Below, piece after piece: positions 1-64,000 of a stretch of DNA of 64,000 nt. Below the pieces are notes generated by a model. It ran no database searches. It saw nothing but the letters and a program-made list of their open reading frames with translations, and was not told where the DNA came from. The stretch is from a virus: IMG/VR virus record IMGVR_UViG_3300032070_000613, positions 1-64,000 of that record; one strand, written 5' to 3'. Positions within the stretch are counted from its first letter, which is position 1, and each line of letters starts with the position of its first letter. Both the position numbers and the translations under genes were made by a program.

Positions 1-3
1 TGG

Positions 4-1563
4 GTGGATAAGAAAGTAGCTCCCAATCGCGTCAAAGTAGCTAAAGAAGTCATTGCTAAATATGACCCCTCGCAATGGTTGCTGTCGCATGCGAGCATCA
101 TGGCCTCTGTAGATGTAGACCTCGCTGATCCTAAAGATAAAAAAAGTGATTATTTGATAAAGCCTGAGTACTCCATTTTTGTAAACAATAACGGGGACAG
201 CTGGGAGAGGGAACTGCTCAGGGCAGCGTCTAAATCATTTTTGGGGGCTGATAACTATATCGAACATTGTCAGATAAGCGAATTGTCAAAAGGTAAAGTA
301 ATTGACGTGGCTCTGAGAGAAGTCCCTTTTATAAAAGATCAGGACGGAAAAGATCTCACGACTCTATATGTAGATATATTGATCGCTACTAACAGAAAAC
401 ATAAAGACATAGTAGATAAAATAAGTAGTGGAGAATATTGCGCTTTGTCAATGGGCTGCCAAATTCAATTTTCCATTTGTACACAGTGTGGTCGTAAAAT
501 AGAGGATGAGACCCAGGCGTGTAAAGATATTCGTTATTTCAAGCATAATACTTACTATGATAAAAACGGTATCAAGAGAATAGTCGCTGAGCTCTGTGGA
601 CACAAAAGCGATCCCGATAGCTGCAAGTTCATTGATGCGAGCTGGGTCCGTAAACCGGCGTTCGAGGGTGCCGTCCTGAGAAATATCCTCAATATGGGAG
701 ATACAGCTTCTCAGGATGTCGGTGACAAGATACAGAAAGCCGTAGCGTTCCCGAGTTTCGAGTATGCGCCGGGTATGTATCTGAAAGCAGCCTCTGCAGC
801 GGCGAAGTCCGTAGTGAATGAGATAGAGGCGCAGGAGGAAAAAGCCCCCGCCCCTCCTAAAGATGACATCGGGTTCCCGGAAGCCCCCGCAGAATCTAAA
901 AAGGCCCCCGAAATAGATATGCCCCCTCCTGAAGAAACCGCTCCGAAGGAAGAGGCCCCCGCGGAAGAACCACCACCTGAAGAAGCTCCTGCAGCTCCTC
1001 CCTCTCTCGGTGGGAAAATGGGAGAGCCGGGCGCTGCTCCTGCTCCAGAACCTCAAATAGAAGAGCCTAAAGAAGATGCGACGGTGAATGAAGTCAAAGA
1101 CATGGTGAAGAAACAGATTCTGAATCAAATCCGTCGTGAGCTTTTAAAGGACCAAGCTAAGGAGCCGGGACAGGAACGTCCGACTGAGATGGAAAACGCT
1201 TCGAATAGCTCTCTGGTAAAACAGGCAGGTTTTCAGAAAGTATTGCTGGCATCTAAAAAGTCAGGCAATGACAGACTCCATAATGGTCTGATGATTCTTT
1301 CGAATTTGAATAATTGGAAGCAATTTAAAAAATACGGATATAAAAGAGATGATGTACTAGGGCTGTTATACTTTGTGGATAAAAATGCTTCCAGTCAGCC
1401 AGTGGGAATGGATGCCGTAAAAGCGCTTTCCAAAGTCAGACTGGGATCAGAGGGACTAGTGCCTTTTTTCACTGAAATCATAGTGGAAACAGGCAGGAGA
1501 CCTCGAAAGGTGGAAGCTAAGAAAATCGCGGCATGGGCCAAAATCCTTTCAAATTTCGAATGA
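4..1563 (+). CDS. Prohead (head maturation) protease with Pro/Glu-rich linker; 5' end may be truncated by the window edge
   Basis: NNNGD...NYIEH (His) and LSMGC (Ser) motifs, CxxC; directly upstream of scaffold, decoration and capsid genes. Confidence 0.7.
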   Translation: MDKKVAPNRVKVAKEVIAKYDPSQWLLSHASIMASVDVDLADPKDKKSDYLIKPEYSIFVNNNGDSWERELLRAASKSFLGADNYIEHCQISELSKGKVIDVALREVPFIKDQDGKDLTTLYVDILIATNRKHKDIVDKISSGEYCALSMGCQIQFSICTQCGRKIEDETQACKDIRYFKHNTYYDKNGIKRIVAELCGHKSDPDSCKFIDASWVRKPAFEGAVLRNILNMGDTASQDVGDKIQKAVAFPSFEYAPGMYLKAASAAAKSVVNEIEAQEEKAPAPPKDDIGFPEAPAESKKAPEIDMPPPEETAPKEEAPAEEPPPEEAPAAPPSLGGKMGEPGAAPAPEPQIEEPKEDATVNEVKDMVKKQILNQIRRELLKDQAKEPGQERPTEMENASNSSLVKQAGFQKVLLASKKSGNDRLHNGLMILSNLNNWKQFKKYGYKRDDVLGLLYFVDKNASSQPVGMDAVKALSKVRLGSEGLVPFFTEIIVETGRRPRKVEAKKIAAWAKILSNFE

Positions 1564-1579
1564 TTTTAAAGAGTTTTCG

Positions 1580-1595
1580 TAATAATCTATTAATA
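1580..1595 (+). promoter_or_regulatory. Phage-specific (putative late) promoter motif TAATAATCTATTAATA
   Basis: Copy of a 16-bp motif that recurs in at least 10 intergenic gaps upstream of + strand structural genes. Confidence 0.7.
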
Positions 1596-1661
1596 ATGGA
1601 ATTTTAGATGAATTAAGAAGACTCTTAACTAGTCATATATCCTTTCATCAGGAGGAGCCAC

Positions 1662-2789
1662 ATGTCAAGAGAACGGTTGACAAGTCGTACTGCTGAAGAC
1701 CTCAAGGCAAAAGCGGGTACGCAGGTGTCCGATAAAGGCACTGGTATCGACAATGATACTGCTGCTATGAATAGTCCCGAGCATACGAAGAATGATCCGA
1801 AAGTCGATCAGTATGCCAAGGGTGATCCCTCTGCATGGGGTGAGGACGTAGCTGCTCAGAATTGGCCGTCACAGAATAAAGGCGGAGAGAAACGTGAAGA
1901 TACGGGTCATGCTGAACTCATCGACAAGCATGCTGCCGCGGAAGCAGTCGCCTCTGCAAAAAGACTCGAAGAAAAAGCTGTGAAATGCATCATCGCCGCT
2001 CAGAGAGTACTCCCTGGTGCCACGGAAGAAATGATCGAGAAACAGGCCGCCATTTTCATGCATCTGCCTCAGGAAGGTCTGGATGGTACGCTGGCCAATC
2101 AGGAAGAGCTCGCCAAGCAGATCAGCAAACAGGCCTCGAAAGCTGCTGAAGAATCTGAAGAGGAAAAGAAAGAGGATGACGACGAAGATAAGAAAAAAGC
2201 AGCTGCTGAGCTCGCTGAGAAGCAGGCAAAACTCGAAACTCTGAAGAAACAGGCGTCTGAGATACAGAAAGAAATCGAAGCCATGGACCAGAATGCTAAA
2301 GCTAATAAGAACTGGCCGACCGGTAAGAAGACTGAAAAGAAGGCTGGTGAGGAAGAGGAAGAGAAGGAAGAAAAAGAAGAAGAGAAAGATAAAGATGCCG
2401 CTACTGCATGTGTGAAGGAAGATAAGAAAGAGGACAAGAAGGAAGATAAAGCGGCTGCCAAGGAAGAAAAAGAAGAGGAAGAGAAGGAAGAAAAAGACGC
2501 GGCCAAGAAAGACAAAAAGGAAGAAGAGGAAAAAGAAGACGATAAGAAAGAAGATAAGGCCGCAGCCAAGGAAGAGAAAAAGGAAGAAAAGGAAGAAAAG
2601 GAAAAAGAAGAAGATAAAGATGCGTCTGAGAAGAATCTCCTCGACCAGATTTTCGGGGAAGTGCTAGCATCTGATACCAAAAAAGGTGCGACGAAACTCT
2701 CCGGCATGGTCAAGAAAGAAGCCTCTGAGCAGGTAAATGATCTCACTGGTCTGTGGGCATCCGCTCCTGACGTAAGCAATATGTTCTAA
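1662..2789 (+). CDS. Capsid scaffolding protein (K/E/D-rich, coiled coil)
   Basis: Between protease and capsid genes; highly charged, low complexity; AGGAGG RBS. Confidence 0.7.
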   Translation: MSRERLTSRTAEDLKAKAGTQVSDKGTGIDNDTAAMNSPEHTKNDPKVDQYAKGDPSAWGEDVAAQNWPSQNKGGEKREDTGHAELIDKHAAAEAVASAKRLEEKAVKCIIAAQRVLPGATEEMIEKQAAIFMHLPQEGLDGTLANQEELAKQISKQASKAAEESEEEKKEDDDEDKKKAAAELAEKQAKLETLKKQASEIQKEIEAMDQNAKANKNWPTGKKTEKKAGEEEEEKEEKEEEKDKDAATACVKEDKKEDKKEDKAAAKEEKEEEEKEEKDAAKKDKKEEEEKEDDKKEDKAAAKEEKKEEKEEKEKEEDKDASEKNLLDQIFGEVLASDTKKGATKLSGMVKKEASEQVNDLTGLWASAPDVSNMF

Positions 2790-2792
2790 ATG

Positions 2793-2819
2793 ACAGGGCG
2801 GAACACTCCGCCCTGTTTT
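2793..2819 (+). terminator. Rho-independent terminator-like or stabilising hairpin
   Basis: ACAGGGCGGA-acac-TCCGCCCTGT followed by TTT. Confidence 0.6.
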
Positions 2820-2881
2820 GATAAACACAACCCGCCTCTGAGTAGGGGATAGGGTAAGAAATATTAAACTGGAGGCTCAAT

Positions 2882-3436
2882 ATGATCGGTGAATCAAGCG
2901 GACTAGCACCTGATAGGGGTTTAAATATCCTCTATCGCGTGACAATGAATACGTTGATGAATCTGACTGAGACTGACCTGACACAAGCAAATTACAATAA
3001 TGGTCATGCTGAATCAGTGATAAATACACGTCTCAGCCCCAATACACCTAAAGGTCTCCTCGCGGGCTCGATCGTGTCAGCGAGTGCGACTGCAGGCGCA
3101 GTAGAAAAATGCGTCGGTGGTGGACGTCCTGGTAACTATCCTCTCGGTATCGTGATTAATAATGCCGTGGGATATCCTTTCGAATCCAGCTCCGGCGTAG
3201 CGAGTGGAAAGTGCCCATATCTGCATGGAGCAGGCACAGTGTTTTCGACGGATCTTTATGAGACATTTAACACCAGCAGTGTGGCTCTAGCGTATGCAGC
3301 TGGAGATTCTTTGTATTGTTCCCGTAACGGTCTTTTGGAAAATTCCGACGAAACTTCTAATCTCATAGTGGTCGGTATCGTTTTGATCGCTCCGTCGACG
3401 AGTGATCCGTTCATGGTCGTACAGTTGAGAATCTAA
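2882..3436 (+). CDS. Capsid decoration/cement protein, paralogue 1
   Basis: Small Gly-rich beta protein upstream of the MCP; near-duplicate of the next gene; GGAGG RBS. Confidence 0.65.
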   Translation: MIGESSGLAPDRGLNILYRVTMNTLMNLTETDLTQANYNNGHAESVINTRLSPNTPKGLLAGSIVSASATAGAVEKCVGGGRPGNYPLGIVINNAVGYPFESSSGVASGKCPYLHGAGTVFSTDLYETFNTSSVALAYAAGDSLYCSRNGLLENSDETSNLIVVGIVLIAPSTSDPFMVVQLRI

Positions 3437-3447
3437 GTAGGAAAACG

Positions 3448-3480
3448 GACATTCAGATTGGATAGATGCCGCTGAGTGTC
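3448..3480 (+). ncRNA. Cis-regulatory RNA hairpin, copy 1
   Basis: Stem GACAUUCAG/CUGAGUGUC, loop AUUGGAUAGAUGCCG; covaries with copy 2. Confidence 0.7.
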
Positions 3481-3506
3481 TCAAACAAAATAAACAGGAG
3501 GTTAAC

Positions 3507-4064
3507 ATGATTGGTGAAGCAAGCGGACTAGCCCCCGATAGAGGCCTAAACATCCTCTACAGAGTCTCGATGAACACGCTCATGAATCTGACCGAGACTG
3601 ATCTGACTCAGGCGAATTTCACAAATGGTAACGCCGAGACAATTACAAATACCCGTCTCAGCGCCAACACGCCTAAAGGTCTTCTCGCAGGTTCAGTCGT
3701 GAAGTGCAGCACTACTGCCGGTGCAGTTACAAAGGCAATCGGTGCCGCCAGTGAAGGTGCCCTTGGTATTGTGATTAACAATGCTGTGGGATATCCTTTT
3801 GAATCCAGTTCCGGTGTAGCAAGCGGAAAGTGCCCGTATCTGCATGGTTCTGGTACAGTGTTTTCGACGGATCTTTATGAGACGTTCCTTCAGGATGGCT
3901 CGACGGCTTTGGCATGGGCTGCTGGAGATGCTGTCTGTGCGTCACGTAATGGTCTTCTTACGAGATACGCCGTGAATCAGACCTCTGCCAATGAAGTCAT
4001 TGGTATCGTTTTGATCGCTCCGTCGACGAGTGATCCGTTCATGGTAGTGCAGATGAGAATCTAA
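3507..4064 (+). CDS. Capsid decoration/cement protein, paralogue 2
   Basis: Long identical blocks shared with 2882..3436 (e.g. LGIVINNAVGYPFESSSGVASGKCPYLHG). Confidence 0.65.
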   Translation: MIGEASGLAPDRGLNILYRVSMNTLMNLTETDLTQANFTNGNAETITNTRLSANTPKGLLAGSVVKCSTTAGAVTKAIGAASEGALGIVINNAVGYPFESSSGVASGKCPYLHGSGTVFSTDLYETFLQDGSTALAWAAGDAVCASRNGLLTRYAVNQTSANEVIGIVLIAPSTSDPFMVVQMRI

Positions 4065-4074
4065 TACGTTTGAT

Positions 4075-4107
4075 GATGTTCGGATTGGATACACGCCGCC
4101 GATCATC
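4075..4107 (+). ncRNA. Cis-regulatory RNA hairpin, copy 2
   Basis: Stem GAUGUUCGG/CCGAUCAUC, loop AUUGGAUACACGCCG. Confidence 0.7.
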
Positions 4108-4137
4108 ACAAATATAACCCATAATAGGAGGTTTTAA

Positions 4138-5019
4138 ATGGAAGGTAACATCAGCAATGAACTGAAACAGCAGATCATTGGTGAGTACATCAAGACTGCT
4201 GCGGGTCGTCAGAAGCTGGCGGCCTCAATGGTGCAGCCTCTACGTCTGCGTAGGGACTACACGTCAGTCGCACGTAAGGCGTTTCTCGTAGAACAGCTGC
4301 CCGATGGCGCACTGCCTATCTACGATAAAGACCCGAACGTGACGGCTTTCGTGGTCGGTGAAGAAGGCGAAAACATTCTCGCGATTACCAAACCGCGCCG
4401 TGTGATTTTCCCGTTGTTCGAAATTGCGTCGAACCCGGAAATTCCATTGACACAGGTCAAAGAGCGTCGGTTCGACCTCATTGAGAGGGCACAGGATCTG
4501 GCGAAAGCTCAGATACAGGCTGCGGAAGATGGGCGTGCTTTTGATGTGATGGACGCGGTGTCCCAGAATGGTTTCGATAATCTCGGTACAGCCTATACAA
4601 ATGCTCAGGTGAATGCGGTCGCTCCTCTGACACCCCCGAACCTGATCGATGCATTTGCTCGTATTGAGACGCACGACCTGAGGGCTGCTCGCGTGTTCAT
4701 GAATGCGCTTGATTTCGCTGACCTGAGGAAGTGGGGTCGTGATGTGTTCGATATCGAGGCACAGGCACAGATTCTGAAGACCGGTCTGATGGGTTCTGTG
4801 TGGGGTGCTCAGATCATCGTCTCTCGTAAAGTCACTCCGGGTTATGCGTATGTGTGTGCAGAGCCGGAGTTCTTCGGGAGGATCCCAGTCCGTACCGAGT
4901 TGACGGTGCTCAGTGCGGATGATCCAAAGGCGAGACGCATAGGGTTTAGCGTCTTCGAAAATTTGGGGATAGGTTGTCATAACCCACTTGCTATTACTCG
5001 TGTTAAGATTGCTCGCTAA
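4138..5019 (+). CDS. Major capsid protein (HK97 fold)
   Basis: Head-module position; HK97-like P-domain pattern (RVFMN...DLRKW...G.VWGAQIIVS); strong RBS; followed by a terminator. Confidence 0.85.
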   Translation: MEGNISNELKQQIIGEYIKTAAGRQKLAASMVQPLRLRRDYTSVARKAFLVEQLPDGALPIYDKDPNVTAFVVGEEGENILAITKPRRVIFPLFEIASNPEIPLTQVKERRFDLIERAQDLAKAQIQAAEDGRAFDVMDAVSQNGFDNLGTAYTNAQVNAVAPLTPPNLIDAFARIETHDLRAARVFMNALDFADLRKWGRDVFDIEAQAQILKTGLMGSVWGAQIIVSRKVTPGYAYVCAEPEFFGRIPVRTELTVLSADDPKARRIGFSVFENLGIGCHNPLAITRVKIAR

Positions 5020-5047
5020 TGTAGAGTGTTAATAGCAATTGTAAAGT

Positions 5048-5080
5048 AAAAAAGGTCCTAATAATTTTAGGGCCTTTTTT
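5048..5080 (+). terminator. Bidirectional intrinsic terminator after the MCP
   Basis: AAAAAAGGTCCTA...TAGGGCCTTTTTT. Confidence 0.8.
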
Positions 5081-5082
5081 AT

Positions 5083-5111
5083 TTGTTTTTCTGATCCAAA
5101 TGCAGTATATT
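5083..5111 (+). promoter_or_regulatory. sigma70-like promoter for omega-RNA/isrB
   Basis: TTGTTT-N17-TATATT. Confidence 0.55.
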
Positions 5112-5117
5112 TAGAAT

Positions 5118-5425
5118 ATTAAGTTTTCGAAGTGTTAACGACCCTTAAATAAGGGTCGTGGTGAGTAAAGGTATTATAAGCCAACTTTTGAAAACCACGA
5201 TTAAAATGGAGACTAGAGTGGTCAAGATCATCACCTGTAATTCCGAAAGGGATTTAAAAGATCTCGTAAGAGATGGTGATGGTCGTTTGAAGACAACTGA
5301 ACCTATTGCCCGTGGCAGGGTAAGAGATATAGAGGGTGCTTCCCTAGCTCTCTCTCCCTCTATAGGTCAGTCTCGAAGGGAGCAATTACCTGAATTATCT
5401 GCAAAGGTTATTCAGAGAAAGGTAC
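5118..5425 (+). ncRNA. IsrB omega-RNA (short 5' guide plus scaffold); boundaries approximate
   Basis: Scaffold starts GTTAACGACCC with perfect hairpin ACGACCCTT-aaat-AAGGGTCGT; contains GACTAG, GTGCTTCCCTAG...CCTCT...GTCAGTCTCGAAGGG blocks typical of IscB/IsrB omega-RNAs; directly upstream of a PLMP protein. Confidence 0.7.
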
Positions 5426-5430
5426 CAGTA

Positions 5431-7086
5431 ATGGTGCCAGTTTTATCTGTAGAGGGGAAACCGCTTATGCCGTGTCATCCGGCAAGGGCGCGTGAACTTA
5501 TTAAAAAGAAAGGAGCAAAAGAGAGATGGTATCGAGGTATTTATGCGATTCAGCTTATTCACAAGAATGGGAGTTTTTTACAGAATTCAGTATGTGGTAT
5601 TGATTCAGGATTTTATAGGGAAGCATTTACGATACAATCTGTTGATCATACTTATTTAAATGTACTTTCTGATGCTGTATGCTGGGTAAGTACAAGAGTT
5701 GAAAATAGACGAAACTCTCGTAAATCTCGTAGAGGAAGAAATCTTCCCTGTCGAAAAAGTAGGAGTAATCGGATGAATAAAAAGTCATGGTTAGCTCCTT
5801 CGATTAAAAGCAGGTGGGATATTAAATTAAGAATTATTGATTTTTTAAAGAAGTTATATCCTATAACAACTTATGTTATAGAGGATATAAATGCGAAAAA
5901 TAAAAAGAATTGTAGGAGATGGAATAGGGTTTTTTCTCCGTTACAGACAGGTAAAAATTGGTTTTATTATAGAGTAGAAAAAACAGGTGAATTGATACTA
6001 AAAAAAGGGTACGAAACATATATTCGTAGGGATTTATTTGGTTTTAAAAAGTTAAAGGATAAGTTTTCTGAATCTTTTTATAGTCATAATATTGATTCTT
6101 GGGTATTAGCAAGTTTTGTGACGGGGAAAAGAGATTTAGATATGACTAAGGTGTTTAGGATGGTTCCTCTTAAATTTCATAGAAGAGTACTTCATAATTT
6201 AAGCCCTGCAAAAGGCGGCTATAGGAAAAAATTTGGTGGAACTATGTCTTTAGGATTTAAGAGGGGGTCGGTTATATATCATAAGGAGTTAGGCTATGCT
6301 TATATAGGGGGTACGGCAGACGGGAGAGTTACGATACATAATATAGTGACTGGAAATATTCTTACATCACGGGCATTTCCTGCTGATTGTAAATTTATAT
6401 ACTTTAATAATTGGAGGACGGTATTTATTGATGAGTGTGGAAATTTTATTGGTAAGAGACATCGTGATATTTTTTTGAAAATAGAATACTGTACTCCTGA
6501 AATAATAGAAAAGAAAAGACAGACAAATTTAAAACGTTATGGTGTAGAAAAGTATACTAATCGGGAGCAAGCGAAAAAGACTTCTTTAGAGAGATATGGA
6601 GTAGAGTACACATGTGCTGTCCCGGAAATTATAGAGAAAAGGGTAGCTACTCTTATGGAAAGGTATGGTAGGGTTTTTAATGTAGATGAGCCGCATAATA
6701 AGTTTCATTTGGAAAATAAAGAAAAATTCATACAGGATTATGAATCCGGGTTGATTTTAGGAGATCTGGCTATTAAATATAAAATTAGCGAACCCACATT
6801 AAGTCGTATTATTAAAGATTTGGGATTGAGTCGTACTGTAGTAAAAGCAAAATCTTATGTAATAGATACTCCTTCAGAAGCCACATCAGATTATTTGAAA
6901 GCATGCCTTGAAAATAATAAAATCCTTTCTTTTTATGAGTATGGTAAGATAAAGGGGCAACAGTATTGTACTAAGATGAAAAGATGGTTTAATAAAGGTA
7001 GACTCTACAATAATTTACTTGAAGAGTTAAAGTCAGTAGCTCTATGCGCTGAAGAGCACGAGACTTTTTTAAACAAGTTAAGATAA
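5431..7086 (+). CDS. isrB: IsrB (PLMP/RRXRR, split RuvC, no HNH) fused to ~220 aa of (K/E)RYG repeats plus a putative HTH
   Basis: GKPLMPC, GIDSG (RuvC-I), Arg-rich helix, VIEDI (RuvC-II), HNIDS (RuvC-III); ATG 5431 is the likely start and the tracked 5158 extension reads through the RNA scaffold. Confidence 0.8.
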   Translation: MVPVLSVEGKPLMPCHPARARELIKKKGAKERWYRGIYAIQLIHKNGSFLQNSVCGIDSGFYREAFTIQSVDHTYLNVLSDAVCWVSTRVENRRNSRKSRRGRNLPCRKSRSNRMNKKSWLAPSIKSRWDIKLRIIDFLKKLYPITTYVIEDINAKNKKNCRRWNRVFSPLQTGKNWFYYRVEKTGELILKKGYETYIRRDLFGFKKLKDKFSESFYSHNIDSWVLASFVTGKRDLDMTKVFRMVPLKFHRRVLHNLSPAKGGYRKKFGGTMSLGFKRGSVIYHKELGYAYIGGTADGRVTIHNIVTGNILTSRAFPADCKFIYFNNWRTVFIDECGNFIGKRHRDIFLKIEYCTPEIIEKKRQTNLKRYGVEKYTNREQAKKTSLERYGVEYTCAVPEIIEKRVATLMERYGRVFNVDEPHNKFHLENKEKFIQDYESGLILGDLAIKYKISEPTLSRIIKDLGLSRTVVKAKSYVIDTPSEATSDYLKACLENNKILSFYEYGKIKGQQYCTKMKRWFNKGRLYNNLLEELKSVALCAEEHETFLNKLR

Positions 7087-7088
7087 CT

Positions 7089-8099
7089 ATGTCAGCTTTT
7101 GAAATAAAAACCACGGATAAAGACACTATACTCTATAACAAATATGGTGTTTTTTCTAAAAATGAGCTATTTCAGCAGTTGAAGGAAGGAATGCTTACAG
7201 AGAAAGAACTAGGGAGTATATATGATCTGAGCGCATTTCAAATGAGGTTGGTTTTAAAATTTTTGAGTATAGATTATAGATGCCCTTTGAATGAAACGAG
7301 AGTACACGATCCTATTGTTTCTTCATCGATGCATCAAGTCTTGGTAGGCACGTTACTTGGTGATAGCTATATGAGGCATCCTAAAGAGTTTGGGATAAGC
7401 CATAGTATCAATCAGATGGACTATTTGTATCACGTCGCTGAGCAGTTGGGGGATTTTGTTTCTACAGTAGAGTACAAAGAGTTAACATTTGGAGTAGCTT
7501 TAGATTTTTGGACGCACAGACATAGTGTTTTTGTATCGTATTTCGATAGATTTTATTCTAGGGGAAAAGAAAAAAAGTATATTACCGAGGGATCAGCATA
7601 CGATTTAGAACCTGAAGGCTTGGCTTATTGGTTTATGGATGATGGAAAGTTTGGTGATTATGGTATGAATTTATGCGTTGGAAATATTTCTGACGAGGAA
7701 GGTGCCCTATTAGTGAATTTATTATACAATAAATTTGGTATTGTATCCACTTTTCAGATACACGATGCTGCACGAGGTTATCACAATCTTTATATAAAAG
7801 CAGAGAGTAGGAGTCGTTTTATTGAAATTATTGAGCCCTATATCATTCCGTCTATGCGATATAAACTGACTGGAGAAAAATATCCTAAGTTATACCAAAA
7901 AAGTGATATAGCAGAAAGGCATATATCATATTGTAAAAAAGTAGGTAGGACTGTTAGATTTTCTGGGGACAGAACAGTGGAGAGTTCTATAAGATCTCAT
8001 TCAGCTATTTTCAGTAAAAAAGAGTTGTATGTGCAGCAGGTTAAGGAAAAAGTTAGGAATCGATGTTTAATATCTCATAAGGATATGAGAGTATGCTAG
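7089..8099 (+). CDS. Free-standing LAGLIDADG homing endonuclease
   Basis: VGTLLGDSY and LAYWFMDDG motifs, IIPSMRYK tail. Confidence 0.85.
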   Translation: MSAFEIKTTDKDTILYNKYGVFSKNELFQQLKEGMLTEKELGSIYDLSAFQMRLVLKFLSIDYRCPLNETRVHDPIVSSSMHQVLVGTLLGDSYMRHPKEFGISHSINQMDYLYHVAEQLGDFVSTVEYKELTFGVALDFWTHRHSVFVSYFDRFYSRGKEKKYITEGSAYDLEPEGLAYWFMDDGKFGDYGMNLCVGNISDEEGALLVNLLYNKFGIVSTFQIHDAARGYHNLYIKAESRSRFIEIIEPYIIPSMRYKLTGEKYPKLYQKSDIAERHISYCKKVGRTVRFSGDRTVESSIRSHSAIFSKKELYVQQVKEKVRNRCLISHKDMRVC

Positions 8100-8482
8100 A
8101 AATCCGCCCAATCAATCTTAGTGATATCCCTCCGGAGATTGTTTCTGAAGGTAAAAAGAAGGGGCTTATTTTCAGGGACTCGGGCAACGCCTTTTATTTT
8201 GGAGGGTTCATTGATGGAAATCTGGTGACCTTAAGCTGCTTAATTATATATAAGAACAAGAATGCGACGATTAAGGCCAATTTCACTTTGGAAGAACACA
8301 GAGAGAAGGGCTATTTCTCGGAACTGAATAAGTACGTTTTGGCCTATGCCCGGGACCACGGCGTGGAAGTTATTAACCTGAACTGTTTGGAAGATTCCGT
8401 GGACATACATGTTAAGCAGGGGGCCCGGGTATGGAAGACTACCAAGAACATATTCTGGCTGATGTACGATAAAGGATTCTGA
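8093..8482 (+). CDS. GNAT-family acetyltransferase
   Basis: 129 aa; TLEEHREKGYFSEL matches the acetyl-CoA motif A pattern. Confidence 0.7.
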   Translation: MLEIRPINLSDIPPEIVSEGKKKGLIFRDSGNAFYFGGFIDGNLVTLSCLIIYKNKNATIKANFTLEEHREKGYFSELNKYVLAYARDHGVEVINLNCLEDSVDIHVKQGARVWKTTKNIFWLMYDKGF

Positions 8483-8483
8483 T

Positions 8484-9251
8484 ATGGATAACAGAATCTT
8501 TTTCTCAAAGGATGTGAATGGGCTATTGGAGGCCCAGTTCGGTTCGGATTTTGGAAATGATACTATTGTGGCCTATCATGCGATGTATGAGAAGCCCGAG
8601 GTTAAGGCGGGGAAAGTGGTAGAGTGGGAAAAGTACAAGGGCATTTACAGTACTCTGGAGCCCTCCCGGATTGTTCTGATCGGGATCAACCGGATGATTG
8701 TCCCATCGAACCGGTGTGATTTTATACATGCACATCTTACTGTTTTGACCCCTCAGATTCCTAAAATTGTGATAGACACCGCTCCTTTCATAGGGGAACC
8801 ATGGCGGCTATATTTCCATTATCAGGTGGCTAATTGTTTCAGCAAGTTTGGAGCGAACTACAGTTATCCGATTGAGGGGGAATGGCGTCGATGGTTTGAG
8901 CGGGATATAGATGAGTGTCAGTTCAGCCCACAGAATTTGAAAGACCGCATAATCAATACTCATTCTGATTTGTCGTCGCTGGTGACCAGTTTTGAGTTGG
9001 TTACTCCGTCTCAGGAGGATTTGGAATGGTATGGGGAGGCACGGAAATTCGAGTTCGATAAGTTTAGGGCCCCGAAGATGTTGATATTTAATCTGCTGAA
9101 GGCATCCAACAAGCATTTTGGGTTGGATGTTTCCTATGACAGTTACTTGACGAATCAGGTTTACAGGGTTCCGGACATCGGGATTTACCGGTTCATAGTT
9201 GAGGAAAATCGAAGGCGGATGGGCATTTACAATCTCTTTACTGCAGTATGA
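8484..9251 (+). CDS. Hypothetical protein in the GNAT/IbrAB-like cassette
   Basis: 1-nt gap to the GNAT gene and ATGA overlap with the next gene. Confidence 0.6.
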   Translation: MDNRIFFSKDVNGLLEAQFGSDFGNDTIVAYHAMYEKPEVKAGKVVEWEKYKGIYSTLEPSRIVLIGINRMIVPSNRCDFIHAHLTVLTPQIPKIVIDTAPFIGEPWRLYFHYQVANCFSKFGANYSYPIEGEWRRWFERDIDECQFSPQNLKDRIINTHSDLSSLVTSFELVTPSQEDLEWYGEARKFEFDKFRAPKMLIFNLLKASNKHFGLDVSYDSYLTNQVYRVPDIGIYRFIVEENRRRMGIYNLFTAV

Positions 9252-10324
9252 AGAAGTATCATCCGACAAAGAATGTTTTGGAGGCTGCTCGGGAGCGGGT
9301 GTCGCTCATTTTTGATAATTTTAAGGACATTAGTGTTTCGGTAAGTGCGGGTAAGGACTCAACTAGTCTGTACCACCTGTTTCTTCAGGAGGCGATCAAG
9401 CGGGATAGGAAAATCCATGCTTTTTTTCAGGATCAGGAGGCGGAGTATCAATCCTCGATTGATTTGATGAAGATCATGATGAAGCATCCCAATGTAATTC
9501 CTGAGTGGTATCAGGTTCCAATATATCTGACTAATGCGACCTCATATACGGATTACTTTTTGTATGCCTGGGGGGAAGGGGAGCAATGGATTCGGGAGAA
9601 GGATCCTATGGCGATACATAAAATTGAGGGGGAGTATCCTAAAAGGTTCTATGAGTTTTTCAAGTGGTATGAGAAAAAGAATATGGATGCGGCCTACATT
9701 GTGGGGTTGAGGGCTGAGGAGGGGATTACCCGGTATCGGGCGGTTACCAAATTTCCGGGATGGCAGGGGTTGAAATGGAGTACGGTTTCTGATGGGGTAA
9801 ATAAATTCTATCCTCTGTATGACTGGGCGGTTTATGATATCTGGAAGTTTCTCTATGAATACAATATCCCATATAATAAGATTTACGATCTTATGTACAT
9901 GAACAATTACAGTCTGTATTCCAAAATGCGGGTATCGAATTTGATTCATGAGAAGGCATATAAATGTTTGGTGGATTTGCCGAGATATGAGCCTGATACG
10001 TATGAGAAACTGTGTCGGAGAATTGGGGGGATTGCGACGGCGTCTAGATATGCCTCTGAGAGAGTGATGTTTAATAATAGGAAATTGCCGAGTCATTATA
10101 AGACTTGGCAAGAGTTTAGGGATTTTTTATTGGAGAACATTCCGAATGAAGATCAGAGGGAGCGGTTTCGAGCTCGGTTTGAGAGGCAGAAAAAGGATGA
10201 GCGCATGTATCGATTTCAAGTTGGGCAATTGCTTCTAAATGATTACGAGGGGAGCAAATTGATTGATACGAAAAAGGATGAGAAGGTTCAGCGGGAAAAG
10301 GAAAAGTGGATGAGGATACTTTAG
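9248..10324 (+). CDS. ibrA: PAPS-reductase-family (IbrA/YbdN-like) protein
   Basis: PP-loop SAGKDS, DQEA, VGLRAEE, YPLYDW, YNKIYD, MRVSNL motifs. Confidence 0.8.
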   Translation: MKKYHPTKNVLEAARERVSLIFDNFKDISVSVSAGKDSTSLYHLFLQEAIKRDRKIHAFFQDQEAEYQSSIDLMKIMMKHPNVIPEWYQVPIYLTNATSYTDYFLYAWGEGEQWIREKDPMAIHKIEGEYPKRFYEFFKWYEKKNMDAAYIVGLRAEEGITRYRAVTKFPGWQGLKWSTVSDGVNKFYPLYDWAVYDIWKFLYEYNIPYNKIYDLMYMNNYSLYSKMRVSNLIHEKAYKCLVDLPRYEPDTYEKLCRRIGGIATASRYASERVMFNNRKLPSHYKTWQEFRDFLLENIPNEDQRERFRARFERQKKDERMYRFQVGQLLLNDYEGSKLIDTKKDEKVQREKEKWMRIL

Positions 10325-10327
10325 GTT

Positions 10328-11611
10328 ATGATAACAATAGATAATATGAATATTTTGGCACATAAGTATGGCGGTAAGTGCTTATCCAGTGCCTATTCAG
10401 ATTAGAATACTAAACTCAAATGGGAATGTAAAAATGGCCATGTATGGGAAGCTTGTTCTAAAGGAATAAGGGATGGTCATTGGTGCCCAAAATGTGCTGG
10501 CAGGGGTTTTACAATTAAAGATATGAATGACTTTGCTAAGTCAAAGGGTGGAAAATGTCTTTCGTTAGAATATATCGGTAGTAGAAAATCTCTTAAATGG
10601 GAGTGTTTAAAAGGACATACATGGACTTCCTCTTATTATTGGGCTCAACGAACGTGGTGTGCTGAATGTAATCAAATAGAGAAAAATAAGAGCACTTTAG
10701 AAGAAATGAGGAATATTGCGAGAAAAAGGCATGGAAAATGCCTTTCTGAAGAATATCATCCGAATAAGAAATTAAAATGGGAGTGTAAACAGGGCCATAT
10801 ATGGGAGGCGGTTGGTTTTAAAATAAAAAGGGGGAATTGGTGCGCGATTTGTTCAGGGAAACAAAAATTCTCTGTTAAGTATTTACAGCAAACGGCTAAA
10901 AATAGAGGGGGCAGAGTTGTTTCGGACAGATATGTAGATGCACACAGTAAAATTCTATGGGAGTGTGCTTATGGCCATAGATGGGAGGCGAGATTATGTG
11001 ACATTAAGAACCATAAAAGTTGGTGTCCTTTTTGTACCGGGAAGAAAACTATAGAACATATGCAAAAATGGGCTGACAAATATAAAGGGGAATGCCTATC
11101 TGAAAAGTACGTCAATTCAAGAACTGAACTTAAATGGAAATGTAAAATTGGTCATATTTTTTGGAAAACTCCCCAAATTGTTCAAAGGGGCGGTTTTTGT
11201 CCCGAATGCTCCTCTTTCGAAAGTGAACAATTTTGTCGCGAAATTTTTGAGGAATTATTTGGCCAAGAATTTCCTAAAAAATGGCCAAAATGGTTAAAGA
11301 GATATGATACGGGGGTGACATTGCAACTTGATGGTTATTGTGAAAATCTTAAAATAGCTTTTGAGCATAATGGCCTCCAGCACTATAAAATGTGTGATAG
11401 ATTTCATATGTCTAAGAAAGACTTATTAGATGTTAGGTATAGAGATGATGTAAAAATACAAAGGTGTAAAGAGAAAGGGATATTCCTTATTATTATTCCT
11501 CAGCTGGGTGTGAAGATTCACGGGTTATGCGTTACTCGGGATAATTTAAGGATATTTATTCTTGATGAGTTAAGAAGAATGAGCTATAATTTTCCGATCA
11601 AAGGGAAGTAG
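10328..11611 (+). CDS. Zn-ribbon repeat protein with C-terminal PD-(D/E)XK nuclease; in-frame TAG at 10403 (intact ORF from 10523)
   Basis: Five W[EK]CxxGHxW/F...CxxC repeats; LDGY...IAFEHNGLQHY. Confidence 0.7.
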
Positions 11612-11624
11612 GAGGGCGGGAAAA

Positions 11625-12176
11625 ATGGTTACGTATACTTTGAAAGAGCAGGAAAAAAAGATTCCTATTCGGAATAAGGTAATGGATGTGAAGATCGTCC
11701 CATTTGATTTATTGCAACCGAATGAATGGAATCCCAATAGATTTTCGGGCGGTAAAGATGGGGAGATGATGGGTCTTTTGAAGGCGTGCATCTTGAAATA
11801 TGGTTTTTTGTTCCCGATTCTGACTTCCTGGGATGAGGATCTGAAAAAGTACCGGATTATTGATGGGTATCATCGCTATGAGGCTTTGAGGCAATTGGGG
11901 GCGACAGAGGCGGCTATTCTCGACATGCAGATTCCGTATCACGATGCGGTCCAATTAACTGTTTTAATGAATCGCATCAAAGGTCATCATCAGGTCAGTT
12001 TGATGAGTGACCTGGTGGTTAAGCTAGAGGATTTGGGATTGCAGGACAATGAGATTTGTGAAAATCTGGGAATGGAGGCGGAGGAATATCTTCGGCTGAA
12101 ACAGCAGCTAGGGATCGCCCACGCGTTTAAGGATCATGTGTATTCGAAGTCCTGGGAAATATCGAATGAAAAGTAG
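11625..12176 (+). CDS. ibrB: ParB/Srx-domain protein (IbrB/YbdM-like)
   Basis: PNEWNPN, YGFLFPI, IIDGYHR, NRIKG, LGMEAEE. Confidence 0.8.
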   Translation: MVTYTLKEQEKKIPIRNKVMDVKIVPFDLLQPNEWNPNRFSGGKDGEMMGLLKACILKYGFLFPILTSWDEDLKKYRIIDGYHRYEALRQLGATEAAILDMQIPYHDAVQLTVLMNRIKGHHQVSLMSDLVVKLEDLGLQDNEICENLGMEAEEYLRLKQQLGIAHAFKDHVYSKSWEISNEK

Positions 12177-12285
12177 TTTCAGCCAAGAGCAGAAGTCTGA
12201 ACTACACAGACTGTATTCCATGGGTTTGTAATACTCTCCTCATATCTCCAACAGATATAAACATATATCCGTTGGAGATCCTTTT

Positions 12286-12552
12286 TTGAAAAAATCTCTA
12301 GTCAGTCTGACCCCCCGGCAGGACGCGATCCTCAGGTCCCTCTCCGAGGAGCTGGAGATCTCGTTGTCAGAGCTCATCCGTCGTGCTCTCGATAAATATA
12401 TCGAGGACCTGGTGAAGGATGGTACACTCGTGAAATTTACCTGGAGCTCTAGTGATAAATCTATCGACATGGAATTTCCCAAAAGAATGTTTAAAGAATT
12501 ATATGATTACGTAAAATCTCATCCTGATGGTGCGATTAAACTAGTAGAATAA
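12286..12552 (+). CDS. Ribbon-helix-helix (CopG-like) DNA-binding protein
   Basis: N-terminal beta strand plus SLSELIRRALDKY. Confidence 0.65.
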   Translation: MKKSLVSLTPRQDAILRSLSEELEISLSELIRRALDKYIEDLVKDGTLVKFTWSSSDKSIDMEFPKRMFKELYDYVKSHPDGAIKLVE

Positions 12553-12565
12553 TTATCTCTTAATA
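12550..12565 (+). promoter_or_regulatory. Phage promoter motif TAATTATCTCTTAATA
   Basis: Motif copy upstream of the 12606 operon. Confidence 0.7.
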
Positions 12566-12605
12566 AGTCTGGATAATTGTTATCACCATACAGGAATGTT
12601 TTTTC

Positions 12606-13298
12606 ATGCTCACTATAGCTAAGTTAAGAAGAATAGCCGCGGATGTACAGGAGTTTGGTGAAAAAGTAGATGTCATCGAACGTATAAAGGACACCTATAA
12701 TATCGGCATCGATCAAGATACTGATGAAGAATATGTGGATATTTTGAATAGTAGTTTGAAGAAGCTGCCCCCGGATTTGGTGAAAGACTGTGGGATAAAA
12801 TTACTGGCGTTTGAGGACCTCGGTCCCTCTAAAGAGTATTATCCTAATCACGGTAAATATGTGCATAACACTCTCGTTTTGAATCATAATATCATAAATG
12901 ATCCTACCCTGATAGTGGATCCTGATAGTGGGAATGCTGTAAATAAATTCGATCAGACTTTTTATCACGAGCTGGGTCATGGATGGGATGATGTGCACGG
13001 TACCGGGGGTACGGATCTTTCTCTTCAGAAAGAATGGTTGGGTTTATCTGGGTGGTCAAAAAAGCCAGTACCCGGGCATAGGAGAGTGATTATAAGGGAA
13101 GAAGGGGCTCCTGTACTCAAAGGTGAATATTATTATTCGCCGGAGGCAGGGTTTACGAGATTCTATGCTAAGCGAAACCCATGGGACGATTTTGCAGACT
13201 CTTTTTCTTATTATGTGGCTGGATTGAAAAGCTTTATTCCTGAGAATAAAAGAGGATATTTTGATAAAAAATTAGGTAAATATTTCAAAGGAATGTGA
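12606..13298 (+). CDS. Zincin-type metallopeptidase-like protein
   Basis: HELGH motif and downstream YA...DDFADSF. Confidence 0.65.
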   Translation: MLTIAKLRRIAADVQEFGEKVDVIERIKDTYNIGIDQDTDEEYVDILNSSLKKLPPDLVKDCGIKLLAFEDLGPSKEYYPNHGKYVHNTLVLNHNIINDPTLIVDPDSGNAVNKFDQTFYHELGHGWDDVHGTGGTDLSLQKEWLGLSGWSKKPVPGHRRVIIREEGAPVLKGEYYYSPEAGFTRFYAKRNPWDDFADSFSYYVAGLKSFIPENKRGYFDKKLGKYFKGM

Positions 13299-13302
13299 TT
13301 TT

Positions 13303-14103
13303 ATGGATATCGAAAAAACTTTGAAAAATATAGTGTCGGATCTCAAAAGCAGGGGGTTCGATAAGCATGCGGCTGTCGTCGCTGAGGTGGAGGCGGGCTG
13401 GACGCCCGGAGGATTTAAAGGTACTCCTTATCAGATGAGATCTCCACAGCCTACTCCTATAGGGACTCCGGGGTTTCATACAGGAGATGTTTATATAGAG
13501 CTTACTCCTTTGAATGAAAAGAAAGAAGAAATGAGGAGGTGGGATTTTCCAGAAGAAGGTCCTTATACGATGGATCAAATGATATTTGGTATCAAAAAAG
13601 GTTTTTTTGCAGTAGACAATATAGCTAAGGAATTGCAGAAAGCACAGAGTCCCGTGTTGAAGAGACAGATGCAGACGCTGCTCAATTTAGCAGAAGAGAC
13701 TACCGGTCAAAAGGCTGTCACCAGGCTGGCGTCTCTGTCTAAGACTCTCACTGAAAAGGGATATGACACTCTAGGTAGGAGATTGATGCAGGCTGCGGAT
13801 AGTGTGTCTATGCAGATAAGGCATCTCCTCGAGAAACATGAGGTCCCGAGTCTGGAGTTACTCTATGAAAAGAGTGGCTCTGCCAAGAAATTTGAGGAGA
13901 GTGTCCAGAAGTTGGTAAGTATTTACGACAACGTCGGTAAAATCATAAAAGATTTCGATAGAGAGTATCTCGATCAGATCATGCACCCTCTGGATAGAAA
14001 AGAAATTGGAGAGGAGGAGGCTACCAAAAAAACTTTGAAAATGGTCAGGGATACGGATGCCTCGGTGGATGTAAAGTTCAGGGAGATTTCGAAAAGTCTT
14101 TAA
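13303..14103 (+). CDS. Hypothetical protein, putative internal head protein
   Basis: ORF in operon; KHAA and RLAS motifs. Confidence 0.5.
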   Translation: MDIEKTLKNIVSDLKSRGFDKHAAVVAEVEAGWTPGGFKGTPYQMRSPQPTPIGTPGFHTGDVYIELTPLNEKKEEMRRWDFPEEGPYTMDQMIFGIKKGFFAVDNIAKELQKAQSPVLKRQMQTLLNLAEETTGQKAVTRLASLSKTLTEKGYDTLGRRLMQAADSVSMQIRHLLEKHEVPSLELLYEKSGSAKKFEESVQKLVSIYDNVGKIIKDFDREYLDQIMHPLDRKEIGEEEATKKTLKMVRDTDASVDVKFREISKSL

Positions 14104-14118
14104 CAAAGGAGTCGTCGT

Positions 14119-14364
14119 ATGGCGAATCTAGTCAGTAAAAATGTTGAAAAAGGTGTCACGAGCACTGTCGTGGTAGTTATCGCGTCTGCGTTGTCTTTGG
14201 CAATAGTAAAAGGTGCCAAAACGATCGGTATAGATGTCGACAACATACAGGTCACCGCGGCCCTCGTGATGGTGATCAGCGGTTTGATAGCTGCAGGACA
14301 TAACTGGTTTCGGCATAGAGATAAACCTGCTGCGGCAATATTGACACCTGATAAAAAAGGATGA
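14119..14364 (+). CDS. Small two-TM membrane protein (holin-like)
   Basis: Two hydrophobic segments, basic C-terminus, AGGAG RBS. Confidence 0.45.
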   Translation: MANLVSKNVEKGVTSTVVVVIASALSLAIVKGAKTIGIDVDNIQVTAALVMVISGLIAAGHNWFRHRDKPAAAILTPDKKG

Positions 14365-14367
14365 AAA

Positions 14368-14574
14368 ATGCCGGATCCTGGAAAGTACAAAAATAAAGCT
14401 CAGTATATGGAAGACTGTATGCACCAGACTCGCAAGGTTGAAAAGATGCCTCAAGAACAGTCGCTAGCGGTATGTCTGGGAAAATGGAGAGAAGAAAAAG
14501 GCGGCAAGAAGCCCAAAAAAGCCTCCTATGACATACTCCGTGCGCTAGCGGATAGGATGCTGTCCCATGTCTGA
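14368..14574 (+). CDS. Small hypothetical head-associated protein
   Basis: MPDP...DC...AVC...W pattern followed by KKAS-YDILRALADRM. Confidence 0.5.
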   Translation: MPDPGKYKNKAQYMEDCMHQTRKVEKMPQEQSLAVCLGKWREEKGGKKPKKASYDILRALADRMLSHV

Positions 14575-15808
14575 CGTGAGAGCCTCCAAACTCGAGAAGA
14601 CGGTCCAGAAAGCCACTAAAACTGATAAGGTAAAAGTTTTTTTAGGTGGGCTGTGTGATCATAATGAATGGCGTGAAGAGCTCAAAAAAGAGTTTGGAGG
14701 CTCTTTCTTTTTTCTCGATCCCTATGATGAAAACTGGGACCCGAAAGATAATATTTACGACGAGCTCGCAGGGATGGTCAATGCTGACTATATCATTTTC
14801 TATAAAGGCGGCAAACAGACTGAGCGGGAAAAAGATTTTTTAAAGAATATCGGTGAAAAAGATCCTGCTAAAATAAAGGAATTCGAGGACCTGAATAAAA
14901 TCAAGGAATTTTTAAAGAGCATAAAGAAAATGACTAAAAAGGCATGTGTGGCTGACGTACTCCGCCGGTGTGCCTCTATTTTGAATAAAAGTGCCGTACC
15001 CTATGAGAACACTCTCAATAAAGGTGGTATCGATTTTATTTTTGAGAGTCTGGATAATAAATCCAGAGGAGAAGTGATAGAGGATTTTGAACGTGGTAAG
15101 ACTATCATTATTCCAGAGATGACTGTCGGTAATAAAAAAATAACTAATAAAACTATCAGTAAAAAAGATTTTGATTATGATGCCTACGCGGATGTCCTCC
15201 GTCAGATGAAAGGATTTTTGAGGCAGCCCGCGCACAATCCTACCCTCATATACGATCCTGTAGACAGCACCTATATGTATAAAGAGGCCAAACTGAGAGC
15301 CACCTATAGCAAAGCCTCCACTCAAATAGAGCTGCCAAAAGAAATAGCGCAGGAGATTATGAGTTGGGGTATGGCTAATGTACCCGATAAAGATCTGTAT
15401 ACCGAAGATAAAAGTATGGGGAGAGAGAATGAGATCCATGTCACACTGTTTTACGGGATACTGGATGACGACCCCGAGAAGATACGGGCTATACTGAGTG
15501 GTATAAAACCGTTTGAATGTCGTCTGGGGCTCGTCACAGCATTTAAAGATGAAAAGAAATATGATGTTTTGAAGATAGACGTGGAATCTCCGGAGATGGT
15601 AAAGCTGCACTATTTGATTGAAGGTAATATAAAAAACAAAAATACGCATCCTACATTTCAGGCGCACTGTACGATAGCGTATGTGAAAAAAGGTGAGGCC
15701 GATAAGCTCATAGGTGAGGATAAATTCAGAGGTGTCACGTTTAAAGTGACTGAGGTGATATTTTCGAATAAAGATCACGATAAAGTAAAAATCCCTCTAG
15801 GGACATAA
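14567..15808 (+). CDS. Fusion of a nucleoside 2-deoxyribosyltransferase-like domain and a 2H phosphoesterase (T4 Acb1/gp57B-like)
   Basis: N-terminal KVFLGG...WRE...FLDP; C-terminal paired HxT motifs HVTLFYG and HCTIAY. Confidence 0.7.
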   Translation: MSDVRASKLEKTVQKATKTDKVKVFLGGLCDHNEWREELKKEFGGSFFFLDPYDENWDPKDNIYDELAGMVNADYIIFYKGGKQTEREKDFLKNIGEKDPAKIKEFEDLNKIKEFLKSIKKMTKKACVADVLRRCASILNKSAVPYENTLNKGGIDFIFESLDNKSRGEVIEDFERGKTIIIPEMTVGNKKITNKTISKKDFDYDAYADVLRQMKGFLRQPAHNPTLIYDPVDSTYMYKEAKLRATYSKASTQIELPKEIAQEIMSWGMANVPDKDLYTEDKSMGRENEIHVTLFYGILDDDPEKIRAILSGIKPFECRLGLVTAFKDEKKYDVLKIDVESPEMVKLHYLIEGNIKNKNTHPTFQAHCTIAYVKKGEADKLIGEDKFRGVTFKVTEVIFSNKDHDKVKIPLGT

Positions 15809-15846
15809 ATATCTCAAATAACAACCATATTCAAAGGAGTCATGGT

Positions 15847-16989
15847 ATGTCAGAGTCCACAAAGTATGTAGCGGTAGCGAATTTCAGCCTCAATCTGGAC
15901 AATGGAACTAAACAGCTCCAGATAAGGGTAGGGGACGAGATGATGTTTGACGGATACCAGGTCGAGTGCAAAGGACAGAGTGGCCAGGCCTATTCATTGT
16001 CCAAAGTCATTGGAGAATGGATCCAGCCTGCAAATGGGCACACTGTAATAAAGTCGAGTGCTCCTATGATAGACCCCTCGCAGCGCACCCGTAATGCTAC
16101 GGGAGGACGTGCCATAGAAGATAGTGACGTGGCCCATGATTTGGATGTCCGTAGTCAGCAGGAGAGCTCTCATGAGGAGCTGACTAGACTAGTCACGCAA
16201 TATGAAAATACGCCCCCTCCTACGCATATCTCGCAGAGGACTACGGATGACATGGCTGATATGCGGAAAGAGTCTCGGGTCCAGGTGGAAAATCATGACG
16301 CCCAGGAGGTAGCTAAGGTCTCCTCGACGGAAAAAACCAATGCTCCCGTGAAAAATACGTCCGGGGTGGAAATACAGGACCAGAAAAGCAGAAAGACCAC
16401 TGTCATTTCCAATGAGGAGCGCGTAGTAAAAAAGACAGCATATAACAAAAAGCCTGAGGCACCTGCTGAGCATAAGCATCTCAAAGTGGATAAAGAGGGA
16501 TCGGGAGTAGAGGTGCGTAAGGTGAAATCTCCTACGACTCACCGGAATGATGTGAAGACATCTACAGCTGAATCCAGGCGAGAGGTCTCTGTGGAGCAGG
16601 ATGCTGTTATAGAGACTGATTATGGGACGGGGACTCCGACTGAGGTCGGATCATCGACGCAGGCCCAGATCGAGCACCAGAGGGCTCTGGGAAGGCCTAC
16701 GACCGCGGTAAAGCGTCAGGTGATAGCTGAGGCCTCTCAGGATGGTGTCGTGGTCCGTAAGGTCTCTAAAATGGATGAGGAGAATATGTCTACGCGGGAT
16801 GGCATCACCTCTAGAGTCACGGTGAGTGCTGGTGGTGAGCTGGATGCCGGAGAGGTCACGTTTTCCTCTAACTCCGAGATCAATGAAGGAGAGGCTACAT
16901 TTTCCAAAACTGAGGATGCGGTCACTGATCTGGGTGGTGGTGGAGATGATGGAGAGATAGATGTGAATGATATTCTAGGCAGTGTATAA
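15847..16989 (+). CDS. Hypothetical protein, mostly low complexity/disordered
   Basis: 380-aa ORF with AGGAG RBS. Confidence 0.6.
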   Translation: MSESTKYVAVANFSLNLDNGTKQLQIRVGDEMMFDGYQVECKGQSGQAYSLSKVIGEWIQPANGHTVIKSSAPMIDPSQRTRNATGGRAIEDSDVAHDLDVRSQQESSHEELTRLVTQYENTPPPTHISQRTTDDMADMRKESRVQVENHDAQEVAKVSSTEKTNAPVKNTSGVEIQDQKSRKTTVISNEERVVKKTAYNKKPEAPAEHKHLKVDKEGSGVEVRKVKSPTTHRNDVKTSTAESRREVSVEQDAVIETDYGTGTPTEVGSSTQAQIEHQRALGRPTTAVKRQVIAEASQDGVVVRKVSKMDEENMSTRDGITSRVTVSAGGELDAGEVTFSSNSEINEGEATFSKTEDAVTDLGGGGDDGEIDVNDILGSV

Positions 16990-16991
16990 AC

Positions 16992-18737
16992 ATGATGGAT
17001 AGCATGGTCAGAAGAGTGATAGCCAGATACCGGGATGATCCTGATGAGAAGGCCCCTGATCAGGATCAGTCCTGGATGGATTATATGAAGAGTCAGGCCC
17101 AGGGTATACCACCGTCTGAGACTGCCGTGAATATATTTGAGACTGGTAAGGGTACTGAGTCGGAATTTTCTCAGTATAATCCATATGATTATGAGGACCC
17201 CTCAGGGAAGCCTAAAGACCCGAAGGGTCCTCCTTTTGAGAATGAGATATATCCAGACACCGAATATGCAATTTTTGATCATCCCAAAGTATTTAAGGGT
17301 CAGGGTGAATTGAAAGACTGGTACGATGTAAGAGAACAGGACTATACCACAGTAGAAGAAGATCAGAATCCCGCTATCAGTATCACCAGGAAATATGCCT
17401 CGGTGCAGAATGTAATCGCACGCTATGTGATGGATACTATACCTCTGATAGTGTCGGAGTCGGAGTTTAATGGTTTGTTCATGGTGCATAAAGTAGCAGC
17501 GTCTTTTAATGAAATTTTAAATAAGGATTTTCATTATCTCAATGACAGGAAATTAGATCGAGCAGGGGCCGTGGCTCCAGTGTGGACCAATAAAGGTAAT
17601 AAAGAACAAATAGATAAAGGCTATTTTACGTTTAGTGTGAGCAGCCCCGGGTCTAAAACCGGTCCTCATACTGTTTTTATTCAGCTCCTCAAAGAAAAAG
17701 GAGATGAGGGTAAAAGGCCTACATCCTATACTGATCATCCCATACAGCTGGCCTGTACGTGTCCCTCTTTTTTATATCACGGGGCACAATATTACGCTGT
17801 CCTCGACAGATATATGTATGATCCTGCCCGTCGTAAGGATTTGGTAGCACCAAAATCTCAGGGTGCTTATGTGGTGCATAAGAGTGAAGAATATCCCATG
17901 GGTAGGAGATATCCGGGCAGGGGTTTGAATTTCAGAGTATGCAAGCACCTGGTAAAAGTACATGAATTTTTAGATAAAATGAAGGTAGAGGTAGTATATC
18001 GTGAGTATCCCGTGACGGGCCCTCCATCTAAAATAATGAACATGTCTGAGTGGAAGCGTCTGATGCAGTTTGATTTTACAGAGGCCAATATCAAACAGCG
18101 TCTCCGCGGGGCCAGACCTAAAATACCTGTATATTTTTATAATGAGAAACTTACGCAGAGTGTCATTGATTGGTTTGATGAGGTGTGGATGCCTCGTACA
18201 GAGGACCAAAAGGTAGAGGTACTGAAGAAACTGGTGGAATATCCTGAGAGGATATTTTTTATACTTTTGAAAGAAGCGCGTTTGGCGATAGCTCGTGGAG
18301 GTCGTATCTCAGATAGGCTCATAGCTGAGGGATATGATCTCATGTCTCGGACAGTGCAGCCGGATAATAAGCAGACTCCGCAGCAGGCTGAGATGCCTGA
18401 TGTGCCTGAGGAGGAGAAAGAGGTAGGTAAAGGTACCGGGGCGTTAGCTCCTCCTGGTGGAGAGATGCCCGCGGGACAGTTTATCAAAGGAGTCGAGCCC
18501 GCTATAAAAGAAAAGCCCGAGGAGTTGGCTCCTAGTACGTTGAGGAAAGTCCTCACTCCTGAAGAAAAGAGAAAGCAGCGAGAGGAAAAGCGTAAAGAGG
18601 AGCAGGAGCAGCTACGGGAGCGGGGTCTATCGGATAGGGCCCGAGGGGCCTTGAGAAGATTTCAAGAGGAGACCGTAGAGCCCCGTAAGCAGAAAAAGCG
18701 TGAGTTGGGTAAACGTCCTTTCTATGAAGAAGAATGA
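16992..18737 (+). CDS. SWIM zinc-finger-containing protein
   Basis: CTCPSF ... VCKH. Confidence 0.6.
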   Translation: MMDSMVRRVIARYRDDPDEKAPDQDQSWMDYMKSQAQGIPPSETAVNIFETGKGTESEFSQYNPYDYEDPSGKPKDPKGPPFENEIYPDTEYAIFDHPKVFKGQGELKDWYDVREQDYTTVEEDQNPAISITRKYASVQNVIARYVMDTIPLIVSESEFNGLFMVHKVAASFNEILNKDFHYLNDRKLDRAGAVAPVWTNKGNKEQIDKGYFTFSVSSPGSKTGPHTVFIQLLKEKGDEGKRPTSYTDHPIQLACTCPSFLYHGAQYYAVLDRYMYDPARRKDLVAPKSQGAYVVHKSEEYPMGRRYPGRGLNFRVCKHLVKVHEFLDKMKVEVVYREYPVTGPPSKIMNMSEWKRLMQFDFTEANIKQRLRGARPKIPVYFYNEKLTQSVIDWFDEVWMPRTEDQKVEVLKKLVEYPERIFFILLKEARLAIARGGRISDRLIAEGYDLMSRTVQPDNKQTPQQAEMPDVPEEEKEVGKGTGALAPPGGEMPAGQFIKGVEPAIKEKPEELAPSTLRKVLTPEEKRKQREEKRKEEQEQLRERGLSDRARGALRRFQEETVEPRKQKKRELGKRPFYEEE

Positions 18738-19030
18738 CGATGCAAACATATTACATGGAATATGACAAATCAGATCTGGAAAAAGCCATAAAATTAGGAT
18801 TTTTATATTTGGAGTCTCGCGATGAGATAGTAGGTACGATATATGTCGCTCCAGCCATGGCGAAGGATATAGTGCTGAAAATGCCTGGCGAGGTGACTTT
18901 CGACTATATCCCGGAGGGCATCGGGATGTTGAGGACGGCGTATCTGAAGTATCTACCCTCTGCCAGAAATAATGAAATAATATTTATCAATCAAAATAAT
19001 ACTACCGAATTAAAATTACATCTCATATAA
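18734..19030 (+). CDS. Hypothetical protein
   Basis: ATGA-coupled ORF. Confidence 0.55.
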   Translation: MTMQTYYMEYDKSDLEKAIKLGFLYLESRDEIVGTIYVAPAMAKDIVLKMPGEVTFDYIPEGIGMLRTAYLKYLPSARNNEIIFINQNNTTELKLHLI

Positions 19031-19056
19031 ACATCATATGCTCAAGGAGTATCACC

Positions 19057-19509
19057 ATGCCGACCTACGAATACAAGTGTAGCGCCTGTCAAAGTATCAC
19101 CGAAGTCACTCACTCCATTAAAGATTCTCCCACTATAGAATGTCCTGAGTGTCTCAAACAGGACAAGCATACCTCTATGGAGCGTTTGATCTCCGTGAAT
19201 AGAGGTGGTTTCATAATAAAGGGATGGACTGAGGCTATGGCCTGGAAGACTAAACGGGAAAAAGTCAAAAAGAATGCTGAACTCGGAGTGAAGCAAATAG
19301 AGAGATATTCGAACGGTGTCCGCCTCCAGCCAAATGTAGCTGGTATGGAAGTAGATAGCTGGAGTGACGCTCAAAAGGTAGCCAAAGAAGCAGGCATGGC
19401 TGCGGATACCTATGAGCCTCTCATAGAGAAAGAAAAGATCATCAGTAAGACCTCTGGTGTTGATGACGTTAAATGGAAAGCCGCTAAAGCAGAAGCCTCC
19501 AAGATTTAA
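19057..19509 (+). CDS. FmdB-family zinc-ribbon protein
   Basis: MPTYEYKCSAC...CPEC...MERLIS. Confidence 0.75.
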   Translation: MPTYEYKCSACQSITEVTHSIKDSPTIECPECLKQDKHTSMERLISVNRGGFIIKGWTEAMAWKTKREKVKKNAELGVKQIERYSNGVRLQPNVAGMEVDSWSDAQKVAKEAGMAADTYEPLIEKEKIISKTSGVDDVKWKAAKAEASKI

Positions 19510-19568
19510 AAAAGTATATAGTGTTTTTTGGGCGTAGTCCTAAAGGAGCTCTTTAGGGGCATTTTCAG

Positions 19569-19584
19569 TAATAATCTCTTAATA
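19569..19584 (+). promoter_or_regulatory. Phage promoter motif TAATAATCTCTTAATA
   Basis: Consensus copy upstream of the RHH/glycosyltransferase operon. Confidence 0.7.
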
Positions 19585-19622
19585 ATTAATAAGTATATAG
19601 TACACACAGAAAGGGGTTTCAT

Positions 19623-19799
19623 ATGGAACGTGTAAATTTTCACCTCACTGATGGGGAGCGTAAAGGTCTGGAGCTGCTGTCGGAGCTCACTGGTATAAAA
19701 AAAGCGGAGCTGATCCGACGTGCGATCGATGAATATATTGAGAGGAAGAAGTGGCAGGGATGTACGGGTCTGGAGAAGTTTCAAGAGGTGCTGGCATGA
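19623..19799 (+). CDS. Ribbon-helix-helix protein (58 aa, not in the ORF track)
   Basis: MERVNFHLTDGERKGLELLSELTGIKKAELIRRAIDEYI...; ATGA overlap with the GT start at 19796. Confidence 0.75.
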   Translation: MERVNFHLTDGERKGLELLSELTGIKKAELIRRAIDEYIERKKWQGCTGLEKFQEVLA

Positions 19800-22700
19800 G
19801 TAAAGATAATCTCCTAGGCCTGAATATAATCGTCGGTGGTAAATCGGAGAAGGAGCTGGAGCGATGTCTCAAAAGCTGTACTCAGGGGGATTTGTTCGAT
19901 GAGATAGTAGTCACGCAGACATGGGAAGATGAGAATGTCCGTGCTGTAATAGAAAAGTATGGGGCGCGTAGAGAGTTTTTCGCCTGGAATGAGAATTTTT
20001 CCGATGCCCGTAATTATTCATTTGATAAGAGTACCACTACCTATATTTTATGGCTGGACAGTGATGACGAGATAAAACCCGCGGAATATCAGAAACTCCT
20101 GGAGCTCAAACCCAAAATTTCCAATTTTGATATAATCCTCATCGATTACGTGTATACCCATGATGAAAAAGACAACCCCGTACTAGTACTCCCCCGAGAG
20201 CGTATAGTCAGAAACTGTGAAAAGATTAAATGGCACGATCCTATCCATGAATATCTGAATATGGATGTCCCTCCGGAAAAGATTTTAAGGACTAAGATTA
20301 GAATCGAGCATTACAGGAGTAAGCCCTACGAACCTAGTAGAAATTTAGATGCTCTACGGAAAGCCTATGATGGCGGTAAATGCTCTCCTCGATTGAAATT
20401 TTATTTTGGAAAAGAGCTATCTGACTGTGGCTACTGGAATGAAGCTATCCCGATATTAGAGAAATACATTGAGGAGGCCGCGGATTTCAGAGATAATATG
20501 ACCGTGGCATGCATACGTTTATCAAAGTTTTACTATGATGGTAAGAATTATAGTGCAGCTAAAATATATGCCATGAAGGGCATCCGTTTCAATAGTATTT
20601 ATGCTGAGAACTACGTGACTCTCGGGACTATTTTTGAGATAGAGAATGATACTGAGTCGGCGGCCAGCTATTATAAAGAGGCTCTCACGAAGAAGCTGGA
20701 AGGCGGGATGTCTCAGATCGTCGATTTTTATGGGTTCATACCCGCGGCGAAACTCGCTCTCCTCTATTTCTCCAAAAAAGACTATGAGGAGTCTCTGAAA
20801 TACTGTGACCGGGCGCTGCAGCATAAGTCTGATAACGTACAGATCCAGGAACTCAAGAAAACGGTATCTATAGAGTTGGAGCGATCTAAAAAAGGGAGCA
20901 CGATACGAGATGAGGATATTTCGAAAATAAAAGAATTTTTTGAAGGTATCAATTTTAAAATGGATGTCCAGAAGAATAATCAGGAGTTCGCGGACATACG
21001 AGTCAGTCGTATTAAAAAACTCGATATAGTGTGGCTCATACCTACACTGGACCTCGACAATCCATCTATACGTATCCGCAGATATAATATCTCAAAAAAG
21101 CTGGAGGAGTCAAAGATATCCAGCAGGATTATTTCAAATTACTATGGTAAAAATGTTTATGAGATGAGGAATGAGGTAGGGGCTGCCTCGGTAGTCATAT
21201 TCACCCAGTATAGTAAATTTGATCTGGAGCTCATACGACATCTGAAGCCTCTCGGGATCAAGATAGTATTTGACCACTGTGAGGCCCTATTCGGATATCC
21301 TTTTGAGGGTGACTGTATGAAAGAGGCTGATCTCATAGTATGCTGCTCTACAAAACTGGAGGAGCTCACTAATAAGCAGGGACTATCGCGTACTGCGGTC
21401 CTGAAGGATGCCGTGGAAGAACGGACTCCTACTAATGAGATGGTATATGATTATCGGTATCCGAGACCTAGGGCCATTTTTTCCGGCATGGGAGGTAATG
21501 GCTTCCTTATTTCAGAATGGCTCAAGGACACTATTGAAAGTGCGGGTTATGATATCGTAATGATGACTGAGTGGGACAACTGTACGGTCCGATGGAACAA
21601 AGACACATGGCCTGATGAAATGATTAAATGTGATGTGGCTCTGTGCCCTCAGCGTGTGGATGTACAGCCCGCGAAGAGTAGTGTGAAAGCTACCACGGCG
21701 ATGGCGCTGGGGATGCCGGTGCTGGCGTCGCCTCTACAGGCGTATAAAGAGGTCATAGAGCATGGGAAAACTGGGTATATCTGTGATACCAAAGATCAAT
21801 GGTATGATGCTCTGATCAAATTAAAGGATGCCAGCCTGCGTAAGGAGATAGGTCTCGCAGCTAAAGAGGCTGTGAAAGGATACTCCCTCCAGAATATAGC
21901 CAAAGAGTGGCAGTCCACTCTGGAAGCTCTCATCAATGATAAATTGAAGTTCCCGGAGCCGGTAGAGGTAGAAAAGGTACCTGACCGTCAGCTGGTGGAT
22001 ATTATCATCGCTAACTATGGCAATGTCGAATATTTGAAGATGTGTGTCAGCTCTATCCTGATGAATACTCTATACCCGTTTCATGTTATCATCTCCGATG
22101 CGGGGAGTGATGAGAAAACCTGGGAGTATCTGCATACTTTAAAGGGGATCACGGTACTAGGTGAGCCAGGTAAACGTATGTCGTTTTCTGAGGCATGTAA
22201 TGCGGGGATCAAAGCATCTGCATCAAAATTCTTCTGTATCATGAATTCTGATGTCATAGTATCTAAGGGATGGCTCACGAATCTCGTAGATAAAATGGAG
22301 CATATAGACAGGCTGGCGGCATGTGGTGTTTTAAGTAACTGCGATAAAAGCTGGCTCCATAGCGTACCGGGTAAACCGGAGCTCCCTACGTATCCTATGA
22401 GGCTCGATAAGGCAGGGATAGAGCTAGTGCCTGGTATGAAGATAGAGACTATCCAGCCTCATGTAGAAGAGCTCTATGATTTCATGCGTAAATCTAATGA
22501 GACCTATAAGGGTAAATTTGTGAGGCAGCCCTGGATAGCGGCCTATGCCATGATTTTTGCCCGGTGTGCTATCGATGAGGTGGGTCTGTTTGATCCTCTG
22601 TATAAAAACGGATGTGAGGACTGGGATCTCTGTCAGCGTCTGTCTCGCTATGGATATGCTATCGGTCAGGCTATAGATGCTTTTGTTTTTCATTTCGGTG

Positions 22701-25105
22701 GGGTGACTAGAGGTAGCTATGAGGAGGAAAATAGGGAGTCTTATAAGAAAGAGGATATGGAGAATCACGTCAAAATGCGTCGGAAATGGGACAAAGAGCG
22801 TGTCGTGATATGGACGGGTCCTGCTTGGGAAAAATGGGACCGTGCTAAAGTAGATGAGGGTATGGCGGGATCAGAGACGTGGGCGGCATATCTGGCGCGG
22901 GAGTTTGTGAAGAAAGGATATCGTACGACTATCTACAATGATCTTCGTACAGATGATAAGACAAAGTCAGTACTGGATCCGGTGCACGATGCGGATGATA
23001 AACTGGTAGGAGAGGTGATTTATAGAGATCATACCAATTTATTAGCGGACATACAGTATGACGTAGTGGATTACTTTATATCGTCCAGATCTCTGGAGCC
23101 TTTAAAGAGTAACGTACATTCTTTGAAAAGCTATGTCATGATACACGACGTCTGGATTTCGGGGGACCCTGCTACGGATATCATGGCATGGCGTATACAG
23201 AAATATGCCTATCTGTCGGAGTGGCACAAACAGTTTCTAATGCAGCATCATAAGATGCCGGAAGATAAAATGTTTCTCACGGCTAATGGGGTAGACAATA
23301 CTTTATATGCGGACGTCGATCAATATCAGAAGAAAAATCAGACGGTATATAGCTCGAGTTTAGATAGGGGGCTGTATCAGTTTCTGAGGATGCTGCCGGA
23401 GATCAGGAAAGCTGTACCTGATTTTAAGGTGATAGTGTGTTATGGTATGTTAAACTGGGAGGAGAGTATAAAGGCTCGGAATGACACTCAGGCTATGGAG
23501 CTGCTCAATAAGATAAAGGCTCTGATGGAGCAGCCGGGTGTGGAGTATAGGGGTAGGGTCAGCAAGAAGGTTTTATCTGGTTTGCAGAAGGAATCCAAGG
23601 TATTCTTATTTCCGTCCTGGTTCTCGGAAACATTCTGTTGTCATCCAGAAAATGAAATATTTACTGAAAACGGGCCTAAGAGGATTGTATCTTTGAACAT
23701 AGTTGATAAGGTACTTACTCATAACAACAGATTTAGGAACATAACCAAGATATTATCAAGGCCGTATTCTGGGGATCTTATTAAGTTTAATGTGCAAAAC
23801 CACAAAGCAGGGACTGGGATGTACACCCCTGAGCATCCGATATTGATTTTAAGAGGAAGTAATGTTTCTAGATTAAGACGTAACAGGAGTTTCATTAAAT
23901 TAGGAAGACGTTCAGACTATTCTCCTGAGAGCGTTAAAAGATTTAACAGAGAGCCAGAGTGGGTTGAAGCAGGAGATGTTATAGCTGGGGATTATGTATG
24001 TATGCCATACTGTGATGATCGTAGCCCAGATGATTGGTTTTATCCTTTGGAGGATATGAAAAAAGTCAATAGAAATTACAAGATAGTAGGAGAGCACATA
24101 ATAAGTAGGGAGTCAAAAATTTTCAAAAGATTACCTGCTAAGATAAAAATGGATCATGACTTTGCGAGATTTCTTGGCTTTTATTTCTCTGAGGGATGCT
24201 TTAGCGGCGGATGCGTTAAATTCTCATTTAACACAAAAGAAGTAGATTATATTAATTTTGTATCATCTTATGTGGAGAGGGCTTTTGGAGTTAAACCTAA
24301 AATAAAAAACAGAGGAAATTGGGTTGAAATATGGTGTTACATGAATTCTATGGGTATTCTTTTGAAAGAGTTGTGTGGACATGAGGCTTCTCAAAAGAAA
24401 GTCCCTTATTTCATGTATCGGCAGGACAAAAGTTTTGTGAGAGAATTTGTGCGAGCTGTGTTTGAAGGTGACGGTCATGAGAACAAAAATGAATTTACAA
24501 TGGTTTTGGCAACAAAAAAAGGAATGGTAGGTCTTAAAATACTGGCAGCTAGTTTAGGTCTTCACCCTAGCTACAGGAATTCTCCACGTTTTGGAAGAGA
24601 CTATTATACAATGGGTATTAGCAAGAAATTATGGAGTGATTTTTTTATAGGGAAAAAAGAGTACGGCTTAAAAGGTACCTATAGGGTCTATTTTGAAAGG
24701 GACTCAAAAATTTTCTATAAAGTTAAAAGTGTTGATAGAGTGCCTTACGTTGGGCTTGTGTATAATTTAGAAGTGGAAGAAGATCAGTCGTATACATCAG
24801 ATTTTATCGCTGTCCATAATTGCTGCACTTCGGTCGAGGCGGGATTGTCTAAAAACCCTATACTCTCCACTGACTTCGCGGGGCTCAAGACTACAGTAGG
24901 GTCTGCGGGGATATTGCTACCTCATGAGGGCATATCTCGTGATTTGGACTATCCTGATACATATAAACGTAGGTTCATTGAGGAGTCTATACGGCTACTC
25001 AAGGATGAAGATTATCGTAATGAGTGGGCTGCCAAGGCCTACAACAAGATGCAGGCCTATAGATGGGATAAGATCGCTGAGGGTTGGATAGCTCAGTTCA
25101 AGTAG
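19796..25105 (+). CDS. Multi-domain glycosyltransferase (GT2-TPR-GT4-GT2-GT4) containing an intein
   Basis: GT2: FSDARN, WLDSDD, IHE; TPR helices; GT-B: AMALGMPVLAS; second GT2: SDAGS, MNSDV, EDWD; final GT-B ETF..TSVEA split by the intein. Confidence 0.85.
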   Translation: MSKDNLLGLNIIVGGKSEKELERCLKSCTQGDLFDEIVVTQTWEDENVRAVIEKYGARREFFAWNENFSDARNYSFDKSTTTYILWLDSDDEIKPAEYQKLLELKPKISNFDIILIDYVYTHDEKDNPVLVLPRERIVRNCEKIKWHDPIHEYLNMDVPPEKILRTKIRIEHYRSKPYEPSRNLDALRKAYDGGKCSPRLKFYFGKELSDCGYWNEAIPILEKYIEEAADFRDNMTVACIRLSKFYYDGKNYSAAKIYAMKGIRFNSIYAENYVTLGTIFEIENDTESAASYYKEALTKKLEGGMSQIVDFYGFIPAAKLALLYFSKKDYEESLKYCDRALQHKSDNVQIQELKKTVSIELERSKKGSTIRDEDISKIKEFFEGINFKMDVQKNNQEFADIRVSRIKKLDIVWLIPTLDLDNPSIRIRRYNISKKLEESKISSRIISNYYGKNVYEMRNEVGAASVVIFTQYSKFDLELIRHLKPLGIKIVFDHCEALFGYPFEGDCMKEADLIVCCSTKLEELTNKQGLSRTAVLKDAVEERTPTNEMVYDYRYPRPRAIFSGMGGNGFLISEWLKDTIESAGYDIVMMTEWDNCTVRWNKDTWPDEMIKCDVALCPQRVDVQPAKSSVKATTAMALGMPVLASPLQAYKEVIEHGKTGYICDTKDQWYDALIKLKDASLRKEIGLAAKEAVKGYSLQNIAKEWQSTLEALINDKLKFPEPVEVEKVPDRQLVDIIIANYGNVEYLKMCVSSILMNTLYPFHVIISDAGSDEKTWEYLHTLKGITVLGEPGKRMSFSEACNAGIKASASKFFCIMNSDVIVSKGWLTNLVDKMEHIDRLAACGVLSNCDKSWLHSVPGKPELPTYPMRLDKAGIELVPGMKIETIQPHVEELYDFMRKSNETYKGKFVRQPWIAAYAMIFARCAIDEVGLFDPLYKNGCEDWDLCQRLSRYGYAIGQAIDAFVFHFGGVTRGSYEEENRESYKKEDMENHVKMRRKWDKERVVIWTGPAWEKWDRAKVDEGMAGSETWAAYLAREFVKKGYRTTIYNDLRTDDKTKSVLDPVHDADDKLVGEVIYRDHTNLLADIQYDVVDYFISSRSLEPLKSNVHSLKSYVMIHDVWISGDPATDIMAWRIQKYAYLSEWHKQFLMQHHKMPEDKMFLTANGVDNTLYADVDQYQKKNQTVYSSSLDRGLYQFLRMLPEIRKAVPDFKVIVCYGMLNWEESIKARNDTQAMELLNKIKALMEQPGVEYRGRVSKKVLSGLQKESKVFLFPSWFSETFCCHPENEIFTENGPKRIVSLNIVDKVLTHNNRFRNITKILSRPYSGDLIKFNVQNHKAGTGMYTPEHPILILRGSNVSRLRRNRSFIKLGRRSDYSPESVKRFNREPEWVEAGDVIAGDYVCMPYCDDRSPDDWFYPLEDMKKVNRNYKIVGEHIISRESKIFKRLPAKIKMDHDFARFLGFYFSEGCFSGGCVKFSFNTKEVDYINFVSSYVERAFGVKPKIKNRGNWVEIWCYMNSMGILLKELCGHEASQKKVPYFMYRQDKSFVREFVRAVFEGDGHENKNEFTMVLATKKGMVGLKILAASLGLHPSYRNSPRFGRDYYTMGISKKLWSDFFIGKKEYGLKGTYRVYFERDSKIFYKVKSVDRVPYVGLVYNLEVEEDQSYTSDFIAVHNCCTSVEAGLSKNPILSTDFAGLKTTVGSAGILLPHEGISRDLDYPDTYKRRFIEESIRLLKDEDYRNEWAAKAYNKMQAYRWDKIAEGWIAQFK
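23636..24820 (+). mobile_element. Intein with LAGLIDADG endonuclease (395 aa)
   Basis: Starts CCHPENEIF, block B TPEHP, FLGFYFSEG and VFEGDG, ends VYNLEV...VHN followed by Cys; splicing restores ETFCCTSVEA. Confidence 0.9.
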
Positions 25106-25161
25106 GGTGTAGAAACTCCTATGGTTTTCAGAGGCCTGGAAGATAGTATCTCCCAGGCCTT

Positions 25162-25177
25162 TAATATTCTCTTAATA
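25162..25177 (+). promoter_or_regulatory. Phage promoter motif TAATATTCTCTTAATA, just after a terminator-like hairpin (~25133-25162)
   Basis: Motif copy. Confidence 0.65.
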
Positions 25178-25232
25178 AAATATCGTACACTGTTTGGTGT
25201 GGGTGCGTAATTCAACAGACAGGAGAAACATT

Positions 25233-25445
25233 ATGCCATCACAATTCGACACAGCCGGTATGCCGAGCCTCACCCAGAATGAGCCCGTATCAGGTGGCCT
25301 CCAGGACACTAAAAGAGGTAACCCACTAGGAGACAGAGTCGAGAATACCGCGGGTGACAACCCGATCGATCCTAAGGCCCAGGGACTGAGCTCCAATATG
25401 GGTGCTGATTTGAATATGCAAGCGAGACCCAGCTGGCTTTATTAG
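25233..25445 (+). CDS. Small hypothetical protein
   Basis: AGGAG RBS before ATG 25233. Confidence 0.55.
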   Translation: MPSQFDTAGMPSLTQNEPVSGGLQDTKRGNPLGDRVENTAGDNPIDPKAQGLSSNMGADLNMQARPSWLY

Positions 25446-25544
25446 TTAAAATGATAATAATCAATTAATATGCTGATATGAATAGAAGCTCCTGACGGAG
25501 CATTTATTATACAACAACACCAGTAATCCTAAGGAGGATGTATT

Positions 25545-26009
25545 ATGGCAGTAGCGACTCTGACAGTTAAATATTTCGGCACCAACGTCGGGAAAATCTA
25601 TCTATCCGATATAGATAGACGTCATCAGCTCGGTGGGGCCCCCGAGGGTGGGAACTACAAAGCTGGTCAGGATGAGTTTATGACATGGGGAGAAGTCAAA
25701 GTCCTGCAGATCACAGATGATGTGCTCTATAGCAGACTCAATGGCGTCCTCAACTATTTCTCGACAGAAGCCAGCTCGATCATTTTCAAGAGCAACGGTG
25801 CACCGCTGACGCTCGTCGATGCTACAGACACTGTAGCGAATGAAGTACCTCGCGGTGACTATGCGAATACCGGTCTGTTTGATGACAGATTCATCAACAA
25901 CGTCCTGGCTGGAAACTACAGCACAGGCGTCAAAGGTACTCTCGGGACAGGGTATACGGGATACTATGTCGCAGGCGACACCGGTTACAATTACGGAAAT
26001 GTGCTCTAA
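25545..26009 (+). CDS. Hypothetical virion protein with C-terminal GxTG motifs
   Basis: AAGGAGG RBS; preceded by promoter motif 25455-25470; followed by a terminator. Confidence 0.6.
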   Translation: MAVATLTVKYFGTNVGKIYLSDIDRRHQLGGAPEGGNYKAGQDEFMTWGEVKVLQITDDVLYSRLNGVLNYFSTEASSIIFKSNGAPLTLVDATDTVANEVPRGDYANTGLFDDRFINNVLAGNYSTGVKGTLGTGYTGYYVAGDTGYNYGNVL

Positions 26010-26032
26010 TCCGTAAGATGTACTCGTTTTGA

Positions 26033-26077
26033 TAAAAGGTTGCCGAGGTTGAGAACCACAACCTCGGCAATTTTTAT
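26033..26077 (+). terminator. Intrinsic terminator
   Basis: TTGCCGAGGTTG-loop-CAACCTCGGCAA-TTTTT. Confidence 0.8.
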
Positions 26078-26147
26078 ATATAGCAAATAAAATCCAAATA
26101 GTAGAAAATACTGAGTTTTTAAATATATAAATAATATGGAGGATGAA

Positions 26148-26435
26148 ATGGCAGATAATCTACACGGTGATCTGATATGCACAAAAGACGGATATAAAAC
26201 ATGTGACCTCTATCTGGCGGCTTTCTTTGCTACCAGCGGATGTAAAATAAAAAACACCACCCGGGATCTGAAGAAAGTATATTTTTTCTTTGAAAATTCC
26301 GAGATCATTGAAAAATTGAAATCAGCCTATTTTCTCAGGCAGGGTAGTATCGACGCCCTATCCTACGCGGATAATGTCAAATCATTAAAAAGTCTGTGCG
26401 CGAGCATAATCGGCAATGAAATAAAGAAGATCTGA
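26148..26435 (+). CDS. Small DUF5659-like protein
   Basis: DLYLAAFF..G...VYFFFE pattern; GGAGG before ATG 26148. Confidence 0.5.
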   Translation: MADNLHGDLICTKDGYKTCDLYLAAFFATSGCKIKNTTRDLKKVYFFFENSEIIEKLKSAYFLRQGSIDALSYADNVKSLKSLCASIIGNEIKKI

Positions 26436-26450
26436 GAAGGACGACACACC

Positions 26451-26663
26451 ATGGATATTTTTCAAGGCAGCATAGGGACCATATCCCCGGCTATGGGCAA
26501 CTACGACCTCCAGGTCTATATAAATATAGATAAACAGACGGCAGGGGTGACTGGGATAGGTGAGACGGGTACCGGGACTCTGGAGCCTGTGAAATGGGAT
26601 ATAGGAGTGACGGGGATCCAGAGCGCTAATTTCACCAACACTAAACATGGGTTTTTCGCATGA
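26451..26663 (+). CDS. Small protein with GVTG motifs
   Basis: GVTGIGETG...GVTGIQ; coupled to the next gene. Confidence 0.55.
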   Translation: MDIFQGSIGTISPAMGNYDLQVYINIDKQTAGVTGIGETGTGTLEPVKWDIGVTGIQSANFTNTKHGFFA

Positions 26664-27133
26664 TGAAAGTATCTGTAGTAGCGGCTATGAAGCAGAAGGC
26701 CGCTGAAAATTTCAAGCTAAAAGACGTCTCTTTTATAGATTTCGAATCTATCGACATGGAAGAGATGAGTAAGGTCATTACTGAGGCCGATCTCCAGGAA
26801 TTTTCGGCTACTGTAGAAGTCTCAGCCAACCTCCTCATAACCTACGAAGGAGTCCCTCCAGATAGCTACAGAGTCCTCAATAGCATGCTGCAGGACTGGG
26901 TGGATGATCATGATGAGGATTTGAAAAAGATCATTAATCCTAAACTGATACCTTTTTTAAAAGAGCACTATAAAGATGTCGATGTCAGTGACCTGAAAGA
27001 GGATTTTGATGACTATATCTGGGAGGACCAGGTAGATTATATGCCGGAGATTAATGAGGATAAAAAAGAGATACGTTTTATGGTGGAGCTGGTCCTAGAG
27101 GTGGAAGAATCCGAGGACGGTGACGAAGACTAA
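26660..27133 (+). CDS. Acidic hypothetical protein
   Basis: ATGA-coupled ORF. Confidence 0.6.
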   Translation: MMKVSVVAAMKQKAAENFKLKDVSFIDFESIDMEEMSKVITEADLQEFSATVEVSANLLITYEGVPPDSYRVLNSMLQDWVDDHDEDLKKIINPKLIPFLKEHYKDVDVSDLKEDFDDYIWEDQVDYMPEINEDKKEIRFMVELVLEVEESEDGDED

Positions 27134-27164
27134 AGAATGGCGTTTCTGTTAGGTGATAGGTGGA

Positions 27165-27202
27165 CGATAGGACCGGTCTGAAAAGATCGGTCCTATTGTT
27201 TT
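27165..27202. terminator. Terminator between convergent units
   Basis: GATAGGACCGGTC-tgaaaa-GATCGGTCCTATT-GTTTT. Confidence 0.7.
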
Positions 27203-27204
27203 AT

Positions 27205-28470
27205 GCTCCTGTGAGCGAGAAAACCCACGGTTTTAACCGTGGGATGAAAGCGAACCAGTACTATCTATTAAAAATAGTCACACTCTTTGTGCAAAATGTA
27301 GTATATTACCTCTAATGCGCAAAACTTTCAAATACCGATTATACCCAACCAAACTTCAAACCACCAAGATGAGTAATATCTTGGAACAAACTCGTTGGGT
27401 ATACAATGAAACTCTTGCACTCAGAAAAAACGCCTGGGAAATTGAAAAGAAATCTATATCCCTTTATGATACAGCTAATAAACTTCCTGAATGGAAAGCC
27501 AATAAACCTGAGCTGAGTGACGTGTATTCTCAGGTACTTCAGAATGCCCAGATACGCGTAGATCTTGCTTTCAAAGCTTTTTGGAGACGCTGTAAATCTG
27601 GGGAGAACCCTGGTTTCCCTCGTTTTAAGGGAAAAGGCTGGTACGATTCTATCACCTACCCTCAGTCTGGATTCAGACTTCACTCTGACGGAGTCTACCT
27701 CTCTAAAATAGACCGAGTTCCTATTGTTTTTCATAGACCTCTTGAGGGTACCATCAAAACCTGTACAGTTAAAAAGGCTCCTACCGGAAAATGGTTTGTG
27801 TATTTCTCTTGTGAGGTAGAGAGACCAAGACCACTTCCAAAAACTGAGAAAATAGTTGGAATTGATCTTGGACTTCTCACCTACGTTCAATGTTCTGATG
27901 GAGCTAAAATTGATAAGCCTCGCTTTTTCAAACTTGAGCAAGAGGCTCTTGCTCAAGTTCAAAAGCGTTTCTCTAAAAACAAGAGCCCCAAAAATAAGTA
28001 TTCTGTAGCTTTTGTACATGAGAGAATCAGAAACAAGAGAGAGGACTTTTGTCACAAGGCCTCTAAATCCCTTGTTGATAAATACGATTTTATCGCTCAT
28101 GAAGACCTGAACGTGAAAGATATGTTGGAGCAGAAGAAATTCAGTAAGAGTATCTCTGATGCTGCCTGGAGTACACTGATACAGTTTCTGATCTACAAAG
28201 CTGAAAACGCTGGTAGAATCAGAGTAGCAGTTAATCCAAGAGGGACCTCTCAGAGATGCTCTCAGTGTGGGACTGAGATGAGTAAAAATTTGAGTGTCAG
28301 AGTACATCATTGTCCTCACTGCGGTTTCAAAACGAGCAGAGATTTAAACTCTGCGTTAGAGATCCTCAGACTCGGGCTGGAGTCTGTTGAGCGACCAGGG
28401 CCTCGCCGTAAGGCGAAAGCACCGGTGAGGGCTCATGGAAGCCCACGACTTTAGTCGTGGGAGCAGTCAC
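27205..28470 (+). mobile_element. Non-autonomous IS200/IS605 (IS1341-type) element
   Basis: Left hairpin CCCACGGttttaaCCGTGGG preceded by AAAA, target TTAT; right hairpin CCCACGActttagTCGTGGG preceded by GAAG, ends TCAC; no tnpA. Confidence 0.85.
27315..28454 (+). CDS. tnpB: RNA-guided endonuclease TnpB
   Basis: KYRLYPT N-terminus, GIDLG, HEDL, CSQC..CPHC, RDLN; RuvC D-E-D triad intact. Confidence 0.95.
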   Translation: MRKTFKYRLYPTKLQTTKMSNILEQTRWVYNETLALRKNAWEIEKKSISLYDTANKLPEWKANKPELSDVYSQVLQNAQIRVDLAFKAFWRRCKSGENPGFPRFKGKGWYDSITYPQSGFRLHSDGVYLSKIDRVPIVFHRPLEGTIKTCTVKKAPTGKWFVYFSCEVERPRPLPKTEKIVGIDLGLLTYVQCSDGAKIDKPRFFKLEQEALAQVQKRFSKNKSPKNKYSVAFVHERIRNKREDFCHKASKSLVDKYDFIAHEDLNVKDMLEQKKFSKSISDAAWSTLIQFLIYKAENAGRIRVAVNPRGTSQRCSQCGTEMSKNLSVRVHHCPHCGFKTSRDLNSALEILRLGLESVERPGPRRKAKAPVRAHGSPRL

Positions 28471-28692
28471 GGCTTTGGGATCATGGCAATGGATAGCGTC
28501 ACATTCGTTGATCCTGGCAAAATCAGCAAAGGATTTTATTTTTTGCTCTATTTTTTCAGGTTCACTCTCATACATGACTGTTTCACAGATATATCGGGCG
28601 GTAGCTCCTTCAGGAGCATAAACATATTGATCTGAATTCTTCTCTATGATCACTGCATCCCGGAGTTCTCTTATTTGATTTTTTGTATACAT
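28471..28692 (-). pseudogene. MYTK-family paralogue 3; 3' end interrupted by the IS
   Basis: MYTKNQIRELRD start; reads into the IS right end after DPKA. Confidence 0.65.
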
Positions 28693-28696
28693 AAAT

Positions 28697-29014
28697 TTAA
28701 AATTGACGTAAACGCCATTTGGCTACTGTTTCTAGAGCATCATTGATGTGGAGCGGGGCTATTGAAATGTCTCCAAAAAGCAAATCATAAGCTAGTTTAT
28801 AATTGGTTTCGTCATTTGAGTGTGGTTCATAGGATAGTTTTATTCTGGCATAGGTTTTCATGCTATTTTCTATTTTAGCTGAATCACTCTCATATATTAT
28901 GTTGTCGAGAATATGCTGGGCGGTTTTACCAAATATAGAGCCTATATAAAGGTCCGAATTCTGCTCTTTAAGCATCATGTCCCGGAGTTCTTTTATTTGA
29001 TTTTTTGTGTACAT
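28697..29014 (-). CDS. MYTK-family paralogue 2
   Basis: Ends AYDLLFGDISIAPLHIND...WRL. Confidence 0.75.
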   Translation of the reverse strand: MYTKNQIKELRDMMLKEQNSDLYIGSIFGKTAQHILDNIIYESDSAKIENSMKTYARIKLSYEPHSNDETNYKLAYDLLFGDISIAPLHINDALETVAKWRLRQF

Positions 29015-29346
29015 AAATTATCTACCGGGGAGTTAGGATTTTTAAGCCTCCATATAGAGATAATTTCAAAAATGTCATTAAGATGTAGCGGCACTATGGA
29101 TATGTCCCCAAATAACAAATTATATGCTAGCACATAGTCTATTTCTTCAGGGGAAACATATATATCTTTTACGCGTTCAGCAGAAGAAGTAATACTGTTT
29201 TTAAAGTCCTCCGGTTCGTTGTAAATCATGAGAGAATTATAGATATAATCAAAAGTAGCCCACCCAGAGCTGAAGTCTGAAGGATATTTGCTTCTCTTTT
29301 CAATCAAGAGCTCTCTCAGATTACATAGATCTTTTTTTGTGTACAT
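28993..29346 (-). CDS. MYTK-family paralogue 1
   Basis: GGAGGTG RBS; AYNLLFGDISIVPLHLND...WRL. Confidence 0.75.
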   Translation of the reverse strand: MYTKKDLCNLRELLIEKRSKYPSDFSSGWATFDYIYNSLMIYNEPEDFKNSITSSAERVKDIYVSPEEIDYVLAYNLLFGDISIVPLHLNDIFEIISIWRLKNPNSPVDNLCTQKIK

Positions 29347-29363
29347 ATTATCACCTCCACTAT

Positions 29364-29392
29364 AATATACTATTTTAAAACGAATAAATCAA
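29364..29392 (-). promoter_or_regulatory. sigma70-like promoter
   Basis: TTGATT-N17-TATATT upstream of the MYTK array. Confidence 0.7.
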
Positions 29393-29399
29393 GGAATAG

Positions 29400-29415
29400 T
29401 AATATCCTTTTAATA
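29400..29415 (+). promoter_or_regulatory. Phage promoter motif TAATATCCTTTTAATA
   Basis: Motif copy, divergent from the sigma70-like promoter. Confidence 0.6.
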
Positions 29416-29462
29416 CCGCGTGCTTATTGGTGGTACTATATCTATGGATAGGGGTTTTTTCT

Positions 29463-29990
29463 ATGGGCATAAAAAAAGATGTGTTTCTTAGGGATTTGAC
29501 CAGGGTAGTTATAGCGCAGCAGCAGGCTGTACAGAGAGAATGGGCGGAGGTGGTAAGAGAGGTGGGGCCTGATGTAATAGGCGCAGTCAATCTGGTGTGG
29601 GGAAATCGACAGAGATTCCCACATATAGGACGTGATAGATTTTCTATGGACAGGGTTAAAGAGCTTCTTAGTTTTGCATCAGCTACTATTGAAAGAACAG
29701 AACAACTCCCTGAATATATACTGCGTTATCTTAAATCAAAATATGCCAGTTTTTTCCAAATTACTGCTACGGATGAAAGAAATATTAAGCAATTATTAGC
29801 TCAAAATGCTGGAACAGAAAACATCATAAAAGCTTTGTATGAGTATTTAAATAAGACACTTATAAAAAGAGAATATGATAAAATTTATGTGACTGATGTA
29901 CATAAGAGACGCTTGGCCTCTCAAAAAAATCCTGCTTTCGTTCATAGCGTCGTTTTAAAATACCTGGACTCTCTAGATAGAGGATTCTAA
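29463..29990 (+). CDS. Hypothetical protein
   Basis: Likely start MGIKK; KYAS and RLAS motifs. Confidence 0.55.
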   Translation: MGIKKDVFLRDLTRVVIAQQQAVQREWAEVVREVGPDVIGAVNLVWGNRQRFPHIGRDRFSMDRVKELLSFASATIERTEQLPEYILRYLKSKYASFFQITATDERNIKQLLAQNAGTENIIKALYEYLNKTLIKREYDKIYVTDVHKRRLASQKNPAFVHSVVLKYLDSLDRGF

Positions 29991-29992
29991 CC

Positions 29993-30889
29993 ATGGCAAT
30001 AGCATTTTATCCCGGACAATCGCTCGGGCAAAATGACCTCAAAATATCTATACGGGATAGTTCGGCAGTACTTATAGACCCGTATTACATACGCTATTCC
30101 CTTTTCGATAATACCACGGGAGTGGAGGTCCTCATAGGCCCTCCCGATCGTATACCCGCTACCACGGGCGTCGGACAGTATTACGTCGACGCTACACTCC
30201 CTCTGGACTCCAACATAGGGGACTGGGTGGTCCGCTGGAACTTCAGGGAGACCGCCACCTCGCCGCTAGTGCAGGTGGCCCAGGAGTTCGCGGTGGTGAA
30301 AATAGATGTCGTGACGAATATCACTAACAGCACTACCGGGGATTTACTGGTGAGAAGGTTGAGGATCTTGTTGAGGGACGGAAATCCGGATCGCAATTAT
30401 CGCTTCAGACCTCCTGCACATGAAAAGTTTTTACAGGCACAGGCGCAGGTGTTCGGATACATATGGGAAGATGAAGAACTTTTTGAATTTATCCTTATGT
30501 CTATTGATACATTTAATTCAGCCCCTCCCGTGACAGGAATAGATTTGAATAACATGCCGGATAGATGGCGCACTACGGTTCTCATGAGGGCCGCGGGGAT
30601 GGCGTGCGGTGCCCTTTCTGTCAATTGGATCGCCGATGAGTTCGACTACAGTATTAGTGGAGTCTCCCTCAGCATAGAAAAATCTTCCAAATACGAATCG
30701 ATGAAAAGAAACTTTTATGAGGAAGCCGACAAGTCGCAAGAGCTTGCTAAACGGTCAATAAAAATCGTCCTTGGCCTTCGTCAACCCCGATTTTCTGTGG
30801 GAATTTCGAGTGCTTTAGGCCCGTTTAGTAAACCAGGCACCCAGTCAAGACGGAACTGGTGCGGAGGAGGTAGAGGTGGCTGGTCTTGA
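29993..30889 (+). CDS. Putative head-tail adaptor/neck protein with N-terminal Ig-like domain
   Basis: Synteny; RLRILLRD, EFDYSISGVSL adaptor-like region. Confidence 0.5.
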   Translation: MAIAFYPGQSLGQNDLKISIRDSSAVLIDPYYIRYSLFDNTTGVEVLIGPPDRIPATTGVGQYYVDATLPLDSNIGDWVVRWNFRETATSPLVQVAQEFAVVKIDVVTNITNSTTGDLLVRRLRILLRDGNPDRNYRFRPPAHEKFLQAQAQVFGYIWEDEELFEFILMSIDTFNSAPPVTGIDLNNMPDRWRTTVLMRAAGMACGALSVNWIADEFDYSISGVSLSIEKSSKYESMKRNFYEEADKSQELAKRSIKIVLGLRQPRFSVGISSALGPFSKPGTQSRRNWCGGGRGGWS

Positions 30890-30934
30890 AAAATTTTGTC
30901 TATGAAATTAATTTATTTTTAGGAATATTTTAAA

Positions 30935-31639
30935 ATGAATAATAATATAATAGATCTTTACAATGATATAAAAAATTGCTCTGTATGCCCGTTGATGAAT
31001 AGAGAAAAATCTTTGAGAAAGCACGAAGCAGTAGATTTTCATTGTGATGTGTTTGTAATTTCTCAAGCGTTAGCTGAAAATCAACTCAGGCGTAGTGGAG
31101 TCAATTTTTTTGGAGTAAACGGGCGCGCAGGAAATACAGGAAAAAATCTCGAGAAGTTTTTGAATGAATTTGGTAGAACCATATATCCTTTAATAGATAT
31201 ACAGCTTTCAGATAATATAATCATTCCTAAACGCCAAAATGGTTTGTTGTCCGTTTATAATACAGAGGTAACTCAATGCTATCCAGGAAAAGACGCCAAA
31301 GGAGATAGAAAGCCAAATAAAGAAGAGATCCTAAATTGTATAAATAAATCTTTTTTGATAAAAGAAATAGAAATAATAAAACCAAAATTGTTATTATTGA
31401 TGGGGAGATTGAGCCGGGATAGTTTTTTTAAATATATACTGAAAGAGGATTATCCTGAATCTTTATCTGAGCATATTGAGAATATATCTAATACTAAAAT
31501 ACCTTTAAAAGAAATAGGCGGTTTAAATATTTCAGTATTGCCAATTCAACACGCTTCAGGAGCTAATCCAGAATTTTATAAAATGTTGAAAAATGATAGA
31601 TTGATAGGTCTAATTAAAGATGTTTTAAAATCGGAGTGA
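30935..31639 (+). CDS. Uracil-DNA glycosylase superfamily protein (family 4/5-like, Fe-S)
   Basis: CSVCPL, TEVTQCYP..DRKP..EEILNC, EIEIIKPKLLLLMG, HASG. Confidence 0.75.
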   Translation: MNNNIIDLYNDIKNCSVCPLMNREKSLRKHEAVDFHCDVFVISQALAENQLRRSGVNFFGVNGRAGNTGKNLEKFLNEFGRTIYPLIDIQLSDNIIIPKRQNGLLSVYNTEVTQCYPGKDAKGDRKPNKEEILNCINKSFLIKEIEIIKPKLLLLMGRLSRDSFFKYILKEDYPESLSEHIENISNTKIPLKEIGGLNISVLPIQHASGANPEFYKMLKNDRLIGLIKDVLKSE

Positions 31640-31646
31640 TTTCAAT

Positions 31647-31940
31647 ATGTCCCTCGAAGTCCAATATTTCGGTATCACCGGTATCGTCGGTCCTAGTAAT
31701 AATAGAGAGCTATACCTCCTCACCGGCCCTTCCACAGGCGTGGATGGCAGGTATGACGTGGCCGTGGACCCTATAGACGGCCCCGCTCAGAAATATGGAG
31801 TCGATTTCGGTGTGACCTCCTATGGGTATACCGCGGCAGTGGTCCTCGATATAGCGGGCTCTGATATAAAAGACGTCCAGAATAATTACTCTCATGGAGT
31901 GACCGGAGTCCTCAATTTGAGAGTGATCTACAATTATTAA
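31647..31940 (+). CDS. Small virion protein with GITG/GVTG motifs
   Basis: ORF in structural operon. Confidence 0.55.
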   Translation: MSLEVQYFGITGIVGPSNNRELYLLTGPSTGVDGRYDVAVDPIDGPAQKYGVDFGVTSYGYTAAVVLDIAGSDIKDVQNNYSHGVTGVLNLRVIYNY

Positions 31941-31961
31941 ATAATATCTAAGGTTTTTATT

Positions 31962-32540
31962 ATGGTATCTACCGTCTCAACGACAAAAGAAGCTTTTATA
32001 GATGTGTTTCAATATAGCATCAAGAAGTCCAACCAGTTCACCTGCATAGGATGGATCAATCAGCCTCAATTCCCGGACGACAATCCCATCGTATTGCTCG
32101 CTGTGTCTGATGTGGCTGGGAATGTGACAGGAGTAGACTCCGCGCTCAGGTATGAGATTGTAAAAGACGGCGTCGATTATAGGCTGCAGTTTTCTGGCTC
32201 TAAATCTAAAAAAATAAACAAAACAGTGGGGATCTCTTTAGGTGATACGAACTGGCATTTTTTGAGCTATGTGTGTACCGGTGATGGTACTATGTTCTAC
32301 TATGTGGATGGGGTATCAGTACCGTCTGAGGATGGGCTGAGTCCTGACAGTGTACTCTACTCTATTGCCTGGTCACGTAGTGCGAGGCAGGGTGGGGGTC
32401 AGGTGTGGGTGCCCTATATCTATAAAAAAGGGCAGGCAGTATCTATTTATAATTGGAGATTCGCATCAGGGATCCAGATACATCAGGGATGGCTGCAGCA
32501 GCTGATGGTAGTGGATAAAGCTGTTCTAGAGGCCGCATAA
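31962..32540 (+). CDS. LamG/concanavalin-like domain protein
   Basis: FTCIGWI...DTNWHFLSY....YYVDG. Confidence 0.55.
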   Translation: MVSTVSTTKEAFIDVFQYSIKKSNQFTCIGWINQPQFPDDNPIVLLAVSDVAGNVTGVDSALRYEIVKDGVDYRLQFSGSKSKKINKTVGISLGDTNWHFLSYVCTGDGTMFYYVDGVSVPSEDGLSPDSVLYSIAWSRSARQGGGQVWVPYIYKKGQAVSIYNWRFASGIQIHQGWLQQLMVVDKAVLEAA

Positions 32541-34985
32541 ATGAGACAGATAGTATACGTAAATTCTTTATGGGGTGACAATGCCTTTTCAGGGGATCTT
32601 CCCACCCCTGTTAAGACTTTGTCTCAGGCTATAGCTCTTGTATATGAGGGTGGTACGATAGTACTGCAGACAGGTGATGCGGGGACTTCTTACGGGTCGG
32701 CTATTTTTACAAAGAATGTGACGGTTAAAGCCGCCTATGGGGCTGTTCCCTATGTAGGTACTCTCACGTTTAGTAATGCTCAGGGACTTTTTGAGGGTCT
32801 GAATTTTGACGGTTTGAAATTTGGTGGTATCTCTCAGGGGATAGTCGTAGATAATCCTGATTTGGGGTCGGTGATCGTAAGAGATTGCAGGTTCACGGAT
32901 GTAGAGACGGCGATCGATCTGAAAAGAGTACAGTATGTCAGTGTACATAGAAATAATTTTTTGGGTCATAAAGCGGGTATCAAAGTAGATGTCGCTCAGG
33001 AAGTTTGTCTCAGTTCGAATATTTTTAATGGAGGGTCTCGGTCTGTAGAAATAAGTACCGTACAGAGGCTGGATCTTTGGCACAATACCATATACGGGGC
33101 GTCGACTATAGTCGCGGGCACTTCTCCCAATCAGAATTTGAGAATAATTTATGTGACTCTCACCTCTTTTGATATTCTCTATAAAAGGATACAGCTGCCG
33201 GGGTTCGCGGTACAGGGGATGAGCGGTCAATATGAGGTCTCAGTAAACTCCGTCAATGGTCCGGCGTTCCAGTATAGTGTCGATTATACGGTACAGGCTT
33301 TTGGATCTATAGTGAGTTGGGATGGGCTGGCGCTCCAGCAGCAGCTGTCCGCGGGGGATATGATACGGATCATGTATTCTGAGGACCAGGATCCGGGTGG
33401 TGGGGACGCTATACGTGTCATGAATGTGGGGGATGAAAATAGCCGTATAGATTCTAACAGTATCACGGGTAGGATATCGGATATAGATATAGGAGTGTTC
33501 TTTAATACTCCCTTAAAAATAGGCTATAATAATTTTTACAAAAATGTGAAATGGTGGGACGGGGCCACGCCTACGGGGGCTACCGGGCTGAATAATATAA
33601 ATGGAGACCCATTATATCGAGATCCGGTGGGTAGTGATTTTCATCTACAGTATTTAGGGATATCGGGGACCTCTCCTAACATCGATGCGGCTGATCCTGG
33701 CAGATGGATAGACATTTATTCTGAAATGGGTGTTACGAGTATAGGGGGTCATTATACGGCTCCTGTAGCTGGTATCCGCAGTAATGTAGCTCCTTTTGAT
33801 AGGGACATCGATTATGATTTTTATAATCGAGGTGTCACGGGTATAGTAGGCACTACAGGCGATATAGGGGCTCTGGAGTTCAATCAGCATGAGACTGCCC
33901 TAGGTAACTATGTGGCGGAGAGAGGATACGATATAGCGCAGCCTGGCACGGCTACAGGTCCATACGCCACACTCGATCGTGGGTATGCTCGGGCGGGAGA
34001 CTCGGATCTTTTTGTTTCCACCAATTTTGTACCGTATCAGATAGGGGTCACGGGTATATATGCGGTCCCTATCGCGGGTCCGTCCTACGGTCGATATCAC
34101 AGTAAAAATATTGTTTTGAGTGGTAGTGATCTCAGAGTAGGTCATACTACCGGTAATGATATCACCTATGTGTATTCTTCTTATCCGGCTTATGAGACAG
34201 GGCTCGTATATGTAGGACCGGATTCTGGAGCAGGAGTCACGGGGACTTTTGGTAATCCCTATCGGACTATTACGGAGGCGCTGACTGCAGGGAGTTCATA
34301 TGTTTTAGTGAGACCGGGATTTTATCCGTCTTTCCAGGGGCAGACGGGAGTGAGTTTGGCGGGTGTAGAGGAGCTCAGTACTATTTCTTTAGGGTCTCAG
34401 CTCTACAGTAGTTTTGTTACCGGGTCCTGGACGGGTGTAGGGACCTATACGACGAGTAGTTCTACGCTCACTTTATCGGATGCCGTTGATATGCGGAGTG
34501 AGTTCAGTTTTGATCGTGGTATTGATCTCAAGTGTACTACCAGCTCTACTAGTGATACTTTATGTGTAGGTATTACCAATGATACGGACAGTGTATATGC
34601 GGTCCTTGATAGAGTCACTAAAAACAGTGTCATAGGCTATGGAGTGACCGGCCCTATTCATTATGATGTCTACAAAGCATATACGGGGCCTGCTGCATTT
34701 TCTGATGTGAGGGTGCATATCACTTTAGAGGGGGCTGATTTCAGGGTGACGCTCCGTAATCCTTATATAAACAGGACCTATAGCGGCACACTGGATTCAT
34801 ACTATACTGATCCATGGCGATTATTTTGTAGGACGCAGGGTGTGGGTGTCACTGGTATAGTGAGTGATATTTATTTGATGTCGGATCTTTTTCATGGTAT
34901 CACCGGTGTTTTAGACGCACAGATCAGTAGGAAAGTTTTTGGAGTGTTAGGGGTCACAGGTTTGAACAATACTAGGACTATATAA
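32541..34985 (+). CDS. Parallel beta-helix virion appendage protein
   Basis: Beta-helix repeats (NNF, SNIF, HNTIY), G..GNPYRTI-type motifs, many GVTG. Confidence 0.6.
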   Translation: MRQIVYVNSLWGDNAFSGDLPTPVKTLSQAIALVYEGGTIVLQTGDAGTSYGSAIFTKNVTVKAAYGAVPYVGTLTFSNAQGLFEGLNFDGLKFGGISQGIVVDNPDLGSVIVRDCRFTDVETAIDLKRVQYVSVHRNNFLGHKAGIKVDVAQEVCLSSNIFNGGSRSVEISTVQRLDLWHNTIYGASTIVAGTSPNQNLRIIYVTLTSFDILYKRIQLPGFAVQGMSGQYEVSVNSVNGPAFQYSVDYTVQAFGSIVSWDGLALQQQLSAGDMIRIMYSEDQDPGGGDAIRVMNVGDENSRIDSNSITGRISDIDIGVFFNTPLKIGYNNFYKNVKWWDGATPTGATGLNNINGDPLYRDPVGSDFHLQYLGISGTSPNIDAADPGRWIDIYSEMGVTSIGGHYTAPVAGIRSNVAPFDRDIDYDFYNRGVTGIVGTTGDIGALEFNQHETALGNYVAERGYDIAQPGTATGPYATLDRGYARAGDSDLFVSTNFVPYQIGVTGIYAVPIAGPSYGRYHSKNIVLSGSDLRVGHTTGNDITYVYSSYPAYETGLVYVGPDSGAGVTGTFGNPYRTITEALTAGSSYVLVRPGFYPSFQGQTGVSLAGVEELSTISLGSQLYSSFVTGSWTGVGTYTTSSSTLTLSDAVDMRSEFSFDRGIDLKCTTSSTSDTLCVGITNDTDSVYAVLDRVTKNSVIGYGVTGPIHYDVYKAYTGPAAFSDVRVHITLEGADFRVTLRNPYINRTYSGTLDSYYTDPWRLFCRTQGVGVTGIVSDIYLMSDLFHGITGVLDAQISRKVFGVLGVTGLNNTRTI

Positions 34986-36361
34986 TGGCACGGCCACATA
35001 ATTTTCTCGACAACTATGGGCGACCTGACTTCAAACTACCCTATCGGTGGAATGATGACACGCCTCTGAAGATGCCGCTAGGGCCTAAGAGTGTCCAGGC
35101 TACCAGTCCGTATCTCATAGGGGTGATAGATATCCGCTGGGACAATCCGACTATTTATGCCGAGCATAATGGGCTGCAGGTGCTGGGGGTGAATATCTAT
35201 CGGGCATATGATAGTCCTGAGTCTACGTATACTCAAATCAATCCCAGTCCGATAGGTGCCCTTTATTATAGGGATCAGACACGGGAGGTTTTGGCGTCCG
35301 CGGAGGATCCTGTATCTGGTGGGAGTTTCATAGCGGGCACGAATGCCACGGGAGACTGGATTATCCATACCTATCACAAACCGATTATTATACCTGGTAC
35401 GAATGGAAAGATAGCGGAGCACCCGAAGCATGTGGTAGTGCAGATAAAGCCCACTGCGGTGGATTCGTTTCAGACGGTGCCCGCGTGGAGGGTGGTGGGT
35501 GAAACTGGTGAAGTATTTTTAATAAATCGAAAAGTCTACAATAACATCACCAATAGATTAGATGATCCGATACTCCCTATATTATCTCAGGGTGGGGAGA
35601 TCAGGATATCGTATACGTATATTGATGGGTGGATACAGACTGACATCAACAGAAAAATTTATTATAAAGTCACGACGGTGGCTCTTGATCCGGAGTCGTC
35701 GACTCTTATAGAGACTCCTCTCAATGAGGTGGAGGCTGTCAGTTTATATGACATGGAGCGTATAGATTATATCTGGGCGGAGGCTATACGCCGGAACCGG
35801 TGGATACTCGAGCAGGCCGGGGAGCGGGTGAAAGTTTTCATTCGTAAATGGGCTGGAGAGAAATGTCCGTGTTTTGATGAGCAGTATGGGCAGGGGAAGA
35901 ATGATTGTACCTTATGTTTTGGTACCGGAATAACATCCGGTTTCGAAGGACCCTATCCAATTATTATCGCCCCTCCAGAGGCTGAAAAAACGGTACAGTT
36001 ATTAGACATGGGTTTACATGTGAACTACGACTGGAATTCGTGGACCTCGGCGTATCCTCTCCTCAACGACCGTGATTTTATCGTACGTCAGAATAACGAT
36101 AGATTTTCTATAGCTCATGTGAATTCGCAGGGGGCCCGCGGTGCTATTTTTCAGCAGCATTTTATGTTGGCACCTTTGGATCAGCAGGATATACGTTATA
36201 AGGTGCCTATTAATGGCGGCCTTACAGTGCCCGCGGCGTGGAATGCGTACAGGACCGGTAAACCCACGGACGCCAGCCCGACTATACCTGATAAACCTGA
36301 GATACCGGAGCAGTATCAATTGAAAGGAAGAACTGTCAGTTTCGAGTCGATAGTATATTGA
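34985..36361 (+). CDS. Putative neck/head-closure protein (FN3-like + CPC..CxxC)
   Basis: GVNIYRA, YYKVTTV, GERVKVF..CPC..CTLCFGTG. Confidence 0.5.
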   Translation: MARPHNFLDNYGRPDFKLPYRWNDDTPLKMPLGPKSVQATSPYLIGVIDIRWDNPTIYAEHNGLQVLGVNIYRAYDSPESTYTQINPSPIGALYYRDQTREVLASAEDPVSGGSFIAGTNATGDWIIHTYHKPIIIPGTNGKIAEHPKHVVVQIKPTAVDSFQTVPAWRVVGETGEVFLINRKVYNNITNRLDDPILPILSQGGEIRISYTYIDGWIQTDINRKIYYKVTTVALDPESSTLIETPLNEVEAVSLYDMERIDYIWAEAIRRNRWILEQAGERVKVFIRKWAGEKCPCFDEQYGQGKNDCTLCFGTGITSGFEGPYPIIIAPPEAEKTVQLLDMGLHVNYDWNSWTSAYPLLNDRDFIVRQNNDRFSIAHVNSQGARGAIFQQHFMLAPLDQQDIRYKVPINGGLTVPAAWNAYRTGKPTDASPTIPDKPEIPEQYQLKGRTVSFESIVY

Positions 36362-36377
36362 CAAAAGGAGAATAACA

Positions 36378-36755
36378 ATGCTGGAATATAAACTCGCGGA
36401 TGGATCAATATTTATGCTGGATAATTTAATCAGTCTGATTATTACCATAGGTGCTGTGTATTATATCTGTTATAGAGAGGCTAATCAAAAGGACAAGGCG
36501 GCGCATGCAGCGCTGTCGGCTCTGATAGTCCTCAGTACGCTGATACTGTTGCATTTGGCTGATTTGAAAGCCTATTGGTGGATCGCTCCGGTGATAGGAA
36601 CTGTTTTAGGTTTTGGTAAAGAACTGTGGGACAAGATAAATCCTAAAAAGAAGCTATTTGATTGGAGAGACATAGGAGCAGACATGGTAGGCGTGATATG
36701 GATTACCACGGTGTATTTTTTATCATTCTACATACATAGCAATCGTATGCACTAA
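36378..36755 (+). CDS. Membrane protein (YfiM/VanZ-like)
   Basis: DKAAH...GKELWD...DIGAD with TM helices. Confidence 0.55.
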   Translation: MLEYKLADGSIFMLDNLISLIITIGAVYYICYREANQKDKAAHAALSALIVLSTLILLHLADLKAYWWIAPVIGTVLGFGKELWDKINPKKKLFDWRDIGADMVGVIWITTVYFLSFYIHSNRMH

Positions 36756-36768
36756 GATACTTAAATCA

Positions 36769-37062
36769 TAGAAAAATATCCTTTCGGAATTTTTCTATAA
36801 ATCAAGCTAAAACTCTGGTTTTTAATGCCAGAGGACTCTATATCTCAATTTAGAGTTTTTACTATGCCACACAAAGAGTCTGAGTCATTTAAAAATTTTA
36901 GAAGCCTCAAACCCATTGCTTCCAATGCATGGATAAGAGCATTTTTAATTTCCTTAAGCTCTAACAGTGTAGCATTTCTTTTCTTTTTAGGATTAAATCT
37001 TACGCTCAGACCTAGTGACTCTGAGCAGCCCATAAATTTAATGTCAAAGAACAGAAGGAACT
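36769..37062 (-). ncRNA. Candidate ncRNA (or 62-aa ORF) transcribed antisense to the late region
   Basis: sigma70-like promoter, boxA-like TGTTCTTTGACA, several hairpins, terminal GAAA-tetraloop hairpin. Confidence 0.35.
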
Positions 37063-37067
37063 TTTTA

Positions 37068-37096
37068 AATATAGTATAGGGAGCAGAAAAAATCAA
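37068..37096 (-). promoter_or_regulatory. sigma70-like promoter
   Basis: TTGATT-N17-TATATT, same hexamers as 29364-29392. Confidence 0.6.
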
Positions 37097-37156
37097 ATGA
37101 TTTAATTTTATTGAATAATCAATAGAATTTTTTATTTTAGATTGGTCGGAGAAACA

Positions 37157-37172
37157 TAATAAACTCTTAATA
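37157..37172 (+). promoter_or_regulatory. Phage promoter motif TAATAAACTCTTAATA
   Basis: Motif copy. Confidence 0.65.
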
Positions 37173-37222
37173 TATTTTTGAATAAATACAAGATACATCT
37201 TTACTCGAAAAGGAGTCCCCGT

Positions 37223-38113
37223 ATGCCTTTTAATCTCAAAGAAGCTGCAGAAAATTTATTGAATGTGGCGAATGCTCTGGAGAAAGAGGCATTCGATAGG
37301 ACATTTTTTGTTTGCCAAAGCTGCAATCACACTGCATCTCTCACCTCGATCAATGCCAAAAGGAATAAAGTCGCAAAAGAGATGGGTGTGAAGAATGTGA
37401 ATACCGTGACCGTGAATGAGAAAGTATCCTGCCCGGCATGTGATGGTGTCCTGGAATATGTCCCCACAGATGAGAGCAGTAAATACTATGTGGAGGCTGC
37501 TGAGGGTGCTCCTCTTGAGATAGCGCCTCCATCTGATGTATCGCCGGATATGCCTAAAGATGAGCTACTCCCGCCTCCTGAGAAGAAGAAACCTCCGAAA
37601 GAGGAGGCTCCAGAGGATACCGGTAGTATTTTTGCACCTGTCGATGAGAGAGAAAAGGATGAGGAGCTCAATTTAGATTTTCCTGAAGGGGAAGGTAAAT
37701 CTGAAGATGAGCCCCCTGAGATGCCGCCTGAGGGTGATAAACCTCCTGAGATGCCGCCTGAGGGTGAGAAGTCCCCTGAGATGTCTCCTGAAGGGGATAA
37801 ACCTCCTGAGATGTCGCCTGAGGGCGAGAAGTCCCCTGAGATGCCTCCTGAAGGGGAGAAGCCTCCTGAGATGCCTCCTGAAGGGGATAAACCTCCTGAG
37901 ATGTCACCTGAGGGTGAGAAGCCTCCTGAGGAAGCTGAAATGCCTCCTGTGGTTGAGGAAGAAGTACCGCTTCTAGAGCCTGAGAAGAAGCCGAAAAAGA
38001 AGAAGGAAAAAGTAGAGTTCCCTAAAGAGGACGTGCCGAAATTTGAGAAAATGCCAAAAGATGCTAGTGATGATGCAGCCTATCAGGCATCCCTTAAAAA
38101 GTACATGTTCTGA
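37223..38113 (+). CDS. Zn-ribbon protein with Pro/Glu tandem repeat
   Basis: CQSC and CPAC; AGGAG RBS before ATG 37223. Confidence 0.65.
   Translation: MPFNLKEAAENLLNVANALEKEAFDRTFFVCQSCNHTASLTSINAKRNKVAKEMGVKNVNTVTVNEKVSCPACDGVLEYVPTDESSKYYVEAAEGAPLEIAPPSDVSPDMPKDELLPPPEKKKPPKEEAPEDTGSIFAPVDEREKDEELNLDFPEGEGKSEDEPPEMPPEGDKPPEMPPEGEKSPEMSPEGDKPPEMSPEGEKSPEMPPEGEKPPEMPPEGDKPPEMSPEGEKPPEEAEMPPVVEEEVPLLEPEKKPKKKKEKVEFPKEDVPKFEKMPKDASDDAAYQASLKKYMF
37712..37930 (+). repeat. 30-bp coding tandem repeat, 7.3 copies ([PS]PEM[PS]PEG[DE]K)
   Basis: Read directly from the sequence. Confidence 0.95.
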
Positions 38114-38148
38114 ATGTTTCGATATGCATATTCAAATAAGATCGAAAT

Positions 38149-38838
38149 ATGATTTTAGTGATAGGAAACACTCCTCAAAAGGTAGAACTTAAAGATCTTG
38201 GCGATTATATATACTATAAACAACAAAAAATTTTTACAGATTCGCAGTATAATCGATCGCAGGATCTTCAGAGAGAAATCCAAAAAGGGTCTTTAACGAT
38301 ACTCAAAAGAGCCGACGATAAGAGCGGCTCTTTTGATATACCCTCTGTAGGCTATTCCTCGGTATCTGCGGACAAATCTCCTGTGACGGATTTTTCTAAG
38401 TTGGATACTCTTCTGGAGCGTATTAATAGTCTGGAAGAGTCGATCAATGCCAAATCGACCCTTTCTCCTGAGGCTCATAATGATGTCATCAAATCTCTGA
38501 TTGAGAAGGTGACTCGTTTGGAGAGTGAGCTCATCGCCGGTAATAATGGTCAGAGTTTGTCTATATTGCATGATGCTATTAAAAAATTGGAGGATAAAGT
38601 AGGTCGCGGGGCTGATGAGACTATACTCAAGAGACTGGAGGATATCTTAAATAGGGCTCCTGCTGCGGCATCGTCTGTTGAGCGTAAAGAGGAGACGAGA
38701 CCTGAGGATGTGTATGTGCCCACGGTCACTGTGGAGGATGCCAATACGCATATTAAATTGGATATACGGACTATTGGTGGTGGGGATGATGTGAATGACT
38801 CTTTGAAAAAACTGAAAGAATTAAAATCTAAATCTTAA
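38149..38838 (+). CDS. Coiled-coil protein upstream of the actin-like gene
   Basis: Heptad-like segments LLERINSLEE, LIEKVTRLE, IKKLED. Confidence 0.55.
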   Translation: MILVIGNTPQKVELKDLGDYIYYKQQKIFTDSQYNRSQDLQREIQKGSLTILKRADDKSGSFDIPSVGYSSVSADKSPVTDFSKLDTLLERINSLEESINAKSTLSPEAHNDVIKSLIEKVTRLESELIAGNNGQSLSILHDAIKKLEDKVGRGADETILKRLEDILNRAPAAASSVERKEETRPEDVYVPTVTVEDANTHIKLDIRTIGGGDDVNDSLKKLKELKSKS

Positions 38839-38853
38839 ATACAGGAGGTTTAC

Positions 38854-39858
38854 ATGTGCGCAGTCGGACTTGACATCGGGACATGTTTTTTAGTTTCTGC
38901 TACTCAGGATGAGAGTGGTCAGACACAAATTAAATCGATTAGGGACGCATTTATTGACATTGAGGCAGATGCCTCCACCATTAATATGCTGAAGATGTCC
39001 AACGTGTCTTATGTACATGACGGTAATAATATAGTAGTGGTAGGAGAATCGGCGCTGAATCTAGCGAACTTGCTAAAAAGGGAATCACGCAGGCCAATGA
39101 GCCAGGGGGTAATATCTCCGGGAGAGCGCGATGCTGAGCGTATGTTGGCTATTTTACTTAAGAATATTCTTCCGGGCCCTAAAGTGGAGAATGAGAATGT
39201 ATTTTTTTCGGTACCTGCTAAATCTGTAGATCGTGAGATGGATGTCATATACCATACAGCTATAATAAAAAAAATTATTGAAAATTTTAATTATAAAGTC
39301 ACACCTCTTAACGAAGCGGCTGCATTGGTATATTCTAATTGTAGTTCTGAAGGATTTACAGCTATGGCCAGTAGTTTTGGAGCTGGATCTGTAAATACTG
39401 CCATAGTATATAAAACCATGGTAGGTATGGCTTTTTCATTGGCGAGATCTGGGGATCATATTGATGCCTCCGCGGCTCGTGCTGTAGGGTCTACAGCTAC
39501 CAGGATGATGGCTATTAAAGAGCTGGGTGTGAATCTCCTGGATCCTACTGAGGGAGATCCTAAGCAGATACGAGAGCGTGAAGCTATTATAATGTACTAT
39601 CGCAATTTGATACGGTATGTCATTGAGAATATAGCTAAAGAATTCAAGAAAGATAATAGTAAAATAGAGCTCCCGGATTCCCTGCCGTGGATATTGTCTG
39701 GGGGATCCACAAAACCTAAGAATTTTCTTGAATTTTTCAAATCTGAGTTTGAAAAAGAAAAGAGTTCATTTCCACTTAAGGTGTCCGATATTCGTATGGC
39801 TGGCGATGTTTTAAATGATGTCGCTAAGGGATTGCTCATAGCGGCTATGAATGAATAG
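38854..39858 (+). CDS. Actin-like ATPase (MreB/FtsA/ParM superfamily)
   Basis: GLDIGT (phosphate 1), LNEAAA (connect 1), SFGAGS (phosphate 2), LSGGS (adenosine). Confidence 0.8.
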   Translation: MCAVGLDIGTCFLVSATQDESGQTQIKSIRDAFIDIEADASTINMLKMSNVSYVHDGNNIVVVGESALNLANLLKRESRRPMSQGVISPGERDAERMLAILLKNILPGPKVENENVFFSVPAKSVDREMDVIYHTAIIKKIIENFNYKVTPLNEAAALVYSNCSSEGFTAMASSFGAGSVNTAIVYKTMVGMAFSLARSGDHIDASAARAVGSTATRMMAIKELGVNLLDPTEGDPKQIREREAIIMYYRNLIRYVIENIAKEFKKDNSKIELPDSLPWILSGGSTKPKNFLEFFKSEFEKEKSSFPLKVSDIRMAGDVLNDVAKGLLIAAMNE

Positions 39859-39950
39859 GCATTTAATGATTGAAATTTTTGTGTGATAGAACCTATATTT
39901 TTACAGTTCTTTTTGTTGTGTAGTATTCTTTTAATTTATTTATTATAGAT

Positions 39951-40088
39951 GTACAGGTCTGGAAGCCTGTGCTCTATCCTCTCATACAGAGTAATAGATA
40001 GCTAACATAACCGAGAGTCAGAGATAGCCTTTTCTGTAGGGGTGTCTTCTCTGTAGGGGTCTTCCAGCCCCGCCTCGGTTTATTTTTT
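39951..40088 (+). ncRNA. Candidate structured RNA with complementary hairpin loops
   Basis: Loop CUGGAAG complementary to loop CUUCCAG; closing stem AACCGAG/CUCGGUU followed by a U tract. Confidence 0.5.
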
Positions 40089-40152
40089 AGGAGTGTAGGA
40101 TAACCTATTAATTTTTTCTATATATTATAAATTTTAATTTTAAAGAAGCCCT

Positions 40153-41583
40153 ATGCAAAATGACCTACTCAAAAATGTAAAGTATCGTTTACTTGACGAA
40201 TTGCGATATGCTGTCGAGAAGCATCAAGTTTACGTTGACAAAGTGAGAATTTATCATAAATTTCCAATGCAAGAAAGACCCAGTATTGGAATTATTTTAC
40301 GCAACGCCTCTTCCAGCAGAATAAAACTCTCCGCGGACGACAACGCCGGTACTCTCAAAAGTCACCTGACTCTGGCTAAAGCTGAGAATAAACCCTCGGG
40401 GTGTCTGGACTGGGTATGGGAAGATGCCGTGCATATGACCGAGCTCCAGCAGGATGAGGACCTCTCTAGTCAGATCCAGGGTACATCCACCTACGGTCAA
40501 AATCGTTTTTTCTATACCTCTAAAAAACCTATCATATCAGGAAAAAATAATACGGTCGTCGCTGATAATTTCAGGCAGGTCTCTCTCACCCTAAACGGTG
40601 AAAATGTGCTCGCTGAATTCATAGACGGTAAAAGAGGGATAGTAGCTCTCCCTCAGGCACCCGTGGTAGGAGACTCTCTAAAAATCAGCTATTACTATAA
40701 TAATCTCACTCCTCCTGGCAGGTATTATTTAGAGATCATATCCGCTACTCAGTTCGTCATAGATCCTTTCTATCAGGTACGAGACGAAGAGCTAATAATA
40801 GATACTACAGGATTAGAGACTACAGTCTCGCTGGCTCATGGTAATCTATATGGAGATTTTGATGTCCTCTATACCATGAAGACTAAATTCAGCAATAAAA
40901 TCTATCTGGAAAAAAACATAGACTACACTATTACGACAGCCGGAGTAATAACTTTTCTGAATCCACTCCCTGTAGGCACTACTCTCTATGCCAATTATCG
41001 GTGGGGTGGCGCTACCATGGGACCGTTTGATATCCCTGAGCCATTCCATTATAATAATACTGCGCTGCCGGGGGTCATACTGGCATTCAGTAATCAGCTG
41101 GACGTAGGGACTCGGGTGGTGGTGCTGGTATATCCTCAGAGGGAGCCCTCAGCCATTATTTATAGCGGGCATTATAAGATGGTTTTTGAGATAGACGTGT
41201 TTGCTAAAGACCCCATACAGCTCCCGGATCTCACAGACCATCTCATATCAGAGATATGGTCTAATCGCAGGCTGCCTCTGATCAGTGAGGGTTTGACCAT
41301 AGAGGAGATGGATCCTACGGGTGAGTCCGAGGAGGTCTACGATAACAATACAGGGGATTTGTATTATAAAAACAGTATCACTTTACAGATGATGACAGAG
41401 TGGAAAAAGTTTGTACCGCTCAGTATAGAGCTCATGGATTATGATACCAAACTCTATCAATATATCACGACAAAAAAATATGTGATCACGAATCAGAATA
41501 AAGTGCTGGAGATGAAACTAGTGCCGTGGACGGTGCCTTTTGAGGTGAAATATCCGAAAGTAGGATATGCCCGTCTGATTTGA
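40153..41583 (+). CDS. Putative tail terminator/neck protein
   Basis: Upstream of sheath; FEIDVFAKD-type C-terminal region. Confidence 0.45.
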   Translation: MQNDLLKNVKYRLLDELRYAVEKHQVYVDKVRIYHKFPMQERPSIGIILRNASSSRIKLSADDNAGTLKSHLTLAKAENKPSGCLDWVWEDAVHMTELQQDEDLSSQIQGTSTYGQNRFFYTSKKPIISGKNNTVVADNFRQVSLTLNGENVLAEFIDGKRGIVALPQAPVVGDSLKISYYYNNLTPPGRYYLEIISATQFVIDPFYQVRDEELIIDTTGLETTVSLAHGNLYGDFDVLYTMKTKFSNKIYLEKNIDYTITTAGVITFLNPLPVGTTLYANYRWGGATMGPFDIPEPFHYNNTALPGVILAFSNQLDVGTRVVVLVYPQREPSAIIYSGHYKMVFEIDVFAKDPIQLPDLTDHLISEIWSNRRLPLISEGLTIEEMDPTGESEEVYDNNTGDLYYKNSITLQMMTEWKKFVPLSIELMDYDTKLYQYITTKKYVITNQNKVLEMKLVPWTVPFEVKYPKVGYARLI

Positions 41584-41585
41584 TC

Positions 41586-41601
41586 GAATAATCTCTTAAT
41601 A
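41586..41601 (+). promoter_or_regulatory. Phage promoter motif GAATAATCTCTTAATA
   Basis: Motif copy. Confidence 0.65.
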
Positions 41602-41653
41602 TAGATACCATTTTAAATTCATATTCACATCTCATATAAAAAGGAGTGTCGGT

Positions 41654-42124
41654 ATGCCGATTTATACGTACAAGTGTGAGGCGTGCAATTTTATTTTCGA
41701 AGAGTTGGTGTCGTACGATAAAAAAGATGATGTAAATTGTAATTTATGTAAAGGTAAAGCTCATAGGGGAGCGGCGGAGACATTCGGGATAAATACGACT
41801 CTGAATCCAAAAACAGATACGATTTATAGTCCAAAAGAAATAGATAAAGTAGTGGGGGCTGAGTCGGAGAAAAAGTGGGCTGGATATGATGAGCGCTGGC
41901 GGCAGCGATATGAGGCCCGGCAGCAAAAGAGATGGAAGGGTATGACTCCTACTCCCGTGAATATACCAAAGGATCCTGACGGAAAATATACGCCTATCAT
42001 GCATTTAGGGAATAGTAAAGACAGGGAGTTGAGGAGAGAATATTCTACGGCGTTGCAGGAGCATAGAGCGGAGAGAAAAAAGAGAGGTGAGGATCAGTTT
42101 GATGCGCCTGGGGCGATTCTATAG
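41654..42124 (+). CDS. FmdB-family zinc-ribbon protein (second copy)
   Basis: MPIYTYKCEAC...CNLC. Confidence 0.7.
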   Translation: MPIYTYKCEACNFIFEELVSYDKKDDVNCNLCKGKAHRGAAETFGINTTLNPKTDTIYSPKEIDKVVGAESEKKWAGYDERWRQRYEARQQKRWKGMTPTPVNIPKDPDGKYTPIMHLGNSKDRELRREYSTALQEHRAERKKRGEDQFDAPGAIL

Positions 42125-42133
42125 CTTAGTTAC

Positions 42134-42149
42134 TAATACTCTCTTAATA
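42134..42149 (+). promoter_or_regulatory. Phage promoter motif TAATACTCTCTTAATA
   Basis: Motif copy upstream of sheath. Confidence 0.7.
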
Positions 42150-42251
42150 TTCAAATCCAAATAAGATACTCATAGCAGATATAGCCATATATACTATAAA
42201 ATAAAATCAACTGAAAAAATTAGTAATTAAGATATAAAAAGGAGCTCACTC

Positions 42252-45212
42252 ATGGCTATAGGACCTCTTGAAAGTTTTGTATTCCCGGGCGTATTAGTCC
42301 GTACTATCAATGAGGCCGCGGGAGCCTCCACTGCAGGTGACATACGTTTCCCAGCTATTATCGGAGTGTCCGCTGAAGAAGTCCGTGTAGCTGATTTTGA
42401 ATTGGTGAGAGGATCCTCTGCTATAGCGGACAACATTATCCTCGATGAGCTGGTGACAGGGATTTCTATATCTACACCGTCTGGATATACTCCGGGTTGG
42501 ATAGGTGGGGCGCAGGGTAGTGTGAAATCGTTCCGCGTAGCCAATGTCCCCATCGTCACTGGTGATGGTTCTGGAAAAGTTGGTACATCTCCCTCCAATG
42601 TAATAGTCACCGTCAATAATGAAAATGTAGCCGTCAATTCAATAAACGGGCTCACCGGTCAGGTAGATCTGGTCGTGATACCTAAAGACACCGATGTTGT
42701 TCGTGTCAATTATTATTTCAAGAGACGTGATACGTATATCGAGAACGAGAATCTCATTCTCCAGGCTGACGGATCCAATAAGATTTTCAAAGTCCATAGC
42801 GCTCGTATAGTGAAGGGTGATAACAGTGGTACGTCGGCTACGGATGCCGATATCAACGGTACGGTAAAAATTCTTTATGATCCTACTCCGACCACTAATC
42901 CTGGTGATGAATTTGAGAGGACTGTAAAAGTCATCGATGTTAAAGTGGATGGTGTATCTGCCACTATTACCGCTTTGGACGGTTCTACGGGTAGAGTCAC
43001 TCTGCAGACTGCTCCTACAGGAGGTGGCAGTCATACTCTTACGGTGACGTATTTCACGAATATCTGGCAGGACACATATGATATTCTACCCGCTCCTGTT
43101 GTGAATAGAGTCATCGAGGTGGGACTCAGCCAGGACACATCGGATTTCTCCGTGGGTAATGATTGTGTCCTGTCTGGAGATAATAAGCTGCACTGGGGTA
43201 ATTCTTATCAGAAGACTCAGGGTGTCTACACTGTAGGGTCTACGGCTGTAATAAACAACATAGTGCCTTCTATCACAGATACTAAAGTTTATGGTAGAGT
43301 GGCTGCTCCTGCAGTGCCTAGTGGTGTGGATGCGGATAATATTCCTCTGAACACTGATGGCAACAAAGTTTTCATTCTACCCACAGCTCCTGTTGATTCG
43401 AGTGGTACTGGAGTGGCTACAGAAGATACCACATTGATTACGGCTTATGTAGGTTCGACATGGGCGTTAGCCTATGCTGGTGGTGCAGTGACAGTCATGT
43501 CTATCAGTGGCAGTCAGATTACACTAGCGGTATCTCCTTCGAATGCCCTCTCGGAAAAAGTATATGTCACCTATTATGAGAACAACATAGTAGATGATGA
43601 CTGGCTGTTTACAGTGCGTGTACCTGGTATTGCTACAGTGGGTAAGTATACGGTTTCTTCTTTGCTCCATGGTAATGCATTATCTGTGACGCAGGCTGCG
43701 GGTGGGACAGCAGTTTTTGCTTATGTAGGTGGTTATATTAATTGTGAAGTAAATCCTCTTATAGCATCTGTAGAACGTGTAAGATGTACATTTGATGGCT
43801 CTAACAGTTTTACGGTTACTTCTATGGTTGGAACGACCCTCACTCCCTGGGTGCCTAACGGTCGTACCGGTTCGGTCATTACCTATAATCAGAACATAGG
43901 TAAACTCGGTAAAACGTATATCGATCCTACGACTGGGTTCAGAGTGACGTTCGATGCTTCAACAGTGCCCGCAAATAGTACTTATGTGGAATTTGATGTA
44001 GGTGATCCTACCGTATCTAATGCTACTCAGAGACTCTATATCACTGCCAATACCCCTATCGTAAAAGTGATCCCGGGTATGTATATCACGGTATCGACGA
44101 CCTCTGGTAGCTATGCTGATGATACAGTAGTGCTCAGCACCTATAATAAGAGCGGTAATGAGCCCAATGTAGGTGATATGTACTATGTCACATTTGATAA
44201 GGCTAAGACTGATTACACTACGAAATTCCTGACGAATATGCGTGATGTAATCAAATATTTCGGGCCGATCGACATCAACAATAAAGTGACCATCGCCGCT
44301 AATCTGTGTTTTCTGAATGGTGCCCGTGCAGTGGCTATCAAGCAAATTTTAAGAGTGACGGGTGGTACGGACGCGAGTGTGCAGGATTACATTGATGGTA
44401 TCGATGCTTTTGGTGAGCCGATGCCGAACGGTCTGCGTCCGTCTATGGTACAACCGCTATCGACAAATTCGGAGGTACAGAGTTATCTGAAGACCTCTAA
44501 TGCTATACAATCCAGTATCCGGTATAGGAACGAGCGTACTAGCGTTATAGGTTTTGCGGTCGGGACTACTTCTGATGAGGTTATTCAGAAATGTAAGAAT
44601 CTCGCTACCGAGAAAGTCACGGCAGTGTATCCTGATGGTGCTATCATTGGTATCGTCGACACCTACGGTAATGAAGTCGAATATATCGTCGATGGATCGA
44701 TGATTGCTGCCGCGGTGGCTGGGCGTGATATTTCTCCTGTCTCAGATATTGCTACTCCTCTGACCAATGCCACGATCGTAGGTTTCAAGAGACTCTACAG
44801 GAGATTGGATAATGTTACTGCGGCGTTGGTGGCGAATGCCGGGTGTACGGTACTTGAGGAGCAGACTCCGGTTATCAGGATTTTGATGTATTTGACTACA
44901 GATATGTCCACATCGTTGACGAGGGATCCTCGTATTGTTGAGGTGAAGCATTCGATTCAGCAGGGTTTGCGTACTGCTTTACAGCGGTATATCGGCTCCA
45001 AGAACCTGCCGAAGATGCAGCCTCAGATCAGGGATACGGTGGGGTCTTATTTCAAGCAGCTCAAGAAGAATGAGATCATTGTGGATTTCACGGGTATCAA
45101 TGTTAAGCAGAACGAGAGTGATCCGAGTACGGTGGATGTGGAGGCATATTACAGTCCAGTGTTCCCGTTGAACTGGATTGTTGTGACGTTGAACCTGAGA
45201 CAGAGTCTGTAA
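42252..45212 (+). CDS. Tail sheath protein with inserted beta domains
   Basis: N-terminal FPGV; C-terminal ...VEAYYSPVFPLNWIVVTL. Confidence 0.85.
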   Translation: MAIGPLESFVFPGVLVRTINEAAGASTAGDIRFPAIIGVSAEEVRVADFELVRGSSAIADNIILDELVTGISISTPSGYTPGWIGGAQGSVKSFRVANVPIVTGDGSGKVGTSPSNVIVTVNNENVAVNSINGLTGQVDLVVIPKDTDVVRVNYYFKRRDTYIENENLILQADGSNKIFKVHSARIVKGDNSGTSATDADINGTVKILYDPTPTTNPGDEFERTVKVIDVKVDGVSATITALDGSTGRVTLQTAPTGGGSHTLTVTYFTNIWQDTYDILPAPVVNRVIEVGLSQDTSDFSVGNDCVLSGDNKLHWGNSYQKTQGVYTVGSTAVINNIVPSITDTKVYGRVAAPAVPSGVDADNIPLNTDGNKVFILPTAPVDSSGTGVATEDTTLITAYVGSTWALAYAGGAVTVMSISGSQITLAVSPSNALSEKVYVTYYENNIVDDDWLFTVRVPGIATVGKYTVSSLLHGNALSVTQAAGGTAVFAYVGGYINCEVNPLIASVERVRCTFDGSNSFTVTSMVGTTLTPWVPNGRTGSVITYNQNIGKLGKTYIDPTTGFRVTFDASTVPANSTYVEFDVGDPTVSNATQRLYITANTPIVKVIPGMYITVSTTSGSYADDTVVLSTYNKSGNEPNVGDMYYVTFDKAKTDYTTKFLTNMRDVIKYFGPIDINNKVTIAANLCFLNGARAVAIKQILRVTGGTDASVQDYIDGIDAFGEPMPNGLRPSMVQPLSTNSEVQSYLKTSNAIQSSIRYRNERTSVIGFAVGTTSDEVIQKCKNLATEKVTAVYPDGAIIGIVDTYGNEVEYIVDGSMIAAAVAGRDISPVSDIATPLTNATIVGFKRLYRRLDNVTAALVANAGCTVLEEQTPVIRILMYLTTDMSTSLTRDPRIVEVKHSIQQGLRTALQRYIGSKNLPKMQPQIRDTVGSYFKQLKKNEIIVDFTGINVKQNESDPSTVDVEAYYSPVFPLNWIVVTLNLRQSL

Positions 45213-45259
45213 CCAATAACCAAACAGAAGTAAACCACTATTTTGAAGGAGCATGACAT

Positions 45260-46297
45260 ATGGATCGCATAGCATTAGCAAAGAGATTAGAGGGTCTTTC
45301 GAAGGTGTTTGCCAGTGATTCCCCGTATCACAGGGATCTGAAGGCCATGTCGGAAGTCCTTCAAAAAGTTGATGATGATAAGTTCAAAACTATTCTGAGT
45401 ACAGATTTTGTATCGGATGTTGTTGCTGGTGATAAAGAGGCAGTTCAGCCTATGCTTCAGCAGCCGCTACCTACTACCAGGGAGCGTATGGAGGAGATGA
45501 GAGGCAGGTCTGGTCGTCCGATGCCGACTAGTGATCCTAAGAGTCAGGCTGATTTCATGAAATCTTTTGTGCAGAAAGCTATACAGGAGGGATGGCTCTC
45601 TCCTGAAGGTATGCAAGAAGCTAAGAAGCTTCGTATTGAGCCTGCACCGATGCCTATGAAAGCTCCTGCTGTTAAGCCCATACCTGGACTCGTTCGTGAA
45701 CAGGAGACTGCCATGAGTGCGGAGGCTTCTACGGAGCCGGTAGGGTTGTATTGGAACAAGGAGGCTTCGGAAGCTATTCTGAATAATCTTTTACGTGATG
45801 TCGTAGGGATGGATAAGAAGCAGATAGAGGATACTGGGCGTCATCTCGAAAAGAATCAGATTCCGGATGGTTCTCATGATGGTGAGAAGGCCAAGAATCT
45901 CAAGCCGGAGCAGACTCCTGATCAGGAATATCTGGATTCAGGTATTGTTGAGAAGTCTCACGGTAAGGTGAGAAAAGAAGCAGCGGCTGAAGAAGATGAG
46001 AAAGAGGATAAAAAGGAAGATAAGAAAGAGGATAAAGCTGCTACTGCTGTAGAGGAAAAGGAAGATGCGGAGGAAAAAGAAGCTACTCTTGAGGATATTA
46101 AAAAGAAAAAGGAAGAGGATAAGAAGAAAAAGATGGAAAAGACGGTCGAAAAGCTCGAGGAAGAAAAGAAAGAGAAAAAGCCTGAGGAAGATAAGAAGGA
46201 AGCGAATATCATTGAGGGCATCGAACTTGGGGAGCCTATGGATGATGTAGTCCTCGATGCCGCTGAGCAGGAGAAACTGAGTAAACTATTTATATAA
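45260..46297 (+). CDS. Charged, scaffold-like hypothetical protein
   Basis: Shares KEDKKEDKKEDKAA with the scaffold gene. Confidence 0.55.
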   Translation: MDRIALAKRLEGLSKVFASDSPYHRDLKAMSEVLQKVDDDKFKTILSTDFVSDVVAGDKEAVQPMLQQPLPTTRERMEEMRGRSGRPMPTSDPKSQADFMKSFVQKAIQEGWLSPEGMQEAKKLRIEPAPMPMKAPAVKPIPGLVREQETAMSAEASTEPVGLYWNKEASEAILNNLLRDVVGMDKKQIEDTGRHLEKNQIPDGSHDGEKAKNLKPEQTPDQEYLDSGIVEKSHGKVRKEAAAEEDEKEDKKEDKKEDKAATAVEEKEDAEEKEATLEDIKKKKEEDKKKKMEKTVEKLEEEKKEKKPEEDKKEANIIEGIELGEPMDDVVLDAAEQEKLSKLFI

Positions 46298-46308
46298 GGA
46301 GATAACAT

Positions 46309-47028
46309 ATGGCGGCAAGAGATAGAGATACATACGTACATCGTCGGGGAGTAACTCCCGAGACAGCTTCTATCATAAGTTCTAAAAACAGAATTTATGC
46401 TGTACCTGCAGACGTCCAGACAGGCGGTCTTTTTCAGATTGGTGTTGTGGCGACATTTGATCCTTCTGAGACACGTGCGATAGAACCCGTACGTGGTATT
46501 GGTTTTGGAGATCATGTTGCTGAGTTGGTCCCTGGAGTTACTGAGCCGATGACTCTAGCTGTCACGCGTACAGCGCAATATCTCTCTATGATCTATCAGG
46601 TTTTTGGTTATAAAGGGGGTATTGACGGGCTAGTGCGTTCTTTACGTCATCATAAATGGCCTTTTGACATTGTTCAAGAGATTGTTCTGAGTAACTTGCC
46701 GGATGTGGTTGATAATGAAAATAGCGTTGAAAAGAGTGAATATTTGAGTACTATAGGAGGTTTAAAAGCGATATTGACCTATTATCAGGGTTGTTGGATA
46801 TCTGATTATAGTGTATCCTATGCCGCGGATGCTGCTTTAGTGCAGGAGTCTGTGACTGTTAATGTAACTGACATTCTTGGTGATATAGCTACTGCGTATG
46901 ATGAGAGTACGCCATTATTTAATTATGATTATGCTCGTTCTAAAATAGTGGAGTCAGCTTATAACCCTGGCATTACTAATCGTACTGGAGGAGAGCTCGA
47001 ACCCAGTGCAGGAATGACGCTTACGTAA
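46309..47028 (+). CDS. Tail tube protein
   Basis: After sheath; VRGIGFG..ELVPG, YQGCWISDYS..QESVTV. Confidence 0.8.
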   Translation: MAARDRDTYVHRRGVTPETASIISSKNRIYAVPADVQTGGLFQIGVVATFDPSETRAIEPVRGIGFGDHVAELVPGVTEPMTLAVTRTAQYLSMIYQVFGYKGGIDGLVRSLRHHKWPFDIVQEIVLSNLPDVVDNENSVEKSEYLSTIGGLKAILTYYQGCWISDYSVSYAADAALVQESVTVNVTDILGDIATAYDESTPLFNYDYARSKIVESAYNPGITNRTGGELEPSAGMTLT

Positions 47029-47221
47029 GTTCTCAACGGGGATATCCCCGGGATTTTTATATTTATATAATATATCATATTTTACATTTCATTTTTATAT
47101 AACATAAAATAATTATCTCATATTACTTCATAAATCCCCTGTTTGTATATCCCCTTGTAGGAAATATTTATCTGTTAATATTTTTGCCATATCCATAACC
47201 ATATTTAAAAGGAGCCTTTAT

Positions 47222-47776
47222 ATGGGTCTGACTGATGTTTTCCAATCTATTCAGAAGAGTCTTAGTTTCACTAAAGCGGTAGAGATTTCCGGAATAAAAT
47301 TTGATTTAGGCTTACTTTCTTTTGAAGAGGATACAAAGACTGATATTCTTCCTCAAGAAAATATTGAGCCTTTAGTTTATTACAATGAAATGCGTATACA
47401 GACGCTATCATATGCTATAAAAAGTATCAATGGAGAGCCGGTACCCGCTGTAGTGGATATAAAAAAAGGGGATATCGTAGAAAAGAAACAAGGCTCTTTA
47501 TTTGTGAAAGAATTTCTTTCTACACTACCGGTTAAAATTATAGAGCAGCTTTTTGATGTCTATATAGATCTTAAAGAAGAGTCTGAAGCTACTTTGGAAA
47601 AAGAAATAAAATATAACTGGTTTAAGACGCCGGAGCAAAGGGAAGAGGAGTCTAAAAAGAAAAAGGAAGAGCCGTCTGAAAAAAAGAAAGAAGAGGAAGC
47701 AGCATCAGATAACACACAGGATATAAAATTAAAAGAGATTCATGAGCCTCTTGAGGAAGATAAACCTAGTGCATAA
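47222..47776 (+). CDS. Putative tail assembly chaperone
   Basis: Between tube and tape measure; LSYAIKSING. Confidence 0.55.
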   Translation: MGLTDVFQSIQKSLSFTKAVEISGIKFDLGLLSFEEDTKTDILPQENIEPLVYYNEMRIQTLSYAIKSINGEPVPAVVDIKKGDIVEKKQGSLFVKEFLSTLPVKIIEQLFDVYIDLKEESEATLEKEIKYNWFKTPEQREEESKKKKEEPSEKKKEEEAASDNTQDIKLKEIHEPLEEDKPSA

Positions 47777-47778
47777 TT

Positions 47779-48843
47779 ATGGAAGTCCAGCAGGCATATA
47801 ATAACATTGAGAAAGTCATAGTCCAAGGTTTTCTTATTGCAGGACTATCCTTTAAAAATCATTATTTTTTGCTGAAAAACATTACAGACAAGGAATATGA
47901 GAATCTTAATTTGTATGTAAAAGAAGATGATTCTATCTATAATTTGATTTATCAGATTTCATTTTGTACCGCATTTGTAGATAGTAATAATTTTTTAGAG
48001 AGTAGGTTCGAAAAGATACCAGAGCTCGTACGGTTCTATTCTAAAATGCCTATAATATTTATTAATAAAGTGAAGGATACGATACAGAAGATAAATACGG
48101 AATATTTTGAATCTCTTGAATTTTTGGAAGGTTTTTGTTATACGGATAAATCCAGGCATTTGTGGAAGGTTTTCGATTATACGAATAAAGATACATATCT
48201 AGGGATTTCTGGGTTGAATAATGTTGGTATGAATTCAGTTCAGGAGAATTGGATTATTATAAATAAGAGGCTTGATGAGGAGGAGGCATACAGTAGCAAT
48301 TTGAATATGACGTTTATCATATCTTCTTCGATGAACCCCAAAGGTACCAAGGAGATGTCTCGGAATTATGATTTTCATAAAAGGGAGTTAGATGAGCTTC
48401 GTAAAGACATAGCTAAATACGGTCATGATAAGAAAAGAGTAAAAGAGCAGCAGGAAAAAGCTGAATGGACAGCGCCAATAAAGAGTCGTGAGGATTTGGT
48501 ACGTGAGCTTTATCGGCAGATGTCTGGTAAAAAAGACAAGCATGATCTATTCATAGATGAGTGGGTTAAGCAGCAGAAAGCGGCTGCTGAGAGGATTAAA
48601 GAGCAGGCTGAGGAGCGTCAGCGTGTGTTTAGGGCTAAGATCCAGGAGGTTGATTTGAGTTCGATAGAGGATTCGAGGCCTATATCAGCATCAGAGCTTA
48701 AAAAAGTATTGGCTCAGAAGAAGATTTCTAAAACCGATATGGTAGTGAGTCAGCCTATGATGTCTTTTGATGAGCGTGATGAGAAAGAGCGATTTTTGAA
48801 GAAAATAAGTGCTACTATCATACGTCCGAATAAGAAGGATTGA
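47779..48843 (+). CDS. Hypothetical protein, putative second tail chaperone
   Basis: Synteny. Confidence 0.45.
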   Translation: MEVQQAYNNIEKVIVQGFLIAGLSFKNHYFLLKNITDKEYENLNLYVKEDDSIYNLIYQISFCTAFVDSNNFLESRFEKIPELVRFYSKMPIIFINKVKDTIQKINTEYFESLEFLEGFCYTDKSRHLWKVFDYTNKDTYLGISGLNNVGMNSVQENWIIINKRLDEEEAYSSNLNMTFIISSSMNPKGTKEMSRNYDFHKRELDELRKDIAKYGHDKKRVKEQQEKAEWTAPIKSREDLVRELYRQMSGKKDKHDLFIDEWVKQQKAAAERIKEQAEERQRVFRAKIQEVDLSSIEDSRPISASELKKVLAQKKISKTDMVVSQPMMSFDERDEKERFLKKISATIIRPNKKD

Positions 48844-48847
48844 AAAT

Positions 48848-51800
48848 ATGCCTATTGATGATTTAAATAAAGAACAAAAAATTCTAGAGGCTAAAAAAGC
48901 TGGTAACGCTCTGGATAAAGCAGCTATTGCAAATAATAAAAGTCTTGCCAGTATGTTGGATAAAATGGTAGAGAGTCATTTGCGAGGAAATAGGGCTCGT
49001 GAAGAATCTAGAAGAATTTCTAAACTCGTGAATGAAACTATAAAAAAAAGAAAAAAGATAGAAGAAGAATATACTAATAAATTAGAAAAATCTAAAAAGG
49101 AATATCAGGCTGTTTTAATTGAGTCCAAAAAACTTATTAAATATCGTAAAACGGAAGGTAAAGATTTTAAAGATATTACAAAAAAACGAACAAAACAATA
49201 TAGAATAGGAAAAAAAGAACAAGAAAATATTAAAAAAGCGTATGAATCACAATTAGAAGTTGTTAATAAAGAAATTACTGCTCGGCAAAATCTTTTTGAT
49301 TTGCATGAAAAATATTATAAAGATAATATACTTTTTATTAAGAATGAAAAAGCATATGACGACGCTTTAGAGGAAAGACTTGTAGTTGAAGAAAAAATTC
49401 TTGAAGCACGTAAAGCGGCAGAAAACATATCTGAAGAAGATTATAAAACGCTAAAAAAAGAGATAAGAGGTGAGGAAAATGTAGCTAAAATAAGAGAAGA
49501 TCTTGAAGAGAAAACTTCTGAATCTGAAGCTGCAAGAGAAAGATATCGTAAAAAATTAAAAGGATATCTTCCGTCTAAAGGAGCTCCCCGAGAGAAAAAA
49601 GAAAAGGCTCTCGAATTTGTTAAACAAGAAAGATTCGATCTAGCTAAAGAGATGGGTGGAAAATTAAAGACTCTTCGTTCAGCCAGAGGTATAGGGGGAC
49701 ATCTAGAGGCTGCTAAAGGCATAGGAGAGACTGTTAATAAATTTAAAGATTTGTCAAAAATTTTAGGAGGTGTAGGAGCAGAAGCCAAAGGTGCTGCCGG
49801 TATGTTTGGTGTACTTCGCACAGGAATGGAGATGTTGGGTAAAATAGGTTGGATAGGATTGATTATATCCGCTGTTGCCGCCGTAATTAAAGCAGTAAAT
49901 GAATTGAATAATTTTATAAAAAAATTCAATAAATCTTTTATTAAAATGTATGGCCCTACGATAGCCATGAAAAATGTTACAGCGAGTATGAAAACTTTTA
50001 CTGATGCTGTTTTTGATATGAATAGAAATTTAAAATATGGTTTAAAATCTGAAGATATAACGGGTCTTTTTGAAGCTATGTCAGCAGGAGGTCTTTCTTT
50101 ACAAGGAGTAGGTAAAAGAGTACGAGGAGGTTATAACGAAGTTATATTGGAAGCCACCAAACTTAGTAGAGATTTCGGAGTGGATCTTAGTGAGATGGGT
50201 AGTATGATAGCTGATCAGATGGTTAATTTGAAAGCGTCTTTAGATGAAGTGCGCGATTCAATGGAAGCTATGGCTTATGATGCTACCATTGTGGGAATTA
50301 GCTCACAAAAATTCTATGAAGCAGTCACTGCTGCTACAGATGCTTTAGGTTATTATGGAAATTATTTGAAAAGCACGTCATTCCTTCTTAAGACATTTGC
50401 TGAGAGAGGGGCAATGCCTTTTAAAGATGCCGCTAAAGAAGCTCAAGATATAATGGGCATTTTTAAAGGTATGGATATTAGAAAAAAATTGGGATTTATT
50501 CAAATAGTAGGTGATCCTAAAGTTAAAGAGGACATGGCTAGACGTGCTGAACTTATAAAAGAAGAAACTCAACTTTTAGAGGACAAAATAGCTGCTACAC
50601 AAAATATTATAGATAAAACTAAAGATGCCGCTAAAAAAGAAGAATATATACGGCAAAAAGGAGCTTTGGAAGATCAGAAAAGAGAAAAAGAAAGAATTCG
50701 TCGTCGATTACAAATGGCTGTTGAAGGAGATTCAGCAGCTAGAGCTGCTTCTTTAGGTTATATGGCAGATCGTACAGTAGATTATCTTATTACGGCTTTA
50801 AAAAGAGCTGGAGGTGGAAAATTAGATTTATTTAATCTTGATGACGTAATGGCTAAAGCAACTATATTGAGACAAACTGCGGATGTTCCTGAAGAAGCTC
50901 TCAATAAACTTGTAGATACTAGTGCTGCTATATTAGCTGATGCTGAAGAATCCGCGGAATTTATAACAAGTAGTTTAAAAGATATAGGTCCTGAAAGCAG
51001 AGCAGCACTAAAAGATGTAATGGCAGGATATGTGAGGGATATAGAATTAGGTAAATCTATAAATGAAGATGACATAAGAGCTAGTTTATTGGCTTTTCAA
51101 AAGTCTGGTGGTAAAATAGGCATGTCTATAGATAGATTTATTGATGAATTTAAAAAGAATGCTTTTGTTCTTGATGCGTCTATATCTGGTACGGGTATGG
51201 ATATGAAGGTCCTTTCTGAAAAATGGCTTACAGCTAATGCTAGTATTATAGGCGGATCGAAAGAACAGGATAAACGTCTTCAAGATATAACTAAAAATAC
51301 GAAAACTTTTGAAGAATTTATTGGTATAGGTAAAGAAAATATGGAATATATGGCAGCTATGGCTGCAGGAGGTGATCTTCAGAATCTTGCCAATAATGCG
51401 ATGATAGCCACGGCAAATACTGCTGGGGGCATTTTAGGATTATTACAGAAATGGATTGCAGGTAAAAAAGGCGAATATAAAACAGATGAAGAATTTAAAA
51501 AAGGTCATGAATGGGGTGATTTAATATCTGCTTCTAAAAGGCAAGTTTTATTGACTAGATTATTATATAAAGCCCAACAAAAATACGATAAAACTCAGAA
51601 TGCTTCTGATAAAGAGCAGGTCGACCTTATACAAGCTGAAATAGCTAAATTAGAAGATTTAAAAGGAACATTATCAGAAGTACGGCCTGATTTAGCGGCT
51701 GGCGCTGTTATGGAAGGTACTAAACAAGCTCAAGATTTATTAGATCAAAGGGAGAGATCCAAAAAAACATTAGCATATTGGGAAGGAAGAGTAAAAGATG

Positions 51801-52267
51801 CTGGGGCTAAAGTGACTGAAACTGAAAAAGCTTCTTTAGAATATGCAAAAAAGCAATTGGCATCGACATATATGGAGGGCACAAGTTTCGACGTAGGTGG
51901 AAAAAAATTTGGTATTGATGTATCACAAGTAGAAAAAGAAGAAGCAGATGCGGGTTCTATTCCTTCAACAACGGCTAAAGATTTTAGAGCACTAACCAGT
52001 GGTTTTGCTAAAATAACTAAAGGAGACTGGGTAATAGGAGATACTAGCCAGGCTAAAGGTATAATGTCAGGGTCCGGACAACTCACGAATAGGTTATTGG
52101 GTTATAACAAAGGAGCTATTTCAGGCGGAACCAGTGTGAGTGTACCTATTAATTTACAGATAGGATATGTAATAGGCAATCCAGATGAACTAGTAAATAA
52201 ACTCACTCCTGCTATAGAGCAGACATTTGCTAGAATGTATTTCGAAAAAGAAAAAAGAGGAGCATAA
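48848..52267 (+). CDS. Tape measure protein
   Basis: ~1,140-aa helical protein with a Gly/Ala hydrophobic segment, after tube and chaperones. Confidence 0.75.
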   Translation: MPIDDLNKEQKILEAKKAGNALDKAAIANNKSLASMLDKMVESHLRGNRAREESRRISKLVNETIKKRKKIEEEYTNKLEKSKKEYQAVLIESKKLIKYRKTEGKDFKDITKKRTKQYRIGKKEQENIKKAYESQLEVVNKEITARQNLFDLHEKYYKDNILFIKNEKAYDDALEERLVVEEKILEARKAAENISEEDYKTLKKEIRGEENVAKIREDLEEKTSESEAARERYRKKLKGYLPSKGAPREKKEKALEFVKQERFDLAKEMGGKLKTLRSARGIGGHLEAAKGIGETVNKFKDLSKILGGVGAEAKGAAGMFGVLRTGMEMLGKIGWIGLIISAVAAVIKAVNELNNFIKKFNKSFIKMYGPTIAMKNVTASMKTFTDAVFDMNRNLKYGLKSEDITGLFEAMSAGGLSLQGVGKRVRGGYNEVILEATKLSRDFGVDLSEMGSMIADQMVNLKASLDEVRDSMEAMAYDATIVGISSQKFYEAVTAATDALGYYGNYLKSTSFLLKTFAERGAMPFKDAAKEAQDIMGIFKGMDIRKKLGFIQIVGDPKVKEDMARRAELIKEETQLLEDKIAATQNIIDKTKDAAKKEEYIRQKGALEDQKREKERIRRRLQMAVEGDSAARAASLGYMADRTVDYLITALKRAGGGKLDLFNLDDVMAKATILRQTADVPEEALNKLVDTSAAILADAEESAEFITSSLKDIGPESRAALKDVMAGYVRDIELGKSINEDDIRASLLAFQKSGGKIGMSIDRFIDEFKKNAFVLDASISGTGMDMKVLSEKWLTANASIIGGSKEQDKRLQDITKNTKTFEEFIGIGKENMEYMAAMAAGGDLQNLANNAMIATANTAGGILGLLQKWIAGKKGEYKTDEEFKKGHEWGDLISASKRQVLLTRLLYKAQQKYDKTQNASDKEQVDLIQAEIAKLEDLKGTLSEVRPDLAAGAVMEGTKQAQDLLDQRERSKKTLAYWEGRVKDAGAKVTETEKASLEYAKKQLASTYMEGTSFDVGGKKFGIDVSQVEKEEADAGSIPSTTAKDFRALTSGFAKITKGDWVIGDTSQAKGIMSGSGQLTNRLLGYNKGAISGGTSVSVPINLQIGYVIGNPDELVNKLTPAIEQTFARMYFEKEKRGA

Positions 52268-52275
52268 GGTTATAA

Positions 52276-53085
52276 ATGGCTGATATAGCTACAGTAAAAG
52301 TAAATGAGGTGGCTATTCAACAGAGTCCTGCTGAAAAAGGTCCTGATCAGGGTACTGTTATTGTATATACTCCAGATATTAAAAAAATAATTGTAAATAG
52401 TACAGATAAAAATCGTTTTGTAGAAATACGCCCTCCTATACGCAGGCTCCCTAATGAGATCCCGGTATATATGGAAATGATAGATGCAAATCTACAGCCA
52501 TGCTCTATACAGATATCTAATGGAGTGACTATACAGGCTCTGCGGCTAGCGCCTAATCCGGATACTATGACGATAAATTCAGCAAAAATAGTGAATAGAT
52601 ATAGCACTATGACGCGTTGGGTAGAGGAACACTGGGGCGATGAAATGGATGTAGTAAATTTATCAGGTAGCTCTTTTTCTTTTTTATCTTTTGTGCCAGA
52701 AGATGTTAGTCCGGGGTTATCGGTAGTGAGTAGACGAGATACTAATGCTTATAAAATGATAAAAGAATTAGTAAAATTTTACAGGACTAATGGATGCATT
52801 TATCAGGACAGAGACACTTATTTATCTAATGATGAAATTTCCATAAATAAATCACCGGAAAGCAATTCGGTTGATAAGTTTTTATTAGAAAATCCATCTT
52901 TTAAAGGTAATCATCCTAGAGCAGGAATGATTCAAGAACGCCTTTATATTAAACTGTCTTTTGATTATGTTTCTTTTATAGGATATTTAGAATCTTTCGA
53001 TTTGATAGAAGATTCGGCTAGTCCTTTTAGGATGACTTATAATATTATCTATAAGGCTGAGAAAACTAGTTTTGTTTTAGGATAA
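52276..53085 (+). CDS. Tail tube initiator/baseplate protein
   Basis: NPDTM...WVEEHWG; paralogous to the N-terminus of the next gene. Confidence 0.55.
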   Translation: MADIATVKVNEVAIQQSPAEKGPDQGTVIVYTPDIKKIIVNSTDKNRFVEIRPPIRRLPNEIPVYMEMIDANLQPCSIQISNGVTIQALRLAPNPDTMTINSAKIVNRYSTMTRWVEEHWGDEMDVVNLSGSSFSFLSFVPEDVSPGLSVVSRRDTNAYKMIKELVKFYRTNGCIYQDRDTYLSNDEISINKSPESNSVDKFLLENPSFKGNHPRAGMIQERLYIKLSFDYVSFIGYLESFDLIEDSASPFRMTYNIIYKAEKTSFVLG

Positions 53086-53089
53086 TTTT

Positions 53090-54418
53090 ATGGAAAATAT
53101 AGAATCTACAAATTCCACAGAAGTGATTAAAGAGTTCCTAGATAGAGTAGGAGGATCTTTAGATTTTGAGGGAGGAATAAATCTATCCCAATATTCTAAT
53201 TGGATTCGCTCGAGTACTATACCTAAAGATTTTATACCGTTTGAAATTTCTATATACGATACAGATAAAAACGAAGATGTTTTGTCTCTTATCATGATGA
53301 TAAATCCTAGAGATTTAAATATAGGTCAAGCTCAAGTAGTAAATGCGGCGTATTCAAGAGTAGGGTGGATTAATACATTGTGGGGTAATCAACAAGCTAC
53401 TATAACTGCTAGTGGTTTATCTGCCGGATTTTATTATATAACTAATACATTTGAAGGAGGAATAACTAATTTTAATAGAAAAAATAGTATAGCTTTTTTG
53501 AATTTGATTTCTATTGTATCTTTTTTTAAAAATAATGCTTACTATTTTATGGATGGGCAAGAAATTCCTTCTTTATTTAAAGACAATCATAGTAGAGCCA
53601 TTAATGTTATGGATACTATAAAAATAACATACGATGGCTCTGAATATTTAGGATCATTCAACTCTTTTTCTTTAAACGATGTAGCTACTAATCCTTATAG
53701 ATTGGATTATTCTTTTGAATTTACTGTGTCGTCTTTTGGTACTGATACTAATAGCATCGAAGGACATGTTAAAAAAAATAAAAACGATCAAAGCAATACA
53801 GTTGTAACAGCGATTCAGGGATATAACACTAGATTTTTAACTTCAGTACAAATGAGTTTGGAAGAACTCAATAAAACTTTTCCTCCAGATCAGGAATATA
53901 AACATAATAAAGAATATTATCTCAATATATTGAATCCACTTAACAGAAATTTTAAATCTGGCGCAGGACTTAATCTTAAAACTGATAATATTCCTATAGC
54001 ATGGGGTTCTATTATTGCTGAAGCTGTTAAACAACCTATTAGCAAAGATTATCCGGTAGCTGTGGATCCTAATTTAGTAGCTGCTGTCATAAGGCAGGAA
54101 TCTACAGGAAATCAATATGCAGTATCTTTTTCTGGAGCAAAAGGTCTTATGCAATTAATGGATGGTACAGCAAGACAATTAGGAGTGACATCATCTTTTG
54201 ATCCACGCGATAATATATTTGGTGGAACGAGATATCTCAGTCAATTACTTAAAAAATATAATAATAATGAGAAACTCGCTCTAGCAGCATATAATGCTGG
54301 TCCTAGCAGAGTAGACAAAGCTCATGGCATTCCAAAAATAGCTGAAACTATAGATTATGTTAATAGAGTCACGTATTATCATGATCATTATCTATTATCA
54401 TCTTCAAAAAGAAGTTAA
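53090..54418 (+). CDS. Baseplate protein fused to an SLT lytic transglycosylase
   Basis: IRQES, GAKGLMQLM, AAYNAG, ETIDYV. Confidence 0.8.
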   Translation: MENIESTNSTEVIKEFLDRVGGSLDFEGGINLSQYSNWIRSSTIPKDFIPFEISIYDTDKNEDVLSLIMMINPRDLNIGQAQVVNAAYSRVGWINTLWGNQQATITASGLSAGFYYITNTFEGGITNFNRKNSIAFLNLISIVSFFKNNAYYFMDGQEIPSLFKDNHSRAINVMDTIKITYDGSEYLGSFNSFSLNDVATNPYRLDYSFEFTVSSFGTDTNSIEGHVKKNKNDQSNTVVTAIQGYNTRFLTSVQMSLEELNKTFPPDQEYKHNKEYYLNILNPLNRNFKSGAGLNLKTDNIPIAWGSIIAEAVKQPISKDYPVAVDPNLVAAVIRQESTGNQYAVSFSGAKGLMQLMDGTARQLGVTSSFDPRDNIFGGTRYLSQLLKKYNNNEKLALAAYNAGPSRVDKAHGIPKIAETIDYVNRVTYYHDHYLLSSSKRS

Positions 54419-54421
54419 TTT

Positions 54422-56854
54422 ATGGCCCAAGATTTTTCTGGAATTTTTACTTATAGTGAATTCAAATACAGGCGTAATGTTTTGAAAATGGCTCCTGATG
54501 CTTTTATAACTATAAATGATGCTATTGAAATGCGCGTGGTAGCTCCTATGGATGCTTTGGGTACAAAAGATACTAAAATGCAGGGTGGTATAGTTACAAT
54601 GAATGTGAGCGCTGCGTTGTCCCCGGCAGGGGCTTCTAGAGCGACAATTGAAATATCCGCTCCACAATATAAAGGTTTTCATGAAGATTATTATAGAACG
54701 TATCCTAATGGTACTAGGATGCCTATTTTTACTCCCATGATGGAAGTTAAAATTTTCATGAAAGGCAGATACTTGGAAGAAGAATATACATGGAGTCCTC
54801 GATATTACCCAGTATTTTGGGGTATGATAACTAATGTCCAAGAAAATTATTCTCAAGGAGCTTATAATTTTTCTATTACCTGCGAAGATTTATTATGCTG
54901 GTGGAGATATCAAAAGGTCACAGTACAATCCTCTGTTATTACAGCTTTTTTTGGTGGAGCCAATATGACTCGTTTTCCTAGTACTTTTAAAAATATGTCT
55001 CCATGGGAAACAATGATGGCTCTTTTTACAGATACTTTTTTTATGGAAACAGATAAAGAAACAGGTATGACTGCTTTTTATAGTTTTTTATATCCCCAGC
55101 TTTCAAATATAGCTCAACAACCTCAATATGAAAATTTGAGAGAAACCTGGGGTTATTTCGCTCAGAATGTAGTGAATTATTGGAATCAGCGGTTTGGATT
55201 TGGTACGTTAACTACTGGTACTCCGGAACAAATAGCAGCCAGTCTATCAAAAGTGCCTTTGGAAATGTATGGATTAAGAGGGCCTATAAAAACTAGTAGT
55301 ATAGCTAATAGATTGTTGAATTATCTTAATGATCCTAATAATAGTTTTCCAGAGAGTCAATCCGAGAGAAGCGCTGATTTGGATTTAGATTTTTCAATGA
55401 TGGCTAGAGTCCAGGCATATGGTCTATTTGATTTATATGGGGATGGAACTGAGCCGTTAATATTATCTAAATTAGAAATAGCTAATGCTGTTTGTGAAAA
55501 AGTTAATATGGAATTTTTTGTAGATACCAATGGTAATTTTGTTTTTAAACCGCCATTTTATAATTTAGACGTAGCTACTGGAGATATTCCTTATTATAAA
55601 ATAGGACCTGAAGACATTATAAATTTTAATGCTAGTTTTGATTCCAATAATATAGTCAATTATTTAGTAGCCACAGGTCCTCTATGGCAGCAACTTGATC
55701 TACAAGCCATAGGTCTTCATGCGGATTTTGAATCCATTAAAAAATACGGCATACGTTCTGAACAGATTCATGTATCCTATGGTATGAATGCTAATCAATT
55801 AAAAATGGTGGCTGTGGCTGAAATGACGAGAAAAAACGGCCAAGCATTTACAGGTAGTGTGAGTATTCCGCTTCGTCCTGAGATGCGATTGGGATATCCA
55901 GTATATCTATCGCATATAGATTCTTTTTATTATGTGACAGGCATAGCTCATTCATTCACTTTTGGATCAGCGGCTACTACTGATTTATCATTACAATTTA
56001 GAAGAGATCGTGTATTTGATGACGGCACTTCTGGGTTGGAGGGCAGTATAAAAGGGGATATCCTTAAAAAATGCGTCTATAGGGATAGGTCGACAAACAT
56101 TACTTTAGATACTGAAAGTATTGCTGATGCTAAAAATAATATGACCCCGGAAAATTTTGCCGCCTTTGTACAGAATAAATACGGTTTAAATATACAAGGC
56201 CCCTATAGTTTGTCTTATCTGAATGATTTAATAAATGAAGTTGAAAAAGAACGAATAAAAAAGAATGCCCGGCTTTTTTCAGGACCTGGGATTTTGGGAT
56301 ATTGGAAAATTGATAAAGCAAAAATGTTAACAAAATCTGATGATGTTGCTAATCCCAATACTCCTAATGCTGTGATATCTAATGAGCTCGTAATGATTAC
56401 TGATACTAGTGTACCTTATACAGATATACAAGGATATAGGCATATAGGAGCTTTTCCTTTTGGAGCAAATTTAGTACTTATGAAAAACGGTAAAATATTA
56501 GACAGTACTAATTATGCTCAAGTTAAAGCAGCAGAAGCTGAAAAACAATTACAAGATCCTGGAAATACAGGAACTATTCAAGGTAATAAAGTGAGTACGA
56601 ATATTCCTAATAAACCAGATGAGACAGGAACAACGAATAATACTCAAAATGATAGTAAAGAAGTTATTACTGATAAGAATAATAACAGGCTACAAGTAGC
56701 TCAAGAAAATAAAGATGAAAGTTTAGTGAAATTTCCTTATTTAACAGACACGTTTTTTATGAGTAATCCTAATATGAAAGGTTTGGAAGATATAAAAAAG
56801 CAGATTTATTTTTCTCTCTCGGTTTCTAAAACAGGTGATGTTTCTAATAAATAG
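54422..56854 (+). CDS. Baseplate hub protein
   Basis: EFFVDTNGNFVFKPPFYN, LRPEMRLG, YYVTGIAHSF. Confidence 0.7.
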   Translation: MAQDFSGIFTYSEFKYRRNVLKMAPDAFITINDAIEMRVVAPMDALGTKDTKMQGGIVTMNVSAALSPAGASRATIEISAPQYKGFHEDYYRTYPNGTRMPIFTPMMEVKIFMKGRYLEEEYTWSPRYYPVFWGMITNVQENYSQGAYNFSITCEDLLCWWRYQKVTVQSSVITAFFGGANMTRFPSTFKNMSPWETMMALFTDTFFMETDKETGMTAFYSFLYPQLSNIAQQPQYENLRETWGYFAQNVVNYWNQRFGFGTLTTGTPEQIAASLSKVPLEMYGLRGPIKTSSIANRLLNYLNDPNNSFPESQSERSADLDLDFSMMARVQAYGLFDLYGDGTEPLILSKLEIANAVCEKVNMEFFVDTNGNFVFKPPFYNLDVATGDIPYYKIGPEDIINFNASFDSNNIVNYLVATGPLWQQLDLQAIGLHADFESIKKYGIRSEQIHVSYGMNANQLKMVAVAEMTRKNGQAFTGSVSIPLRPEMRLGYPVYLSHIDSFYYVTGIAHSFTFGSAATTDLSLQFRRDRVFDDGTSGLEGSIKGDILKKCVYRDRSTNITLDTESIADAKNNMTPENFAAFVQNKYGLNIQGPYSLSYLNDLINEVEKERIKKNARLFSGPGILGYWKIDKAKMLTKSDDVANPNTPNAVISNELVMITDTSVPYTDIQGYRHIGAFPFGANLVLMKNGKILDSTNYAQVKAAEAEKQLQDPGNTGTIQGNKVSTNIPNKPDETGTTNNTQNDSKEVITDKNNNRLQVAQENKDESLVKFPYLTDTFFMSNPNMKGLEDIKKQIYFSLSVSKTGDVSNK

Positions 56855-56859
56855 AATAT

Positions 56860-58896
56860 TTGTATGAGGATTTTATGAATAGTTTTCCATACGCTAAAGT
56901 ACCTGGACGACAAATAGCGCCTAATGAACATCCTACAATAAGCGCTAGGAAGATCAAAGGAGTAATTTGTGTCCCGGGTGACGTGACCCTCGTGGATGAA
57001 GAAAAAATGCGCATGACGGTAGTTTTGAGAGATAATTTGGGCGTTTTGGAAAATGTACCCATAGCACAGCCTTACGCTGGAAATTCGAGTTTTATTCACG
57101 CTGTGCCCGAAGAAGGATCAATGGTCGTAATGGCCTATCAAGAAGGCCAGTACTTCCCTCTGACCTACCTACCAAACTATACTCATGGATTGGAAAATAG
57201 AAATGTAAAGAGCTGGCCGGATACGGTAAAAAATGTGGAAGAGAATGAACATTTTTTCAGAGTAAAAAAAATACAAAAAGGAGAAATAGCCCTAGGATCA
57301 TCAAAAGGCGTAGAAGTCCATCTAGGAGAACATTTTAAACTGGACGACAGATCCGGTAACAGTCTCGTGCTCAGAACTGATGAGAACTCAATAATAAATA
57401 CCGCCTGCAACAATAGCATATTCAGCAGCGGCGTATGGCTGAATACAGGTATAATCAAAAGGAACTCTGTCGATCCCTCTAACCTCAATGATATCCCGAA
57501 TATAATCAGACAACCACTCCCTGAAGGCAGATATAACTATGTGCTGAGACCTACAGGCCCTAACCTCGCCACCGACCCCTACTATACAGAGTATCTCCTG
57601 GAAGTAGATGATAAAGGATACGCCCTACAACCAGAAAATGACATAAACGGAGACTCGAATAAAACCAATAGAAAACCCATAGCTATTTTCTCGATGGGCA
57701 ATCTCGTGGGAAATAATACCAAGTATCCCGGGTCCTATGGAAGAATTTTACGCCCTGTGCTTTTCCATGATATAGACGATAGTGTGGGAGATTTTACACT
57801 GGAACCCGTGGCAGGAGCCGATGTAGACGCCTATAGCATAGCAATGTGCTGGTTTAAACCTGAGCGTGCTAATCCAGAGACAGGGGCTTTCTTTGGTATC
57901 GATAAAGAAGGTCATCTATGGCAGTATCTCCCCTCAGCTACCGCGGGAGGTCTGGGTAAAGGCCGGTCCATGTCCATACTGGCTAAAGGCAGCAAAAAAG
58001 AGATATGGGGTAATGACACCCGCTATGCTACGTCCTGGGACCTGAAAACTACTGGGGGCATAGTCTGGGATGTGGGGGTCCATAATGAAAAAAACGGCAA
58101 TCCTTTCAGCAATCGCAGCATAGACGTACGGGCTAAAGGGTCCGTGTTTTATATGTATGGGTCTCAGCTCAGTCCATCTATAAAGAATTTTGATATCGAT
58201 AAGTCTAAAAAGGATGTAGATGATCCTCGCAACTATTTTAAAGTGGAAAAGATAGGCGGTAAAGAAAGGCACGAGACGTCCAGTAATAGAGAGACTATCA
58301 TTAAGGGCTCGGATAAAGTACGCATAGAAGGAGCTCGTACTGAACAAATCATTGGAGCTAATACTACCAGTGTAGGCTCCAATATGAATGTGATCGTAGG
58401 GGATGCCTCCACTGAAAAAGTGTCTAAAGAAAAACAAGAAGTATTTGGTAACAGGAAGACTCTCATTACTAGCGGCAGCTCTGAACTCCAAGTAAAGTCC
58501 CTCCAGGGAGATATCAAAGAGAGCATACTGGTAAAAGGCGGTAAATTTGTAAATGTGAAATTGGGTAATATACAGGATGACATCGCTATAGGTAATCGGG
58601 CATTCAATATAAAAAGCGGTAATTTCACGGTACAGAGTATAAAAGGTGATATGCTGCTAAGTACTAAAACCGGTCAGATATCTTTTAAAACTGTGATAGG
58701 AAAAGCTGAAATCAAGGCATCCATGGATATTGATATACGCACTAATCCAGTGTCTAATGTAAATGTACAGGGAGGGGCTATAAAGCTCAAAGGTAAAACA
58801 GGAATGATGGGAGGAGTTATCACAAGTAAGTCACATAGGGATTATATAACTGGAGCAGCACTAGTGGGATCCCTGTCAGTAAGTGCGTCGGTATAG
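56860..58896 (+). CDS. Baseplate spike (gp5/VgrG-like OB fold plus beta repeats)
   Basis: PEEGSMVVM OB motif; C-terminal beta-strand repeats. Confidence 0.65.
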   Translation: MYEDFMNSFPYAKVPGRQIAPNEHPTISARKIKGVICVPGDVTLVDEEKMRMTVVLRDNLGVLENVPIAQPYAGNSSFIHAVPEEGSMVVMAYQEGQYFPLTYLPNYTHGLENRNVKSWPDTVKNVEENEHFFRVKKIQKGEIALGSSKGVEVHLGEHFKLDDRSGNSLVLRTDENSIINTACNNSIFSSGVWLNTGIIKRNSVDPSNLNDIPNIIRQPLPEGRYNYVLRPTGPNLATDPYYTEYLLEVDDKGYALQPENDINGDSNKTNRKPIAIFSMGNLVGNNTKYPGSYGRILRPVLFHDIDDSVGDFTLEPVAGADVDAYSIAMCWFKPERANPETGAFFGIDKEGHLWQYLPSATAGGLGKGRSMSILAKGSKKEIWGNDTRYATSWDLKTTGGIVWDVGVHNEKNGNPFSNRSIDVRAKGSVFYMYGSQLSPSIKNFDIDKSKKDVDDPRNYFKVEKIGGKERHETSSNRETIIKGSDKVRIEGARTEQIIGANTTSVGSNMNVIVGDASTEKVSKEKQEVFGNRKTLITSGSSELQVKSLQGDIKESILVKGGKFVNVKLGNIQDDIAIGNRAFNIKSGNFTVQSIKGDMLLSTKTGQISFKTVIGKAEIKASMDIDIRTNPVSNVNVQGGAIKLKGKTGMMGGVITSKSHRDYITGAALVGSLSVSASV

Positions 58897-58897
58897 T

Positions 58898-59515
58898 ATG
58901 CCACTATCAGCCAGTCTCATATCAGGAGCTATACTGACTCAATTCACCGCCAGGAAATATACTGGTAGAAATGCAATGGATTTATCGAATGCTGTGGGAG
59001 CAGCGGTAGCCAGCTATCTCATGATCCCTAATCTGGTCACCTGTACGCTGTCAGGGACTGTAGGACCTTTGGGAAATATAAATAGTCTGGCTGTGGCGGG
59101 ACTCATCCCTACGTCTATGAGTAATTTCATGTATACGAAAGCTCTCAGTAAAAAACTGAAAGGCAGGGACCTGAATGGGATACTCAGTGCTATATCACTA
59201 GGACTAGTACAAATACTCTCTGCAATGATTTTGTCCGGCACAGCAATAGGTATAGCTATAGGTGCTGGCACAGGAAAATTCACGGCAGTGTCCGATCAGG
59301 CTCTATCTAAATTACTAGTGGCTCAAATGCTCAGATATAATATCAAAGGTAGAAATGCTATCGATTTAGCCGATAGCATAGCGTTTGGTCTGGTGAAACA
59401 GTTGCAGACTGCGACTACATTTTCTGTCGTAGCGACCGGAGTGATAGCACCAGTGCCCCCCACAGGTCCGGTAGCTATACTCGGAGTGCCCTCGGTTTTT
59501 ACAAAAATCAGCTGA
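58898..59515 (+). CDS. Hypothetical baseplate protein with three internal repeats
   Basis: Repeated GR[ND]..DL..AI units. Confidence 0.5.
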   Translation: MPLSASLISGAILTQFTARKYTGRNAMDLSNAVGAAVASYLMIPNLVTCTLSGTVGPLGNINSLAVAGLIPTSMSNFMYTKALSKKLKGRDLNGILSAISLGLVQILSAMILSGTAIGIAIGAGTGKFTAVSDQALSKLLVAQMLRYNIKGRNAIDLADSIAFGLVKQLQTATTFSVVATGVIAPVPPTGPVAILGVPSVFTKIS

Positions 59516-59535
59516 TCTGATAAAGGAAAAAAGTC

Positions 59536-62500
59536 ATGGGATCGGAAATATTTAAATTAAAATCTCTCTACATGGATGATACGGTAGTCCGCGGCTCTCG
59601 CCTCAGCATAAAAAATGCTAAAGAGACTAAGACTATACTGACTAATCCCGGAAACGACCCCCAGGTAAAAACAGGGGAGACAGGCGTCAATGTCGAATAT
59701 ATCATACAATCCTCTCTGATAGGAAACGATCTCAAAGGTCAGGGCACGTTCACGAATAACAGCGACGTGGTCCGGGACTACAGCGGCCCCCAGAATATAA
59801 AACACAACGATATCATACGCCTCGACTCAGATATCACTTTCTATAATGTCACCGGGATACAGGGCACCGACATATATCTGCAGGAAAAATACGTCAAAAA
59901 AGATACGAGCACTCCTGATGTGCAGACAGGACCCGCTACAGTAAGAAAAGTAAAACTGGATAGCGTCCAGTATGAAAAAGTCAGAAACCCAGAACCCTCT
60001 ACCTATATCTATTACGACAAAGATAATATCGCCTGGGGTATAAAAGGTATACAACCCACCGGACCTTTTACGGCTCCTACAGCGGCAATGTCTTTTGAAA
60101 CCGGCATGAATATACAGTTTTTGCCGGGTACGAGCAGCAGTAAACCCGATCTCCTCACTATAGGCAGCGTCTATAAAACACTCGTAGATAATAACTCCAG
60201 CCCTATAGCCGATATCAGCCTCAGTCCTCTACCATATCCTCACGAGAGCCTGCAGGTCTATGAGGGACCAGCTAAAGGCAAACTGGATAAAAAAATCGAG
60301 GGTGAAGACTACGTCGTAAACTATAGCCAGAGTCCTGAATATAAAACTCCTATGCCACCCTACGAAGAAAGACAGGGGGCCTATTTAAAATTCCTGGATA
60401 AGCTGACTAATGAAGTCCAGGTGCCCTCGATCAATGCTACGTTTGAGGGCAATATAGCTATAACCAAACAAACAGGAGGGACTAATCTCGTCACTCCCGT
60501 GAGCGATATCATCCCCGGAGATAAGTTTTCTATAAAAGTGGGAGATGCTGAAAAAAGAACCAATGCGGAGTATATCGCCAACTATGCTGCCGGTATAGTG
60601 ACATTCGTGAAACATCGCAACTCTGAATATCTCATCGACAACATATCCTATATCAAAAAAATAATATGGGACGGCATCAGTGTCATCAAAGGCGTACCCG
60701 AGGGACAGGTACAGAACGTCTCTAGCCTGGTGATACCGCCTATATCGGGGCTGGCTGGAGTGAGCGGAATGGTCTGCTATGAGGACACAGACCAGAATAA
60801 TCTGATCAGAGACACCGATTATACGATAGATCCTGAGTCGGGGGCTATCGGTCTCACGACGCCTTTAAAAAGTACTGAATCCGTCCTGGTATCGTATTAT
60901 GTAGAGGGAGAGGATGTCACAGAAGAAGCCGTGGCCCTGAATGATATGCGGGTGAATAAATACCCGGTCATATCCGGATCTGTGACTATCACTAAAAAAT
61001 TTAGAGCGACTCAGGATAATCAGGAGACTACAAGTACAAAAATCCTGATAGAGGGACAGGACTATACTTTTTATTATACTACCGGCAGGATATCTTTGCT
61101 GAATGTCTCCGCGGAGGAGGAACTGCTATCACTCCAGGCAAACTATACTCCCATGGCCCAGATAAACTGCATCCTGCAGTCCGTCCCTGGAGACAACCTC
61201 AAATACAGAATGACCATCGTCGATGATATAGTCAAAGTGGTGGATGTAGAAAAATTGATTTTCAAAATAAATAATCCTGTGGTGTCCGCGCCGGTAAAAA
61301 ATCTTTTTCCTGATCAGTCTAACAACAAAAACTATACGTTCTCAGGTACGGTACTCCCTGGCAGTCTCCTATGGGTGAAAAATGAATCTGGTACTAAAAA
61401 TTTTGATGTGACGGGATATGGCTATGAAGATCTATCCAGGCAGATAGACCTGGATGAGACGCTGAGCGCTCAACGTCCTGAGACAGAAGAACTCATAGTA
61501 GCTACCTATAGTTTTGAGTCTGAGGTGCTCCCCTACGCTCCTGCTATAATCCTCAATGTGATATTCAATAGTGGGGACGACGGTTTTATAATCGAGGGTT
61601 TCAATAGGACCGATACACTCAAAGAGGGTATGATCCTCCGTGTGGATAATTTTGATCCCGAGCATACGTTCTATTTTAAAATCAAAGAAGTCTCGTATAA
61701 ATACGGCAATACTCTGGTGAAGCTATATGGCTCTTTCTCTGAAACCATAATCAACCCTACATTTTATTTGTTTGATGATACCGTGACCTGGGTGGATCTA
61801 CCGAGCGGGACTACGATAGACACTACAGCCCCTATACAGGCTGAGTCTATCATCCTCCACGGGAATCCTCTACAGATCAGTCAGAGTATAAAAAAAGATA
61901 CCATGCTGATGATAAACGATCAGCAGATTTATTCGGTGTCCTCCGTGACTACTGACGCGAATAAAACTACCATAGGGATATTCCCGTTTTTAGAACAGCC
62001 CGTCACAGGCACTATACGGTACTCGAGTCTGCCGGTACACACTGAGGGAGACACCAGGCTCCCCTCTCAATACCTCACCCTCCTGAGTCCTACGCAGCCA
62101 GCGTTTACTCTGAGCTATCAGGCTCCTACGGGGTTCGAGGGTAGCGCCAAAATCCTGATAGATAATAAAAAAATTGTGATTACAGAGGCCATCCGCGGTA
62201 TCGTGAATCCCGTGGCATATACCTACACGATAGCGGACTACACTGACCTATACTCCCTGGCAAAAGCCATCCAGGCGACTCCCTCTACCTATCGGACCAA
62301 TGTCCCGTGGGCGGGAGTGCCTGACTATAATCCGTTTACGATCTCTCCCGCAGGCGGCGCTCAGGAGGATTATTATCTCTCGGCAGGGGCCTGGAGTGCT
62401 GATTTGATCATACCGTTTGAGGACAGTACGCCTATAGATCTCCCCTATACGATCCAGATAGTGCCCGAGCTATTCAAATGGACTCTCCTCCAGGCTTTTG

Positions 62501-64000
62501 TATCTGAGTCCTCATTCCTGATAAAAAATGCTGACAGGACTGGTATGTTTCTCTCGGGTAACCTGCTGGCGTTTAGGAGCAGGATAGATGGAAAAATTTA
62601 TTTCTTCGAGGTAGATAAATCAAAACTCGTAGATGATCCTGATGACAGCACTAAAAAAAATACAGAGGTCGATCTAAAAGATTCTTTCAGGGTGAATTTG
62701 CTGAATCCTACAGTCTATAAGTACGACTCGGTATCCTGGGTCGATACAGACAATAGGATTTCAGATTTTGATTATGATCAATCTACACTGACTTTTGCAG
62801 GGGCTCCACAGGGTAATTTGAGAAAGGGCACTCTGCTGCAGATAGGCGGGAGATATATCTATCAGGTCACTGGAGTGACCGTCGATACTGACTCCTACAC
62901 TATAAAAATGTCCCCCGATCTTTCTACCGGGATGTCTTTAGAGAGCTATCCTGGTTTTATAAAACAGAGTACAGTCCCTGTCTATCTGGATGACATAGGT
63001 CCTCAGCCTTTCATGGCGCTACAGTATACTGTCCCTAAAGGGCATACTGGTAGTGCAAAAATAAAAGTAGACGTAGATAGTGTCACTCTGGTAGAGACTG
63101 TAGATAATTTCAGTACCAAGAGTACGACCCTCTTTTTTGAGGACTATGCTGATATCATCGAGCTCTCGAGTGCTTTAAAGGATGTGCCTTCATATGTCAC
63201 TCCGGATAAACCGTATACGGTCGTGATACCGGAGACCTATGTAGCATCTCTCAAAGGGGATGGTTTCAGCAATTTCAAACTGAGGCCTACATACGGTAGT
63301 TTTGTAGCGCTCCCGAGTAATATACTCATAGCGGTGTCTGCTTTTGAAATAAATTACACTGCTCCTGCGGGCTATGTAGGTGATGCAGAGGTCAAAATAT
63401 CTGATACTCGGATCCTCCTGAAAGAGACTATCGTAAATTATCATGCCGGGCAGGATGTCTCTAAAGAGATCAGGATAGATTACGCTGGCACTAAAGATCT
63501 GCAGGACATCGCGCTCAATTTGATCCCAGCGATTACATCTCTGGTACCCGGAGACGTCAAACCCTACTCCTGTACGCTTCTAAACGGGGCTCTATTCGAT
63601 AGGGGTCCGTGGGGGAGTACTCATGTGGTCCCGTACTCAGAGGACTATCTGGCGGCTCCTGTGAAGGTTTCAGGGGCTATAGACGGGGCCTACTGGTATG
63701 TGCTGGGGCCTCTGAATGAGCGCAGGCTGGTACAGGGTACTGATTACACGATAGAGACGGGTACTGTCACACTCACGAGTCCTATTATCGCGCTCGATCG
63801 TTTTAGATACAGCTATATGGGTCTGTGGAATCTGGCGGAGGATGAGGGGTCGGCTGTCACGTGCTCGTGTCGATATTTTACGACGCTGTCCACGGGGTCT
63901 CGTGTAGATGTTTACATGGACTACCTGAACATAGATCAATTTTATTTGCAGAAGCTCACTGAGAGGTTGTTTTCCCAGATAGTAGTAGCGCCTCAGATAA
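59536..64000 (+). CDS. Very large baseplate/tail-associated protein, partial (>1,480 aa, runs off the window end; not in the ORF track)
   Basis: ATG 59536 after AAGGA; same frame reads as protein at both ends with no stop noticed; repeated EG.DY/GTDY beta-sandwich motifs. Confidence 0.75.
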   Translation, partial: MGSEIFKLKSLYMDDTVVRGSRLSIKNAKETKTILTNPGNDPQVKTGETGVNVEYIIQSSLIGNDLKGQGTFTNNSDVVRDYSGPQNIKHNDIIRLDSDITFYNVTGIQGTDIYLQEKYVKKDTSTPDVQTGPATVRKVKLDSVQYEKVRNPEPSTYIYYDKDNIAWGIKGIQPTGPFTAPTAAMSFETGMNIQFLPGTSSSKPDLLTIGSVYKTLVDNNSSPIADISLSPLPYPHESLQVYEGPAKGKLDKKIEGEDYVVNYSQSPEYKTPMPPYEERQGAYLKFLDKLTNEVQVPSINATFEGNIAITKQTGGTNLVTPVSDIIPGDKFSIKVGDAEKRTNAEYIANYAAGIVTFVKHRNSEYLIDNISYIKKIIWDGISVIKGVPEGQVQNVSSLVIPPISGLAGVSGMVCYEDTDQNNLIRDTDYTIDPESGAIGLTTPLKSTESVLVSYYVEGEDVTEEAVALNDMRVNKYPVISGSVTITKKFRATQDNQETTSTKILIEGQDYTFYYTTGRISLLNVSAEEELLSLQANYTPMAQINCILQSVPGDNLKYRMTIVDDIVKVVDVEKLIFKINNPVVSAPVKNLFPDQSNNKNYTFSGTVLPGSLLWVKNESGTKNFDVTGYGYEDLSRQIDLDETLSAQRPETEELIVATYSFESEVLPYAPAIILNVIFNSGDDGFIIEGFNRTDTLKEGMILRVDNFDPEHTFYFKIKEVSYKYGNTLVKLYGSFSETIINPTFYLFDDTVTWVDLPSGTTIDTTAPIQAESIILHGNPLQISQSIKKDTMLMINDQQIYSVSSVTTDANKTTIGIFPFLEQPVTGTIRYSSLPVHTEGDTRLPSQYLTLLSPTQPAFTLSYQAPTGFEGSAKILIDNKKIVITEAIRGIVNPVAYTYTIADYTDLYSLAKAIQATPSTYRTNVPWAGVPDYNPFTISPAGGAQEDYYLSAGAWSADLIIPFEDSTPIDLPYTIQIVPELFKWTLLQAFVSESSFLIKNADRTGMFLSGNLLAFRSRIDGKIYFFEVDKSKLVDDPDDSTKKNTEVDLKDSFRVNLLNPTVYKYDSVSWVDTDNRISDFDYDQSTLTFAGAPQGNLRKGTLLQIGGRYIYQVTGVTVDTDSYTIKMSPDLSTGMSLESYPGFIKQSTVPVYLDDIGPQPFMALQYTVPKGHTGSAKIKVDVDSVTLVETVDNFSTKSTTLFFEDYADIIELSSALKDVPSYVTPDKPYTVVIPETYVASLKGDGFSNFKLRPTYGSFVALPSNILIAVSAFEINYTAPAGYVGDAEVKISDTRILLKETIVNYHAGQDVSKEIRIDYAGTKDLQDIALNLIPAITSLVPGDVKPYSCTLLNGALFDRGPWGSTHVVPYSEDYLAAPVKVSGAIDGAYWYVLGPLNERRLVQGTDYTIETGTVTLTSPIIALDRFRYSYMGLWNLAEDEGSAVTCSCRYFTTLSTGSRVDVYMDYLNIDQFYLQKLTERLFSQIVVAPQI

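Follow-up and report, generated by a model that had tools for sequence, protein, structure and literature searches.

OMEGA nucleases (IscB, IsrB and TnpB) are known as transposon helpers that take their guide from the DNA beside the element. Among them, the RNA-guided DNA nickase IsrB belongs to a system ancestral to Cas9. The locus described here raises the question of what an IsrB may do when it is fused to a further module, carries its own RNA and lies directly behind the major capsid gene of a phage. The window analysed is a stretch of 64,000 nt from a 141-kb viral record, and all positions refer to it. A sequence-only reading of the window had proposed an IsrB fused in frame to a repeat/helix-turn-helix (HTH) module, with a promoter of its own and a fixed guide, and had considered it a domesticated factor of new OMEGA architecture.

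A complete IsrB in the fusion protein

The gene at 5431–7086 encodes a protein of 551 aa. An open reading frame is present from 5158 to 7086, and the ATG at 5431 is its likely true start, from which the residues named below are counted. The coding region has the following features.

5431–6435, + strand: IsrB core with PLMP, RuvC I–III (D58, E151, H219/D222), bridge helix and TAM-interaction fold (Pfam, phmmer, alignment A1, AF2, Foldseek)
6436–6492, + strand: low-confidence linker, aa ~336–354 (pLDDT < 50 at aa 343–354)
6493–6708, + strand: three DUF7487 repeats, TNLKRYG, TSLERYG and TLMERYG (Pfam and sequence comparison)
6709–6819, + strand: three-helix HTH-like domain (structural matches of Z 5–5.8, weak)
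6871–7086, + strand: conserved helical end domain (pLDDT ~95) and stop codon

Residues 1 to ~335 form a complete IsrB whose best match is DtIsrB (PDB 8DMB), and residues ~355–551 hold the three repeats, the HTH and the helical end domain. Pfam assigned RRXRR (PF14239) to aa 2–154 (3.6e-29) and DUF7487 to aa 379–444 (3.6e-10), and a phmmer search against the PDB aligned aa 2–294 with DtIsrB (8dmb, E=1.6e-32). The AF2 model of the full-length protein (pLDDT 81) was matched by Foldseek to 8dmb_P, a chain of 328 residues, with E=7.9e-22 and TMt 0.74; the best fold match for the core was IsrB, not IscB. This alignment extends over 345 columns, indicating that the TAM-interaction part is covered, and the beta strands at aa 280–333 of the model (pLDDT 85–93) correspond to the C-terminal TAM-interaction beta domain.

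The PLMP motif lies at aa 11–14. The RuvC acidic residues D58, E151/D152 and H219/D222 align with those of DtIsrB and are invariant in alignment A1, so that all three are kept, as had been claimed; the catalytic residues do not vary among the fusions down to ~45% identity. No HNH domain was matched by Pfam in the fusion protein, and its RuvC is split without an HNH insertion. On the basis of these alignments, the IsrB core is predicted to be catalytically intact.

The fusion is no assembly accident. Its junction at ~6417 is spanned by contigs from other sequencing runs, one covering 5778–6865 with 0 differences (X3) and another covering 6329–6741 (X6). The phage is present in sediment metagenomes (runs X1–X8), and among the public sequencing runs no RNA run was listed as containing it. 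Phage GenBank records gave no nucleotide match for the fusion locus, and tblastn against them returned unfused IsrB relatives only.

The C-terminal module and its other nuclease partners

The three T[NS]L[KE]RYG-like repeats and the HTH-like segment that had been noticed in the extension are present, and the HTH match is a weak one. Residues 101–156 of the extension model resemble small HTH DNA-binding domains (Z 5–5.8), an arrangement that is merely common. Foldseek found nothing in the PDB for the extension at E<=0.001, and a wide VIA-align search returned only generic HTH domains (Z 5–5.8) and saposin-like helix bundles (Z 5.5). The literature searched holds no mention of DUF7487.

Extensions that align over their full length are joined to GIY-YIG (P0247), LAGLIDADG (L125) and Vsr-like PD-(D/E)XK (P0126, P0131) nucleases, and also to a C2H2/MucR-like zinc finger (P0121, L077, L121). 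The fusion shows a nuclease with a modular DNA-binding domain that is common to other nuclease classes, as homing endonucleases do, and phrog_3339, annotated "homing endonuclease", matches the fusion protein at 1.6e-06. In phages without the IsrB, a zinc-finger protein of ~280 aa with the C-terminal module occupies the locus, and it is 50–65% identical to the extension of the nearest fusion; the carriers of the IsrB fusion have no second copy. The helical end domain also closes zinc-finger and methylase/LAGLIDADG proteins at the equivalent locus of other phages. The P0247 gene lies on a 1.2-kb contig without neighbouring genes, and the gene list around P0240 is of the equivalent locus type, with a capsid-sized gene and two LAGLIDADG genes followed by P0240.

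The omega RNA and its fixed guide

Upstream of the start codon, the following features were recognised.

5044–5084, + strand: intrinsic terminator of the major capsid gene (terminator scan)
5083–5111, + strand: putative promoter, TTGTTT, 17 nt, TATATT, with the -10 conserved and the -35 weak here (alignment A3)
5118–5131(2), + strand: guide position of the omega RNA, 13–15 nt, predicted 5' end (alignment A3 and canonical elements)
5132–5446, + strand: omega RNA scaffold, ending in a covarying hairpin (5421–5438), whose loop holds the isrB start codon, and a U-run

The unit follows just behind the capsid-gene terminator, as had been proposed. The promoter proposal stood in part: on the one hand, the -10 box (TATATT/TATAAT/TATTAT) is fixed 8–9 nt ahead of AAG in eight intact lineages of alignment A3; on the other hand, the -35 TTGTTT agrees at 3 of 6 positions only, and the promoter is absent from the list of the consensus scan. 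Relatives have TTGACT as the -35.

As in IsrB systems, an omega RNA of ~300 nt lies upstream of the ORF and overlaps its start. Compensatory changes were found in 29 of its 58 pairs, against 14.9 in shuffles, of which 0 of 500 reached as high; the number drops to 4–10 when the partners are slid. The folding z is -6.2, and the terminator scan lists the final hairpin with its U-run as terminator-like. With Rfam, 4000–9000 gave no family at E<=1, and nowhere in the window did a family reach its gathering score. Considering that the HEARO model of Rfam detects the RNAs of two ordinary IscB elements elsewhere in the same phage genome, this blank points to a different type of RNA rather than to a missing one.

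Blocks of the same RNA sequence occur upstream of canonical 340-aa IsrBs, which allowed the guide to be placed. In canonical relatives with two copies, the homology begins exactly at the scaffold start and stops at ATGA, a known type of TAM; the copies L017 and L027 have different sequences ahead of the scaffold and the same terminal ATGA. Since the homology begins there, the fixed 12-mer occupies the guide position. The same comparison moves the scaffold start from the proposed 5134 to ~5132 and shortens the guide from the proposed ~16 nt to ~13–15 nt, at about 5118–5131(2). That the guide is fixed was confirmed. The eight intact lineages, between which synonymous sites of the capsid gene are saturated, all read AAGTTTTCGAAG at the guide position, and the guide core AAGTTTTCGAA(G) at 5121–5132 is invariant among them. 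The sole variant, with two changes, is found in L012, the only lineage with a broken reading frame. A variable flanking guide and a TAM after the 3' end are thus not what this unit has: its guide is invariant and its 3' end is fused to a coding region. After the guide, GTG follows in the window, L001, L002 and L003 and GCG in the other subgroup; canonical scaffolds begin with GTC. A pairing of the guide with the scaffold (UUUUCGA with UCGAAGG) was considered and rejected, as its pairs do not covary and one of them is lost in L006 with no compensating change.

A conserved family at one genomic site

The search for homologues yielded at least 11 distinct full-length fusion proteins, 38–87% identical, in related phages, some with ~470-kb genomes. 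The carriers belong to a family of giant freshwater-sediment phages, and in each of the 9 carrier loci the fusion immediately follows the major capsid gene; uniqueness of the fusion to this assembly is thereby ruled out. A single clade (SH-aLRT 98) unites the IsrB cores of the fusions. The dN/dS is 0.09–0.11 for the IsrB core and 0.06–0.10 for the extension, values that indicate purifying selection on both halves. Among the window, L001 and L002, the dS of the fusion (0.64–0.84) is similar to that of the capsid gene (0.92), so vertical descent fits that span.

Over longer spans the presence of the gene is patchy. The 9 carriers on the capsid tree require at least 6 gains or losses, 4 of which are forced by well-supported branches, and close relatives without the fusion stand beside the window (L084, L082, L089) and beside L009 and L030 (L121). 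As expected for a homing endonuclease, the gene comes and goes between conserved genes, and alternative occupants of the locus were found. The reading frame is broken in one lineage (L012 and its copies, P0081). The fusion also sits amid a crowd of homing endonuclease genes, its neighbour being one of them.

7089–8099, + strand: LAGLIDADG homing-endonuclease gene, outside the fusion

The zone after the capsid gene in the ~470-kb phages is a hot spot of interchanging LAGLIDADG, methylase, zinc-finger and IsrB cassettes.

The marks of an IS200/IS605-type mobile element, that is ends, TnpA and several copies, were not found. No Y1 transposase/TnpA (PF01797) was matched in the 141-kb record, in agreement with the proposed lack of tnpA; no transposon ends are visible around the unit; and the fusion with its RNA is present as a single copy in the record and at the identical genomic site across carriers. 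The word "domesticated" calls for some qualification, since the patchiness of the carriers among close relatives is that of a selfish homing gene. Neither an IsrB fusion nor a phage IsrB with a fixed guide is described in the literature searched, and an OMEGA build in which an IsrB without TnpA is joined in frame to a DNA-binding module and has an omega RNA of its own with a fixed guide is undescribed there; the proposal of a new architecture, real and conserved, holds in this sense.

Search for a target of the guide

A search of related phages with the guide, which had been suggested as a check, found no cognate target. The 12-mer occurs once in the 141-kb record, and no perfect match was present elsewhere in it, in 75 related loci that do not carry the gene or in five genome records of related phages (210–470 kb, two complete or nearly so). 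Near-matches in those five records were no more frequent than for a reversed control. One site in the record deserves mention as a lead only.

4953–4964, - strand: near-cognate candidate site AAATTTTCGAAG, 11/12 to the guide, over capsid-gene codons F-E-N-L

Apart from the guide itself, this is the only place in the record that comes within 1 mismatch of the 12-mer, and it lies 157 nt upstream of the unit. In other carriers it has 2–5 mismatches. Across the 75 loci without the gene, matches cluster only on the capsid motifs F-D-N-L/I and F-E-N-L, and ~7% of these loci reach at most 1 mismatch at the capsid site, which is the expectation from random third-position codon choice. As evidence for a target the site was therefore ruled out. 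The V-F-E-G motif at the fusion point of the zinc-finger gene (the guide reads x-V-F-E-G) was rejected because of its mismatches, 2 in P0124 (in L152 and L153) and 4–5 in L121, L105 and L077, and because no NTG TAM is present. Both kinds of near-match agree with the guide at constrained codon positions only, differ at third positions and are without an NTG TAM. Such matches arise easily because TTCGAA is palindromic and encodes Phe-Glu on either strand.

Possible functions

The best reading of this locus is a free-standing, immobilised homing nickase targeted by RNA plus protein, a function to which we would give about an even chance. It is supported by the conserved family and position, the single origin, selection, RNA covariation and the fixed guide, and further by module shuffling, the allelic zinc-finger alternative and the patchy carriers. 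It is weakened by the lack of a perfect guide target, by the weak near-matches, by the lack of recent spread among the closest carriers (window, L001, L002) and by a guide of 12–15 nt that is shorter than the 20 nt used with DtIsrB (PMC9581776). In the specific form that we propose tentatively, and that may well prove wrong, the short hard-wired guide and the protein DNA-binding module would jointly specify one DNA site and drive gene conversion of the capsid region between co-infecting giant phages.

Under the homing reading, an immobilised OMEGA element would now act in the way of free-standing homing endonucleases, with the C-terminal module anchoring the enzyme on its DNA site. The short fixed guide, which alone may be too short to hold the target, would pair with adjacent bases, and the single RuvC site would nick the displaced strand. 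In a mixed infection, the nick would be made in a related phage without the gene, repair would proceed from the carrier genome, and the gene and its surroundings would be copied over. As for the origin, an IsrB element was probably fused to a resident zinc-finger/DUF7487 gene, with IsrB replacing the zinc finger.

An unlikely but serious alternative is a domesticated tool acting on the phage's own DNA or expression, whose ribonucleoprotein would bind or nick a fixed site of the carrier genome, either the guide-encoding DNA at 5118–5131 (followed by GTG, an NTG-type TAM, in the window's subgroup) or the capsid near-match. It would start recombination or replication, or repress transcription in the manner of TldR proteins or of Cas9 with its long-form tracrRNA. 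The fixed and short guide, the purifying selection on both halves and the capsid-like synonymous divergence among close carriers fit this, as does the fact that the sites with at most 1 mismatch in the record are the unit itself and the capsid site only. NTG is accepted by most tested IsrBs (PMC9581776), and the window, L001, L002 and L003 have GTG where canonical relatives have GTC. However, the GCG of the other subgroup means that a self-TAM is not family-wide, and the capsid near-match is not preserved in other carriers. Known RNA-guided repressors are also without catalytic residues, which are invariant here, and a housekeeping gene would not be absent from the closest relatives. We find it rather improbable that the unit is a weapon whose guide matches a conserved sequence in unrelated co-infecting phages, mobile elements or the bacterial host. 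Guide invariance over deep divergence does imply a very stable target, and none was found in the phage family itself; but there is no candidate target, and a search of large collections with a 12-mer would carry no meaning. One nick would also do little as a weapon, and module shuffling within an island of homing-endonuclease genes fits homing better.

Two further explanations concern whether IsrB and its RNA function at all. An IsrB insertion sequence may have inserted itself by chance into the 5' region of a resident zinc-finger/DUF7487 gene, with IsrB and RNA now decaying and only the C-terminal half still functioning. The full-length homology between the extension and a gene that stands alone at this locus and the broken frame in L012 and its copies, P0081, would suit such a passenger, but the core dN/dS of ~0.1, catalytic residues invariant to ~45% identity, RNA helices kept by compensatory changes and an invariant guide in intact lineages already disfavour it, and we regard it as very improbable. 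Hardly credible, finally, is that the 270 nt before the ATG at 5431 are an N-terminal protein extension read from the GTG at 5158 and not an RNA gene. No stop interrupts the frame here or in several relatives, gene callers give products of 622–641 aa, and two length variants in run X6 preserve it; L005, however, has several stops in this frame, the helix substitutions are compensatory, and canonical 340-aa IsrBs have the same conserved blocks upstream.

The known exapted forms of OMEGA are CRISPR effectors and the nuclease-dead TldR repressors. The fusion family adds a third outcome, in which an intact IsrB has lost its transposon, frozen its guide and gained the DNA-binding module of homing endonucleases. 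If the homing nickase reading is true, it would bridge protein-aimed and RNA-aimed selfish nucleases, as an RNA-guided, intronless homing without transposase that is intermediate between protein-targeted and RNA-targeted enzymes. It would also be a natural case of a target recognised by RNA and protein together, a combination that engineers introduce by design to make small editors more specific, in a compact nickase of ~550 aa that may get by with a short guide, as its anchoring would come from the protein.

Comparison with known systems

With DtIsrB, an OMEGA nickase of ISC1-type IS200/IS605 elements (PDB 8DMB; PMC9581776), the fusion shares the domain set and the fold without HNH. It also resembles IsrBs of this type in its structured omega RNA of ~300 nt, which lies upstream, overlaps the start codon and has the guide at the 5' end, and in its intact catalytic residues, but adds ~200 C-terminal residues that form the DNA-binding module. 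Ordinary IsrB elements take their guide from a variable flank, whereas that of the fusion is fixed and only ~12–15 nt; unlike them, the fusion shows no transposon ends, TnpA gene or TAM-bearing 3' boundary and stays at one conserved genomic site. Its RNA also differs from the ordinary IscB RNAs of the same phage in being unmatched by Rfam HEARO.

TldR proteins are TnpB-derived, nuclease-dead repressors that have lost their catalytic residues and whose guide matches a promoter (summarised in PMC13565253). Like TldR, the fusion is an OMEGA protein outside its transposon with a fixed guide encoded adjacent. On the other hand, it keeps the RuvC residues, which sets it apart from such repressors, it bears a DNA-binding module, and no promoter target of its guide was seen.

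Free-standing phage homing endonucleases have modular DNA-binding domains, among them I-TevI and the Seg and Mob proteins of T4 and the nicking I-HmuI (see also PMC13565253). The fusion resembles them in combining a nuclease, a flexible linker and a shuffled DNA-binding module, the last also found on GIY-YIG, LAGLIDADG and PD-(D/E)XK nucleases, and in lying between conserved genes, within an island of homing endonuclease genes, with a patchy presence among close relatives. It differs from them in its nuclease, a RuvC enzyme that is predicted to be directed by a guide RNA of its own, and for which homing is proposed.

Fusion protein and its family

The open reading frame at 5158-7086 was confirmed in the window. 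Its codons 1-91 are an RNA gene read as protein; the protein itself, of 551 aa, most likely begins at the ATG at 5431. Pfam places an RRXRR domain, which in IscB/IsrB comprises PLMP, RuvC-I and the bridge helix, at residues 2-154 (3.6e-29), and residues 2-294 align with the solved IsrB nickase DtIsrB (PDB 8dmb) at E=1.6e-32. An AlphaFold model based on 60 input sequences (mean pLDDT 81) showed 8dmb_P as the best structural match (E=7.9e-22, TM 0.74 on the target, 345 columns), ahead of the IscB structures and far ahead of plain RuvC. The RuvC motifs of DtIsrB align with D58, E151/D152 and H219/D222, which are invariant across all members of the fusion family, and the protein has no HNH domain. 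The core is followed by a C-terminal extension:

aa 343-354: linker, low confidence
after the linker: three repeats, TNLKRYG, TSLERYG and TLMERYG, Pfam DUF7487
after the repeats: HTH-like unit of three helices in the predicted model
after the HTH-like unit: helical end domain, modelled with very high confidence

The PHROGs family of the three repeats is 'homing endonuclease'. The sequence-only reading had proposed an IsrB core followed by repeats and an HTH-like segment, and this was borne out by Pfam, the DtIsrB alignment, PHROGs and the AlphaFold model.

A search of 5.8 billion proteins gave 12 full-length listings (P0001-P0012, 602-685 aa), all with both Pfam domains except one with RRXRR only. 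P0001 is the window's own protein, and the other 11 share 38-87% identity with it over the whole length; conservation of the extension reaches the last residue. The concern that the fusion might be unique to this assembly was removed by these 11 proteins, by their one shared locus and by contigs of other sequencing runs that bridge the junction between IsrB and extension, which excludes a chance deletion or a misassembly. For the window compared with the related loci L001 and L002, the IsrB core had a dN/dS of 0.09-0.10 and the extension one of 0.06-0.10; dS was 0.64-0.84 for the core, higher for the extension and 0.92 for the capsid gene. Both halves of the fusion are under selection, the core is a complete IsrB, and in these three phages the fusion gene seems to have been inherited vertically.

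With the extension alone as query, 5,484 of 1.84 billion cluster representatives matched at E<=0.001, the majority being multi-repeat DUF7487 proteins. The sampled relatives P0126 and P0131 have Vsr-like or other PD-(D/E)XK nuclease domains, in P0247 a GIY-YIG nuclease precedes the repeat/HTH/end-domain unit of the fusion (full-length alignment), and the locus L125 codes for a LAGLIDADG protein containing DUF7487. The fused DNA-binding module is common to several classes of homing nuclease. Proteins of ~280 aa in which a C2H2/MucR-like zinc finger stands in place of IsrB (P0121, P0123, P0132 and others) are the nearest kin of the extension as a whole.

Omega RNA and guide

About 300 nt 5' of the start codon can be aligned in nine loci as invariant blocks with variable stems between them. 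RNAalifold predicted 58 pairs, and compensatory double changes were found in 29 of them, compared with 14.9 +/- 2.4 in column shuffles (0/500 as high) and 4-10 when the partners were slid by 1-3 columns. The single-sequence fold gave z = -6.2. The reading frame across this stretch has several stops in L005, indicating that the stretch before the ATG is not protein. The Rfam HEARO model showed no match to this RNA. Its last helix is as follows:

5421-5438: covarying helix, followed by a U-run; terminator-like by scan, with the isrB ATG in its loop

The tip of helix 4 (5229-5279) is replaced by 12 or 15 unrelated bases in contigs of one sequencing run (X6), and an equivalent stretch is absent from L005, L009 and L030; accordingly, this stem tip is dispensable.

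The guide was placed by comparison with ordinary IsrB elements present more than once. Two copies on the same phage contig, L017 and L027, are similar from the GTCAATAACCCC-hairpin on and unrelated upstream, and L013b and L014a behave in the same way at the scaffold start. At the other end, L017 and L027 are alike through a shared ATGA and diverge beyond it, which is an NTGA-type TAM, as reported for IsrB (PMC9581776). In the window, the homologous scaffold start is the GTGTTAAC-hairpin at 5132, and therefore the guide is the sequence immediately before 5132. At this position, AAGTTTTCGAAG is found in 8/8 intact lineages, whose proteins go down to about 45% identity and whose capsid genes are saturated at synonymous sites, and AAATTTTCGAAA is found in L012, the sole lineage with a broken reading frame. 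In the eight intact lineages, a -10 box precedes AAG by a fixed 8-9 nt, which places the predicted transcript start 1-4 nt ahead of AAG. Another, weaker -10-like hexamer lies 6 nt downstream of this box and might yield a shorter guide. Of the promoter and fixed guide proposed earlier, the guide sequence proved invariant and the -10 box conserved in the eight intact lineages, and the scaffold start was moved from 5134 to 5132.

In the L012 lineage (L012:5031-7039; also L011, L130, L131; P0081), a frameshift splits the fusion near the end of the IsrB core; the sole changes in the guide 12-mer occur here, and the promoter is less clear. This may be a decaying copy; the L011 contig ends at the same point, and an assembly problem is possible.

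Locus, distribution and origin

The record that contains the window is a fragment of 141 kb with an estimated completeness of 30%, and related records reach 467-470 kb. In every readable locus (L001, L002, L003/L004, L005, L006/L007, L009, L030 and the frameshifted L011/L012), the fusion directly adjoins the 290-aa major capsid gene upstream and is followed by 189-aa and 253-aa proteins and then a PAPS-reductase-like gene. LAGLIDADG genes at these loci vary in position, before or after the fusion, and homing endonuclease genes form an island downstream of the capsid gene. When the nine carriers of the fusion are placed on a tree of capsid proteins from 83 related phages, six or more gains or losses are needed, and well-supported branches force four of these. 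Both main branches contain carriers, mirroring two IsrB subclades, and close relatives without the fusion stand beside the window (L084, L082, L089) and beside L009 and L030 (L121). Homing endonuclease genes show this same patchy pattern. The absence of tnpA had also been claimed, and the unit indeed has no transposase; it sits at one conserved locus and is patchily distributed.

The capsid gene of L002, L005, L082, L088, L089, L093 and L141 has an interruption of 0.3-1.1 kb after about codon 31, which looks like an intron or intein-type insertion and contains a LAGLIDADG ORF in L002 and L005. The PAPS-reductase-like gene of L002 (L002:8414-10783) has a LAGLIDADG-bearing intein (789 aa, versus 358 aa in the window). 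Upstream of the capsid gene, the window has tandem paralogues at 2882-3436 and 3507-4064 (184 and 185 aa, 75% identical), present as a single copy in its relatives.

Some phages without the fusion have the ~280-aa zinc-finger protein at its locus (L077, L105, L121, L132, L073), preceded by a large LAGLIDADG or LAGLIDADG-plus-methylase gene, and in others the end domain of the extension closes an 800-911-aa LAGLIDADG/methylase protein. This larger protein, located after the capsid gene (L071:5101-7836, L082:4960-7620, L097:2193-4910 and similar), has LAGLIDADG, N6/N4 DNA methylase, 'homing endonuclease associated repeat' and the helical end domain, and is split into ~620-aa and ~280-aa genes in other phages. 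Carriers have no second DUF7487 gene, and the two genes, fusion and zinc-finger, thus behave as alternative alleles. L121's zinc-finger protein shares 65% identity with the extension of L009, a close relative; for L077's zinc-finger protein and the window's extension the value is 50%, and for the extensions of the window and L009 it is only about 34%. All fusions have IsrB cores that group in a single clade (98% support). In the simplest history, an IsrB element fused once with the resident gene, and the locus then underwent replacement or recombination repeatedly.

Outside the window, the same phage has two ordinary IscB genes of 452 and 453 aa (G000:C1:100070-101460 and 125590-127020; L154, L155). 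A HEARO omega RNA lies before each of them, and both RNAs (88.7 and 85.4 bits) exceed the Rfam gathering score. From the element boundary onwards the copies hardly differ, with two differences among the first 200 aligned columns, and upstream of it they are unrelated; they resemble OMEGA elements that moved recently and whose guides differ. Therefore, the phage has both mobile OMEGA elements and a fixed one.

Target search

The 141-kb record contains a single copy of the guide 12-mer. Only one further site comes within one mismatch, namely 4953-4964 (minus strand), which lies 157 nt upstream in the capsid F-E-N-L codons. As evidence of a target for intronless homing, this site was rejected: the family test showed a chance-level match, and no NTG TAM follows it. 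Among 75 loci without the fusion, it is at <=1 mismatch in 5/75, about the rate of random choice at four or five free codon positions, and at zero mismatches in 0/75; the carriers' own capsid site has 1-5 mismatches to the guide. The guide can also be read as x-V-F-E-G, a motif located precisely where the zinc finger gives way to IsrB; this site was likewise rejected as evidence, the real alleles being 2-5 positions off the guide. Half-matches come cheaply because the TTCGAA palindrome encodes Phe-Glu on either strand, and we consider both candidate sites leads, not evidence. The sequence-only reading had proposed searching related phages for the guide, and no perfect match was found at the capsid site of the 75 loci or in five related phage genome records (210-470 kb, two complete or nearly so). 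The 12-mer is too short for a meaningful search of large collections.

Proposed function

We infer that the fusion unit serves as a free-standing homing nickase, in which the protein module would anchor the enzyme on DNA and the short hard-wired guide, perhaps too short alone, would select the nick site. Two rivals to this homing role are that the unit directs a nick or repression at its own genome, and that it is a weapon against other genomes. A third, that it is a decaying passenger, is disfavoured, because core, RNA and guide are all under selection.

None of the papers searched describes an IsrB fusion, mentions DUF7487 or reports a phage IsrB whose guide is fixed. The nearest concept to the fusion unit is TldR, which differs in being TnpB-derived and nuclease-dead.

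What the first reader, a model, noticed from the sequence alone, without database searches (positions are those of the whole stretch)
19796..36361. Putative virion O-glycosylation system: five-module glycosyltransferase plus a G-[VI]-T-G motif scattered through structural proteins
Seen: a late-promoter-motif-driven GT2-TPR-GT4-GT2-GT4 protein is followed by genes rich in GxTG: 25545 (GYTG, GDTG), 26451 (GVTG x2, GETG), 31647 (GITG, GVTG) and 32541 (GVTG x6, GITG, GATG, GTTG, GQTG). Related xVTG/GETG sites occur in 31962, 34985 and the 59536 ORF. The motif is dispersed across unrelated folds with varied codons, so it is not a tandem repeat. Known: GT2-TPR enzymes glycosylate proteins, Thr in the GPTG-type repeats of spore BclA is glycosylated, and some actinobacteriophages glycosylate virions with their own GTs. 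Inference: GxTG is a sequon; the TPR-GT2 module primes Thr and the other three GT domains extend a glycan, shielding appendages or aiding adhesion.
Basis: partly seen in the sequence, partly recalled or inferred. Interest (0 to 1): 0.8.

Follow-up and report, generated by a model that had tools for sequence, protein, structure and literature searches.

The report
Huge-phage protein-glycosylating enzyme and GxTG motif
A very large uncultured phage carries, among its late structural genes, a four-enzyme sugar-adding protein. Its first part is a clear relative of the Clostridioides difficile enzyme that sugars Gly-x-Thr-Gly repeats of spore collagen. The same four-residue word is kept far above chance in the phage's collagen-like fibres and several neighbouring virion proteins, so the phage probably sugar-coats its own appendages, though no chemistry has been done.

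Summary
GxTG is truly enriched in ORFs 26451, 31647 and 32541, marginal in 25545, and at chance in 31962, 34985 and 59536.

New evidence:
- The GT2-TPR module is 31% identical (E 2e-44) to C. difficile SgtA, which O-GlcNAcylates Thr/Ser in GxTG peptides of BclA3.
- 49 of its 80 closest bacterial relatives have a GxTG collagen gene within 8 kb, mostly directly adjacent, against 0 of 50 generic GT2 loci.
- The GT is conserved and syntenic in seven sister phage records. It follows the same promoter-like word as the sheath gene.
- GxTG sites are conserved across orthologues with a free x and T/S exchange. They lie in predicted loops, turn over between lineages, and are absent from one orthologue clade.
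- Beyond the window, the phage has true (GxTGxx)n collagen fibres with 57 sites in one protein.

Verdict: a phage-borne, fused version of the SgtA-BclA3 system. The collagen fibres are the likely main substrates. Isolated GxTG sites are plausible but unproven sequons.

This scan reached the same reading earlier on other phage DNA (e1-5653447 and others). No chemistry exists.

The parts
19569..19584 (+). Promoter-like word TAATAATCTCTTAATA upstream of the RHH-GT gene pair. Further copies lie at 25162, 25455, 37157, 41586 and 42134 (the last before the sheath gene), plus 1580 and 12550.
   Evidence: 9 matches at up to 2 mismatches against 0.12 expected from shuffles; 8 are on the + strand in intergenic positions. 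'Late' is inferred from its presence before structural genes.
19623..19799 (+). 58-aa ribbon-helix-helix (CopG-type) protein. Its stop overlaps the GT start codon (ATGA).
   Evidence: Sequence; Pfam RHH_1 at 24.5 bits (cut-off 20.5) and RHH_3.
19796..20980 (+). Module 1 of the glycosyltransferase: a GT-A (GT2) domain followed by TPR repeats. It is SgtA-like and is the proposed priming protein O-glycosyltransferase.
   Evidence: 31% identity over 324 aa to C. difficile SgtA, E 2e-44. PDB sequence hits to SunS and GmaR. AF2 pLDDT 91.4, with best folds SunS/ThuS at E 2e-17. The WLDSDD motif is invariant in 24 relatives.
20981..21949 (+). Module 2: a GT-B type (Glycos_transf_1 / Glyco_trans_1_4) domain.
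   Evidence: Pfam PF13692 at 1.9e-13 and PF00534 at 1.7e-12, at aa 607-720 of the ORF.
21950..22801 (+). Module 3: the second GT2 (GT-A) domain.
   Evidence: Pfam PF00535, best stretch at aa 751-876; the genome search PF00535 at 72.2 bits.
22802..23635 (+). Module 4, N-extein: the N-terminal half of the last GT4 domain, up to the first Glu of its E-x7-E motif.
   Evidence: Pfam Glyco_transf_4 at aa 1040-1182; alignment with intein-free orthologues.
23636..24820 (+). Intein of about 395 aa with a LAGLIDADG homing-endonuclease domain, inserted inside the E-x7-E motif. It starts with Cys, ends with His-Asn, and the +1 residue is Cys. The start is ambiguous by one codon (23636 or 23639).
   Evidence: Pfam Intein_splicing and LAGLIDADG_3. 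The block is absent from orthologues in G003, G004, G006 and G008, where the flanks join seamlessly.
24821..25105 (+). Module 4, C-extein: the rest of the last GT4 domain.
   Evidence: Alignment with intein-free orthologues.
25545..26009 (+). 154-aa conserved protein with C-terminal GYTG and GDTG. Candidate acceptor.
   Evidence: marginal enrichment. The last GxTG is conserved in all six genomes compared, and a second site is present in 3 of the 5 relatives.
26451..26663 (+). 70-aa conserved protein with GVTG-i-GETG and GVTG. The spacing is not collagen-like. Candidate acceptor.
   Evidence: 3 sites against 0.21 expected. Two positions are conserved with a varying x in all four genomes that hold an orthologue.
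31647..31940 (+). 97-aa conserved protein with an N-terminal GITG and a C-terminal GVTG. Candidate acceptor.
   Evidence: 2 sites against 0.10 expected. The sites are conserved in close relatives and shifted in G006 and G008.
32541..34985 (+). 814-aa putative receptor-binding spike: an N-terminal right-handed beta-helix, a low-confidence linker holding GVTGIVGTTGDIG, and a C-terminal ConA-like lectin/CBM domain. It carries ten GxTG sites. Candidate acceptor.
   Evidence: 37 homologues. Five sites are conserved in the 20 close homologues. In the AF2 model (pLDDT 75) every site falls in a loop, a turn or the linker.

Best explanation
This is a phage-encoded protein O-glycosylation system of the SgtA-BclA3 type, built into the late structural module of a huge phage (a 141-kb fragment, about 30% of the genome by CheckV).

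One soluble polypeptide carries four glycosyltransferase domains. The N-terminal GT2-TPR module is a homologue of C. difficile SgtA. It most likely transfers the first sugar, probably a HexNAc from a host UDP-sugar, to the Thr (sometimes Ser) of G-x-T-G. The following GT-B, GT2 and GT4 domains probably build a short oligosaccharide on it. The last domain becomes active only after its intein splices out.

The main acceptors are probably the phage's collagen-like fibres of the (G-x-T-G-x-x)n type, which lie outside the window. Likely secondary acceptors are the isolated, loop-exposed GxTG sites in the small proteins 25545, 26451 and 31647 and in the lectin-tipped spike 32541.

Shown: homology, architecture, synteny, motif enrichment and conservation, and the family-wide gene linkage to GxT collagens. 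Inferred: the actual transfer, the sugar, the glycan extension, the use of isolated sites, and the biological role (fibre stabilisation, protease or immune shielding, or adhesion).
For: 1. SgtA homology. The C. difficile sgtA-bclA3 locus was identified by reference: the ORF holding the published BclA3 peptides SML7 and SML8 has 122 GxTG, and the gene directly upstream is 358 aa. The phage module aligns with that SgtA at 31% identity over 324 aa, across both the GT-A and TPR parts, E 2e-44.

2. SgtA chemistry. SgtA adds beta-O-GlcNAc to Thr, and also to Ser, in peptides such as DGATGLIGPDGAGADGA (PMC7157674).

3. Fold. The AF2 model has pLDDT 91.4. Its best PDB matches are the peptide glycosyltransferases SunS and ThuS over the whole length (E 2e-17), well ahead of other GT-A enzymes. 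PDB sequence hits are SunS (1.5e-8) and GmaR (7.5e-8). The DxD motif is invariant.

4. Gene linkage in bacteria. 49 of the 80 closest bacterial loci hold an ORF with at least 6 GxTG within 8 kb, and most of these ORFs are directly adjacent. Among full-length GT2-TPR relatives the figure is 15 of 29. Among loci matching only the GT2 domain it is 0 of 50. Fisher P is 9e-15 and 1e-8 respectively.

5. Gene linkage in phages. 16 of 72 viral contigs outside this clade show the same pairing.

6. Conservation of the GT. It is syntenic in seven sister records. It has no TM helix. It sits behind the same promoter-like word as the sheath gene.

7. Motif in the 32541 family. GxTG is 8.5 times expectation. 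G.T[^G], GT.G, G.T.G, G.AG and G.NG are not enriched, and GxSG is 1.9 times expectation. Sites are conserved with a free x and T/S exchange, gained and lost between lineages, and absent from a whole orthologue clade, so the fold does not need them. They lie in predicted loops or turns.

8. Collagen fibres. The genome holds true collagen-like proteins with 57, 13, 10, 6 and 6 GxTG sites. Thr makes up 41% of Y positions in their GXY runs. In sister G006 a 1546-aa collagen protein with 180 GxTG lies 4.2 kb downstream of the GT in the same gene cluster.
Against: - There is no chemical evidence of any kind.
- All relatives have both the GT and the motif, so co-occurrence cannot be tested within the clade.
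- G006 keeps the GT while its 32541 orthologue has lost the sites (1 GxTG in 1131 aa). Glycosylating that protein is therefore at most optional.
- A Gly-rich tetrapeptide is expected in turns anyway. Sites 431 and 437 form four GXY triplets and may be a short structural triple helix.
- The rest of the proteome shows no depletion of GxTG, so there is no sign of selection against off-target sites.
- In this genome the collagen genes lie 57-84 kb from the GT.
- No NDP-sugar synthesis genes occur in the 141 kb held.
- The SgtA peptide assays did not test whether the flanking glycines are needed.
Confidence: 0.55

Rival explanations
1. The enzyme glycosylates only the collagen-like fibres. The isolated GxTG sites in 25545, 26451, 31647 and 32541 are not sequons. 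They would be turn or mini-collagen elements, or leftovers of exchange with fibre genes.
For: - All isolated sites lie in turns, loops or a linker.
- Sites 431-443 of 32541 and its C-terminal tail are short GXY runs.
- P0042 and P0028 carry short GxTG-rich insertions in loops.
- G006 lost the sites in its 32541 orthologue while keeping the GT and its collagens.
- The bacterial precedent concerns collagen repeats.
Against: - The enrichment is specific to Thr. GxAG, GxNG, GxDG and GxVG are at or below expectation, and the frame-shifted words are not enriched.
- GVTG-i-GETG in 26451 has period 5, which is not a collagen register.
- SgtA accepts short single-site peptides, so no triple helix is needed.
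- The small GxTG proteins sit directly downstream of the GT in all the genomes compared.
Confidence: 0.25
2. The multi-GT protein builds or alters a non-protein glycan, such as a host envelope polysaccharide, a teichoic acid or a capsule, for example for superinfection exclusion. GxTG would then be a purely structural idiom of this clade's fibrous proteins.
For: - Sources annotate relatives as 'glycosyltransferase involved in cell wall biosynthesis'.
- GT2 and GT4 domains are typical of polysaccharide synthesis.
- There is no chemistry for the protein-acceptor reading.
Against: - The GT has no membrane segment.
- The first module is much closer to SgtA (E 2e-44) and to the SunS/ThuS peptide GTs than to polysaccharide GTs.
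- The family-specific linkage to collagen genes is 49 of 80 against 0 of 50.
- The gene has a conserved place in the structural module, behind the promoter-like word shared with the sheath gene.
Confidence: 0.12
3. The enzyme glycosylates phage DNA (hypermodified bases), as many phage GTs do.
For: Phage GTs are often DNA-modifying, as stated in the review text of PMC12619734.
Against: - The TPR-bearing SgtA/SunS-type module is a protein or peptide GT.
- The gene lies in the structural module, not the replication module.
- No base-hypermodification genes were noted near it.
Confidence: 0.03

Closest known systems
Clostridioides difficile SgtA with its substrate BclA3 (exosporium collagen-like glycoprotein; PMC7157674)
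   Same: - A GT-A domain followed by TPR repeats, about 360 aa, soluble, with a DxD motif.
- 31% identity to the phage module over both domains.
- The acceptor Thr/Ser sits in G-x-T/S-G.
- The gene is linked to Thr-rich collagen-like proteins.
   Different: - The phage module is fused to three more GT domains in one 1.4-kb-plus polypeptide, and an intein interrupts that polypeptide.
- It is encoded by a virus, in its virion module.
- The candidate acceptors include non-collagen proteins with isolated sites.
- The collagen repeat is (G-[ILV]-T-G-x-Q)-like rather than GPT.
- Nothing has been tested biochemically.
Bacillus anthracis/cereus BclA collagen-like region with O-glycosylated Thr (from general knowledge, not tested here)
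   Same: GxTG-containing collagen triplets that carry an O-linked oligosaccharide on a surface filament.
   Different: It is a spore nap filament, not a virion fibre. I did not compare the enzymes here.
Glycocin S-glycosyltransferases SunS and ThuS (PDB 7msn, 7msp, 7msk) and Listeria GmaR (PDB 22ao, 7x9r)
   Same: They are the best structural matches to the N-terminal module (E 2e-17), with a GT-A domain plus a helical-repeat domain that acts on peptides or proteins.
   Different: - Sequence similarity is far weaker than to SgtA (1.5e-8 against 2e-44).
- SunS and ThuS glycosylate Cys of bacteriocin precursors.
- GmaR modifies flagellin and doubles as an anti-repressor.
Mycobacteriophage virion O-glycosylation (Freeman et al. 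2023, PMC10527164, as cited in PMC12619734)
   Same: Phage-encoded GTs next to structural genes modify the phage's own virion proteins.
   Different: In those phages the glycans sit on the C-termini of capsid and tail-tube subunits. The enzymes are separate, and no GxTG or collagen context is described. That paper was not read here; I saw only its citation.

Membership tests
SgtA-type GT2-TPR protein O-glycosyltransferases | An N-terminal GT-A (GT2) catalytic domain directly followed by TPR repeats, soluble, about 360 aa | tested here: met
   Pfam GT2 and TPR hits. The AF2 model has a GT-A sheet at aa 7-172 followed by 11 helices, pLDDT 91.4. No 19-residue window reaches a Kyte-Doolittle value above 1.44.
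SgtA-type GT2-TPR protein O-glycosyltransferases | Sequence homology to characterised SgtA over both domains | tested here: met
   SgtA was located as the 358-aa gene directly upstream of the ORF holding the published BclA3 peptides. BLASTP gives 31% identity over 324 aa, E 2e-44.
SgtA-type GT2-TPR protein O-glycosyltransferases | Metal-binding DxD motif (SgtA depends on Mn2+) | tested here: met
   W86, D88, D90 and D91 are invariant in the 24-sequence alignment A2. The Mn2+ dependence is from PMC7157674.
SgtA-type GT2-TPR protein O-glycosyltransferases | Genomic association with Thr-rich (G-x-T) collagen-like proteins | tested here: met
   For the family: 49 of 80 and 15 of 29 loci, against 0 of 50 controls. 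For this clade: collagens are present in every long record. One lies 4.2 kb from the GT in G006, but they lie 57-84 kb away in this genome.
SgtA-type GT2-TPR protein O-glycosyltransferases | Transfer of beta-O-GlcNAc from UDP-GlcNAc to Thr/Ser of the acceptor | not testable with these tools
   This needs an enzyme assay or glycopeptide MS.
Glycocin S-glycosyltransferases (SunS/ThuS) | Fold similarity over the whole length | tested here: met
   Foldseek E 2e-17, 380-398 aligned columns, TM 0.55-0.60.
Glycocin S-glycosyltransferases (SunS/ThuS) | An adjacent glycocin precursor peptide and export/immunity genes, with a Cys acceptor | not tested
   No dedicated search was made. The neighbours are conserved virion-module proteins, and the sequence is much closer to SgtA.
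Class 1 intein with LAGLIDADG homing endonuclease | Cys at position 1, a TxxH block, a C-terminal His-Asn, a Cys at +1, an endonuclease domain, and absence from orthologues with seamless extein junctions | tested here: met
   The sequence runs CCHPEN ... TPEH ... AVHN|CC. Pfam gives Intein_splicing and LAGLIDADG_3. Four orthologues lack the block, and the spliced sequence restores E-x7-E.
Bacterial/phage collagen-like proteins (long GXY triple helix) | Long uninterrupted runs of Gly-X-Y triplets | tested here: not met
   The proteins inside the window reach at most 4 triplets (32541 aa 431-443), and 26451 has period-5 spacing. The feature is met only by proteins outside the window, such as G000 98364-100064.

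The most novel reading that the evidence does not exclude
GxTG is a true, evolvable O-glycosylation sequon. A single four-GT polyprotein writes it not only on collagen fibres but also on loops of folded receptor-binding and accessory virion proteins of huge phages. Sites are gained and lost between lineages, much like glycan shields of animal viruses. The last glycan-building step is gated by intein splicing. Sister phages carry a homologous intein in the DxD site of the priming domain instead.
Probability: 0.3. Interest if true: 0.75.

Novelty: new variant of a known kind. Interest (0 to 1): 0.6.

Why it matters
Virion glycosylation by phage-encoded enzymes has been shown experimentally only in actinobacteriophages. 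If huge environmental phages, and the other phage lineages with the same enzyme-collagen pairing, sugar-coat their fibres with an SgtA-type enzyme, then glycosylated phage appendages would be common. That would bear on host recognition, particle stability, resistance to proteases, and antibody recognition.

The short GxTG sequon and a soluble priming enzyme that is active on peptides would also make a simple, testable tool for site-directed O-glycosylation. The inteins in catalytic motifs of a glycosyltransferase add an unusual extein class.

Tried and rejected
- **No close records in the phage collection.** Megablast and tblastn of the GT and of 32541 against the GenBank phage collection found no match.
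- **Single-protein scans failed.** Scans of viral contigs with one protein found nothing. Alignment-based scans were needed.
- The long contigs of the motif-poor orthologues P0031-P0041 could therefore not be fetched. G006 and G008 from IMG/VR served instead.
- **Co-occurrence test.** It has no power, because all seven relatives with enough sequence have the GT. G007 is a 25-kb fragment whose upstream side is missing.
- **DNA-level motif rejected.** Codons vary at every position.
- **Off-target depletion.** GxTG in the rest of the proteome is at expectation in the six genomes compared, for example 21 observed vs 15.0 expected in G000 and 20 vs 20.8 in G006.
- **Sugar-nucleotide genes.** None were found in the 141 kb held (PF01370 and PF00483). 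Only about 30% of the genome is held, so this says little.
- **Finding C. difficile SgtA.** A Romboutsia-seeded scan did not reach it. Cluster names carried no organism. The locus was finally found through a family-level genome search plus the published BclA3 peptides.
- **Missing control.** I made no random baseline for how often GxTG-rich ORFs occur in viral contigs. The 16 of 72 figure is compared only with the bacterial GT2-only control.


Full report
**Setting.** The window is the first 64 kb of a 141,095-bp IMG/VR virus record. CheckV rates the record about 30% complete, which implies a phage of several hundred kb. Nearly all genes are on the + strand. The region of the finding lies in a structural module with a head protease relative, a tail sheath at 42252-45212 and a virion structural protein at 34985. 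Earlier notes of this scan call the record a giant sediment phage.

**The observation.**
- Against each protein's own composition, three ORFs are significantly enriched: 26451 (3 vs 0.21), 31647 (2 vs 0.10) and 32541 (10 vs 1.03, P 1.5e-7).
- 25545 is marginal. 34985, 59536 and the sheath are at chance. 31962 has no site.
- Codons differ at every motif position, so the signal is in the protein.
- ORF 19796-25105 has the stated GT2-TPR-GT4-GT2-GT4 order. The true start is ATG 19796, which overlaps the stop of a 58-aa ribbon-helix-helix gene by ATGA.
It sits inside the E-x7-E motif of the last GT4 domain. Orthologues in G003, G004, G006 and G008 lack it, and the spliced product restores the motif.
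- The 'late promoter motif' exists as a recurring word. TAATAATCTCTTAATA gives 9 hits against 0.12 expected. Copies lie before the RHH-GT pair, 25194, 25545, the sheath gene and others. That it is 'late' is an inference from the genes it precedes.

**What lies beyond the window.** The same record holds true collagen-like proteins built of (G-x-T-G-x-x)n. The protein at 98364-100064 has 57 GxTG. Those at 104172, 82590, 97009 and 97711 have 13, 10, 6 and 6. In the GXY runs of six related genomes, Thr fills 41% of Y positions and Gln 34%. The in-window motif is therefore the same word that these phages use in their fibres.

**The enzyme.**
- By sequence, the N-terminal 395 aa hit the peptide and protein glycosyltransferases SunS and GmaR in the PDB.
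- The module folds with high confidence (pLDDT 91.4) into a GT-A domain plus a helical-repeat domain. Its best structural matches are SunS and ThuS over the whole length (E 2e-17), far ahead of polysaccharide GT-A enzymes.
- Its sequence relatives are stand-alone TPR-GT2 proteins of 355-375 aa from Clostridia and Bacilli.
- I located the characterised member by reference. In a 4.11-Mb genome of the Romboutsia family group, one ORF holds both published BclA3 peptides (residues 1-15 and 46-60 of PMC7157674) and 122 GxTG. The gene directly upstream is 358 aa, as reported for SgtA.
- The phage module aligns with that SgtA at 31% identity over 324 residues spanning both domains, E 2e-44.
- According to PMC7157674, SgtA adds beta-O-GlcNAc from UDP-GlcNAc to Thr, and also to Ser, in peptides with single GATG, GPTG or GASG sites. 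It needs Mn2+. The WLDSDD motif is invariant in the phage module and 23 relatives.
- The whole GT has no membrane segment.

**Family-wide linkage.**
- Of the 80 bacterial loci closest to the phage module, 49 have an ORF with at least 6 GxTG within 8 kb. Most of these ORFs are directly downstream on the same strand, as in sgtA-bclA3.
- In a second set, 15 of 29 full-length GT2-TPR relatives have such a neighbour. None of 50 loci that match only the GT2 domain has one. Fisher P is 9e-15 and 1e-8.
- Among 72 viral contigs outside this clade that encode a relative, 16 have a GxTG-rich collagen ORF within 10 kb, and some are directly adjacent. I made no random viral baseline.

**Conservation in sister phages.**
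- Seven related IMG/VR records encode the GT at 52-81% identity in the same place of the structural module. The same small genes follow it: orthologues of 25545, 26136, 26451 and 26660.
- The form of the GT varies. It carries the intein in G000 and G001, is intein-free in G003, G004, G006 and G008, is split into two ORFs in G005, and is inverted in G004.
- In G002 a homologous intein (22% identity, E 5e-28) sits at the DxD motif of the priming domain.
- In G006 a 1546-aa collagen protein with 180 GxTG lies 4.2 kb downstream of the GT. This genome has a TnpB insertion in that slot.

**The motif in non-collagen proteins.**
- The 32541 family has 37 full-length homologues.
- In the 20 closer ones, GxTG occurs 155 times against 18.3 expected, which is 8.5-fold.
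- Control words are not enriched: G.T[^G] 0.71, GT.G 0.76, G.T.G 0.87, G.AG 0.25 and G.NG 0.15. G.SG is 1.9-fold.
- Five sites (346, 431, 437, 786, 804) are kept in 18-20 of these 20 homologues. The x position varies freely and Thr sometimes becomes Ser. Other sites come and go between lineages.
- Eight homologues (P0031-P0041, with the G006 orthologue as a further member of that clade) have essentially none. The most distant homologue, P0042, again has 12, at different positions. The fold therefore does not need the motif.
- The AF2 model (pLDDT 75) shows an N-terminal beta-helix, a low-confidence linker at 348-483 and C-terminal beta-sandwich domains. The last domain has a ConA-like lectin/CBM fold. 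Every GxTG falls in a loop, a hairpin turn, the linker or the C-terminal tail.
- Sites 431-443 (GVTGIVGTTGDIG) form four GXY triplets and could be a short structural triple helix.
- The small proteins 25545, 26451 and 31647 keep their GxTG positions across phages of 36-87% identity, again with a free x. In 26451 the two adjacent units are spaced by five residues, which is not a collagen register.

**Interpretation.** The simplest reading that covers all this is a phage version of SgtA-BclA3.
- A soluble, late-expressed enzyme primes Thr in G-x-T-G with its first module. The three following GT domains probably extend the glycan.
- The collagen fibres are the safest candidate substrates, by direct analogy.
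- The isolated sites are plausible substrates. SgtA accepts short single-site peptides, the sites are Thr/Ser-specific and loop-located, and their gain and loss looks like sequon turnover. This remains an inference.

Points against or left open:
- No chemistry has been done.
- No co-occurrence contrast is available inside the clade.
- G006 keeps the GT after losing the sites in one protein.
- GxTG is not depleted elsewhere in the proteome.
- No sugar-nucleotide genes occur in the part of the genome held, so host UDP-sugars are assumed.

**Comparison and novelty.**
- The enzyme passes every membership feature of the SgtA type that can be tested in silico.
- It differs from SgtA in four ways: it is viral, it is fused to three more GT domains, an intein interrupts it, and it is associated with isolated sites in folded virion proteins.
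- Phage virion glycosylation has been demonstrated for mycobacteriophages (Freeman et al. 2023, cited in PMC12619734). There the context is different: the glycans sit on the C-termini of capsid and tail-tube proteins.
- Literature searches found no paper describing SgtA-like enzymes with collagen fibres in phages. That library is incomplete.
- Earlier agents of this scan reached the same reading on other phage DNA, including what looks like a sister huge phage (e1-5653447). This is therefore not the scan's first sighting.
- I class it as a new variant of a known kind, with moderate to high interest.

Noticed in passing
window 23636-24820: A 395-aa class-1 intein with a LAGLIDADG endonuclease sits inside the E-x7-E motif of a GT4 glycosyltransferase domain. 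A library search for inteins in glycosyltransferases of phages found no report.
   Followed up: partly
L013:97-5358 (G002, sister phage): The orthologous GT carries a homologous intein (22% identity, E 5e-28) at a different site, immediately before the DSDD (DxD) motif of the priming GT2 domain. The same enzyme family thus has related inteins in two catalytic motifs.
   Followed up: partly
window 27315-28454: A TnpB (IS605 OrfB / Cas12f-like) gene is inserted between the conserved genes 26660 and 29993. It has no orthologue at this place in the five sister genomes compared. G006 has a 1546-aa collagen-like gene in that slot.
   Followed up: partly
window 19623-19799: A 58-aa ribbon-helix-helix (CopG-type) protein is translationally coupled (ATGA overlap) to the glycosyltransferase gene. 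It may be a regulator of the operon.
   Followed up: no
window 30935-31639: A uracil-DNA-glycosylase superfamily protein (Pfam UDG, 1.3e-9) lies in the middle of the structural module. It is absent from the five sister genomes compared.
   Followed up: no
window 1580, 12550, 19569, 25162, 25455, 37157, 41586, 42134: The promoter-like word TAATAATCTCTTAATA recurs before structural-module genes (9 hits at up to 2 mismatches against 0.12 expected).
   Followed up: partly
window 32541-34985 and 31962-32540: The GxTG-rich 814-aa protein ends in a ConA-like lectin/CBM fold and starts with a pectate-lyase-type beta-helix. The upstream 192-aa protein has a Laminin_G_3/ConA-like domain. They are probably carbohydrate-binding host-recognition proteins.
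   Followed up: partly
G004 27127-31248 and G005 107022-111745 (sister records): The GT gene is inverted relative to its neighbours in G004 and split into two ORFs (565 and 1264 aa) in G005. Stand-alone proteins of about 555 aa that cover the N-terminal part occur on other metagenomic contigs.
   Followed up: no
G000 59536-70644 (starts in the window): A 3702-aa ORF is conserved in G003, G006 and G008 at 34-49% identity. Its GxTG count is at chance. I did not examine its function.
   Followed up: no
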